Positions 1 to 64,000 of a DNA stretch of 64,000 nt are shown piece by piece (within the stretch, counting starts at the first letter, position 1; each line of letters opens with the position of its first letter). The stretch is from contig NC_087252.1 of NCBI RefSeq assembly GCF_037042905.1, positions 12,028,001 through 12,092,000 of the forward strand, written 5' to 3'. Origin of the DNA: Lytechinus pictus (Eukaryota). The translations under genes were made by a program, and so were the position numbers. Under the pieces are notes generated by a model that saw only the letters and a list, made by a program, of their open reading frames with translations, did not search any database and was not told the origin of the DNA.

Positions 1-13154: not shown

Positions 13155-13490
13155 CATAAACAACGATTCTCACTTGTTCATGTATCTGCCATTCCCCGGC
13201 AGGTGTCGAACATCGCAGAAATTTGAAGTGATCCCTTCTTTGTAGTGTTATTCGCAAACTACTCTCTCCATCACTTAATGTGTTGTCCATGCTGTTTAGC
13301 CTACTGGTAGATGTGATACCACCAGAAAGCGCTGTAGGTCCAAGATCCCAATAAAGTGCAACAAGAGGACGAGATCCAAAATACCGACAGGAAATAATTA
13401 CTGGAACATTTTCAAAAACGATGAGAGTGTTCGTTCCAGTTTGGTTTGTTATGGTTCGCGAATATGTAATCTGTAACTCTCTTGGCAGGA
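13155..13490 (-). CDS. Proximal unit Ig exon b (homolog of cassette Ig2)
   Basis: catag|TC..G|gtgagt, 336 nt, open: VLPRELQIT..ISCRYFGSRPLVALYW..DHFKFLRC..VRIVVY; missed by the ORF track. Confidence 0.85.
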
Positions 13491-14274
13491 CTATGAAGCA
13501 AAATATTGGAAAGCTAAAACAGTATTTCCTTCATAAATCAATATTATAGCAGCACTGATAACAGTAGGAAAATAATTCCAGAAATGCAATGATTGATAAA
13601 GTGAGAATGCACTTATACCCGTCTTGTATCTAGAGTTACTTGTACAAAGAATAAAACATTTTTTCAGATTTATTACACATGTATATAAATTGCTCTCGAT
13701 GTACTTGAGAATGCCGAAATGATGGGAGGGTTTGAATATACTTTGTGTGCCTTATTCCTAAGAAAAAATATTTGATTCTTGCTGTACGGACAATTTAGTG
13801 AATATGTTTTAGAAGCACATATGAAGATCTACAGGACTTCTCATTGGCTTATTCATTCTTATAAAACCCGTTATTTTGCTTGCCCATCTTAAAGGTGTAT
13901 CAAGCCTTATGTCACGCCTGCGGACAAAGTCGGTTGTGAAAATAGGAATATGTTGGCTAGGATATACAGTATATTGCAATGTCTCCGAAGATGGGAAAGC
14001 CGGAAAACATTTCAAATATGATTACTTAAAATTATTGTTCAATCATCGTCACAAAATGTGTACAGCAAATGTAAGAATATGAATTGGTTTGGTTTCGAAT
14101 AGAATTCTCTTTTTTTTCTGAAATAGTAGATAATTATGTAACGTCATAAAATGCAAATTAACGGAAACAATAACGATACCTTGAATGTAGAGACGAATGA
14201 TAAGGAATAAAATGCTGTCAAAGTGAGGTGATGGAGTATCTTTAAATTTAATGAAACATAAAAATAAATACTAC

Positions 14275-14604
14275 CTTGAATGAAAAGAGAGAAGGCTGAC
14301 TGAAGTACATTTCGAAGTTCACGATGAAATGCCTGACAACGAAGTAATTTGTTATGATCATCTTTAGAAGGGGTGATGGTTGCTACCCTGTGAGATGCGT
14401 AGCTTTTTCCTTGAACATCATTGATCTGATCCATGACCTGGATACGTTCAATATCGTTGCTCCATTCAATAAGAGCCGGTGGGCGTGTCCCTTGTACTGT
14501 GCATGTGACGTTGAGCTGTTCGCTGACTGTCATCAAAACGGTTTGGTTGTCTTGATAATCGACTTGATTCAGACTATCAACGATGATGACCGCATTTGGT
14601 GGGA
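14275..14604 (-). CDS. Proximal unit Ig exon a (homolog of cassette Ig1)
   Basis: ttctag|TC..G|gtagta, 330 nt; VTCTVQGTRPPALIEW..DHNKLLRC. Confidence 0.88.
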
Positions 14605-15557
14605 CTAGAAATCAAGCATTTTGGGGGAGGGAAGCAACATTCATTGACTCTAATTTATATTAATCTATAAGAGAGTTTTACGTAATGGTTTCTTATAATT
14701 ATCTCAAACTCTTTGCTTGAGAGTCACGTCTTACGTAGGGTTGCGATTGATCCGATCAACCACAACTATGGGCAGCCAAAAACGTCAACATCTAAAATAC
14801 TAATATGTTCAAGATATTTTATAAATATGATGCATATTCATACATTCATCATTCTCTTGTATTCATTTCCTATGGATATTGTGAAAATATCCTTTGAAAA
14901 AAAATGTGGTATTCATGGATTCCATTTGAGATTGATTAGATCAATCGTAATTCTTTGTAAGACGGGGTCCTGGTTATTGTATAGGATAAATAAATTACAG
15001 TGTGCTTCTCCTGCTTGTCACGACAAACAAGGCTGGAACATGTTCCTTTTTCTCAATTATATGACTTGTGTTACAGGTTTGTTGCTTATTTCCCTCGCTT
15101 CCTTGCATTTATATCCTTCCCATGCCAAAAATTCCGTACCAACTTGAAAGTTGTAAGTTATAACATGTATAAAAACCGTTAGTCCCACTACAATAAAAAA
15201 AAAAAAACATTCTGACTTCCATTGACAAGATGTTAAGATATGGTTCAATTAAATTATTTGAATTTTCAATTTATTTTATTATTCATGATTATGGGCCCAT
15301 GTTCTTTTTTGGAATTATTTAGAGTAGCAATTTATTTTAGAAGTAAAGGCGCCGAAGGAATTAAATCTACCAAGACCTTGCAAGTATAATCACAACCTGT
15401 GACTGATTCGTCATGAATATAGTTAATTTGAAGAGTTCAGGACGCATACTGTCTCAATATCGATATTTATCTACAACAGAGGATTGTTTGTAATCGGAAA
15501 TTCAATGCTAGAAGTTAAACTTTCCATTTCACCATACACAACACTCCATTTTCTTAC

Positions 15558-15890
15558 CTGCATTTAGTACTGTTAACGTCGTATTAGAAGAAAGGGCTGT
15601 CGTCAAAGTTAATACGATACAAGTATATTGTCCATTGTCAAACGTAGTCAAATTGATTATAGTAAGCGATGTGCTGTGGTCATCTACTGTGAACATGTAC
15701 TTTGTTGGATTAAGCACACAACAGGTTGACATTGTTTCGTAGTGGTGTTGCAGTGTTCATACGCAACGAAAGTGTCCTCACGTTTCCATCTTACTCCGTT
15801 ATCACCATGAAGGGACGAGAAGATACACATCATTGTTTCACCGATAACAGGCAGGTCAGTTTGACTCGCATGAATTCAATACTACTAGGC
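15558..15890 (-). pseudogene. Proximal unit: V-type Ig exon with frameshifts
   Basis: Good acceptor and donor, but PVIGETMMC..VRWKRE..QCQPVV and LNPTKY..LTIINLTTFDNGQYTC are in different frames; the phase-1 frame stops after GLVVLNSCESN. Confidence 0.75.
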
Positions 15891-16293
15891 CTGTAGCAAA
15901 AGAATAACAATGGGAGAAGAGTGGTGACAAAATAGTGTTCCCCGTAACCACGAGCGGTCTGAAAGACTTTCCCTCAAAAGTATGATTTTAAGTACTTAGC
16001 ATAGCAGAACTGACAAAAAAATGTTACAATGTAGGTTTCCTTATTCCATTTGTTTGGTTACTTATAATCTGAAAGCTCTATCTAATTCCTTATATTGTTC
16101 GAGTATTAAAAATTAATGGGCCCAAGTGTAAAGAAATAACGCATAAATATGGTATCAAATAATTTCACACCCTAATAATGACTATTTTTTCATGACATTT
16201 CCCCCTTAAATTGGGGACTTGAGAGGTGTTATTATTTTGTTTTTCTTTTAATAACACGGTATAGCAATATATTGTGGCGACGTTATTTCCGCT

Positions 16294-16690
16294 ATATAGT
16301 ACCTAAGTGATGACGTCACCACTAACTTTTTTTTAGCATTTCAGCGTTTTTTGCAGCATTTTGGTAGAGCATGATTAAAACCTCCCACAACCTAAATTTG
16401 GAGGGAATCGGTCTATGTGGGCCTTGGATATGGCATCATGACTATATAACTCGCCCAAGTGAAGTCAATGTATTTTTGGCCTGGTTCCTAACTCTTAGTT
16501 CAGGCCAATAATACATTGACTTCAATGGGGCTAATTATGTATTCATGAGTTCATATCTTGTGGCCCAATAGACCGATTCCCACCAAATTTGGGTTATCGG
16601 GGTTTTCCATCATGTACTACCAAAATATGGGATTAAAAATACCAATATGCAAACAGTAAAAATTTATGACGTCACACTAAGGTACTGTAT
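16294..16690. mobile_element. Foldback/MITE-like palindromic element
   Basis: Termini atatagtacctaagtg..tgacgtca / tgacgtca..cactaaggtactgtat, with nested internal inverted repeats (aaatttgg..gaatcggtc / gaccgattc..ccaaattt). Confidence 0.65.
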
Positions 16691-17031
16691 ATCAAAACAC
16701 AAAAGGCTTTGTCAGAAAAAAACGAACCGGTAATTTAGTGAAAGTTTTTGCTATCATAGTCATAAATTGTATTCATGTGATGTACATCAATGAACAGATA
16801 TGCGTCACAGCTTTCATCTATAAAGCCCACATCGATGTTCATAATGTACTTATGACTGAGAGAGAATAAAGGAGATTGGTGCTACCAAATTTCCATTCGC
16901 ATGAGGAAATTGAGATTTGATCCATTTAGAAAACAAAGTTTTTAACTTGAAGTATTGAATTTTCTTCTTTCATTAGGGACCTTGTGCGTAAAATGTGATT
17001 GAAGAATAGTCGAAAAAAATTGAATAAAAAC

Positions 17032-20000
17032 ATGAATGAATGAATGAATGAACTTTATTGATCTTCCTTGAAAAAGTAACAAATAACAAGATACATGTAC
17101 AATATTATATGCTAACGCATATGTCGAAAACGTTTAAAAGCAACAAATATCGATAATTAAAGGAAAGTAATGTAAAGACAAGGAAGACGAGGAGACCTTT
17201 GGAAGCCAGGCTTGTTATACGGTTCCTCAGTATTGAAACAATACATTATATGTTTAAAGCAAAACTTGATTCTAGCTAAACTGGTTGATAATACTAAAAA
17301 AAAAAGAAATAGGTTGTACTAGGGTTATACAAGGATACATATGTGGTTAAAAACTATTTACAGATGAATAATGGATATGTTGAAGGAAAAAAAAGTAGGT
17401 ATAAAAAAAACAGATAGATAGATAGACAAATAGATAGATAGAATAACGGGGGGAGCACGAAGTTACAAGATAGAAAATGGCAAGAGATAAGAGATTTGTA
17501 ACAAAAACTATAATTGAAATGACTACTAGTACTTAAAAACAGTAGTACATGTACATGTACCAGTTGGTCGAGACACTTTACAGAATTTATATTGCTAATC
17601 ACATAGTTCTGCATGTATTTACAAGAAAAACAATTATACATCATAAATGTACTTATTCAAAAATGAAAGTTTCAATTTCCTTTTAAAAACAGAAATACTA
17701 ACAGACCCGGTAATGTTGGAGTTCAACGAATTCCATAACTTTGGCCCTGTACAGATCAGTGTTTTCTGAGCAAATATTGTCCTTGCATGAGGAATACGCA
17801 GTGCAGTAGCATTTCTTGTTGGGTAATTATGAAATTGGTTGTTCCTATGAAATAAATATGCAAACGTCAATGGCAAATCACCTCTATGAAAATTATACAT
17901 GAGTGACCCCAATTGCAGAAGATAAACATCTTCCAACTTCAAAACACGATGTTCATAAAACAGAGGAGAAGTGTGAGCTAGAAAGTCAGCATTACTAACC
18001 GCTCGTATAGCTCTCTTTTGGACCAGAAATAATTTATTCAGCTGTGTCTTAAGAGAGTTACCCCATGCAAGGATCCCATAATTTATGTAAGGAAGAATCA
18101 AAGTTGAATATAGAATTTTCAGAATATGTGTTGGGAGATACAATTTAAGCCTGTTTAGATCACCTACATTCTTTGACAACAGCTTACATAATATGTTGAT
18201 ATGAGTTTTCCACTTTAGATTCTCATCAATATGAAGACCCAGAAATTTAGTTGTAACCACTATGTCAATTAATACACCATTGAAAGAGATATCACCAGGC
18301 AGAGTTTTGATTGTGTTGCTAAATAACATGTAATTAGTCTTCTTGAGATTGAGGGACAATTTGTTTGCATGAATCCAGGTTGTTATTTTTTGCAACTCAA
18401 TATTGACGGTATTCAGGAGATATTGAGGATCTTTATGGGAAAAAAAATATATTGGAATCATCTGCAAAGAGTAAAAAAGATAACAGTTTAGATGAATACT
18501 GGAAGTCATTAATGTACAATATAAACAAGAGGGGTCCTAAAAGTGATCCCTGAGGGACACCACATGTTACACTATGTAATTCCGAATCCACACCATTTAA
18601 AGAAACAAACTGTTTCCTCTCTGCCAAATAACTTCTGAACCAGTGAAGGGCTGTGCCTCTCATTCCATAATATTCCAGTTTACTCAACAGAATATTATGA
18701 TCTACAGTATCAAATGCCTTAGAGTAGTCCAGAAAAATTCCAATCGTGTGGGTGTGGTTATCAAGGGCATTTGCAATTTTATTAACAAAATGCAAAACAG
18801 CATGGCTTGTGGTATGTTTTTCTCTGAAACCGAATTGGAATTGAGAGAACACATTACTCTCATTCAAAAACTTTACAGTTCGTACGTATACTAGCTTTTC
18901 TAAAAGCTTAGAAAAGGTTGTTAATAGAGAAATTGGACGATAATTTGTTAATAATTTTGCAATCCCTTTTTTAAATACAGGCACTACTTTAGCAATTTTC
19001 ATCCTCAAAGGCACAGCCCCATTTAACAAAGACAGGTTAAAGATGTGTGCAAGAGGTTTCAATATGCCATCAACAACATCCTGAATTAAACCATTTCCAA
19101 TACTATCACACCCTGGGCTTTTCCCTTTCTTTAAGGCACCTATTAAATCAAGAAGTTCCTTCTCTTTTATGGGCGAGAGGAAAATACTTTGCTTGTTTGG
19201 TGACTTAAGATAATGATGAAATTGTTGTTGAAAGTCCGGTATTTCCCTTGACAAATTAGGGCCAATATTACAAAAATAAGTATTAAATTTATCCACAATT
19301 ATCTTTCGATCATTGATCAAGTTGCCATCAACCTCCAACTCATTTATATTTGATACTTTTTGCTTTCCTTTGAATAAGCTATTAATGACCTTTCATGTTG
19401 CCTTAATGTCATTACACGCAACCTTCAATTGATTAGCATAATATTCTCGTTTAGCAGTGCGCAAAAGTGAAGTGAGGATATTTCTATAACTGGAATATTT
19501 TCTTCGTGAATTTTCACATTTACTCACTTTATATTTGTGAAAAAGTCAATTTTTCTTATTAATTGATCTCAGTAAAGAATGCGTAATCCATGGCATTTTA
19601 GGCAATTTCTTATGACTAGGACGGTCCACAGATCGAAATGGGACATTATCATTATACAATAGCATGAATTTATCAAAAAAAGTATTAAATGAACTATCTA
19701 CATCATGATCTGAGAGGACATCATCCCATGTAGTTGCCATTAAAGCATTCTTAAACTTGGCAATGTTTTCAGGGCTATTTACCCGAGACCGTTTATTTGT
19801 AGTATCAATAAATGGACGCCTGAGCAAAGCCATTCTGCAATATACAGGAAAATGATCTGAAAGATCGGAAATGACTATACCAGATTCTGGTAAAGGATGA
19901 ACATTGCAGAAAATGTTATCGATAAGGGTAGCAGACGTGTTTGTTATTCTTGTTGGTTTAGTAATCAGTGGAACAAAAGAAGATGAAATAAACATATTCA

Positions 20001-20360
20001 CAATTTCACTAGCCTTATCATCTGAATCGCAGTTAAGCAAATTGATATTAAAATCACCCATTAAAAACACACATTTATTGTTCAGTAAATTGTTAGTAAT
20101 TATTGGCTGCATCTGTTCGGAAAATGACTTCAGATTACTATGAGGAGGCCTATAAATAACTCCTAGAATAACATTTTTCCTGCCTGGAAGTAATAGCTCA
20201 ACAAATAAAGTTTCTAAATTCTCATTCATAATAGTGATATCTGGACAAAAGTTAAAATCAAATCTGGATGGGACATAGACAGCCAAACCACCACCTCTTT
20301 TCTTATCCCTGTTATTAGTAACTAAACTAAAACCAGGAATATTATACAGACTTGTGAGTG
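17032..20360 (-). mobile_element. 5'-truncated LINE (CR1/L2/Crack group), APE endonuclease plus RT, disrupted
   Basis: ORFs 19546-20286 (IYRPP, GDFN, TLIDNIF, SDHFPV), 18433-19338 (NYRPISLL, QFGFR, LDYSKAFD, GVPQGS, FADD) and 17634-18509; frameshifts near homopolymers; AATAAA plus (TTCA)n tail at ~17032-17059. Confidence 0.95.
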
Positions 20361-22047
20361 TGTCTACGTATGCTTGATTTCTACGTATTCAACGGATTGA
20401 TTGACTGGCCGATTTCTCAAATGATATGAACATCAACTTCTGCAGTTTGTAATATCTTTGTCAGGTGACAAAATGTGTGCGAATTGGGACTATATTCAAA
20501 CTATATTAAAAACGAAATATAATTTTACATAATCATTATCCACAATTCTACCTTCTCAAAAGACGATAAAAGCGAGCCATAGTAGAATATGATTCCCAAT
20601 TGAAGTTTGTAACATAAATCGAACTGGTTCTTAAGTGATGACGGCAAATATCCAATCCAAAATCTGATTATGCAAAGGTACTGGCGAGTTCATTTCTCTT
20701 ATCCCAATGAAGAATACTGTATATTGTGGATAGTACTTTCAGAATCAAGAAACTTATAATTTAGGAAAAAATCGCTTTGAGCAGAATTGCGTATTTTTTT
20801 CAAGAGGTTTCGACACTTACATGTTTTAGTTTCTATAAGAAAAATATTATATGGCTTAACAAGCACACCGGTCGAATACGAATACACGCAGGCCCACACA
20901 ATTAAACACACTTACACTTCATGACTGCGGGGACGATAATACCCCCTCTAAAAAGTGGGTGAATTATACTTTTTACTGAATAAGTAGATAAACTGATAAA
21001 AAATTAAACAAACGAACTAAATGAAAATAAATTGACTAAAATACTTTTTAACAAATATGAATGTGCTCTAAACTTTTGTCCCAAAATCTGATAATAAATA
21101 ATAATAAGAAAAACATATTATCATCTCCGAAATCAATCTTCGAACATCTAAAAAGGTCTACCACCCCACACATGCATACCCACCTGTCACTCAAAATACA
21201 GTTCTAGGTAGGAATATCGACGTAACCAGCCTAAAAGACAGACACCTTTTTATTTATCTTTGAAATTGTTATGGCTATCTTTGCAGTGCATGTCCATTAT
21301 TTCTAACAGAAAAACACGATATCAACTAAGCACTTGAAGACAAAATTATTGAAAATAATGTTTCATTTTAATCAACGGTACATGTTCCAAGGTTTACACT
21401 TCTTCTCCAGTCTAATATCATAAACACAGTCACTGGTATTTATACATTTTGGAAATCAGAAAAAAAAATGTATAGTGGTTACAAACGGACTTCGAACTAA
21501 ACATCGATGAAGGGCTTTGTATAAAATGGAGAAAGCAGCAACTCAACCAACATATGTAAAATTACATAGGATTAAATATATTTAACCCCACCCTGTACCT
21601 GAGTAATATCTTATCCTATATCGATTTTATATTTTTTGTGTTATACATTCATATATTTTGTATATGTTTAACTTAGCATTTGATTGTAATTCGTAATTAT
21701 TTGTATAAACTTACCCATTTGTATTATTACCTGGTAAGAATTATGATAACTGTGTATTATGTGTTATTTAGATTAAGGTGTGTTTTACTTTGTTTATTTT
21801 ATTAATGGCACGGCTCCAATGCAAATCAGACTCTGTATCTGTTTGGGTTTCTTTACCATGTGAAAATGAAATGTATCTATCTATATATATATTTATATGT
21901 CTGGCTACCCCTAGTGACTTACTACCGACATTGCTATACTGTTAATCATTCTTTAAATTAATTTCACCCTAATCCATATCTTATAACCACATTCTTCAAA
22001 GTTGCTGTCCTACAAGTATAAATACCAATGAATATGTTTATGATTTA

Positions 22048-22083
22048 GGGCTGAAGATGAGGTGAAACCGTGAAACATGTTCC
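22048..22083 (+). ncRNA. Minimal hammerhead-like motif (Penelope-like remnant)
   Basis: ggg-CTGAAGA-tgaGGTgaaACCgt-GAAA-CATGT-tcc; imperfect stem II, palindromic ACATGT. Confidence 0.45.
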
Positions 22084-22299
22084 GTTTACTTACGTGTTAC
22101 ATAATATACCGCATCCCATATCATGAATCACTATCCAGCGCCCAGTAACACAAAGATCAGCGATTAATCGATAATTTTCAATAAGAATTATGATTACACT
22201 GGTTCCTAGTCAGTCTACTGAGCCAAAAATAAATAAATAAACAACCACGATAGCACGATAATTGTCATTAATATCCGATGGAAAATGATAAATTCATGA

Positions 22300-22765
22300 C
22301 ATTTTGAAGTATTGCCTAACTTCAAAAACAGTCAAAATGCACCAATGAGGAGACTGATGACGTCACCGATTTTTTTGTTATATGACGTATAAAATATTAA
22401 AATTTCTCCTCATTATCATTTGTGAAACATTGTTTTCCTCCTCCCCGAACATATTATATTTCATTGTTCTAACAATTTTAGGGTTCAGTCAAGTTGGTCC
22501 TTTTTGTTGAATTTGTGGAAACTGAAATATAGTATGATTAAAACAATAATAAAACCAAGGATATAGTAAGGGACATCATCGACTCTGGCATTTGCCTGTC
22601 ACCGAGTTATGCATAAAACTGTCTTGTGAAAAATAAGCGAAACCTTAAAATATCCTAACTTTCTTAGTTTACATTCAACCTTTATGAAATTTGCAGCGTA
22701 ATGCTTGTTTGATTTTCTCCATTGATTCAAGTCAGTATTTTTTCTGAGCTGGACTTGACCTTTAA
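22300..22765. mobile_element. Probable non-autonomous DNA-transposon fragment
   Basis: Ends ggacttgacctttaa (TTAA-flanked AGG terminus on the minus strand, Kolobok-like); only one end recognised. Confidence 0.35.
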
Positions 22766-22800
22766 ACCATAGCGTCATTATAATTTGTTTTTGTCTCTTA

Positions 22801-23986
22801 AGCCCCTTTCACAATTGACGTACGACCTGTTTACGACCACCTGCAACAGTTTTTTCTTGTTGTTGCACGATCGATCCCTTGGTGTCTTGCGAGCACTCGC
22901 AGTCGTTGTAGACGATCGCACAAACTCGAGGTGGTCGGAGGTGATCGTGACTGGTCGCATCTGAACTTTGAACATGTTCAAAATCCAAACGCGATCAAAT
23001 ACGATTGATTCACTCGCAACAGGTCGTACCATCGGTCGGGTGATCATCGTGTGAGTGTTGTTCAACGTTGTACGACTTGGTGCGAGAGGTGGCACAACAA
23101 AGTATAGTCGCATTTAGTCGACTGGAGGTCGTACAACACTTGCACATGTGCTGGAGACCTACAGAGACCAGTCTTGCGACTGGGTGCGATAATATGAGAC
23201 TGTTGCAAGACCAATCGAAATTACGGCTTACTACATTCCACTACCGTTGCATTCGCATGTATGCGACCGTTCAGCCCCTTTCACAATTGACGTCCGACCA
23301 GTTTACGACCGCCTGCAACAGTTTTTTCTTGTTGTTGCACGATCGATCTCTTGGTGTCTTGCGAGCACTCGCAGTCGTTGTAGACGGTCGCACGAACTCG
23401 AGGTGGTCGTGACTGGTCACATCTGAACTTTGAACATGTTCAAAATCCGAACGCGATCAAATACGATCGATTCACTCGCATCAGGCCGTACCTGGGGTCG
23501 TACCATCGGTCGGGCGATCATCGTGCGAGTGTTGTTCAACGTTGTACGACTTGGTGCGAGAGGTGGCACATCTAAGTAGTCGCATTTACTTGACTGGAGG
23601 TCGTGCAACACTTGCACATGTGCAAGCGACCTACATGTACAGAGACCTGTCTTGCGACTGGTTGCGATAATAATATGAGCCATAAGACTGTTGCAAGACC
23701 GATCGCAACGGCTTACAACATTGCACTACCGTTTCATTCGCATGTATGCGACCGTTCCACTCGCAATCCCTCGTGCAACACTCGCATGTGATCGCACGAG
23801 CACAATAAGAGCATATGCGACTTACTCGTGCAACGGGGTTTACTGGTTGTTTTTGTTGTACGACAGCTGTTGCAACTGTGAAAGCCTCTGTGCGATCTTA
23901 TGAGATGACTAGCGATTGATGCCTGTTGCAGCCTGTCGCACGACCAAAAGGTCGCAAATGGTCGTACGTCAATTGTGAAAGGGGCT
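22801..23986. mobile_element. PIF/Harbinger-like MITE with an internal partial duplication
   Basis: TIRs agcccctttcacaattgacgtacgacc (22801) / ggtcgtacgtcaattgtgaaaggggct (23986), flanked by TTA on both sides; 22801-23272 is repeated starting at 23273. Confidence 0.8.
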
Positions 23987-24470
23987 TTACGAACGCTACG
24001 ATATGCCCTTCGATCGTAACTGATCCCGACAATTTTCCCACTGTCGTGCGATCTTTTACGAAAGCTACGATTGGCCTTTCGTAAGTGATCGCGAACATTT
24101 TTGAACCATTCAAAAAATTTCTACAATCAATACGATTGTCACGACTGATCTTATATGATCTGATACGATCACCACGATTACTTACACGATCAAGTACGCT
24201 ATTTGAATCGTTGTGCAAATCGTGCCAGTGGGAACCAGGTATCAGCATTACGATTTCCATGACTGATCTGATACGATCTACTAAGATGTGATACGGTCAC
24301 TACTACGTGTACGACCCCGTTTCAATCGTGGCGCGAATCGTTGGAGTGAGAACTTTGTATAAGCTTGCCGTAATTAGTATCAAGGCTCAGCAGCCAATCA
24401 CAATTAAGGTTTGCATGATAGTTACAATGACCGTGAAGTTACCTTATTTGTAAATAAATGTGAAAAGGAG

Positions 24471-27444
24471 TCAGGAGATGTATCCAGGTTGGCAAGCAAC
24501 GAAGAGAGCCGAAGATGTCGTCTGCATTTGTTGGATGACCAGCAGAGAAGGTAGATCTGGTGTAGCTTTGAAAAAGCCGAGGAAAAAAAGCAAAAAATAT
24601 ATAATTACCTCAATACCTGAATGCTATTCTTTTGTGATTGTTGCTATTTGTATAAGTTTATTTTTTTGGTTTACATGTATACTTGCTATATAATTTCTTA
24701 AAAATTAAAAATGACGAAATATCACCAACTGTTGTTGTTGTTTCTGGTTTATACTGCGCATATCTTTAATCTGTAAATATTGTTGCCATTGACACGACTG
24801 ATATTAGTCTTTGAAAGCAGGCGTGATTCATTTTCAAATGTATAGACGAACGCGAAGCACATTTGAACTTACTGACAATGGAAGTGTTGAAGACCGCAAT
24901 GCCCTCACCGTATCTTGAATTGGCAGTGCAGCGGTAAATACATGGATATTCAGGACGAGGGACTTGAATTGCAAGTTCTGATGAGGTAATGGTTTCTCGT
25001 TCTGATGAATTTTCAGGAAGGGAGATGCTAACAGTGTCGTTTGAAATCAGGGTTTCGTTACAGAGCCATTCAAAATAAATGACGGGAGGATTTGCATCAG
25101 CTCTACATTTTAAAACGAATCTAGCATATCCGCTTGGTTCTATCGTTGGAAGTCTTCGAAAAGTATTAGACACAATGGGATGATCTAAAAGGAAAATAAA
25201 CGATGACACTTGGAAATTAATTAGAACTGATATAAAGACAGGGTGATGAAAAAGTTTAGACTGGGGTTAAAGAGCGAATTCATTTACAAAGGTTACTTGG
25301 AACAGCACTTATTAATTGTCACTGACCCTTAGTAAGGGAGCTAAGCTGTTGGCTCAGTTAATAGTGCCTGCCGGGCCAACGTTCAAGTGGGCATAATGAA
25401 ATTTCTGAGGATCTGTTGCGAACAATGAAAAAGGTATTTTCATGTAAAGAATAATCCGACACATGTCAACAGCATGTCCATCATGTCGTAGTCTCTACTA
25501 TTATAAAACTTATATTGCACTTACACGATATGGTCAAAATCGTACTGTCGTTCACTAAACGAGGAGAGGGTATGTCAGGTTGAACTGCCACGCAGATAAG
25601 ACACTTCCCATGATCGGTTCTGTTGGGTTTAAAGAAAAGTGTGCTCTCAGCATCATACAGATCAGCTGTGTTTTTACTTATCCGCAGGGAGGAGTTGTCA
25701 GTCACGTTCGTTGATCCTAAGTACCAGTGAATGAGGGGGGCCGGGTTTCCATTAAGACCTCTGCATGTGACGTTGGTCTCTTCTCCTTCAAAGATATCAT
25801 CATCTGGGAAAGTTATTGTGATATCATCTGGTGGTCCTTCAAAGAAACATAAAATCTACGATTATCATAGTTAAAGTGAAACTGAAATATTAGATATGGC
25901 ATAAAGTGGAACTCGCCAAAAGTAACTCGATCACATTTGTATTATCAGTTGACGTCAAATCAGCAATAACGAGACGTCAAGTCACTTATTCAAATTGAAC
26001 CCTACAAATTACCCCTTAAAAAACACCAGCAGGTTAGTTGCAATTCCGTCCATTTTGTAGTTACAATAGATAATTCCTACTCAGTAAGCATGATAATTTA
26101 TCATATAGCTTCTACAAGCAGAAAAAAAAAATCGTTTCTCGATAAAGCGTTTAAGAAATAAAAACTCACCAAGAACAACCAGTCTAACCTGCCAGAACTA
26201 AGTCGCCTTCTATAGATGAGTAGCATACGATGTGCATTCCATGGTTCTTTTTATCAGGGTGTATGGTTATGGTACTTTCAGTGTCAAACAAAGTTCCGTC
26301 TAAAACACTGCGAGTCGTTGAAAGGTTTGCGGGAATTTGAGTACCATCACCATCGCCAAATAACCAAAATGTTAGTTCAGTCGCTGGGAATGATCCGATA
26401 CTTTTGCATGTGATTGAAGTCAGTGAATCTTCTTGTACGTTAAGTACGGTTGAATGGGACTGGTTTCCTCCAGTTCGAAAGAGCAGCACATCCCTTGGCA
26501 GAACTTAAAAAAATAAGAAAAGAAAAATAAAATAGTAAAAAACAAAAATAAATTTAAATGGATGAAAAGGGTAAACTATTATTCCATGCGCTAACGAATG
26601 CCAATTCACTACATGGAAAGGTGTTTTCTTTGGATAAATCTCTCTTAACTAACTGATATCCCATATGCAATATAGAGAGCAGTATTTTTTTTTGGAAATA
26701 CATACCCTCAACATTGAGATGAACTGAGCATAGACGTTCATTTTGTAGTTCTGGGTGTGACGTGATGCAGCTAAGAATCTTCCCGTGGTCTTTCCTGGAG
26801 GGTGTGATTGTCATGGCTTTCTGGGAGATGTAAGATCCGTCTTGAATAACGTTAGACTGATCCTGGTGAACAACAGCCACATCATCAGGTATACGCCATT
26901 CCAGTAGTGCAGGAGGCATTGCTCCATATGCTTCACATGTGATGTTGTGTTGATCTCCAGCTATTACAGTCACTGAAAGGTTATTAAAGCAGTAGCGAAT
27001 CCCCGTGTCATCAATAATAACGATCACATTTGGTGGATCTGGTGATAGAAGTAATGAATACACTGATTTTTTTATTGAATGCCTTTGTACTTTTAATTTT
27101 AATAATGTAAGAATAAAATCTTTTAGTTAGATTTTTTTTCATAATAACACAGGCCCTACGTAGAGCCAAACAACGTTCTACGTTCTCAAAACATAATGGT
27201 TTACAAGGATTAAACATTGTAGTGGTATATATCAGCCACCCTTAAGTTTACAAGCGAATGACATTTACAGCTACTTGGATATTGTTTTTAATTTTCATTT
27301 TAATGCTGAACCTGGCTAGAATAGAATCTTTCAGTTAAAAATCGCTATAACGCACATGTATACCTAACGTAGACCCACACCATGTTTGACCAGCTCAAAA
27401 CATTATGCTTTACTAGGGTTGAGCATTTTAGTGGTGGTCGGTTT

Positions 27445-27494
<50 letters not shown>

Positions 27495-28680
27495 CATATT
27501 TATATCAGCCACCGTTCGATAGCAACTGTTAAGTTTACAAAGGGATTGCATTTACGGCTCATTTGGATACTTTGTCATTTCTATTTTTCTGTTGTACCTC
27601 GTTAGGATATATATATTTTTTTTTATAAGGTAGGCCTAACGTAGAACCAATTCATGCTTAACAAAACATAATGCTTCACAAGGATTGCACATTTTAATGG
27701 GGTCGTTTATGATACATGTATATGAGCCACCCTACGATATCAATTTAAGTTTGGAAACAAATTGATACTTTGTAAAATGTTGTCAGGTTATATTATATTT
27801 AGTTTCGCTAGATAAATATATTATAAAGTATGGTTTTCATGTCAATTCGAATGGATAGCTCCGCATTTTTGTCTCAAAATCTATTGCTCATGCCGCTATC
27901 CGTTATCATTTCGGGTGAGATTTTTTACTTGTTAGATATTCCATGAAAACATCTGCTAATAAGCAGATAGGTAAAGAAAAAAGTCTGTCAAACGTAATAT
28001 AAGACAATACAATTGCATAAATCAGCTTTCAATACTTCTTTTTGCGGCGATCAATGTAAAGGCGACCAGTTTGAAAGAAAATACTAGTATTTTGTCCGTA
28101 ATGGTAATAATGAGGGTTTTCCGTGTAGTTTATTTACTTTAATAGAACAATATTGTATGGTTTTGCTGTTTGTTTCTAGGGAAAATAAATACTATACTAT
28201 ACTTTATCAAGGGCCTCTTTTAGCAATATGATAGTATCAATATGGACCATATACATACAAAAAATATACAAAATGAATAAAAATAAGTTTATATACTGCC
28301 ATTTTTGTTAATTAATATATTTTAATGATAATCATAAAGAGTGTCCGAGCCAAAATTTATGAACTTTTGGAGCTATATTAAAAAATTTACCGCGAAATTG
28401 GGATTTTATGCATTAATCAGTATTATTAGTTAGTTAAAAATATATTTAAATAATTGGTAAAACTGAATACAAACAAGCTTAAATACTGGTAGTCATATTT
28501 CAAGTGTGACAGGCAGCACATCAACAAATTCGTATTGCTCACATAATCCTTTTACTTTTTAGCATCTTAATTCGCTACGATAAACTTACCTCCATAATGC
28601 AAATATAATAAAAACTTACTGCTTTGTGAGATGATTACGCCCAGGGATAAAATAAAAGTTGCTTGAATCGAGATGGCCAT
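24471..28680 (-). CDS. Variable cassette 1: signal peptide, 4 Ig exons, FN3 stub (Ig2 frameshifted near its 3' end)
   Basis: Leader 28620-28680 (MAISIQATFILSLGVIISQS); Ig1 26706-27038; Ig2 26170-26503 (334 nt, frameshift); Ig3 25525-25836; Ig4 24873-25184; stub 24471-24565 ending ALFVACQPGYIS*. Confidence 0.8.
27445..27492. repeat. (TA)n microsatellite within a ~270 bp two-copy duplication (~27220-27750)
   Basis: TA run; atatcagccacc..taagtttacaa..catttac.gct recurs at ~27228 and ~27502. Confidence 0.6.
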
Positions 28681-28936
28681 CGCCGTCCAGTAATTAAACA
28701 TATAAAAATGCCATGAAGTCGTATACTCACTTCAAACTGTGGTCAATCATGAATGCATGTAGACTATGGAAAATGATCTAATAAGACATACACCATTTCG
28801 AAAAGCCACCAATGGCACTTTGTTGTATTATGTCCTTCTTTGATACAAGGATTCGGTTTCACACACTTCAAACATCCATCAACATGACAGGTAGGCCTAA
28901 TGTGATCATGTTAATGTTTTGAATCTATTTTATGGA

Positions 28937-28955
28937 TAAAGTGGGCGCTCTTTCA
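28937..28955 (-). promoter_or_regulatory. Conserved cassette upstream element (cassette 1 variant)
   Basis: TAAAGTGGGCGCTCTTTCA ~260 bp upstream of the ATG at 28680. Confidence 0.6.
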
Positions 28956-29571
28956 GCAGAAAATGTGATTAACGTAAGGGTGGAAAAGTATTATAAGCAT
29001 ATTGAAACTTTCGATGTAATTGCACAACTTATGTATACTAGAATTCCAACAAATCTTTTTTTTTGCCATCATGGTTTTTGAAATAATATTTTAATGTTCA
29101 AACAATGATTTAAGACTGCAAAATGCATTTTTCAAAACGAAGTGGGAATGAAACTTCATAGCCCTAAGTTTATTTCACGCCATGCCACATTGATTTAGCC
29201 AATACTGGTGCAGTAGATATCGGATCGCTCAAAGTAACAAAATGAGTCATCAACCATATAGTTTTGGCGTTCCCCATATATTTCGGGGGGAACCAAACAA
29301 AAATTGTAAAAGATTTTGAAGTTTGGAATAGTACCCTTTTTCGCATTCATGGTATTATTTTTCTTTCATTATTTATCTTTTCATTATTATTAACGGGCAG
29401 TCATTTTTTGTTCAGTTCAAGTCAATTCATTCTAAATGGGCAGCCCGATACCTTTAGCTCACAAACACACGTACCCTAGCGCGCATTCACACACACACCC
29501 CCCCCCCCCACACACACACACAAGAGACACTCTGTACGTCAGTGGTCGCTTGGATACATAGCAATATTATA

Positions 29572-29736
29572 CAGATATTGACTGATGGGGTTTGTAATAT
29601 AAACATTCTTTAGACCGCCGGATTTATATTTTCCCGAAGTGCGCAGCGCTGAGGGAAAATATGATCACGAGGGAAAATATTATTTTATTAGGCGGTTCAA
29701 ATATTTTTTTTTACACACCCCATCAGTCAATATCTG
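29572..29736. repeat. Long inverted repeat, probably the end of a transposon extending to ~30860
   Basis: cagatattgactgatggggtttgtaa / ttacacaccccatcagtcaatatctg, with inner accgcc/ggcggt and atattttccc/gggaaaatat arms. Confidence 0.7.
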
Positions 29737-31089
29737 ATAGCCTTGAATGATGAAGATAGATCTAACGTTAAATCTAAGCTAAAAAAAAGTTAGGTCTACG
29801 ATGCGTCCAGTAGATCAGTTGTGTATGATATTCACAGTGGCTGATGGAACTGGTAGAATTAATATTAGTCTAACGCATTGAATGCCCATTTTCTAATAAA
29901 AATTAAGTTTGTTTAGGCCTAACTTGTTAGATCTAATTTTAGAGTCCAGTCCAGGTCCAGGACCCAAGGGCAAGGCAGATCGCGAATGCATGTTGAGCCA
30001 TGATCAGGTGCAGATTCTGATCTAATTGGGGATGAGATAAACATGCCTAAGCTAGATCTAACGTTAGAACTAAATTATGTCAGACTACTGTTCGAGGTGG
30101 TCCTGATCTTTTTGTTGTCGAACCAGGTCCAGGACCAAATCTAAGTAATGTTTTGCTAACACTGACTTTAATATGTTGTCGTTAGCAAGATTTTACGCTA
30201 CATTTTTCTAACTTTTAGACTTTAGCCAAGATCTATATTTAACACGTTAAAAAGTTAGACCTAAATAGATCTTGGCCTAGGCCTAAATCTAGATCAACTT
30301 ACTCATTTTTATCGTCCAGAAGCTGATCTTATTCCTCATTGCTCATCAGACATCACCACAAATCTTTGACGTTAGACCAAATCCAAAACAAAAAATTTTA
30401 CAAGTAAGCTAAGCTTCACACTCCTTCAATCTCTATCTGGTAAACTTACTGTTAATTCTTTGGCTCCACTCACCAATACATATCCATAAATTGTTAAATA
30501 AATCCCCAAAATTTCAGAAATGACGGTTATTCCTATCTACACAAATAACTGATAGGGCATAACGTTTGATCCAACTCGTAGTAGACTCCTTGTCGTCGTC
30601 GGACTCGCTTAAATTCCGCGGTCCTGTACGTTCGAAGAGTGTTGATCGATTGCAAACGATCGCTACTTTAGTCCCACATATGTTATTTCCGTGTAAGTGA
30701 TAACATCTAATCCACAAGAGGGCGCCATACACGTAGAAAAATATATTCATGGAATGGCTGGTCAATATATTCATCGAAGATGGATCGGCTGGGAAATACA
30801 TTGATTTCGATCATATCACGTGACTCGCTTTGGATCAATCGCGCTTGGCTATCTAATATATCATTTTATATCACATAATACAAAATAGACATCAATTCAA
30901 AGAATTTTATTCTAAATATTAAATAGCTAAGCCACCAAATACATCTGAAAAAAAAATCACATTTCCGTGTGTTTATGCTGTACAAAGAAGTAAAGGATAC
31001 GATGATCTTCAATGAAGTTAGACATTGTAATGATTTAATATTAGTTCATCGTATTGTTAAATTCTGAATTATTTATTTTGGTCTTATTT

Positions 31090-34000
31090 CTAGATGATGA
31101 ATCGTGGTTGCCAGGCAACGGAAAGAGATGAAGATTTCGTCTGGTTTTGGTGAATGGTGAACCCAGAAGGTGGATGCGAGATGAAATCTAAAAAATATGA
31201 TGTAAACTGCAAAAATAAACTTAAGACGAAATGTTTATAAGTATCACTAAAATGTTAAAAATCAACACTTTACCATTTTTTGTGATGAGGCATTATTGAA
31301 AGGATAACGTGAATATATAATTTTAAAGCAAATTTTTTTAACTTCTTTACTCATTTTTATTCAGTTTAAAATGAAACATATCAAATTTAATTATTTTACA
31401 TGGGGTAGGAGTCACTAAAAGCCGCAGGCCTAGGCCTAAAAAGGATGATTCTTCTTGAAATGTATAAGAATATCAAAACAACATCAATTATGTAATAAAA
31501 AAGGTACACAACGTATATTGATCACATCACTTTATTTGTTATTTGATTATGAGAAAAAAAGAGATAACTGTAAGCTTACACAAATAAAGGGAATTCAATA
31601 CTGCACTTCCCGAGCCGTATTCTGATACAGCGGTGCAGTTGTAAACATAATGATACATGATGAGTGGGTTTTGAATCGCAAGTACGCTGGACCTTAGCGT
31701 TGCATCTTCATATAGAGTCTCGGTGAGATTGTAGTAATTGGGGTCGTTGGACACTACAGTTTCGTTGCAAAGCCAAACGAAGGTAATGGCAGGAGGATTG
31801 GCGTCCGCTTCACATATCAACACGAGCTCAGTAGTCCCACTTGCTTTGTTTGATGTAAGATGTCGAGCAGTGATTGACACAGCAGGATGATCTACATCAC
31901 AGAGACAAAATACCAAATAAAAAATAAATTAATATTGAATGGGAGAAGCATAAAGATAGGACAGCAATAGATAATGGAAAGACATTTATTTCGAAAGACG
32001 CAAAACAGAAAACAAACATTGTCATATTATCTTGTAAATAGAAGATGGTAGAGCCATTGTGGTCATAAATTGTCTCACGCGACTTTTATTCAGCATGTTC
32101 AGTCTGTTGTGAATTATGTAAAAACAAAAATCATAGAAACTCAAATTTTCTTTAAATTATTTTAAACACCTTCTACCAAACATTAAAAAAAGAAAACAAA
32201 ATAGCCAACGAGAAAAACATGTAGACAGACGAGATAAGTTGGAATTTTAAAAGTTTCCCCATCTCCCCAACCTGCCAAGGAGTCTTATCAAGTGCATGAC
32301 CGAAATCAGTACTTACATGTTATATTCAGAACCAAGCTTTGATTCACCGAACGAGCTGGGAGTGTTGTAGTTTGAACTGCCAGGCAGAGAAGACTTTTCC
32401 CATGGTCAAACCTCGTCGGTATTAGAGTCAGAGTGCTTTCAGCATCATATCGACCAGCTTTATTTTCACTTATGTTCAAAGATGAATCCGTTGTAAGATT
32501 TCTTGATCCGATGTACCAATGTATATGCGGTGCAGGGTATCCATTAGCAGCTTTGCAGGTTACATTTATTTCTGTGCCGTCATATAAGTCCAGAGGAAAA
32601 TTTATTTTGATGCCTTCTGGTGCGCCTTTGAACAAAACGTTAAAAAATAGTCCTAAATCTTTGTACTTAACTAAATAATGAGATTTTGGTACAAATAGAC
32701 ATTAACATATTTTATAGCTTTTATAAGGGGGAAAACTCTTTGCATACTTAGAAAACGTGAAATGCTCATTATCAGCGATGACGACGTAGCCCTTTTCAGC
32801 TTGGAAACTTGTAAGAAATTAAAAAACAATACACACATATTTACAATATACTTTATCAAGATGATGGTTAACAGTTAACACCTGATACATTATATTGAAC
32901 AACATTTGTATGGATTAAAATGTGGCTTAAGAAATAACCAACCAAAGGGAAGAAAAAAAACTCACCGTAAACGACCACTTTGGCAAACACCCATTCCACT
33001 AGAGATTCTTCAAGTAATGCAAAGCAATTAATGTACTTCCCATGATGTACAATATTTGGATGTATGATTACAGTACCCTCGGTGTCGAACAAAGCATCGT
33101 CTAAAATACTTGTTTTGCTTGAGATATTTGGAATAATTATTTCGGCGAGACCATTGCCACTTTCTAACTGAAAGGTTAGTTCGGTTGCTGGGAATGACCC
33201 AATACTTTTACATGTGATTGAAGTCGGTGAATCATCTTGAACGTAAAAGACTGTCGATTGTGACTGGTTACTTCCAGTTAGAAAGAGGAGCACACTCATA
33301 GGAAGAACTTCAAAGGAAAACATGAAGAGCGAGTCAGGGATAAAGAGAGATAGAGAGGGGGTGAGAAACAAAATGATTATAAAGAATATCTAGCAAATGT
33401 CAAATGTCATGAATGACCTTTTTTAGGGATACATACTGCATGAATATATTTTTCTGTAAACGTATAATGAAAGTAACATGGAAAACTAAAGTATTTAGTA
33501 TTTATATTTAAAAGGAAAGGAATTGATTCGTTTAACAGTAATACTGCTCGAAATTCACAGGTTTATATAAGTAAAACAATTACAAGCTTGGCAACCATAC
33601 ATAGTACCTACCATGAACATTCAGATGAACTGAGCATTGAAGGCTCTTAGATAGTTGTGGATGTGATGCGATGCAGGTGAGGATCTTTCCGTGGTCATTC
33701 CTGGAAAGCGTGATTCTCACAGCCTTCTGAGAGATGTAAAAGCTGTCTTGGATGACATCAGACTGATCCTGATGAACAACTGCCATATCATCAGGTAGAC
33801 ACCATTCCAATACTGCAGGGGGCATTGCTTCATATGCTTCGCATGTGATGTCATGTTGTTGACCAGCTATTACCGTTAGAGAGAGGTTGTTTATAAAGTG
33901 GTTAAAGATGCCCTCTCCATCAGTGATATAGAGCCGATTTGGTGGAGCTTGGGATGAAAATAAAATGCGTCCAATATCAAAGTCAATGTTTTTTTTATTT

Positions 34001-34322
34001 TTTCTAACTCAATTTGCATGGAATGATACACTTCTTAATATAGAATTATTTCAAATAATGCTCTCGTATAATATTCCGTTTCAGTAATTGGTTTTATCAT
34101 CACTAGTATGGCGTATACATTCATTTGGGTATAGTAATTTAGGGGACATATACACTATTCAGACTATTTAAGTCATATAAATCCATACGGTCAGCATTTA
34201 TATGCTTCGAACAAACAACTTTCATGAAGGTTATTAAACAACACATTGTACTTACAGCTTTGTGTGATGAGAATTTCAAGGCAAAGAACAAGAATCATAT
34301 GTTTTGAAATGGACGCCATCAT
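31090..34322 (-). CDS. Variable cassette 2: signal peptide, 4 Ig exons, FN3 stub (intact)
   Basis: Leader 34256-34322 (MMASISKHMILVLCLEILITQS); Ig1 33612-33947; Ig2 32966-33307; Ig3 32317-32625; Ig4 31580-31891; stub 31090-31187 ending VAWQPRFII*; all Ig exons are multiples of 3, phase 1. Confidence 0.88.
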
Positions 34323-34537
34323 TCGGTGAACAATGCGAAGAGGTCCTGTGTGTTTCAACTGACAGTAGATTCTAAACTAAAACAGAGTTTGTGAACACGA
34401 AATTACTACATTTGAAATTTGTAGGAAATTCACAATGGCACTTCCGTGTATTCTCTTACATCATGTGCAAAGATTTGGTTTCGCACACTTAAACACCAAT
34501 CAATATTACAGGTAAAATGTTAAAAGCTTGTTAGATT

Positions 34538-34556
34538 GAAAGCGGGCGCTCTTTCG
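34538..34556 (-). promoter_or_regulatory. Conserved cassette upstream element
   Basis: GAAAGCGGGCGCTCTTTCG ~215 bp upstream of the ATG at 34322. Confidence 0.7.
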
Positions 34557-35675
34557 TCAGTGGGCCTAAGAATGATATGATTATCCTTATGTACAGATAT
34601 AAAGGTGTCAGAATAGTATCCAGTAGATATTCTGGGTTGTTTTACGATTATAGAAATCTATTCAAAGTGAATGCCAATTTAAAGGAGCGTGTTTGTCATT
34701 GAACTCACAGTCAAGCAACCAATAAAAAATAAAATTGTCTAATTATTTTATAACGAATGTAATTATATTTTTTTTAGGACTAAGCTCAAACGCGCTAAAA
34801 GAATGGGGGGGGGGGGGGGCGATGTTCATGGTTAAAGTGTGGAAAGTGACACTCCTATTTTCGTTTCACACTGCTCCGTTTCTTGCAGCTATATTCTTGG
34901 TGAAGTGATAATTTTACTGTGTTCCTATTTTAAATATTCTCTTTTGGTTCTTGGGAAAATTTCAAGGTAAAATTTTATAACTTTGTAGTAAAACAAAGTT
35001 TGATAATGGGTGATGGTTAGTTTCAATGACTACGTGAATAAAGCGAATTTGTAGTCCAACATAGGCTCTTAATGACCTACGTACAGTGCGTTTCATGAAT
35101 TCTGAGTGTACAGTGTAGCTAATAATAGTGTGTGCACACGAGTTACTTTCAACAGAAGGCATAAAACACAGCCAACGGACTATTTCAGAAAACTGGGCAG
35201 ATTAAAGCTAATACGTCTCATAGACGGTTATCAAAATCAGGCTAATGAATTGCTACTTGTGTCTAAATTATAGTGTTTCATCCTATATTGCAGAGTGTTT
35301 CAGCATTTTGGAGAACAAATACAAACACTCATACACATGTTCCTTCTTGGCTTGATATGTATTTCATTTAAACGATCCCTTGATTTTTTTTTTCATCAAG
35401 ATTGTGATGTTGAGAAAAATGATTGAACGAGACCTTTACAATTTTCAGGTACCAACATATACAAAACTGGGGAAGCAGATGGTATTGTCGTTTGTATATG
35501 TTATGGTATATTGTTCAAAGTATTTTTTTTATGAAATAAATAGCCATCGAATGTATCACATCCTCGAGTTTTATACTGTAGAAATACGTGGACGATACGA
35601 TGGCTCATAAATTATAAGCTACTATATAAGAAACTCTATATTTTATTGATTTCATATCATTTGATCTCATTGTCC

Positions 35676-38600
35676 TTACTTTCGGAAAGATGTTTTTGTG
35701 TCGTTTTCGATGATTAAACCTGATTTCCAGGCAACGAAAAGAGATGAAGATTTCATCTGGTTTTGATGGACGATGATCCCAGAAGGTGCATCCGGGATTA
35801 AATCTGTAGAAAAAGAAGAAAATATGATATAAACTTAAAAAAAAAAAAAAAAAAAAAAAAAACATAAAAGTACACGTTTGTAAAAAAATATATATATTAC
35901 TGTTTTTAATATTTTCATGTATTAGTCATTATTGATATGATAACGTGGTAATTATATTTTGAAAGAAAAATTAAAAACGCATTTATGCCTTAAAATGAAA
36001 CCTATTAAATTCAACTATTTTACACTGTGGAGGAGTAAATAAAAGCCAGAGGATTAACACGGGTGATTCTTATTGCATTATTAAAAAAAAACGAACACAA
36101 CATCAATAATATGCAGTAATGTTTCTATCACATCACTTCATTTGTCATTTGATTATAGAAAAGTATAATAACCGTCAACGTACACAAATCAACAGTATTG
36201 AAGATCACACTTCCTGAGCCGTATTCTGATTTGGCGGTACATTTATAGACAAAATTATACTTGGAGAGTGGGTTTTGAATCACAAGTACGCTGGACGTTA
36301 TCGTTGCATCTATAGTCTGAGGTAGTGCTTTGTTATTGGAGTCGTTGGACACCACAGTTTCGTTGCATAGCCATTCGAAGGTATTGACAGGAGGATTGGC
36401 GTCCGCTTCACATATCAACGCGAGCTCAGTAGTCCCACTTGCTTTGTTTGATGTAAGATGTCGAGCAGTAATTGACACAACGGGATGATCTACACCACAG
36501 AGACAAAAATATTCGCTAGAAGTTAGATTAAAATTGGAGATGTGTGGAGTGTGATTTTGGTTCATGTGTTTGTCTCGTCATTATCTTAATCAGTTTGTTG
36601 TGAATGTAAAATGAAATCCAAGAGGCTTAAGCTTTACAATGTCTACTAATCATGTAGCATACAAGCAGGAGAACAAATTAGCAAACGAGGCAACGATGAA
36701 ATTATGGAGGCAGACAAGATTATTTGTATTTCAAAATGGTTCCCTATCTACATGCTATATCTAATCAGTAATCTTATCAAATATATTACGGAAATCAGTA
36801 CTCACACTTTATATTCAGAACTAAGCTTTGATTCACCGAACGACCTGGGAGTGTCGTAGGTTGAACTGCCAGGCAGAGAAGACGTTCCCCGTGGTCAAAA
36901 CTGGTTGGTATTAGAGTTAGCGTGCTTTCAGCATCATATCGAACAGCTTTATTTTCACTTATGTTTAAGGATGACTCCTCTGTAAGATTTCTTGATCCGA
37001 TATACCAATGGATATGCGGTGCTGGGTATCCATTAACAGCTTTGCAGGTTACATTTATTTCTATGCCATCGTACAGGTCCATAGGGGAAGTAATTTTGAT
37101 GCCTTCTGGTGGGCCTTTGTACGAAACGTAAAAAGAATAGTAATATATAGATCAATTCCGTAAACTGAATAATATGTGTCAAAAATAGCCCACATAACGT
37201 ATTCTTTTGTTTGTAGCAGGGAGGAACACGTCCTACATCCTTAGATTGTGTTAAATCCTCAATATCAGCGATGACGACGTGGCCCTTTTCAGCTTGGAAT
37301 ATTGTAAATAATAAAAAACAACAAAACTATTTAGAATATACATATCATATAAATGGATGCATTCAACATCACATAACACCTAACATGGCAAGAGATCGAA
37401 CAATATTTGCATGAGTTACAGATGAAGTTTAAAAAACTACAAATCAAAAAAGGAGGAAAAAGAACTCACCGTAAACAATCACTTTGACGAACATAAATCC
37501 AACTATGTGTTTTTCAAGTGATGCGTAGCAATAAATGTACTTCCCATGACGCTCAATATTTGGGTGAATGGTTATGGTACCCTCGGTGTCGAACAACTTA
37601 TCGTCTAAAACACTCCTTTTGCTTGAGATATTTGCGCGAAGGGGGATATTGTCAGCTCGACCAGTACCCCCTACTAACTGAAATGATAGTTCGGTCGCTG
37701 GGAATGACCCGATAATTTTACAAGTGATTGAAGTCGGTGTATCTTCTTGAACGTTAAGGACTCTGGAATGGGACTGGTTTCCTCCAATTCGAAAGAGCAG
37801 CATATCCCTTGGCAGAACTTAAAATTAAAACAAAAGGAAACATTTTGAGTGAGAGAGATGGAGAACTAAGGAGGGGGGGGGGGGTATTATGAATGGTATC
37901 AAATTTACACTTTGGTAAAATGAAATTGAGGAGACTGAAGAGATATGTTTTATTACATACTAGATATATTTTCTTGTCAATTCTGCCGACATGAAAGTTG
38001 GGGTTGCCACGCAGTCAATCTTAGCTTAGCTTGCCAATTATACGTATATCATTTATGTATTTTCTTTTTTAATGTGTTCATGAAAAAGTGTTGCAGAAAC
38101 CAATGAATGAATGATTGAAATGCACAGATAGCGTAAATCCATCTGCGAAGGAATAACATTGCTTTAAAATTGTGTAAATGTTGAATATTACAGTGGCGGC
38201 AATAAAAGGCTCGCTAAAGACTGACACTGACATTTTGAGACAGAAATGACCAGTTTGACATACACACCATGAACATTGAGATGAACTGAGCGTAGACGTT
38301 CATTTTGTAGTTGTGGATGTGATGCAATGCAGCTAAGAATCTTTCCGTGGTCTTTCCTAGAGGGTGTGATTGTCACAGCTTTACGAGAGATATAAGATCC
38401 GTCTTCAATAACATCAGACTGATCCTGATGAACAACAGCCATATCATCTGGTACATGCCATTCCAATGCTGAAGGAGGATTTGCTCCGTATGCTTCACAT
38501 GTGATATCATGTTGTCTGCCAGCTTTTACCGTTACAGAGAGGTTGTTAAAGTAATAACGTACCCCCTTTCCATCAATGATGTAGATCTGAGTGGGTGGAG

Positions 38601-38974
38601 CTTTATCGATAAAAAATAATATTATTAAGTTGTAAAGTCAACTTACTACATTTTTAATTATTATTATTTTTTTTTTTACTTTAATTGTTTCCATGTATAC
38701 CTTGAAGTATAATCATCAAGATATTCTTTCTAAATACTATAATTTCGTTTAATAGATTATAGGTTACCTGTAGGCCCTACAAATTTCGATAAGTAATAAT
38801 CGTACAATTTATTCATTCCAATTCATACGATCAGTATCTATTTTCTACGTAAAACTTGCTCTCATCATGCTTTGATAAATCAAATGCGACATAGGTGTAC
38901 TAGTACCTACCGCTTTGTGAGATGATAACACCAAGGAAAAGTACGAGAACTGCTTGTGTAGAAATGGACATCAT
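35676..38974 (-). CDS. Variable cassette 3: signal peptide, 4 Ig exons, FN3 stub (intact)
   Basis: Leader 38911-38974 (MMSISTQAVLVLFLGVIISQS); Ig1 38268-38600; Ig2 37470-37817; Ig3 36806-37114; Ig4 36184-36489; stub 35676-35803 ending VAWKSGLIIENDTKTSFRK*. Confidence 0.88.
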
Positions 38975-39201
38975 AATTAAGCGACAATATACAGCAATGC
39001 TACGAGATCCTACATGTTTCAACCGACAGTCAGCTCTGAACGGAAAGAAAGTATAAGAACACGAAGTTATGAGCTATATGAAATGTGATGGAGAATTAAC
39101 ATCAGCACTTCTTTGTATTCCTTCCTTCTCACATGGTTTCGATTTCGCATATAAAGACACCCGTCAACATAAAGGTAATTATGTTAAAGCTCGTTATGAT
39201 G

Positions 39202-39220
39202 GAAAGCGGGCGCTCTTTCG
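39202..39220 (-). promoter_or_regulatory. Conserved cassette upstream element
   Basis: GAAAGCGGGCGCTCTTTCG ~230 bp upstream of the ATG at 38974. Confidence 0.7.
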
Positions 39221-39883
39221 TCAGTGAGCCTAAGTATGATATGATTAATATTATGTGACTGCAGGAATCTTTTAAAACTTTATGCCAATATGAACAAGCG
39301 TATTTTTCATTAAACTCATATTCAAATTCAAACAACGAACGGATATTGTAATTGTACTTTATGCTATAACGAACGTAACTTTAGTTTTGTAAGATTAAGA
39401 CCAAACGCGCTAAAAGTAGGGGGAAGCGATGCTCATGATTGAAGTATGGAAAGTGTCTATACTCCTTGATAAGTTTCACACAGTGCTTCGTTTCCATCAG
39501 TGATGTTCTTGTCAAAGTTATAGTTTTACTTTAATCTGATTCCTGTTTTTTAAATATAATTTCGGTTCTTAATGAATGAGGTGTGGTTTCAATGACAACG
39601 TGTATAGAGCGAATCTGTTCTACATGTTACAACACACAAATTCTGGATGAACACAACATAACCTACATACAGTGCGTTCAATGCACGCTGAATGTGCAGG
39701 GAAGCTAATAATCGTGTGTGCACATGAGTTACACACAACAGAAAGCGTTCAACGCAACCAACAGAATCTTTGAATTTGAGAAAACTGGGCATAAGCTAAA
39801 TACGTCTCAGAGATGGTTATCAAAATGATGCTAATAAATCGCTATTTGTGTCTAAATTATAATCTTTCATCCTATATTGCGGA

Positions 39884-41523
39884 CAGGGCCGTAGCCAGAA
39901 GCATTTTGTTGGGGGGGGGGGGGGCGGGTGTACCAGCTAAATTTGCCAACTAAATTTGGCGTGATCGCACCAACGTGAGCACAGGGGGAGTCTGATGGGG
40001 GATGTGCCCCCCCCCCCCTACAATAATCACATGCCAAAAGATTTTGAATTTTTAAAATTAAATTAGTGGCATTTGGTGAATACTTTAAGGTAAATTATAC
40101 AAAGATATACAAAGATATTTGCACTGTAAAAATAAACATTTTGGATAAAAATAAAAAGGCTAGTGTGCCGTAGTTGCTAACTTGCAGTATAATTATTTAC
40201 CCTATGCATTAATAATATAAAAATCAAAGATTTTTTAATTTTTAATTGACCTTCTGTGCAAGACACTCAACTAAAATTTCAAGAGTGCTACTGCTAACAG
40301 TGGCGTACCGTGGGTCGCGGCATGGGGGGGCAGCAAAAAAATTTAGTCATTAAGTGGGCGCGCGAAGCGCGCTCAACTGCCAGGTATACTGACCTAATAG
40401 AGACACTTTAAGGACTATGCAATTAAACAGATATGTATCTTAGTGATTAAATAATGCGAGCGCGAAGCGCGAGCTGAAAATGTTTGATATTCAGTCCTAA
40501 AAAGGGACATTATAAGCAAAGTTTTGTAATTATGATATGTACCTGTCTCACAAAACAAACAATGCGAGCGCGAAGCGCGAGCGGAATTTTTTTGTATAAC
40601 TTGACCCTAAAAAGGGACGTTTAAAGGACTATCTTTTGGAATTCATGAAGTGCGTACGTATCTCATCATAGTGATCTAATGCGAGCGCCAAGCGCTTGCT
40701 GATTTTGTTATAATTACAACTAAGCACATGAAGCACTTTTTGTGGTCATTGTAATCATGAACATGATACGTATTTCACTAATGAAATATTGCGGCCCAGA
40801 AGGGCGAGTTGACAATTTTTGAAATGTAGACCTGAAGAGGGGCGTTCTATGGTCTGTTTGTAGGAATTTACTATTTCACTAATCAAGTGATGCAAGCGCG
40901 AAGCGCGAGCTGAAAATTTGTTATAATTAGATCAGAAAAAGGGACATTTTAAGGACTGTCTTTAGGAATTCGTGCACTGCAAAAAAAACGCCGGTGTTGA
41001 TTTAACACCAGCCCGGTACCTATATCGGTCCACACCAATGCAAACGTAAACACAGACTGGAAATGTTTTATATTAAGGCCTTAAAAGGGGGCAGTCACTT
41101 CAAGTATATATTCATGAAAAAAGCATATATCACTACACAAAACAATAATAACTTGTGTTTTTTGCCAACTGCAAACTTGTAGACAAGTCTACAAGTTGTA
41201 CACTTGTCTTCATGAATTTGCCAACTGCAGAGTTCTGTTCTTTTTAGTTCTGAAACGGGGCAGTACTTGTACATCACTTTGTCTTGCCTCTAATTTTACA
41301 AAACTAATGTGTTTGTTAAATCGTCAATAATTGTGGTATAATTTGCAAACTCACAAGCTTGTTTATATTAGGGGAGGACCGGGGGCTTACTTTGTGCGTT
41401 ATTATAGCTCCATCTGTTTTGTCCTATGTATTTTGCTGACTAGTAGGTCTCTAAGCCTGGCTACATGGACTTGGATTTGCCAACTGGTTGTCTTTACTCC
41501 ATAAGTCGTAACCTTCTTCGAAG
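39884..41523. mobile_element. Nested non-autonomous DNA-transposon-like insertions with an internal ~110 bp tandem array
   Basis: Interrupts sequence homologous to ~51780 at 39884 (CAGGGCCGTAGC); second terminus-like CAGTGGCGTA at 40298; GCGAGCGCGAAGCGCGAGC-type units at ~40358, 40456, 40564, 40681 and 40892; CACTGC at 40975. Confidence 0.6.
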
Positions 41524-41670
41524 NNNNNNNNNNNNNNNNNNNNNNNNNNNNNNNNNNNNNNNNNNNNNNNNNNNNNNNNNNNNNNNNNNNNNNNNNNNNN
41601 NNNNNNNNNNNNNNNNNNNNNNNNNNNNNNNNNNNNNNNNNNNNNNNNNNNNNNNNNNNNNNNNNNNNNN
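41524..41670. other. Assembly gap (147 N)
   Basis: Run of n. Confidence 1.
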
Positions 41671-41937
41671 TGATATGTTGTTAAAACTATTTTTGATTAT
41701 TTATAAAAATACATTTATTCATTAAAATAAATTTCCCTTCAAAGACCCTTTTGTTCAATCAAATATAAAAAAAAAAATAAAAAAAAATCGGATTTATCAT
41801 ATTTTCGAGTGTTTGTACTGTAAAAAAACGTAGGCGATGTGAAGGCTAATATATGCTACTCTATATGAAAATATGCATCTTACTGATTTCATATAATTTG
41901 ATCTCATTGTCCTTACTTTTAGAAAAATGTTTTTGTC

Positions 41938-44900
41938 TCATTTTCCGATGATGAACTCATGTTTCCAGGCAACGAAAAGAGATGAAGATCTCGTCTGGTG
42001 TTGGTGGATGATGAACCCAGAAGGTGCATTTGGAATTAAATCTGTAAAACCAAAAATAGATGAGAACTGCAAAAAAATATATATATATAACGAGATGAAT
42101 TTTCAAAGATTAACAAAATGTTAAATCAATACAATACTTTCTGTAATATGACATTATTGATAATATAACGTATATATTTCATGTTGAAGAAAAATTAGTT
42201 AATTTATTTACTCCTTATCATCTATTTAGTTTAAAGTGAAACATATCAAATTCAAGTAGTTTACAATGTTGAGGAGACATAAGCCACAGGCCTAAAAAAT
42301 GATGATTCTCCATGTATGCAAATCAAAGCGAAATCAATTAAGTAATACAAATTACACAAAGTATTTTGAAATATTTAAATATTTTTAATTTGTTATTCAA
42401 TTATTAGAAAATGGGGGGGGGGGGGGGAATAGTTGTAAGCTTACACAGATAAAGGGAATCGAATACCGCACTTCCCGAGCCATATTCTGATACAGCGGTG
42501 CATTTATAAACAGAATAATAATTGGAGAGTGGGTTTTGAATCCCAAGTACACTGGTCGTTAGTGTTGCGTTTTCCGATATTGTCTCGTGGAGTCTGTAGT
42601 TATTGGTGTCCTTTGACACTACAGTTTCGTTGCAAAGCCAAACGAAGGTAGTGACAAGAGGATTAGCGTCCGCTTTACATATCAACACGGGCTCTGTAGT
42701 CCCACTTGCTTTCTTCGATGTAAGACGCCGAACAGTAATTGACACAACGGGAGCATCTAGACCAAAGAGACAAAATGCAATTTGCTAGTAATGAATATGA
42801 AATAAAAGAAGCATACAGATCATAAGAAAAGGACAGAAATCGATAATGATTTTTTTTTCTTAGAAAGAGACAAGACGGAAAACAAAACATTGGCTAATTA
42901 CTTTGTAAAAATAAGGTTGCAGTGTCATTTTATATATAATTTGTCTCGTGGCGACGTTTATAGTTTTCTTTACAATTTTTAAAACATCTACTAAACATGC
43001 AAGCAGTCTTATCGAAGCTACTACCAAAACCAGAACTTACATGTTACGTTCAGAACCAAGCTTTCATTCACCGAACGAGCTTGGAATGTTGCAGGTTGAA
43101 TTGCCTGGCAGAGAAGTTGCTTCCCATTGTCAAATCTCGTCGGTATTAGAGTAAGCGTGCTTTCAGCATCATATCTACCAGCCGGATTTTCACTTATGTT
43201 TAAATACGAATCCTCTGTAAGATTTTTTGATCCAATGTACCAATCAATTAACGGTGCGGGGGATCCATTAACAGCTTTGCAGGATATATTTATTTCTATG
43301 TCGTCGTACAGATTCCCAAGGAAAGTCATTTTGATGCCTCCTGGCGGGCCTTTGAATGAAACGTAAACAACGAATTCAATGCCGTAAAAGAAGGAAATAA
43401 GTTTGTGTTCAATATAAACCCACTTAATGTATTTTGTAATTAATAAAAGGGGTCGAAAACACATCTTGCGAACTTTTATTTTCTTATATTATGTGAAATC
43501 CTCAATGCCAGCGATGACGACGTGGCCCTTTTTAGTAATGACAATTGTAAGATATCCTAAACAATACTATTATTTTGTTTAAGCATGTAAATGATCATGC
43601 TTAACATCGGATAACACCGATAAAAAGGGAAAATATTTCATCAATATTGTGTATGAATAAGGAATGCAGTTTTTAAAATTGCAAACCTAAAGGGGTGAAG
43701 AAGAACTCACCGTAAACGATTACGTTGGCATACACCAATTCCACTATAGATTCTTCAAGCGATGCGAAGCATTTAATGTACTGTCCATGATGCACAATAT
43801 TTAAGTGTAAGATTACAGTACCTTCGGTGTCAAACAGAGCATCGTCCAAAATGCTTCTTTCGCTTGAGATATTTGGAATAATTCTTTCGCCGAGACCATT
43901 GCCACTTTCTAACTGAAAGGATAGTTCAGTTGCTGGGAATGACCCAATACTTCTACATGTGATTGAAGTCGGTGAATCTTCTTGGACGTATATGAGTCTT
44001 GACTGGGACTGGCTACCTCCAGTTGAAAAGAGCAGCACACTCATAGGAAGAACTTCAAATGAAAAGAAAAAGAGCGAGGGATAAAGAGAGATAAAGACAG
44101 GGGAAAAGGGAAGGAATGACAATAAAAATTGTGTTGAATATCATTAACAGATGCTAAATGGCATGAAGAATTGGATGAATTTTAAAAGTGACACGCCGTT
44201 TGCTTTTATTTTTTGGTATACATGTACGTATAATATTAACATCGGGTGATAAATAAATATATTTGCAAGAAAAAGAAATCGATTGGTCTAAGAGTAATAT
44301 TGTTCAATGTAAAGAGGTTTGTTTTAAATGGACGCTGACAAGCTGGGAGTAAATGAGGCAGCCATCGGTGTACATAACCTAGAGACAGATATATTTATAC
44401 AAAATACCTACCATGTACATTCATATTTACTGTGCATTGAAGGTTTTCTGATAGTTCTTGATGTGATGCGATGCAGCTAAGAATCTTTCCGTGGTTATCC
44501 CTCGAGGGTGTTATTGTCACGGCTTTCTGAGAGATGTAAAAGCTGTCTTGGATATCATCAGACTGATCCTGATGAACAACTGCCATATCATCAGGTAAAC
44601 GCCATTCCAATACTGCAGGGGGCATTGCTCCATATGCTTCACATGTGATGTCTTGTTGTTGGTCAGCTATTACGGTTAGAGAGATGTTGTTTGAGTAGTA
44701 AATGGTGCCCTCTCCATCAATGACATAGAGCCAAGTGGGTGGAGCTTGCGATGAAAAACATAATACATTCAAGTATTAGAGGCATCATTCCTCATTTGTC
44801 TAAATCATTTTACGTGAAAGCATACATTTCTTAGATATAGAATTATGTAATTAGATGCCCAAGTAGAATATTCGGAGCTCCGCTAAAGTAACTATCATCC

Positions 44901-45105
44901 CTCATAATATGGCCTACAAATAATTTAGGGGCCATATTCACGCATCTGTGCTAACCCATGTATACTCATATGGACAGTACTTAGTGGCTTCGTACACACT
45001 ACTTTCATGAAGGAAATTACACTACACATCATACTTACAGCTTTGCGAGATGGTAATTCCAAGGCAAAGACCGAGAACTACTTGCATTGAAATGGACGTC
45101 ATCAT
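41938..45105 (-). CDS. Variable cassette 4: signal peptide, 4 Ig exons, FN3 stub (intact)
   Basis: Leader 45039-45105 (MMTSISMQVVLGLCLGITISQS); Ig1 44412-44744; Ig2 43711-44052; Ig3 43041-43349; Ig4 42445-42756; stub 41938-42041 ending VAWKHEFIIGK*. Confidence 0.88.
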
Positions 45106-45307
45106 TCAGCATGTTCAGTGATCATACAGTAGGCAATGCGAAGACGTTCTGTATATTCCGACAGACAGAACATTCTAACAAAAATACATGAAATGTTTGG
45201 ACAATTAACAATGGCACTTACTTACATTCCTTCCTTCTTACTTGGATTCGGTTTCGCAAACTGTCTTAAATAATCACCAATATAACATGTAACAAAAGTG
45301 TTAGATC

Positions 45308-45326
45308 GAAAGCGGGCGCTCTTTCG
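45308..45326 (-). promoter_or_regulatory. Conserved cassette upstream element
   Basis: GAAAGCGGGCGCTCTTTCG ~200 bp upstream of the ATG at 45105. Confidence 0.7.
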
Positions 45327-45728
45327 TCAGTGGGCCTGAGTATAATTTGAATATCGTTATGCAAGGGTATCAAAATAATATGCAGTATATATTATATCAT
45401 GAATTTTTTCTGAGTGTAGAAATCTGTTCAAATTGAATAACAAAATGAACAAGCCTGTTTTTCCATTTAACTCACATTCAAACAACGAGCAAAAAAAAGT
45501 ATTTTATTTTATAACGAATGTAGTTTTATTTTTTGTAAAACTAAGCTCAAACCCGATAAAAAAAAGTAGGGGAAAGCGATTTTCAGGATTGAAGTGTGGA
45601 AATTGATACTCCTAACTATGTTTCACACTTCTACATTTCTTGCAGTTATATTCTTGTCGAAGTGATCGTTTCAGTTCGTTCAAATTTTCAACAATCTCTG
45701 TTTGGTTCTTGGAAATATTTATAAAAGT

Positions 45729-48700
45729 TTAATCATGTATGAGGATCTGTTTTAACGACAACGTGCATATGGCGAATATAGCGATGTTCTCACACCCTAA
45801 TGTTGATCCTGGTTGCCAGGCAACGAAAAGAGATGAAGATCTCGTCTGATTTCGGTGCATGATGAACCCATATGGCGGATTCGGGATAAAATCTGTAAAA
45901 CAGAAGAAAAATTGTAAAACAAGCAAAACGGGATACGTTAATAACAAAGATGAAATATTAAATCAATACATCAATATTTTTGTGCTAAGACGATATTGGT
46001 AGGATTAATTGATTATTTGATTTTGAAACAAAATGTATTAATTTATTTATTATTTTTCTTTTTTTCGATTTGAAATACAACATATCAAATTCAACTATTT
46101 TACGATATGGAGGGCCCATTAAAAGCCACATGTCTAACAATGTTTTCTTTTTGTTTGGTATAAGACCAAAAACATCAAATATATGTATGTAAAACCACAC
46201 AAAGTATTTAGAATTATTTTGATCACATCACTTTATTTGTTATTGATTATTTCAGAAGTAAATTGATAATAGTCAGCTTACACAAATAAAGGGAATTGAA
46301 TTCTGCACTTCTCGAGCCGTATTCTGATACAGCGGTGCATTTATAAACACAATGATATTTGGAGAGTGGGTTTTGAATCGCAAGTACGCTCGATGCTAGT
46401 GTTGCATCTTCATATATAGTCTCGGTGAGTCTGTAGTTGGTGTCGTTTAACACTACAGTTTCGTTGCATAGCCAATCGAAGGTATTGACAGGAGGATTGG
46501 CGTCCGCTTTACATGTCAACACGAGCTTAGTAGTCCCACTTGCTATGGTTGATGTAAGACGTCGAGCAGTAATCATCACAACGGGATGATCTACATCACA
46601 GACACAAAATAGAAATTTGATAGAAATTAATATGAAATAAGAAAGTATAATAATCATGGGGACAGAATAAAGATAGATGATAAAATCAAGTTCATGTACG
46701 TAAAAAGAAGCAAAACACAAGACAAAACATTGTCCAATAACTTTCTGAAAAGAAGGTTGTAGTGTCATTTTGGATAAAGTTTTCTCGTTTCTACATTTAC
46801 AGTGTGTGAACGTAAAAAGAAATCCAAATGGGTCAGGTTTTCTTTAGAAATATTGTTTAAGACATAACAGGCGGACAGCACAAGCAGAAATAAATATCTC
46901 AAATAATCAAAGAGTCAACGAGGAAAGCGTGTAGACAGACAAGATCATTTGCAATTCAAACGGGTTAACTATATATATTCAACCAGTCCACTAGTCTTAT
47001 TAAATGCATTTAAAATAATCACCACTTACATGTTATGTTCAGAACCAAGCTTTGATTCATCGAAGGAGCTGGGAGTGTTGTATGTTGAACTGCTTCACAT
47101 AGAAGACTTTTCCCATGATCAAACCTCGTCGGTCTTAGAGTTAGGACGCTTTCAGTGTCATATCGACCAGCTTTATTTTCACTTGTGTTTAAAGATGAAT
47201 CCTCTGTAAGATTTCTTGATCCGATGAACCAATGGATATACGGTGCTGGGTAGCCATTAGTAGCTTTGCAGGTTACATTGATTGCTATGCCATCGTACAG
47301 GTCCATAGGGAAAGTAATGTTGATGCCTTCTGGTGGGCCTTTGAACGAAACGTAAAAAGAATAGTCATATATAGATCAATGTCGTAAACTTAATAATATG
47401 TGTCAAACATTACTTACATAACGTATCATTTTGTTTGTAGCAGGGAGGAAAGACACCTTACATCCCAAGAATGCGTTACATCCTCAATATCAGCGATGTG
47501 GCCCTTTGCAGCTTGGAATATTGTAAATAAAAAACACAACTATTTAGAATATACTTTATCATATACATGGTGGCGGTCAACAACATATAACACCTAGCAT
47601 TGCAAGAGATCGAACAACATTTGCATGACTTAAAAAAGTTTTAAAAAACTACCAATCCCAAAAAAAGGGAAGAGGAAAAAAAAAGTAGAAGAACTCACCG
47701 TAAACGACCACTTTTGCGAACATAAATCCAACTATGTGTTTCTCAAGTGATGCGTAGCAATGAATGTTCTTCCCATGACGCTCAATATTTGGGTGAATGG
47801 TTATAGTACCCTCGGTGTCGAACAACTTATCGTCTAAAACACTCATTTTGCTTGAGATATTTGCGCGAAGGGAGATATTGTCAGCTTGACCAGTAACCCC
47901 TACTAACTGAAATGACAGTTTGGTCGCTGGAAATGACCCAATACTTTTACAAGTGATTGAAGTCGGTGTATCTTCTTGAACGTTAAGGACTGTTGAATGG
48001 GACTGGTTTCCTCCAGTTCGAAAGATCACCACATTCCTTGGCAGAACTTAAAAATAGAACAAAATGAGACATTTTGAGTGAGTGAGAGCGATAGAGAGCC
48101 AATGAGGGGGGGGGGTATTGTGGATGGTATCGAATTTACACTTTGGTAAAATGATATTTAGGAGACTGAATGCTTTAGTACATGGATATATGTTGTCGAC
48201 CATGTATCATCCCATGCATCATTGACTTCCTCACTGGTCGTAACCAGTGCGTCCGCTACCAAGGTGTCATGTCAGACATTACTCCTATGAGCGCAGGTGT
48301 ACCACAAGGTACACCGGGCTTGGCCCGGTGCTCTTTCTAGTTCTTATCAACGATGCCCTAGCTATCATCATCCAAAATGGAGTTATGGAAATATGTAGAT
48401 GATATGACACTAGGTGAAGTGAAAACGAATGGTGCAGCCAGTGAGGTACAAGACACTCTTGATGAGCTAAATGTATGGTGTAATACAAATAAAATGAACT
48501 TGAATGCCAGTAAATGTCAAGTGATGAGAATGGACTTTGGGAAAAATCCACTCCCAATGCACTGAATGTTGAAATAGGCACCAGACCCTGAATGAAGTAG
48601 ACGTGATGAAAATACTTGGTATCCTTGTCCAGTCAGACCTAAAATGGAATGACCACATTAGTTCAATGATAGCTAAGGCTAACAGGCGAATTCACATGTT

Positions 48701-50486
48701 GAGGCAGCTCAGACCTTTAAAACTCCAACAGGGTGATCTACTGACGATTTATACTGGTTACGTGAGGCCTTTGGTGGAGTAAGCTGTGCCCGTTTGGCAC
48801 CAAGGCCTGACTGCCCAACAGCGAGCACAAATCGAAAGAATAGAGAAACGATCTCTCCGAATCATTCATGGCCCACTGTACATCACCTATGAGAATGCCC
48901 TACAAATCACAAACCTGAAATCACTCGGATAAAGACGACGGGACTTGTGTATCAATTTTGCCAAGTGCCTACAAAACTCACCCACCTTCAGATCCTGGTT
49001 GCCTAATCCTAGACTAAACACAAAAACACTCCGAAGAATTGCTCCTTACGATCAGATTAAATGCAGGACACAAAGGTGCAAACTTAGTTCCATTCCATAT
49101 CTAATTAGCTTATTGAATGAATCGTAGATAAAGAAGACAATATGTTTGTTATGATCTGTATTATGACCTCTTCCTAAATCTGTTATTTCTATTCATATAT
49201 CCTCTCTCTCTCTTCTTCTTCTTTTTCTGCCTCACCCTCCATCTCTTTACATCTATTTCTCTCTCCCTCTCCCTCCCTCCATCATTTTCTCCAATTCTTT
49301 CTCTATCTCACCATCCATCTATTTCTCCTTCTCTCTCTCTATTTTATTGTTCCTTAGTCCCAGTTCTTTTTAATTTTACTCTTCTCTTTCCAACGCGTTT
49401 GTGTTGCAATGTGACTTTTTTTTTATCATGTTTATTATTATTATTGAATCCGAATAATCAGCGACTATCTGTAATGTTTCAGTAGAACGAAATAAGTATA
49501 CATAACTCTCGGTATAAAAACTTTATTTTAATTATTTACACATTGTTACCCACTTCCATTTCTCTTTATACTCTGAATACGTCACTAATTCAAAATCTCG
49601 ATATCATCAAGTCAAATTTATCCATTCCAATTCAGTTACATCATAAGTCCTTCCAATCCGCTTCCTCGTATACTATATCTTAAGCAAATTTTGAAACTTC
49701 TGCAATTACTCATATTTGAAAATATTCTAATGATTCATATTAACCCCCAAAGTATTAATGATAGCATATTTTGTCATGCTTTGTGTATTTTTAGAATTCT
49801 ATTTTGATACTGTTATGTTTTGTGTTCTTTTTTATGTAAAAGTTATGTACAATTCAGCTCTTGCTGCGAACAGTCTTTAAATAAAATACCATTATCATTA
49901 CATACATTAAAAATATTTCCTGTATATTACGCATGCTATGTGGACATAAAAGTAAAATGCACAGATAATGTAAATCCAACTGCAAAGGAATAGATTTGCT
50001 GAGACATTAGGTTATTCTGTATACTACAGTGGAGGCAATAAAAGGCTCTCAAAAGACTAAACAAAGATTTCTACAAACAAAAATAACCTATATGACATAC
50101 ACACCATGAACATTGAGATGAACTGAGCGTAGACGTTCATTTTGTAGTTCTGGGTGTGACGTGATGCAACTAAGAATCTTTCCGTGGTCATTCCTGTAGG
50201 GTGTGATTGTCATGGCTTTCTGGGAGATGTAAGATCCGTATTGAATAACATCAGACTGATCCTGATGCACAACTGCCATATCATCTGGTACATGCCATTC
50301 CAATACTGCATGAGGATTTGCTCCATATGCTTCACATATGATGTCATTTCGTTGGTCAGCTTTTACCGTTATAGAGAGGTTGTTAAAGTAATATCGAACC
50401 CCCTTTCCATCAATAATGTAGATCCAAGTGGGTGGAGCTACAATGTAAGTATAAGAATAAGATTTATTAAGTAGTAAAGTCAGTTT

Positions 50487-50563
<77 letters not shown>

Positions 50564-50881
50564 TTTTTTTTTAATTTATGAATTATTGTTTTGAGTTGTG
50601 ATGTATAACTTGATACACACTTATCAAGACATTCTCCGTAAAATTATGATGTCGTTTCGGTAATGGGTTATTGCGTGAGCCCTACATATTTCGATAATCA
50701 GTAATGATCGTTGGTTCATACACAGTGTTCATACCATTTCACACGATCCGTATCTATTTGCTACTTAAAACTTGCCTTCATCATGCTTTGATGAAGTAAA
50801 TGCAACACAGGTCTACTTACCGCTTTGTGAGATGATAACCCCAAGAAAAAGTACGAGAACTACTTGTGTAGAAATGGACAT
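45729..50881 (-). CDS. Variable cassette 5: signal peptide, 4 Ig exons, FN3 stub (intact, chimeric, LINE in intron)
   Basis: Leader 50821-50881 (MSISTQVVLVLFLGVIISQS); Ig1 50105-50437; Ig2 47699-48046; Ig3 47030-47338; Ig4 46282-46590; stub 45729-45892. Confidence 0.88.
48170..49897 (+). mobile_element. 5'-truncated non-LTR retrotransposon inserted antisense in the cassette 5 Ig1-Ig2 intron
   Basis: IIDFLTGRNQCVRY..AGVPQGT / LGPVLFLVLIND / WKYVDDMTL / DLKWNDHI..YVRPLVE*..IEKRSLRII with stops and frameshifts; absent from the homologous cassette 3 intron (~37940). Confidence 0.85.
50488..50562. repeat. (CT)n(TA)n compound microsatellite
   Basis: Direct reading. Confidence 0.9.
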
Positions 50882-51112
50882 CGTAATTAAGCGACAAATT
50901 ACGACAATGCTACGAGATCCTACCTGTTTCAACCGACAGTCAGTCCGAATGGAAAGAAAGTATAAGAACACGAAATTATGAGATATGAAATGTGTTGGAA
51001 AATGAACATCGGCACTTCTGTATAGTCCCTCCTTCTTAGGTGGTTTCGGTTTCGCATACTATCAAAGACACCAGTCAACATAACAGGTAACTATGTTAAA
51101 GCTCGTTAGATG

Positions 51113-51131
51113 GAAAGCGGGCGCTCTTTCG
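51113..51131 (-). promoter_or_regulatory. Conserved cassette upstream element
   Basis: GAAAGCGGGCGCTCTTTCG ~230 bp upstream of the ATG at 50881. Confidence 0.7.
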
Positions 51132-52257
51132 TCTATGAGCCTATGTGTATCATCGTGTGACGGCAGAAATCTATTAAAACTGTATGCCAACATGAAAAAG
51201 CGTATTTTTCATTAAAATCATATTCAAACAACGAACGGATATTGTAATTGTATTTTATGTTAAAACGAATGTAATTTAGTTTTGTAAGATTAAGCCCAAA
51301 CGCTCTAAAAGTAAAGGGAAGCGATGTTCATGATTGAAATATGGAAAGTGTCTATACTCCTAAACAAGTTTCACACTGTGCTTTGTTTCCTTCAGTGATG
51401 TTCTTGTGAACGTTATAGTTTTACTTTAATCTTGATCTGATTCCTTTTTTTAAATATAATTTTGGTTCTTAAAAAATGAGGTGTGGTTTCAATGACAACG
51501 TATATATAGCGAATCTGTACTACATGTTACAACACACAAATTCTGGATGAACACAGCATGACCTACATACAGTGCGTTCAATGCACGCTGAATGTACAGT
51601 GTAGCTAATAATAGTGTATGCCCGTGAATACACACAACAGAAAGCGTTCAACGCAACCAACAGAATCTTTGAATTTGAGAAAACTGGGCATAAGCTATTC
51701 GTCTCAGAGAGGGTTATCAAAATGATGCTAATAAATTACTACTTGTGTCTAAATTATAATCTGTCATCCTATATTGCGGAGTGTTTCAGCTTTTTGTCGA
51801 ACAAATACAAGCACTCATACACATGTTTCTTCTTAGCTTAATATTGTTTTTCTATTCAGCTGCTCATATATTTCAACGATCTCTCTACTTGTTTTATTCA
51901 TCAAGAGTGTGATGGTGAGGAAAATGAGTGAAGGCGGCCTTTACAATTTCAGGTACCAGCATATCCAATATTGGGGAAGCAGATGGCCTTGTCGTTTGTT
52001 AAAACTATTTTTGATTATTTATAAAAATACATTTATTCATTAAAATAAATTTCCCTTCAAAGACCCTTTTGTTCAATCAAATGTAAAAAAAAAAAAAAAA
52101 AAAAACATCGGATTTATCATATTTTCGAGTGTTTATACTGTAAAAAAACGTAGGCGATGTGAAGGCTAATATAAGCTACTCTATATGAAACTATACATCT
52201 TACTGATTTCATATAATTTGATCTCAATGTCCTTACTTTTAGAAAAATGTTTTTGTC

Positions 52258-55200
52258 TCATTTTCCGATGATGAACTCTTGTTTCCAGGCAACGAAAAGA
52301 GATGAAGATCTCGTCTGGTGTTGGTGGATGATGAACCCAGAAGGTGCATTTGGAATCAAATCTGTAAAAAAAAAAAATAGATGAGAACTGCAAAAATATA
52401 TATATATATATAACGAGATGAATTTTTAAAGATTAACAAAATGTTAAATCAATACAATACTTTCTGTAATATGACATTATTGAAAATATAACGTATATAT
52501 TTCATGTTGAAGCAAAATTAGTTAAAGTATTTTTTCCTTATCATCTATTTAGTTTAAAATGAAACATATCAAATTCAAGTAGTTTACAATGATGAGGAGA
52601 CATTATAAGCCACAGGCCTAAATAATGATGATTCTCCATGTATGCAAATCAATGCGAAATCAATTAAGTAATACAAATTACACAAAGTATTTTGAAATAT
52701 TTAAATATTTTTAATTTGGTATTCGATTATTAGAAAATGGGGGGAAATAGTTGTAAGCTTACACAGATAAAGGGAATCGAATACCGCACTTCCCGAGCCA
52801 TAGTCTGATACAGCGGTGCATTTATAAACAGAATAATAATTGGAGAGTGGGTTTTGAATCCCAAGTACACTGGACGTTAGTGTTGCGTTTTCCGATATTG
52901 TCTCGTGGAGTCTGTAGTTATTGGTGTCCTTGGATACTACAGTTTCGTTGCAAAACCAAACGAAAGTAGTGACAAGAGGATTAGCGTCCGCTTTACATAT
53001 CAACACGAGCTCCGTAGTCCCATTTGCTTTGCTCGATGTACGACGTCGGACAGTAATTGACACAACGGGAGCATCTAGATCAGAGACAAAATGCAATTTG
53101 CTAGTAATGAACATGAATTAAAAGAAGCATACGGATCATAAGAAAAGGACATAAATCGATAATGATTTTTTTTTTCTTAGAAAGAGGCAAGACGGACAAC
53201 AAAACGTTGTCTAATTACTTTGTAAAAAAAAAGGTTGCAGTGTCATTTTATACATAATTTGTCTCATGGCGACGTTTATAGTTTCTTTACAATTTTTAAA
53301 ACATCTACTAAACATGCGAGCAGGAAGAGCAGATAAAAAATACTTTAAAAGCCAATGGGTCAACTAGGAAAATATGATTAAGGTCGATTGCATTAAAAAA
53401 AAAAAGGTTCCCTATCTATCCGACCAGCCAAGCAGTCTTATCGGAGCTATTACCAAAACCAGAACTTACACGTTACGTTCAGAACCAAGCTTTGATTCAG
53501 CGAACGAGCTTGGAATGTTGTCGGTTGAAGTGCCCGACAGAGAAGTTGTTTTCCATTGTCAAATCTCGTCGGTATTAGAGTAAGCGTGCTTTCAGCATCA
53601 TATCGAGCAGCTGTATTTTCACTTATGTTTAAAGATGAATCCTCTGTAAGATTTTTTGATCCAATGTACCAATGAATTAACGGTGCGGGATATCCATTAA
53701 CAGCTTTGCAGGATATATTTGTTTCTATGTCGTCGTACAGATCCCCAAGAAAAGTCATTTTGATGCCTCTTGGCGGGCCTTTGAACGAAACGTAAAAAAC
53801 GATATACATAATCCAATGCCGTAAAAGTAGGAAATAAGTTCGTGTTCAATATGAACCCGCTTAATGTATTTTGTAATTAATAGAAGGGGTCGAAAACACA
53901 TCCTGCAAACGTTCATTTTCTTAGATTATGTGAAATCCCCAAAGCCATCGATGACGACGTAGTCCTTTTTAGCAATGAAAATTGTAAGAAATCCTAAACA
54001 ATACTATTTAGAATATTTTTTTCAGCATGCAAATGAGCATGGTTAACATCGGATAACACATAAAAAGGGATACTATTTCATCAACATTGTGCCTAAATAA
54101 GGAATGCAGTTTCAACAATTGCAAACCTAAAGGGGTGAAGAAGAACTCACCGTAAACGATTACTTTGGCATACACCAATTCCACTACAGATCCTTCAAGC
54201 GATGCGAAGCATTTAATGTACTGTCCATGATGCACAGTATTTAAGTGTAAGATTACAGTACCCTCGGTGTCAAACAGAGCATCGTCCAAAATGCTTCTTT
54301 CGCTTGAGATATTTGGAAGAATTCTTTCGCCGAGACCATTGCCACTTTCTAACTGAAAGGATAGTTCAGTCGCTGGGAATGACCCAATACTTCTACATGT
54401 GATTGAAGTCGGTGAATCTTCTTGAACGTATATCAGTCTTGACTGGGAATGGCTACCTCCAGTTGAAAAGAGCAGCACACTCATAGGAAGAACTTCAAAG
54501 GAAAAGGGAAAGAGCGAGGGATAAAGGGAGATAAAGACAGGGGAAAAGGGAAGGAATGACAATAACAATTGTGTTGAATATCATTAAAAGATGCTAAATG
54601 GCATGAAGAATTGGATGAATTTTAAAAGAGACGCGCCGTTTGCTTTGATTTTTTGGTATACGTAGAATATTAACATCGGGTGATAAATATATTTGCAAGA
54701 AAAAGAAATGGATTGGTCTAAGAGTAATATTGCTCAATGTACAGAGGTTTGTGTAAAATGGACGATGACAAGCTTGGAGTAAATGAGGCAGCCATCGGTA
54801 TACATAACCTAAAGACAGATATATTCATACAAAATACCTACCATGTACATTCATATTTACTGTGTATTGAAGGTTTTCTGATAGTTCTTGATGTGATGCG
54901 ATGCAGCTAAGAATCTTTCCGTGGTTATCCCTTGAGGGTGTTATTGTCACGGCTTTCTGAGAGATGTAAAAGCTGTCTTGGATATTATCAGACTGATCCT
55001 GATGAACAACTGCCATATCATCAGGTAAACGCCATTCCAATACTGCAGTCGGCCTTGCTCCATATGCTTCACATGTGATGTCTTGTTGTTGGTCAGCTAT
55101 TACGGTTAGAGAGATGTTTTTTGAGTAGTAAATGGTGCCCTTTCCATCAATGATATAGAGCCAAGTGGGTGGAGCTTGCGATGAAAAATATAATGCATTC

Positions 55201-55550
55201 AAGTAAATGTAATGCATTTAAGTATTAGAGGCATCATTCTGTATTTTTCGAATTCATTTTACGCGAAATGATACATACTTATATATAGAATTATGTAATA
55301 AGATGCCCTAGTAGAATATTCGGAGATCCGTTAAAGTAACTACCATCCTTCATGTGGCCTACAAATAATTTAGGGGCCATATTCATGCATCTGTGCTAAC
55401 CCTAGCATATTCATACGGACAGTGCTTATTTGCTTCGTGCAAACCACTGTAATGAAGGAAATTACACTACACATCATACTTACAGCTTTGCGAGATGATA
55501 ATTCCAAGGCAAAGACCGAGAACTACTTGCATTGAAATGGACGTCATCAT
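52258..55550 (-). CDS. Variable cassette 6: signal peptide, 4 Ig exons, FN3 stub (intact; close paralog of cassette 4)
   Basis: Leader 55484-55550; Ig1 54842-55174; Ig2 54151-54492; Ig3 53470-53778; Ig4 52763-53074; stub 52258-52361 ending VAWKQEFIIGK*. Confidence 0.88.
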
Positions 55551-55752
55551 TCAGCCTGTTCAGTGATCATACAGTAGGCAATGCGAAGACGTTCTGTATG
55601 TTCCGACAGACAGAACATTCTAACAAAAAGACATGAAATGTTTGGACAATTAACAATGGCACTTACTTACATTCCTTCCTTCTTACTTGGATTCGGTTTC
55701 GCAAACTGTCTTAAATAGCCACCAATATAACATGTAACAAAAGTGTTAGATC

Positions 55753-55770
55753 GAAAGCGGGCGCTCTTTC
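55753..55770 (-). promoter_or_regulatory. Conserved cassette upstream element
   Basis: GAAAGCGGGCGCTCTTTC ~200 bp upstream of the ATG at 55550. Confidence 0.7.
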
Positions 55771-56161
55771 ATCAGTGGGCCTGAGTATAATTTGAATATC
55801 GTTATGCAAGGGTATCAAAATAGTATGCGGTATATATTTTCATAATGGATTTTATGCGAGTGTAGAAATCTGTTCAAATTGAATACGAAAAAGAACAAGC
55901 CTGTTTTTTCATTGAACTCACATTCAAACAACGAGCAAAATTTTTTTTATATCGAATGTAGTTTTATTTTTGTAAAACTAAGCTCAAACGCGATAAAAGT
56001 AGGGGAAAGCGATTTTCATGATTGAAGTGTGGAAATTGATACTCCTAGCTATCTTTCACACTGCTCCGTTTCTTGCAGTTATATTCTTGTCAAAGTGATC
56101 GTTTCAGTTCGTTCTAATTTTTAACAATCTCTGTTTTGTTCTTGGAACTATTTACAAAAGT

Positions 56162-59100
56162 TTAATCATGTATGAGGATCTGTTTTAACGACAACGTGCA
56201 TATGGCGAATGTAGCGATGTTCTCATACCCTAATGTTGATCCTGGTTGCCAGGAAACGAAAAGAGATGAAGATCTCGTCTGATTTTGGTGCATGATGAAC
56301 CCAGATGGCGGATTCGGGATAAAATCTGTAAAACAGAAGAAACATTGTAAAAACAAAACATAACGGGATACGTTAATAACAAAGATGAAATATAAAATCA
56401 ATACATCAATATTTATGTGCTAAGACGATATTGGTAGGATTAAATGATTATTTGATTTTGAAACAAAATGTATTAATTAATTTATTATTTTTCTTTATTC
56501 GAATTGAAATACAACATATCAAATTCAACTATTTTACGATATGGAGGGTCCATTAAAAGCCACATGTCTAACAATGTTTTATTTTTGTTTGGTATAAGAC
56601 GAAAAACATCAAATATATGTATGTAAAACCACACAAAGTATGTATAATTATTTTGATCACATCACTTTATTTGTTATTGATTATTTCAAAAGTAAATGAT
56701 AATAGCTTACACAAATAAAGGGAACTGGATTCTGCACTTCTCGAGCCGTATTCTGATACAGCGGTGCATTTATAAACACAATGATATTTGGAGAGTGGGT
56801 TTTGAATCGCAAGTACGCTCGATGCTAGTGTTGCATCTTCATATAGAGTCTCGGTGAGTCTGTAGTTGGTGTCGTTTGACACTACAGTTTCGTGGCATAG
56901 CCAATCGACGGTATTGACAGGAGGATTGGCGTCCGCTTTACACGTCAACACGAGCTTAGTAGTCCCACTTGCTATGTTTGATGCAAGACGTCGAGCAGTA
57001 ATTGTCACAACGGGATGATCTACATCACAGACACAAAATAAAAAAATTATAGAAATGGATAAGAAAAGTATAATAATCATGGGGACGGGATAAAGATAGA
57101 TGATAAAATCAAGTTCATGTACGTAAAAAGAAGCAAAACACAAAACAAAACATTGTCCAATAACTTTCTGAAAAGAAGGATGCAGTGTCATTTTGGATAA
57201 AGTTTGTCTCGTTTCTACATTTACAGTGTGTGAACGTAAAAAGAAATCCAAATGGGTCACGTTTTCTTTAGAAATATTGTTTAACACATAACAAGCGGAC
57301 AGCAGAAGCAGAAAAAAGTATCTTAAATAATCAAAGAGTCAACGAGGAAAGCGTGTAGACAGACAAGATTATCTGCAATTCAAACGGGTTAACTATATAT
57401 ATTCCCCCAGTCCACTAGTCTTATTTAATGCATTAAAAAAAATCACCACTTACATGTTATGTTCAGAACCAAGCTTTGATTCACCGAACGAGCTGGGAGT
57501 GTTGTAGGTTGAACTGCTTCGCATAGAAGACTTTTCCCATGATCAAACCTCGTCGGTCTTAGAGTTAGGACGCTTTCAGCATCATATCGACCAGCTTTAT
57601 TTTCACTAATGTTTAAAGATGAATCCTCTGTATGATTTCTTGATCCGATGAACCAATGGATATGCGGTGCAGGGTATCCATTAACAGCTTTGCAGGTTAC
57701 ATTTATCTCTATACCTTCGTAGAGGTCCGCTGGATAAGTAATTTTGATACCTTCTGGTGGGCCTTTTAACGAATCGTAAAAAGGGTATGTATAAATCAAT
57801 ACCGTAAATTCAATAATACTATTTTGGTTCAAACGGTACCTACTTGGTGTATTCTGTAATTTGTAGAAGGGGTGGAAATAAAATCCATCTTACAAACCTT
57901 CGTTTCCTTACATTAAGTGAAATCCCCAATATCAGCGATGACGAACTGAATATCAGTAAGACCCCCCCCCCCTCCATACACATCTATTTAGAATATTATA
58001 CTTTGTCATGTACATGTAAATTATGGCGGTTAAGACGAGATACATGTAACTTCTAATAAGCCAATAGATTGTAAGATATTTTGTATGACAAAAAAACGCC
58101 TTTTGAAAAACAAACCACCAACCAAAAGGGGGAAAACTCACCGTAAACAATCACTTTGGTGGACATAAATCCGACTATGTGTTGTTGAAATGATGCGTAG
58201 CAATAAACGTACTTCTCATGATGCTCAATATTTAGGTGCATGGTAATAGCTCCCTCGGTGTCGAACAACGTATCGTCTAAAGTACTCCTTTTGCTGGAGA
58301 TATTTACACGAATAGGGATCCTGTCAGCAAGACCAGTGTCACCTTCTATCTGAAATGATAGTTCGGTCGCTGGGAATGACCCAATACTTTTGCAAGTAAT
58401 TGAAGTCGGTGAATCTTCTTGAACGTATATGTCTATTGACTGTGACTGTTTATCTCCAGTTGGAAAGAGCAGCAGCTTTATAGGAGGTACTTCAAAGGAA
58501 AAGAGAAGAGCAAGTCAGCGAGTTAGGGTAAGGCAGAGAGGAAATGAGAGAAGGAATGATTTTAAAGAATTTAGTTCACTTAACACATGCTAAATAGAAT
58601 AAATGATCAGAATATTTTGAAGTCGGCTTGTTTAACAGTAATATTGCTTTACATCTATAAGTTTGTTTTGTTTGATCAATAAAAGGCTGGACAACAAAAA
58701 TGAGAATGCATGTCATCGGGACATAACCAACAGATAGAAATATTCATGAAAATACTTACCCTGAACAGTAAGGTGAACAGAGCATTGAAGAATCCTTTGT
58801 AGTTCTGGGTGTAATGCGACGCAGCTCAAAATCTTCCCTTGGTCAATTCTCGAGGATGTGATTGTAACCGCCTTCCTGGAGATGTAAAAACTGTCTTTAA
58901 TGACATCCGACTGTTCCTGATGAACAACGGCCACATCCTCTGGTATACGCCATTCCAATTTTGCAGGAGGCAATGCCCGCGTTGCTATACATGATATGTT
59001 GTACGGCTCTCCAGCTATTACCGTTAAAGAGTAGTTGTTGAAGAAGCGGATGCCCTCTCCATCAATGATGTAGATCCAAGTGGGTTGAGCTTGCGATGAA

Positions 59101-59168
59101 AATATAATGCATTCAGTATTAAAGAAAATATTCTTTATTGTTCTAAATGATTTTACATGGAAGGATAC

Positions 59169-59210
<42 letters not shown>

Positions 59211-59826
59211 AAAGACTTAATAGAAACGCCGTAAGGAGACATAATCTTCCAAATTTTCGGTCATAGACCTTCTTCAGGGATGAATTTATTAAATCCAAAA
59301 CAGGTTGCATCATTTGGTGATGATACCAACGCGCAATAAATATAATGCGCAACAACATAACTAACGCGACAGGTGCATTGTTAGATGATATTGTGACGTA
59401 ATGAGTAAAGTCCAGGCAACTATTATGACGTAGAGTAAAAACGGCAAAAGAGTCTATCGATCCATCGGTAAAGAAAGAAAAGTTCACTTGGTCTCAGGCA
59501 TTGGGAAGGCGCGGAAAGACACATTCATTCCGTGGGGTGCGAGGGTCCCGAGACTGTAGATCAGCTTCTCTTCTTTGAGTTTGCGATCCGTCTCACGGTC
59601 GCAAGGGATGGCAACGCATACCTGTAGATCGTTGATGAAATGTCCAGGTTGGTTGAAATGCGTTGCAACTGGAAGGCCAGGTGTGTTAAGTCGGATCGAA
59701 CGCAGGTGCTCTGTTACTCTGTCTGCTAGACGTCGTTTGGTCTCTCCAATATAAAGCTTAGAGCAGCGAGAGCATCGTATAGCATATACGACGTTTCTGG
59801 TGGTGCACTTGAAGCACCATATTGAA

Positions 59827-59872
<46 letters not shown>

Positions 59873-60137
59873 ATTATTCAATATGGTGCCCTCGCTGAAT
59901 ATTCGCACCTTAAAGTATCATCCATCATATTAAGTACAGGGTTCTTTTGGGAATAATTTAGGGGAAAATATACGCATTCATGCTAACCCATGCGTATTCA
60001 TACGGCAAGTGTTTATGTGCTTCGTACAAACTACGTTCATGAACGATATTACACTACGATTCATACTTACAGCTTTGTGAGATGATAATTTCAAGGCAAA
60101 GACCAATAACTACTTGCATTGAAATGGACGTCATCAT
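56162..60137 (-). CDS. Variable cassette 7: signal peptide, 4 Ig exons, FN3 stub (intact)
   Basis: Leader 60071-60137 (MMTSISMQVVIGLCLEIIISQS, in-frame TGA just upstream); Ig1 58760-59089; Ig2 58142-58489; Ig3 57454-57762; Ig4 56711-57019; stub 56162-56325. Confidence 0.88.
59201..59815 (-). mobile_element. Penelope-like element 3' fragment (GIY-YIG endonuclease) between (TA)n tracts in cassette 7 intron 1
   Basis: CTTRNVVYAIRCSRCSKLYIGETKRRLADRVTEH..PVATHFN..EEKLIYSLGTLAPHGMN; flanked by TA runs at ~59171-59200 and ~59831-59871. Confidence 0.88.
59248..59281 (-). ncRNA. Minimal type I hammerhead ribozyme motif of the Penelope-like element
   Basis: Minus strand tcc-CTGAAGA-a-GGTC-tat-GACC-GAAA-attt-gga. 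Confidence 0.65.
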
Positions 60138-60317
60138 TCAGTGATCATAGGCAATGAGACGACGTTCTGTCTATTCTGACAGACAGAAGATTCTAACAAA
60201 AAAACATAAAATGGTTGGACAATGAACAATGGCACTTCCGTATATTCCCTCCTTCTCACTTGGATTCGGTTTCGCATACTGTCTTAAATACCCATCAATA
60301 CAAAAGTTCGCTAGATC

Positions 60318-60336
60318 GAAAGCGGGCGCTCTTTCG
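60318..60336 (-). promoter_or_regulatory. Conserved cassette upstream element
   Basis: GAAAGCGGGCGCTCTTTCG ~180 bp upstream of the ATG at 60137. Confidence 0.7.
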
Positions 60337-60499
60337 TCAGTTGACCTGAGTATGATATGATTATCATTCTGTAAGGGTATCAAAATAGCATCCAGTATGC
60401 GACTGTAGAAATCTTTTCAAATCGAATACCAAAACAAACGAGCCTGTTTTTCATTGAACTCACATTCAAACAACGAGCAAAAAAATATATATATATATG

Positions 60500-60754
60500 T
60501 GTGGCGTCGCGCAAAAACCAGACTATTGGTGAGAGACAATAAATGCGCTAGGACGTCATTTAAATACGCGTGTCATCAAACTTTTGTCTGGCGCGCGTCG
60601 CGAGGAAAAACAAAACAAACAACCCGTGGGAAATAAAAAAAAATGTCAGGCGCATTTTTATTTTTCAGAACTGTGGATATCGGCTCGATATATTTGGTGG
60701 CGGGTTCGGATACATGTTGATTGAATTTAATTCCCTTGGCTGAAATCCATGAAG
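60500..60754 (+). other. CpG-rich segment ending in a strong plus-strand donor; possible first exon of a divergent transcript or an inserted element
   Basis: CGCG-rich 60500-60610; CATGAAG|GTAAGT at 60754; no protein identified. Confidence 0.3.
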
Positions 60755-63700
60755 GTAAGTTAAATTATGTTGCAGATTGAGTTGTTTTGTTAAATTCATT
60801 GATAAATGCGATGCGAGGAACATGGCAACTAAACACGTGAATGTGAATTTTGTATTGCGTGTTTATGCGGATCGATCGAGAGAGAGCTTTTTTAGGAACG
60901 ACTTTAAACGTCAAATTACATGCGACTGCTGCAGCGATTCGCGGTATTTGTCCGGGGCTTTGACGGCTTTTTTAAGATCTAACTTATGTATGCCTAGGCT
61001 ATCAACTAGATCTAGATCTGCACGGACTTAGATAGGCCTTCGTTACATACTTGTAACAATTTAAGTTAAATCTATCACATGCAACAAGTTTGTAAAAAAT
61101 GTATAGGGCCTATAAAAAAAAAATCAAAATTGGACAAGGAGTAAAAGAGCTATGATAAGTTATAAAGATATGGATTTCGGTGAAACAGTTCTATGCATGT
61201 TTTTATGAATTTACTTGACAAACTGATGCAAAGATGTCTCACCTTGTTACATGAAATTATGTTTGTTCTATCCCCCCCCCCCCCTCCAAGACTAGATATT
61301 AATTAATGCAAAAAGGTAACATATCATTCACACCATCATTGACCAAATAAAATAAGTATGATTTCATGTTTTGTTATAAGAAAAGTTAAAGTGGGGTGTC
61401 ATCATCAGCCCATCTAACGAATATTTATTAAGACGTGCATATAACTGTTTTTATAATGCATGAAAAACCCTTTTAGATTTAGTTGTTATCAGATTTTGAT
61501 GAAATTTGCAGCATTTGCTTACATTTGATGAAATTATTTTCAGCTCGGAGTACCCTTTTAAATCGGTTAATTATGGACATTCTTCAAATCCCCTTTTCTA
61601 ACAAATTCTTATTTGTCGGACTTCTGATTTCAATTTTTTTTTTCGGAGGGGGTGGGGTCTATTTGGTATAAGCTTCACCAAAGCTGTGCAAATGATATCG
61701 AAATTATAATTTAAAGAAATTTATTCAAAAATATAAATATATTTTGGGGGAGGGTGTGGGGGGTATTTCTTATTTTTTCTACAATCTGGTCGAGCTACAT
61801 TACATGAGGTTCGCCAACTTTCTACACAAAATCATTCAATATTTAAAAAAAAAATGAAAAGACAGATTTTTGAAAATAAAAAAAAATTATAGTTTTAATT
61901 TTTTTTTTAGTTTTTTTTCTTAAGTAGTGTTTTTTTTTAAATAAACTTTAACTCTGAAAATTTGGCCTTGTTTTCTTTCGTTGTGTTAAACATGTTAAAG
62001 GCACGGGATCTACAGAGCAACTGTATTAGTGCAGTGAGGACAAGACATCTCAGAACCAACATACAGCTGACAGCAGCCCTTCAAGAAGTAATTTAAGACT
62101 CTGATATGGGATTCACCATTACCACAGCTTCAGGTAGCTTTCCATGCTTTATCCATATTCTATATGGAAATAGTGTGCCAGTTTTGACTTTATCATGTCA
62201 GTTGTAACCGATTTTTCCACGAATTAATTGACGTTTTATAAGATATTGTTTTAAAATTTATTTTACCACTATTAGTACATGAAATCTAGAATTATGGAAA
62301 ATAAAAAAATATATAAAATGATAAAAACAAAAAAAAATTAAAAAAAATATAGAATTTGGATAAACGCTCATGCAGAGAAAGCTTTTTGCAAGTGATATAT
62401 CAAATTAAACATTTAAATATGAACATCTCATGAATTTTGGAGGGATTTTTTTTACCCAAAAATAGTTAAATCTTATTATTTTTGGTAGAAAAATATGACA
62501 TCAGGGAGTACTTCCACCTTTATTAGAAATACAAGTAACATTTACACAAAGCCAAAGAGTGTAAAGTTAATGTATTTTAAATATCATAAATGTCCATGAA
62601 TCATGAAGAAATGAGAGTGTAATGTGACTGTTTTTATAACACATTAATATCGGTGAACTTTTCAATTGCATTCATCAAACATGTAGATTTGAGTCATCGG
62701 AACGTGGCATTTTTAAGACTGGAACATGAAGAAAGCAAACAATGCAGAGGAAGAAAATTATCCCCTTTGGTGAACCCTGCTGACATAGTCTCTCAGATAC
62801 TCCCAGATAAGCTATCAACTGGATTTTCCAAATAGAGGGAATATGATATATGGAAAGATCTTAGATGAGGACAAGGCACCTCGCGGCCTCCCCGATAGGA
62901 GAGGAAATTGAACAATGAATACATGTTTTACTTTGAATGAACAAACTCTGAAGTTTTTCGATAAAAAAATTAAACTTAATTTGTAACGTTTGCTTACCCA
63001 TTAGAAGGATGTCATTGTAGAAAATTGAAATGTGGTAAGTTTGCTGCTGTATTAAGAAGTTTGTGATAATGTTAAACACACACACTAAGGAGAGATTATC
63101 GTGTTTTATATCATTTTAGTGCAAATTTGGACAGTGGAGAGCGATGCACATTCCTGAGTTCTGCTATTACTGCTGCATAGAAGATAGTAAATGTTTGTAG
63201 TCTCTTCCATATCAAGAATTAAACTCTGATATTATTTTTTTATTCAAGCATAAGATGTTTACAACGCATATCATTACACACGTGTACAGAGTGTAGCAGA
63301 GAAAAGATGACTATGTATTTGTGAGTATTTGTTAGTTATAATACCTGTCGTATTAATATGTGGAGCCAAGTTTTTATGCACAGTTTTATTCTTCTTTTCA
63401 AACGAAGTGACCTAAAAAAAATCCTTCAGTGATCCAGATAATTTGGCAGCAATATGTGAAATATATTTCCATGACTACCCCATCCCTAAAAAGAAACCAA
63501 ATGTGGCCCATTTCATTAAATATGGATATGATCCCTTGCTCGAATGAAAACTACCATGAAAACAGTGAACCTTCTGCTTCCTGATTCGCTAGTTCAATGA
63601 AAGTTCATATTTCATCAAGAGTTGCTGTCATATTAAATATTTATGAAATGTAGCTCGCATCAGTTTTTCACTATTGTGTATTGCCACCGAAAAAACTTGG

Positions 63701-64000
63701 TTTTGCAAAATTGAATTTTGTTTGTGGTTATTTTCCAAAGCTTAAGCATGATTTTTTTTTAGATTTTACTTTGCGAGAAAGTGAAGTATGGACAAACAGC
63801 ATGGTGGTGTCTTTTTTTTTTTTTTTGGGGGGGGGGTTAAGGGCAGGGACAAATCTAGGATGGAGGTGGGCAGGGGCTTTGGCCCCACTTTTTTTCCCCA
63901 GAACGCATGTATAAACATGTAAAAAATTACCATTTGATTGTGATTTTTTTTTAATGCATGGACAGCCCCTCCCATTTTCAAAAAATGTTCTGAGGCGCCT

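What the first reader, a model, noticed from the sequence alone, without database searches (positions are those of the whole stretch)
24471..56325. Every cassette ends in a truncated FN3 stub cut at the same point and unusually similar to the constant FN3 exon
Seen: stubs at 24471-24565, 31090-31187, 35676-35803, 41938-42041, 45729-45892, 52258-52361 and 56162-56325. Each keeps a splice acceptor and ~27 in-frame codons (IPxPPSGxIxHQNQTxSSSLFVAW[QK]P), then homology collapses and a stop follows. By hand count stub 2 matches the constant exon at 65 of 80 nt, whereas cassette Ig3 is only about one-third identical in protein to proximal Ig-c. Stub 3 continues ENDTKTSFRK, which looks like the constant TNDTK..TKSSFRL after a deletion between ACAAAG repeats. 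Inference: the stubs are maintained. They could be alternative terminal exons making secreted 4-Ig forms (a membrane/secreted switch per cassette), homology arms that let a cassette fuse to the constant FN3 by recombination or gene conversion, or competing acceptors that regulate long-range splicing.
Basis: partly seen in the sequence, partly recalled or inferred. Interest (0 to 1): 0.78.

Follow-up and report, generated by a model that had tools for sequence, protein, structure and literature searches.

The report
Relic FN3 pieces ending secreted-Ig genes
The seven "stubs" are real leftovers of a fibronectin-type-III exon, but each one is the last coding exon of its own small sea-urchin gene for a secreted four-Ig protein, not a spare end of one big cassette gene, so the finding is genuine but fairly ordinary.

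Summary
All seven stubs sit at the stated coordinates on the minus strand. Each has an AG acceptor in phase 1, about 27 FN3-like codons and then a stop. Stub 2 matches the neighbouring full FN3 exon at exactly 65 of 80 nt.

The reading as cassettes of one gene does not hold. Cassettes A-F each splice into an intact 487-508 aa protein: signal peptide, four Ig domains and a stub tail. Cassette G is frameshifted.

The genome is Lytechinus pictus. Its RefSeq model LOC129266796 maps exactly onto cassette B and uses stub 6 as its last coding exon. L. variegatus models of related genes end in stubs of the same classes.

The "constant" FN3 exon belongs to a separate full-length neighbour gene. In a tree the stubs form one clade apart from the slowly evolving full FN3 exons, so I see no sign of gene conversion.

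The stubs are mildly constrained. They change less than their flanks in 10 of 10 pairs, carry no indels, and vary more at third codon positions (p = 0.02).

No RNA run was listed, so use in transcripts rests on gene models alone.

The parts
56162..56325 (-). Stub 7, the last coding exon of unit A (164 nt including the stop). It has an internal donor, TTAGG|GTATGAG, after codon 33.
   Evidence: The homologous donor is used in L. variegatus model P0119.
52258..52361 (-). Stub 6, the last coding exon of unit B (101 nt plus TGA).
   Evidence: RefSeq protein P0121 (LOC129266796) maps exactly onto it with GT-AG introns.
45729..45892 (-). Stub 5, the last coding exon of unit C. It is the same type as stub 7.
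41938..42041 (-). Stub 4, the last coding exon of unit D. It is a recent duplicate of stub 6 (2 of 88 nt differ).
35676..35803 (-). Stub 3, the last coding exon of unit E. Its tail reads ...WKSGLIIENDTKTSFRK*.
31090..31187 (-). Stub 2, the last coding exon of unit F.
24471..24565 (-). Stub 1 of unit G. It is the most degenerate stub (W changed to C, AAAG acceptor). Unit G is frameshifted in Ig2 and is probably a pseudogene.
   Evidence: It has a long branch in the tree.
60071..60137 (-). Leader exon of unit A (ATG, signal peptide, donor GTAAGT, phase 1). Homologous leaders lie at 55484-55550 (B), 50821-50881 (C), 45039-45105 (D), 38911-38974 (E), 34256-34322 (F) and 28620-28680 (G).
52763..55174 (-). 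The four Ig exons of unit B: 55174-54842, 54492-54151, 53778-53470 and 53074-52763. The other units have the same layout.
   Evidence: Pfam finds C2-set_2 and Ig_3 domains.
10620..10924 (-). Full FN3 exon of the separate neighbouring membrane gene.
   Evidence: Pfam fn3 match. The orthologous L. variegatus model is P0174.
5524..15875 (-). Neighbouring full-length gene: V exon, IgA-D, an IgE-like exon that the models skip, FN3, stalk, TM, and a cytoplasmic tail with YMDL/YMDA/YMNT/YMDM motifs.
41524..41670 (.). Assembly gap in the spacer 3' of stub 4, at the edge of the 10.4-kb duplicated block.

Best explanation
The window holds a tandem array of seven small genes next to one full-length membrane gene. 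All belong to a large 'nephrin-like / syg-2-like' Ig-superfamily cluster of the sea urchin Lytechinus pictus.

Each small gene has six exons:
- a leader exon with the ATG and a signal peptide;
- four Ig exons;
- a last coding exon, which is the 5' quarter of an FN3 exon.

The origin is inferred. An ancestral family member with four Ig domains, FN3, TM and a cytoplasmic tail was partly duplicated or truncated inside its FN3 exon. The relic kept its acceptor site and reading frame, ran into a nearby stop codon, and became the 3' terminal exon. That turned a membrane receptor into a secreted four-Ig protein with a short tail covering FN3 strands A and B.

The unit then multiplied by unequal crossing-over. 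The latest event copied a 10.4-kb two-gene block. This history explains why every copy ends at the same point.

The stubs resemble the neighbour's FN3 exon because full FN3 exons in this family hardly change. The stubs have drifted away from them only moderately, under weak purifying selection.

In some copies the stub also carries a usable donor site. Gene models then join it to the next gene's first Ig exon, usually out of frame.

What is shown:
- the gene structure and the intact ORFs;
- the exact match of a RefSeq model to cassette B;
- the single clade of stubs;
- the mild constraint.

What is inferred:
- secretion of the proteins;
- polyadenylation after the stub;
- the ancestral truncation event.
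For: 1. Leader exons. A conserved leader exon, M(M)xSISxQvvLxLcLgIxISQS followed by GTAAGT in phase 1, lies 300-400 nt upstream of Ig1 in all seven units.

2. Intact genes. Joining the six exons at conserved GT-AG sites gives intact CDSs of 487-508 aa for units A-F. Only G is frameshifted.

3. Gene models.
- RefSeq protein P0121 (L. pictus LOC129266796) lies on a contig of the same length as this one. It maps exactly onto unit B and ends in stub 6.
- L. variegatus models P0120, P0127, P0118, P0001, P0116 and P0135 end in homologous stubs.
- The stop after ...FIIGK is at the same codon in both species, although the codon itself differs: TAA against TGA.

4. Single origin. In the tree all 18 stubs of this type, including five from L. 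variegatus, form one clade (support 86/94). They are separate from the full FN3 exons, which have very short branches.

5. Constraint.
- Stub mismatch is lower than flank mismatch in 10 of 10 independent pairs.
- Pooled, the stubs show 8.4% mismatch. The flanks show 10.6% when only columns away from gaps are counted, and 13.1% over all columns (Fisher p = 4e-6 for the latter).
- The stubs have 0 indel events where 21.5 would be expected at the intron rate.
- Mean pairwise diversity by codon position is 0.171, 0.151 and 0.257 (permutation p = 0.02).
- All 18 L. pictus and 5 L. variegatus stubs keep an AG acceptor.
- In one L. pictus/L. variegatus alignment the Ig exons showed about 9% mismatch against about 15% in the introns, a similar relative rate.

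6. Ancestral form. Full-length relatives with the same four Ig types joined directly to a complete FN3 exist in the protein library. P0132 and P0151 are examples, though their source species is not given.

7. Family-wide FN3 conservation. Between two divergent paralogues, P0132 and P0150, FN3, stalk and tail are 80-90% identical while the Ig domains are 25-35% identical.
Against: There is no transcript evidence. No RNA run was listed for this stretch, so use of the stubs rests on NCBI gene models whose RNA support I could not see.

Pairwise pN/pS in the stub is 0.83-0.91, which is not distinguishable from 1. With the stricter flank measure, the substitution deficit is only marginal (p = 0.06).

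The missing indels may partly reflect AT-rich, repeat-rich introns that are more prone to indels.

AATAAA motifs lie about 180-225 nt after the stop in several stubs. They occur at roughly the background density of this AT-rich DNA, 2.1 per kb.

The sequence 3' of the stub is not alignable between stub subtypes, although the upstream intron is. A single clean breakpoint does not by itself predict this.

The AlphaFold model gave no information on the tail (pLDDT below 50).
Confidence: 0.72

Rival explanations
1. The stubs are passive duplication debris. They are inherited with each copy, not selected, and appear in gene models only because a gene predictor needs somewhere to end.
For: Pairwise pN/pS is 0.83-0.91 and not significant. 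The clean-flank substitution contrast is only p = 0.06. In one L. pictus/L. variegatus pair, stub 6 is 85% identical, like its introns at 81-86%. No RNA run was listed.
Against: Stub mismatch is below flank mismatch in 10 of 10 pairs. The stubs have 0 indels against 21.5 expected. Third codon positions are 1.6 times more variable (p = 0.02). Every stub keeps an AG acceptor. The stop position is conserved between species through a TGA/TAA change. The one unit with a broken ORF (G) also has the most degenerate stub.
Confidence: 0.15
2. The units are alternative 5' cassettes with their own promoters, like clustered protocadherins or chelicerate sDscam. They can splice either to their stub (secreted form) or, skipping it, to the downstream FN3/TM/tail exons (membrane form).
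For: Each unit has its own first exon. All exon junctions are phase 1, so Ig4 to the full FN3 exon would stay in frame. All units and the membrane gene lie on the same strand. Some models show read-through splicing from a stub to the next unit.
Against: None of the models I examined (units of this type and the full-length neighbours' orthologues in both Lytechinus species) joins such a unit to FN3/TM exons; the searches were length-limited and word-indexed, so this is not exhaustive. The downstream gene has its own V and IgA-D exons. The stub acceptors have stronger pyrimidine tracts (13-17 of 20) than the full FN3 acceptor (11 of 20), and they lie only about 400 nt from Ig4 against 13-48 kb.
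Confidence: 0.08
3. The stubs are homology arms or conversion partners. They let a cassette recombine with, or be converted by, the full FN3 exon, either somatically or in the germ line.
For: About 80% identity over roughly 85 nt between each stub and the full exon. The array clearly evolves by unequal crossing-over.
Against: The stubs form their own clade with shared derived characters, including a 3-nt insertion at the acceptor and SSSLF in place of SSTLF. None groups with the FN3 exon of its own locus. Eighty-five nucleotides at 80% identity is a poor substrate for recombination; that point rests on my own knowledge. The units carry their own leader exons and splice sites (A-F also intact ORFs), unlike donor pseudogene arrays.
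Confidence: 0.02

Closest known systems
Soluble paralogues made by partial tandem duplication of Ig-superfamily receptor genes, such as secreted PSG proteins within the CEACAM family or soluble LILRA3 among the LILR receptors (from my own knowledge).
   Same: A tandem array lies next to membrane-bound relatives. The copies keep the signal peptide and Ig domains but lose the TM and tail. The Ig domains diverge quickly. The array grows by unequal crossing-over.
   Different: Here the terminal coding exon is a recognisable fragment of the next domain's exon (FN3 strands A and B). That fragment has been kept through many rounds of duplication and in two species. The function in sea urchins is unknown.
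Chelicerate sDscam and vertebrate clustered protocadherins: tandem 5' cassettes with their own promoters spliced to shared constant exons (PMC4835542, abstract as listed).
   Same: Tandemly repeated multi-exon Ig units, each with its own first exon, lie upstream on the same strand as exons for FN3, TM and tail.
   Different: Each unit here has its own terminating exon. The downstream gene has its own N-terminal Ig exons. None of the models I examined joins a unit to the downstream exons.
Nephrin / Kirrel / SYG-2 family of Ig-superfamily adhesion receptors.
   Same: CD80-like C2-set Ig domains followed by one FN3, a TM segment and a tyrosine-motif tail in the full-length neighbour. RefSeq names these proteins nephrin-like, syg-2-like and kin of IRRE-like.
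   Different: The array genes have only four Ig domains and no complete FN3, TM or tail. The family is expanded to more than 80 Ig3-type exons over 640 kb, which is unlike the single-copy wiring receptors.

Membership tests
Alternative 5' cassette locus (sDscam / clustered protocadherin type) | Each variable cassette has its own first exon or promoter. | tested here: met
   An ATG and signal-peptide leader exon lies before every unit. Promoter activity was not tested.
Alternative 5' cassette locus (sDscam / clustered protocadherin type) | Cassettes lack a terminating exon of their own and splice to shared constant exons. | tested here: not met
   Every unit ends in a stub with a stop codon. 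RefSeq models end there. No model joins a unit to FN3/TM exons. Direct RNA evidence was not available.
Mutually exclusive exon cluster (Dscam1 type) | Variant exons are internal, lack start codons, and are flanked by shared exons on both sides. | tested here: not met
   Each unit starts with its own ATG leader and ends with its own stop.
Gene-conversion donor array (chicken pseudo-V type) | Donor copies lack a leader, promoter and splice signals or have broken ORFs. The acceptor gene shows conversion tracts from the donors. | tested here: not met
   Six of seven units are complete, spliceable ORFs. The stubs and the full FN3 exons are separate clades with no mixing by locus.
Nephrin/Kirrel/SYG-2-like IgSF | Several C2-set (CD80-like) Ig domains. 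| tested here: met
   Pfam PF08205 C2-set_2 matches, E = 7e-9 to 2e-13, in cassette Ig1 and Ig3 and in neighbour IgA and IgC.
Nephrin/Kirrel/SYG-2-like IgSF | A membrane-proximal FN3 (nephrin), a TM segment and a cytoplasmic tyrosine-motif tail. | tested here: inconclusive
   Met by the neighbouring full-length gene. Not met by the array genes, which keep only 27-54 codons of FN3. Orthology to nephrin or SYG-2 proper was not tested; the names are automatic.
Truncated secreted paralogue of a receptor | Signal peptide present, no TM segment or GPI signal, and a stop before the membrane-anchor exons. | tested here: met
   The predicted proteins of units A-F have an N-terminal hydrophobic leader and end 32-54 residues after Ig4 with no long hydrophobic stretch. 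Secretion itself was not tested.

The most novel reading that the evidence does not exclude
The stub may be a regulated decision point rather than just an end. Either the transcript terminates there, giving a secreted four-Ig protein, or the stub's internal donor is used and the transcript reads through into the next unit's Ig1 exon.

Read-through would usually be out of frame, which could mean NMD-coupled control of neighbouring units. In some copies it is in frame, as in L. pictus model P0117, which would give chimeric multi-unit proteins.

That would make the array a 'beads on a string' system in which neighbouring genes are combined or silenced by splicing.
Probability: 0.15. Interest if true: 0.6.

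Novelty: new member of a known kind. Interest (0 to 1): 0.35.

Why it matters
The result corrects a tempting but wrong reading. This is not one Dscam-like or protocadherin-like diversity gene. It is an array of separate genes.

It also gives a clean, dated example of how a receptor family produces soluble relatives. A duplication or truncation inside a domain exon left a fragment that kept its splice acceptor and reading frame. That fragment was then carried along as the terminal exon through many rounds of duplication and across two species.

The wider cluster may deserve attention in its own right. It spans 640 kb, holds dozens of Ig units that evolve moderately fast (pN/pS 0.2-0.8), includes secreted forms next to receptors with tyrosine-motif tails, and is uncharacterised. 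It is a candidate recognition or decoy system in sea urchins.

Tried and rejected
1. RNA evidence. The look-up of sequencing runs listed no RNA run for 30900-36900. Read laying therefore could not be used, and expression remains untested.

2. Fetching the rest of the cluster.

3. Ancestral-state counting of synonymous and non-synonymous changes. The machine does not offer ancestral sequences. I did not try another route and used codon-position diversity instead.

4. AlphaFold2 model of P0121 with a 15-sequence alignment. Ig1-3 are moderately confident, but Ig4 and the stub tail have pLDDT below 50, so nothing can be said about the tail's structure.

5. A consistent donor site at the point where homology ends. 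Rejected, because only some subtypes have one.

6. A conserved poly(A) signal. AATAAA lies about 180-225 nt after the stop in stubs 2, 4, 5, 6 and 7, but at the background density of this AT-rich DNA. It is compatible with the explanation but not diagnostic.

7. Homology of the stub 3' parts to the rest of the FN3 exon. Not above shuffled controls, apart from 11 nt in stub 3.

8. A V-domain exon inside the array. None was found; the only V exon in the window belongs to the neighbouring gene.

9. A search for Lytechinus models joining units of this type to FN3/TM exons. None was found, but the word-indexed search is not exhaustive.

10. Literature search. It found no paper on this cluster.

11. 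Earlier findings of this scan. Nothing bears on this place.

Full report
**What is in the window**

The window is G000:C8:12028001-12092000 of an 812-Mb assembly. RefSeq proteins of Lytechinus pictus sit on a contig of exactly this contig's length, 42,376,555 bp. One of them maps without a mismatch onto the window. The genome is therefore L. pictus.

All relevant genes are on the minus strand. At the low-coordinate end lies a full-length Ig-superfamily gene with these exons:
- a V exon at about 15520-15875;
- IgA-D at 14611-11933;
- an IgE-like exon at 11447-11115;
- FN3 at 10924-10620;
- a stalk exon, a TM exon and a cytoplasmic exon with YMDL/YMDA/YMNT/YMDM motifs.

Its L. variegatus orthologue is the 936-aa RefSeq model P0174.

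Upstream lie a LINE element, a tandem repeat, and then seven repeats of four Ig exons, which I call G to A from proximal to distal. Their Ig exons match IgA-D of the neighbour at only 25-39% aa identity.

**Checking the observation**

Each follows a pyrimidine tract and an AG, and each starts in phase 1.

Stub 2 matches the full FN3 exon at 65 of 80 nt. blastn identities to that exon are 74-81%.

Past about nt 96 of the exon, similarity to the rest of FN3 does not exceed shuffled controls. The one exception is an 11-nt match in stub 3.

The assembly gap at 41524-41670 is 268 nt 3' of the stub-4 stop, in a spacer and outside every exon. It sits at the edge of a 10.4-kb duplicated block. The right side is colinear with its paralogue, but the left side has no paralogous match, so continuity across it is unknown.

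A conserved leader exon lies 300-400 nt upstream of every Ig1 exon. It carries an ATG, a signal peptide of the form M(M)xSISxQvvLxLcLgIxISQS, and a strong GTAAGT donor in phase 1.

Exon boundaries are conserved GT-AG sites in all units. Joining leader, Ig1-4 and stub gives intact proteins of 487-508 aa for units A-F. Unit G has a frameshift in Ig2.

The units are therefore gene-like, not internal cassettes.

**Independent support from annotation**

A search with the Ig4 exon found L. variegatus 'nephrin-like isoform X2' (P0001, 495 aa). It consists of a signal peptide, four Ig domains and a tail...YFIPNPPSDFIIHRNQTRSSSLFVAWQPGSTLG....

A second search returned many such models from both Lytechinus species:
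- L. pictus LOC129266796 (P0121, 488 aa) maps exactly onto unit B. Its last coding exon is stub 6, at 52361-52261 plus TGA.
- L. variegatus models P0120, P0127, P0118 and P0135 end in homologous stubs. The stop after ...FIIGK falls at the same codon in both species, as TAA in one and TGA in the other.
- Other stub classes in the cluster are also annotated as terminal exons, for example P0178 and P0149.
- One S. purpuratus model (P0158) ends ...RIPDPPYEFIVDQNQTRSSTLFVTWQPGIANGLQ. This hints that the arrangement is older than the genus, but I could not check its locus.

Some isoforms use the stub as an internal exon. In L. variegatus P0119 the stub is a 97-nt exon with donor TTAGG|GTATGAG, spliced to the next gene's Ig1 acceptor. 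The junction is out of frame and a stop follows 8 codons later. The same donor is present in stubs 5 and 7.

L. pictus model P0117 joins another stub in frame to the next unit's Ig1.

I could not see what RNA evidence underlies these models, and no RNA run was listed for this stretch.

**Are the stubs maintained?**

I compared ten phylogenetically independent pairs, made up of recent paralogues and L. pictus/L. variegatus counterparts.

- Substitutions: the first 88 nt of the stub had fewer mismatches than 600 nt of flank in all ten pairs. Pooled, the stubs showed 8.4% mismatch against 13.1% in the flanks (Fisher p = 4e-6). When only flank columns more than 8 nt from a gap were counted, the flank figure fell to 10.6% (p = 0.06).
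- Indels: the stubs had none, where 21.5 events would be expected at the flank rate. AT-rich introns are probably more indel-prone, so this overstates the case.
- Pairwise pN/pS: 0.83-0.91, not significant.
- Codon positions: across the 18 stubs of this type, mean pairwise diversity at positions 1, 2 and 3 is 0.171, 0.151 and 0.257 (permutation p = 0.02). This is the signature of selection on the encoded peptide in the annotated frame.
- Acceptors: every stub keeps its AG.
- Comparison with real coding exons: in one interspecies alignment the Ig exons showed about 9% mismatch and the introns about 15%. The stubs therefore evolve at roughly the relative rate of the family's coding exons, whose own pN/pS is 0.2-0.8.
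- The broken unit: G, the only unit with a disrupted ORF, has the most degenerate stub, with W changed to C and a long tree branch.

Taken together the constraint is real but weak. That fits a short C-terminal tail and a required splice acceptor.

**Why all stubs end at the same point and resemble the neighbour's FN3**

In a maximum-likelihood tree of the first ~99 nt (3 intron bases plus the first 96 nt of the exon), all window-type stubs form one clade (support 86/94). The clade includes the stubs at 11.91-11.92 Mb and 12.09-12.10 Mb, the one on contig C16, and the five from L. variegatus. It is separate from the full FN3 exons, whose branches are very short.

Most of the stubs (the stub 2-7 type) also share derived characters: a 3-nt insertion at the acceptor and SSSLF in place of SSTLF. 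The common end point is therefore inherited from one ancestral truncated exon.

L. variegatus stubs nest beside their L. pictus counterparts, so the truncated form predates the split of the two species.

The stubs do not group with the FN3 exon of their own locus, so there is no sign of conversion from it.

Elsewhere in the cluster, 3-Ig and 4-Ig units end in stubs of other lengths. Two further stub classes attach to the full-exon group in the tree instead of joining this clade. Truncation inside FN3 has therefore happened more than once.

Full-length relatives with the same four Ig types joined directly to a complete FN3, stalk and tail exist. P0132 and P0151 are examples. They show what the ancestor probably looked like.

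In the models of the neighbour's relatives, IgD also splices directly to FN3 (P0174 and P0177). The units are therefore colinear with IgA-D plus FN3, and the 'missing' fifth Ig needs no explanation.

Between two divergent paralogues (P0132 and P0150), the Ig domains are 25-35% identical while FN3, stalk and tail are 80-90% identical. This family-wide contrast explains why a stub looks 'too similar' to the neighbour's FN3.

One fact does not fit neatly. The sequence 3' of the stub is not alignable between stub subtypes, although the upstream intron is. The shared end of homology may therefore partly be a boundary of constraint and not a single clean breakpoint.

**Array dynamics**

Window 41678-48031 and 51996-58474 are 89-94% identical. 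This is a recent duplication of a two-gene block.

Synonymous divergence differs from exon to exon within a pair of units, so the units are recombinant mosaics.

L. variegatus has a similar duplicated block.

The cluster spans C8:11.70-12.34 Mb on one strand. It holds at least seven full FN3 exons, more than 80 Ig3-type exons, and many V exons, some with built-in signal peptides.

**Verdict**

The best mechanism is that each stub is the terminal coding exon of an independent gene for a secreted four-Ig protein. The stub is a relic of a truncated FN3 exon that was propagated by tandem duplication.

The membrane/secreted switch on a shared constant region is unsupported. The recombination-arm idea is contradicted by the tree.

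This is a new example of a known kind of event. It is already implicit in RefSeq annotation, although the FN3 origin of the terminal exon appears not to have been described.

Noticed in passing
window 15711-15726 (minus strand, V exon of the neighbouring gene): The V exon reads in two frames. Against L. variegatus P0174 (...CQPVVLNPTKY...) the window seems to carry an extra one or two bases in a TG run, which breaks the frame. This could be an assembly error, an allele or a real disruption. The L. variegatus model also starts at an internal Met, so the gene's N-terminus is unresolved.
   Followed up: partly
window 26170-26503 (minus strand, Ig2 exon of unit G): The exon is 334 nt where its paralogues have 342 or 348. 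The frameshift creates a TAG (…DLVLAG*), so unit G looks like a pseudogene in this assembly.
   Followed up: partly
window 11115-11447 (minus strand): An open, I-set-like fifth Ig exon lies between IgD and FN3. It is skipped in the models of the neighbour's relatives (P0174, P0177), which join IgD directly to FN3. It could be an alternative exon or a decaying one.
   Followed up: no
window 17357-20388 (minus strand): A LINE-type retroelement with endonuclease and reverse-transcriptase ORFs (Pfam Exo_endo_phos_2, RVT_1) lies between the array and the neighbouring gene.
   Followed up: partly
window 22780-24300: Tandem repeat of a unit of about 480 nt (86% identical copies) just downstream of stub 1.
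   Followed up: no
window 59487-59873 (minus strand): An ORF with a GIY-YIG nuclease motif (weak Pfam hit), possibly from a Penelope-like element, lies between the leader exon and the Ig1 exon of unit A.
   Followed up: no
window 48047-50104: The intron between Ig1 and Ig2 of unit C is about 2.06 kb where the other units have about 350 nt. An insertion of low-complexity sequence seems likely.
   Followed up: no
L052:9217-10403 (L. variegatus CM031022.1): RefSeq isoform P0119 joins the 97-nt stub exon to the next gene's Ig1 acceptor, out of frame. This is a conjoined, read-through transcript model between neighbouring array genes.
   Followed up: yes
G000:C8:11.70-12.34 Mb: The window is part of a 640-kb single-strand cluster. 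It has at least seven full-length genes, more than 80 Ig3-type exons, 3-Ig and 4-Ig units ending in FN3 stubs of several lengths, and V exons every ~5 kb between 12.10 and 12.28 Mb. In the 11.70-11.90 Mb part, some V exons carry their own signal peptide.
   Followed up: partly
window 5524-5994 (minus strand): The cytoplasmic exon of the neighbouring gene carries repeated YMxx motifs (YMDL, YMDA, YMNT, YMDM). These resemble SH2-docking sites of the PI3K/Grb2 type, which suggests a signalling receptor.
   Followed up: no

Follow-up and report, generated by a model that had tools for sequence, protein, structure and literature searches.

Analysis of a 64,000-nt stretch of the Lytechinus pictus genome (here termed the window) revealed a short element that is conserved above the neutral rate and constrained in position and orientation in front of tandemly arrayed Ig genes. 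It is probably a proximal-promoter site recognised by a sequence-specific transcription factor and confined to one subfamily of the tandem Ig array. Its position, orientation and excess conservation (within L. pictus, across Lytechinus species and in Strongylocentrotus purpuratus), its restriction to the family and the autonomy of the genes were observed directly; its fixed place before each gene, together with its retention across urchin species, makes it very probably a switch site for these genes.

The window is part of L. pictus chromosome C8, where a row of about 630 kb holds more than 60 nephrin/Kirrel-like Ig units. Units A-G and the proximal receptor gene, the sole full-length gene of the window, are on the minus strand, and unit H, a class-1 unit, lies directly beyond the window end. 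The array genes are mostly truncated, and their products are presumably secreted. Units D and F are 95% identical, as are block pairs of the distal array, so that recent duplication is real. Identity within the species may be inflated by gene conversion between tandem copies. The following features were located, in window coordinates:

5521-10935, minus strand: FN3 and tail exons of the proximal full-length receptor gene (complete FN3 exon 10560-10935; tyrosine-rich cytoplasmic tail exon 5521-5919)
41524-41670, no strand: assembly gap in the non-coding D-C spacer, overlapping no exon and no element copy
52032-52361, minus strand: terminal exon of unit F (FN3 remnant; own stop codon 52258-52260, AATAAA 52032-52037)
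52763-54470, minus strand: Ig exons of unit F (Ig2 ~54150-54470, Ig3 53470-53777, Ig4 52763-53074)
55484-55550, minus strand: signal-peptide exon of unit F, MMTSISMQVVLGLCLGIIISQS, with a phase-1 GTAAGT donor
28701, 34322, 38974, 45105, 50881 and 60137, minus strand: ATG of the signal-peptide exons of the other units

The assembly gap starts 44 nt beyond the AATAAA of unit D, and both of its sides are collinear with the paralogous F-E spacer; since it adjoins one end of a 1.6-kb insert unique to the D-C spacer, its listed length may not be its true length.

Regarding gene structure, each unit has its own stop codon in the FN3-remnant exon. Within 700 nt, a poly(A) signal is present in seven of the eight class-1 units (AATAAA 196-223 nt after the stop in units D-H and 15-31 nt after it in B and C), and no AATAAA was detected over that distance in unit A. 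RNA support came from the contigs of one run (X1), whose type is unrecorded but which behaves like RNA, the junctions being of the GT..AG type on the minus strand; spliced contigs confirmed the unit F introns 53778-54149 and 53075-53469, and one continues beyond the unit F stop codon. The RefSeq model P0162 corresponds to unit F and predicts a stand-alone product of 488 aa. Thus, the units are self-contained genes rather than exons spliced to a constant region, with rare long-range splicing possible, and the stops, poly(A) signals, unit F contigs and RefSeq models suggest that this locus is not a cassette system of the protocadherin type.

The 18-mer GAAAGCGGGCGCTCTTTC has six exact copies in the window (units B-G below), and a seventh copy with two mismatches, TAAAGTGGGCGCTCTTTC, precedes unit A; all seven match the plus strand, whereas shuffled sequence gives a chance expectation of 0.01 matches at three or fewer mismatches. 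Because the genes are on the minus strand, the element reads GAAAGAGCGCCCGCTTTC in gene orientation:

28937-28954, minus strand: element copy of unit A, a variant reading GAAAGAGCGCCCACTTTA in gene orientation
34538-34555, minus strand: element copy of unit B, GAAAGAGCGCCCGCTTTC in gene orientation
39202-39219, minus strand: element copy of unit C, exact
45308-45325, minus strand: element copy of unit D, exact
51113-51130, minus strand: element copy of unit E, exact
55753-55770, minus strand: element copy of unit F, exact
60318-60335, minus strand: element copy of unit G, exact

In all seven distal units of the window the 5' end of the element precedes the first in-frame ATG of the signal-peptide exon by 198-253 nt, and no match to the 18-mer was found upstream of the proximal full-length unit, even at five or fewer mismatches. 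The preliminary description of this DNA had reported these copies in one shared orientation, a near-invariant element about 180-260 bp before each cassette ATG, and a proximal unit lacking it, and in all of these respects it was borne out.

Regarding conservation, no other block in an alignment of 16 promoters comes close to the 18-mer, which has 7 Fitch parsimony changes compared to a median of 34 among 18-column windows (Poisson P 2e-8, a rough guide only); the runner-up blocks are an ISRE-like element (17 changes) and the end of the signal exon with its donor (18 changes). On the same tree, the element has changed about five times less than its flanks and less than the adjacent coding exon. 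Conservation no higher than that of neighbouring sequence had been named beforehand as an outcome that would refute the element, and a count of 7 against a flank median of 34, far above neighbouring sequence in conservation, does not refute it. In five orthologous promoters of Lytechinus variegatus the element is kept at 89 of 90 positions while the aligned non-coding flanks are 85-90% identical (binomial 1.3e-4, with an assumed neutral divergence of 12%). It could be argued that the element has no function of its own and is a stretch of a duplicated unit whose identity reflects nothing more than recent duplication or gene conversion, as the 95% identity of the D/F and distal block pairs and the conversion-prone nature of tandem arrays would allow. 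This is very unlikely, however, given the deficit of changes relative to both flanks and coding exon on one tree, the retention of the element between species whose flanks differ by 10-15%, and the persistence of its core in promoters that can no longer be aligned and in S. purpuratus. Strongylocentrotus and Lytechinus diverged roughly 50 million years ago.

Comparison of promoter classes defined which part of the element is constrained. On the gene strand this is GAAAGAGC(GCCC), extended to GAAAGAGCGCCC in class 1, the promoter class of the window, and not the CGCT or CTCF-like half. In a second L. pictus promoter class (class 2, 24 copies), GAAAGAGCACACTCTNTC stands about 310-320 nt before the ATG and is likewise oriented, although nhmmer profiles of the class 1 and class 2 promoters did not retrieve promoters of the other class. 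In homologous units of S. purpuratus, GAAAGAGCGCC... is located 280-288 nt before the ATG and GTGAAACTGAAWC at +74. In an unbiased k-mer intersection, the only 7-10-mers common to the class 1 and S. purpuratus promoters tile GAAAGAGCGCCC, and the sole 8-mer that class 1 has in common with class 2 is GAAAGAGC. On the plus strand the invariant half is thus GCTCTTTC, and the half varying between the classes and S. purpuratus is AGCGGGCGCT; following the core start, class 1 and S. purpuratus have AGCGCCC, class 2 has AGCACAC, and class 3 promoters (units I and J) have TGCACAC. The GAAAGAGC core was not detected in the proximal full-length gene, units I and J or other subfamilies, nor anywhere in a L. 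variegatus locus of a different subfamily (L047), and in one class-2 copy of L. variegatus the core is degenerate.

The 18-mer had also been described as doubly palindromic, and GAAAG can indeed pair with CTTTC, but neither the partner half nor its spacing is constant across class 1, class 2 and S. purpuratus, so the symmetry is not conserved and the palindromic look is largely incidental. A true palindrome or dimer site was rejected, the inverted-repeat spacers being 8 nt in class 1, 4 nt in class 2 and 5 or 1 nt in S. purpuratus. As exon 1 and the promoter are not covered by the contigs of run X1, the element might be part of the 5' UTR, and with GAAAG-CTTTC pairing possible within the 18-mer it might act post-transcriptionally, with the UTR sequence or a hairpin in it influencing translation or stability. 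This is very unlikely, however: predicted stability is no better than that of shuffled sequences (z -1.1 and -0.6), the pairing partner is the non-conserved half with no compensatory changes seen, and both S. purpuratus and class 2 have TATA-like boxes downstream of the element, which is suggestive only, class 2 also having a candidate leader-exon splice donor downstream of it.

The preliminary description went on to suggest that the element may be a CTCF-bound site of the protocadherin type, serving promoter choice or looping; a kept element at fixed distance and orientation survives from that reading, while CTCF, promoter choice and looping found no support. As in the protocadherin CGCT box, a CTCF site, a short element containing CGCT and CpGs, always in one orientation, lies at a near-constant distance before the start codon of each tandem paralogue (PMC7811963), here in seven of seven distal units, and the spacing and tandem layout favour such a reading, as do the nine of ten bases that agree with AGGGGGCGCT. 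The copy of unit H and its L. variegatus orthologue, AGGGGGCGCTC, even reach 17.9 of 19 bits on the short CTCF core, the only high-scoring variant among the element copies, and invertebrate CTCF orthologues are reported to bind a shorter motif that lacks the 5' domain and has an additional C at its 3' end (bioRxiv 10.64898/2026.10.19.759930), which counts in the same direction. However, the element sites otherwise reach 10.8 of 19 bits for the short 3' core, a value equalled or exceeded by 112 other sites in 264 kb, and a full matrix (CCASYAGRKGGCRSY core) gives -5.7 to +4.2 of 31.8 bits, the matrix used and its scores being approximate. Most copies have C at the R position, a base that the matrix almost never allows, and none of the essential AG..GGC positions falls within the invariant GCTCTTTC (plus strand). 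GCTCTTTC is retained in class 2 and S. purpuratus although the G/GGC positions are disrupted there, so that the conservation profile is the reverse of that of CTCF: the half that varies is the CTCF-like one. A scan of window positions 1-13000 found no convergent CTCF-like site of at least 10 bits downstream of 5521, and echinoderm CTCF motifs show no orientation pattern and no loop-anchor enrichment (PMC13317027), which counts against CTCF. Unlike in the protocadherin clusters, the constrained bases are those of GAAAGAGC(GCCC) on the gene strand while the CGCT half varies between classes and species, and the urchin units are complete genes with their own stops and 3' ends, not first exons spliced to shared constant exons. 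A protocadherin CSE-type CTCF site for stochastic promoter choice or looping to a distal enhancer is therefore very improbable, and CTCF as the conserved binder was rejected on the matrix scan, the strong-site search and the literature alike.

Genome-wide, a generalised form of the 18-mer has 24 matches, comprising 22 in the cluster, one in a C16 paralogue and one unrelated (control 0), and the composite of element and ISRE-like block has 10 matches, with 8 in the family. Taken alone, the 11-mer GAAAGAGCGCC is about five-fold over-represented in the genome (264 versus 55), and its matches include a run on C6 at 26.2-27.2 Mb. This excess, and 14 dispersed exact copies of GAAAGAGCGCCCGCTTAA sharing the first 16 nt, could indicate a dispersed-repeat or tRNA-like fragment co-opted by, or merely sitting in, the promoters. 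That origin is extremely improbable, as the flanks of the promoter copies are family-specific and the composite module is found mostly in the family (8/10), while one 16-mer coincidence is expected about 0.4 times (an estimate from genome size) and one such coincidence amplified by a repeat would give this picture. A transposon origin was likewise rejected, the generalised motif and composite module being restricted to the cluster and the C5 and C1 matches having unrelated flanks. A literature search on the 10-mer returned only unrelated papers, as judged by titles and abstracts.

The preferred reading, a proximal-promoter site for a transcription factor, is consistent with the blocks found beside the element. 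In every class, an ISRE-like GAAAnnGAAA element lies 45-60 bp downstream of the core, and class 1 has in addition an ETS-like GGAAGTG block about 100-130 bp upstream of the start codon:

55689-55700, minus strand: ISRE-like element of unit F, GAAACCGAATCC, the second most conserved promoter block
28849-28860, 34471-34482, 39135-39146, 45244-45255, 51042-51053 and 60262-60273, minus strand: ISRE-like copies of the other units
55658-55666, minus strand: ETS-like block of unit F, GTAAGTGCC, of the GGAAGTGCC type
34437-34445, 39104-39112, 45213-45221, 51011-51019 and 60231-60239, minus strand: ETS-like copies of other units

By its tandem GAAAnnGAAA, the neighbouring block is a predicted ISRE/IRF element; the tandem is exact in units C and E, the remaining class-1 copies read GAAACCGAAT and unit B GAAACCAAAT, class 2 has TTTCATTTTC or TTTCAGTTTC in reverse, and S. 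purpuratus has GAAACTGAAAC or GAAACTGAATC.

Among the known factors compared, no motif fits the element convincingly. The core shares a GAAAG half-site with IRF/ISRE and PRDM1 (BLIMP1) elements, whose motifs overlap (PMC2938208), and the S. purpuratus flank gives AAGAGAAAG, which fits the consensus AANNGAAA in an unscored comparison; in contrast, the core has a single GAAAG followed by AGCGCCC instead of tandem GAAAnnGAAA, and the L. pictus flanks do not fit AANNGAAA in the same unscored comparison. The metal response element TGCRCNC of MTF-1 resembles the GCRCMC that follows GAAAGA, its two degenerate core positions coincide with the two class-variable positions, and class 3 (units I and J) matches it exactly with TGCACAC. 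Its invariant first T, however, is A in classes 1 and 2 and S. purpuratus and T only in class 3, and the MTF-1/MRE resemblance is a lead only. E2F, EGR, GCM, NF-kB, STAT, HSF and P3A2/NRF1 were discarded as misfits on comparing their consensus sequences by eye. As in sea-urchin cis-regulatory footprints between Strongylocentrotus and Lytechinus, short blocks outlast neutral alignability, but here the element is common to dozens of paralogous promoters and not to one orthologous pair.

As a transcription factor site, the element would be bound by a protein and would lie upstream of the transcription start, where its asymmetric core, GAAAGAGC on the gene strand with the class-1 extension GAAAGAGCGCCC, would work in a fixed orientation. 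The core may be the upstream member of a module in which the ISRE-like GAAAnnGAAA follows 45-60 bp downstream, with the ETS-like block next in class 1, and this module could drive a common pattern of cell-type or inducible expression. Its richness in GAAA hints at immune regulation of the IRF/PRDM1 type, and an asymmetric core of 12 bp would also be suitable for binding by a multi-zinc-finger protein. More speculative, and unlikely, is that the GAAAGAGC core and the ISRE-like block form a shared address by which one inducible factor co-activates, or picks one per cell from, dozens of secreted Ig genes in sea-urchin immune cells.

A CGCT-containing palindrome before tandem receptor genes is thus, by itself, no evidence of CTCF-based promoter choice. 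The 12-bp core and its ISRE-like partner, with defined coordinates, provide a testable handle on the control of a secreted Ig-fold array of more than 60 members, in a species amenable to reporter injection and stable genetics. If a shared address of this kind did exist, it would represent an invertebrate form of clustered recognition-gene choice that evolved independently of the CTCF/protocadherin logic, and if the module proved immune-inducible, an uncharacterised family would be linked to echinoderm immunity and its regulator identified.

Seven tandem units (A-G) with minus-strand coding exons, 4-6.8 kb apiece, are present in the window, each consisting of a signal-peptide exon, four C2-type Ig exons and a terminal exon. 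All six exact copies of the upstream element GAAAGCGGGCGCTCTTTC listed in the preliminary description were recovered on the + strand (6/6), and a seventh copy with 2 mismatches is located at 28937, also on the + strand, against a chance expectation of 0.01 matches to an 18-mer in this sequence (G+C 35%, CpG observed/expected 0.83, a single gap at 41524-41670). The near-invariant, uniformly oriented element described there is thus borne out, as is its placement ~180-260 bp upstream of the ATG, the distance from the element 5' end to the first in-frame ATG of each unit being 198-253 nt. The gene-strand reading of the element is GAAAGAGCGCCCGCTTTC. The unit G element is separated from Ig1 by 1.2 kb instead of about 0.56 kb because intron 1 contains an ORF with a GIY-YIG nuclease domain (59484-59861, minus strand; Pfam E 6e-5), which is probably a Penelope-like element.

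Conservation was assessed in an alignment of 16 class-1 (window-type) promoters, comprising those of the 8 contiguous units A-H (H being the next unit past the window end), 3 other paralogues and 5 L. variegatus copies, with changes counted by Fitch parsimony on a maximum-likelihood tree. The element showed 7 changes in 18 columns compared to a median of 34 per 18-column window, the runners-up being an ISRE-like block (17 changes) and the signal-exon end with its splice donor (18 changes). In the five syntenic L. pictus/L. variegatus promoter pairs, aligned flanks were about 85-90% identical and same-position identity of the element was 89/90.

Genome-wide, the exact 18-mer was detected seven times, six times in the window and once beside a paralogue on chromosome C16; copies with 1 mismatch were found at unit H (a GGGGG variant) and at C8:11918454, and a 2-mismatch copy at C8:11922395 heads another paralogue. 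The generalised pattern GAAAGAGCRCMCKCTNTC had 24 genomic matches (22 in the cluster, the C16 paralogue and one unrelated), while its control had 0 matches genome-wide. Requiring an ISRE-like word within 35-65 nt after the element gave 10 matches, of which 8 are in the family, one of these being another member of the cluster (C8:11759361). The bare 11-mer GAAAGAGCGCC is over-represented in the genome (264 vs 55), in part because of the 14 dispersed copies of one 18-mer, GAAAGAGCGCCCGCTTAA, which shares the first 16 nt of the element and occurs exactly at 14 places on 12 chromosomes (e.g., C1:4592047, C3:10750447, C8:8875005); these copies may represent a tRNA-like or other repeat family. At least nine matches to GAAAGAGCGCC fall within 1 Mb at C6:26.19-27.22 Mb, those with lower coordinates on the + strand and those with higher coordinates on the - strand, and this run may be another clustered family with the same core. 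The element itself is genuine, under strong constraint and restricted to this Ig gene family.

Regarding other promoters of the family, the distal (class-2) units encode an additional V-like domain and differ in their signal peptide (MAYHIWC...), and their promoters were not detected by the class-1 promoter profile. They carry GAAAGAGCACACTCTNTC, in the same orientation as in class 1 and about 310-320 nt upstream of the ATG, in 24 promoters within 200 kb. The most conserved class-2 block is ISRE-like (5 changes), and the element is among the top four blocks (11-12 changes vs a median of 21), with position 16 varying freely. In two class-2 promoters a tRNA-like SINE is inserted and the element is degenerate. 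In a third class, with signal peptide MASY..., the element is reduced to GCACACTCTGT; its promoters are:

C8:12101573-12101621, third-class promoter of unit I
C8:12106943-12106991, third-class promoter of unit J
L048:25559, third-class promoter in a further sequence locus (L048)

This class keeps TTGCACACTCTGT, including an exact TGCACAC, and also has a TTTCGATTTTC block, both being identical in L. variegatus. In S. purpuratus, the homologous protein P0178 led to units of this type arranged in tandem; at 280-288 nt upstream of the signal ATG, three of their promoters have GAAAGAGCGCC and then a 3' part that varies, the fourth promoter has GAGAGAGCGCCC, and GTGAAACTGA(A/G)(A/T)C is present in all four about 74 nt past the element start.

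When k-mers in the 400 nt upstream of the ATG were intersected (at least 7/8 L. pictus class-1 and at least 3/4 S. purpuratus promoters), the only shared 7-10-mers tiled GAAAGAGCGCCC, and the only 8-mer common to classes 1 and 2 was GAAAGAGC. This sharing across classes and with S. purpuratus identifies the GCTCTTTC side of the 18-mer (+ strand) as the constrained core, the AGCG/CGCT half being variable. The double palindrome seen in the preliminary description is not what is conserved, since the inverted-repeat partner differs in both sequence and spacing between promoter groups. The core of the element predates the Lytechinus-Strongylocentrotus split, ~50 million years ago.

The preliminary description had compared the element to the CGCT box of protocadherin promoters, which is indeed bound by CTCF (PMC7811963). 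Scored with an approximate version of the vertebrate CTCF matrix, class-1 sites reached -5.7 to +4.2 of 31.8 bits on the full matrix, which speaks against a CTCF site; on the 3' core of this matrix alone they reached 10.8 of 19 bits, a value equalled or exceeded by 112 sites in 264 kb (the window joined to the following 200 kb), with 17.9 in unit H only and 4.6 bits for class-2 sites. The element also prefers C at the R position of the matrix, where C almost never occurs in CTCF sites, and the pattern of constraint across classes and species is the opposite of that which CTCF would impose. Invertebrate CTCFs are reported to have a shorter motif with a 3' C (preprint, bioRxiv 10.64898/2026.10.19.759930), which leaves CTCF binding at class-1 promoters a small probability. 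Echinoderm CTCF motifs show neither a boundary orientation pattern nor loop-anchor enrichment (PMC13317027). Downstream of 5521, where the preliminary description advised looking for a convergent site, the window has no CTCF-like site of at least 10 bits on this approximate matrix. The best canonical CTCF-like match of the 264 kb (30709-30727, + strand; 19.9 bits, same approximate matrix) is a single copy located in an unannotated 95-codon ORF between units B and A. On present evidence, neither the element nor the locus represents a CTCF or protocadherin-type system.

The gene structures are those of self-contained genes, and the protocadherin-like cassette picture is not supported because the units have their own stops and, in seven of the eight, poly(A) signals, and because of the unit F contigs and the RefSeq and L. 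variegatus models. All units A-H have a stop codon of their own (8/8); of a fibronectin-III domain, the terminal exon retains no more than the initial ~28 codons ahead of this stop. AATAAA follows the stop by 196-223 nt in units D-H and by a shorter distance in B and C, unit H has an additional ATTAAA 68 nt past the stop, and no AATAAA was detected within 700 nt of the stop of unit A. Spliced contigs of unit F from one public run (GT..AG ends, minus strand) join Ig2-Ig3-Ig4 and the terminal exon and extend beyond the stop codon, and the L. pictus RefSeq protein P0162 (488 residues) corresponds exactly to unit F and ends at its stop. In the L. variegatus annotation most orthologous units are separate genes of about 500 residues, the exceptions being one 174-aa fragment model and one model running into the next unit. 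None of seven L. pictus models examined joins a class-1 unit to constant exons, though rare long-range splicing of this kind may occur. The proximal unit has:

10560-10935, minus strand, complete FN3 exon
5521-5919, minus strand, tyrosine-rich cytoplasmic tail exon

Several tyrosine motifs, YMNT and YMDM among them, occur in the tail of this full-length receptor; we take them to be of the PI3K/Grb2-docking type. The signal exon of the gene was not found in 14606-24400. A non-LTR retrotransposon (17354-20286, minus strand; three consecutive ORFs with reverse-transcriptase-like text) lies upstream of the gene or within its first intron. The 264 kb hold 35 units and one tail, and C8 11.70-12.34 Mb contains 64 Ig1-like exons, all on the minus strand (64/64), and only three tail exons. 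The exon products have their matches among Lytechinus proteins, and the genome is that of L. pictus. Most genes of this ~630-kb array are truncated, and their products are presumably secreted. The distal array (C8:12092001-12292000, loci L025-L044) includes a recent segmental duplication of ~39.5 kb, exemplified by near-identical units at joined coordinates 154669 and 194333.

One interruption of the assembly falls within the array:

41524-41670, assembly gap in the D-C spacer, 44 nt past the unit D AATAAA

The sequence immediately above it (41678-42097) shares 96% identity with the unit F 3' end, and 39100-39883 matches the promoter side of unit E at 88% identity, so that the two sides of the gap have the same order and orientation as in the paralogous spacer. 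No reading frame crosses the gap. It adjoins a 1.6-kb stretch specific to the D-C spacer (39884-41523), in which internal repeats measure about 70-230 bp and are 71-82% identical, and the gap length is therefore uncertain.

The element is most likely a protein-binding site in the proximal promoter, which would work together with the ISRE-like block, and in class 1 also with an ETS-like block, so that the genes of the family share one expression programme. Downstream of the element lie TATA-like boxes and, in class-2 promoters, a putative leader-exon splice donor, which suggests that the element is located roughly 80-160 nt ahead of the start site. GAAAG suggests an IRF or PRDM1-type factor as a candidate; the element also resembles the metal-response core in GCRCMC, but the first T is missing. 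Asymmetric 12-bp sites are typical of multi-zinc-finger proteins, and such a protein is a further candidate binder of the asymmetric 12-bp site in the element. The element belongs to a familiar category, the conserved promoter site; it is the gene family that is unusual.
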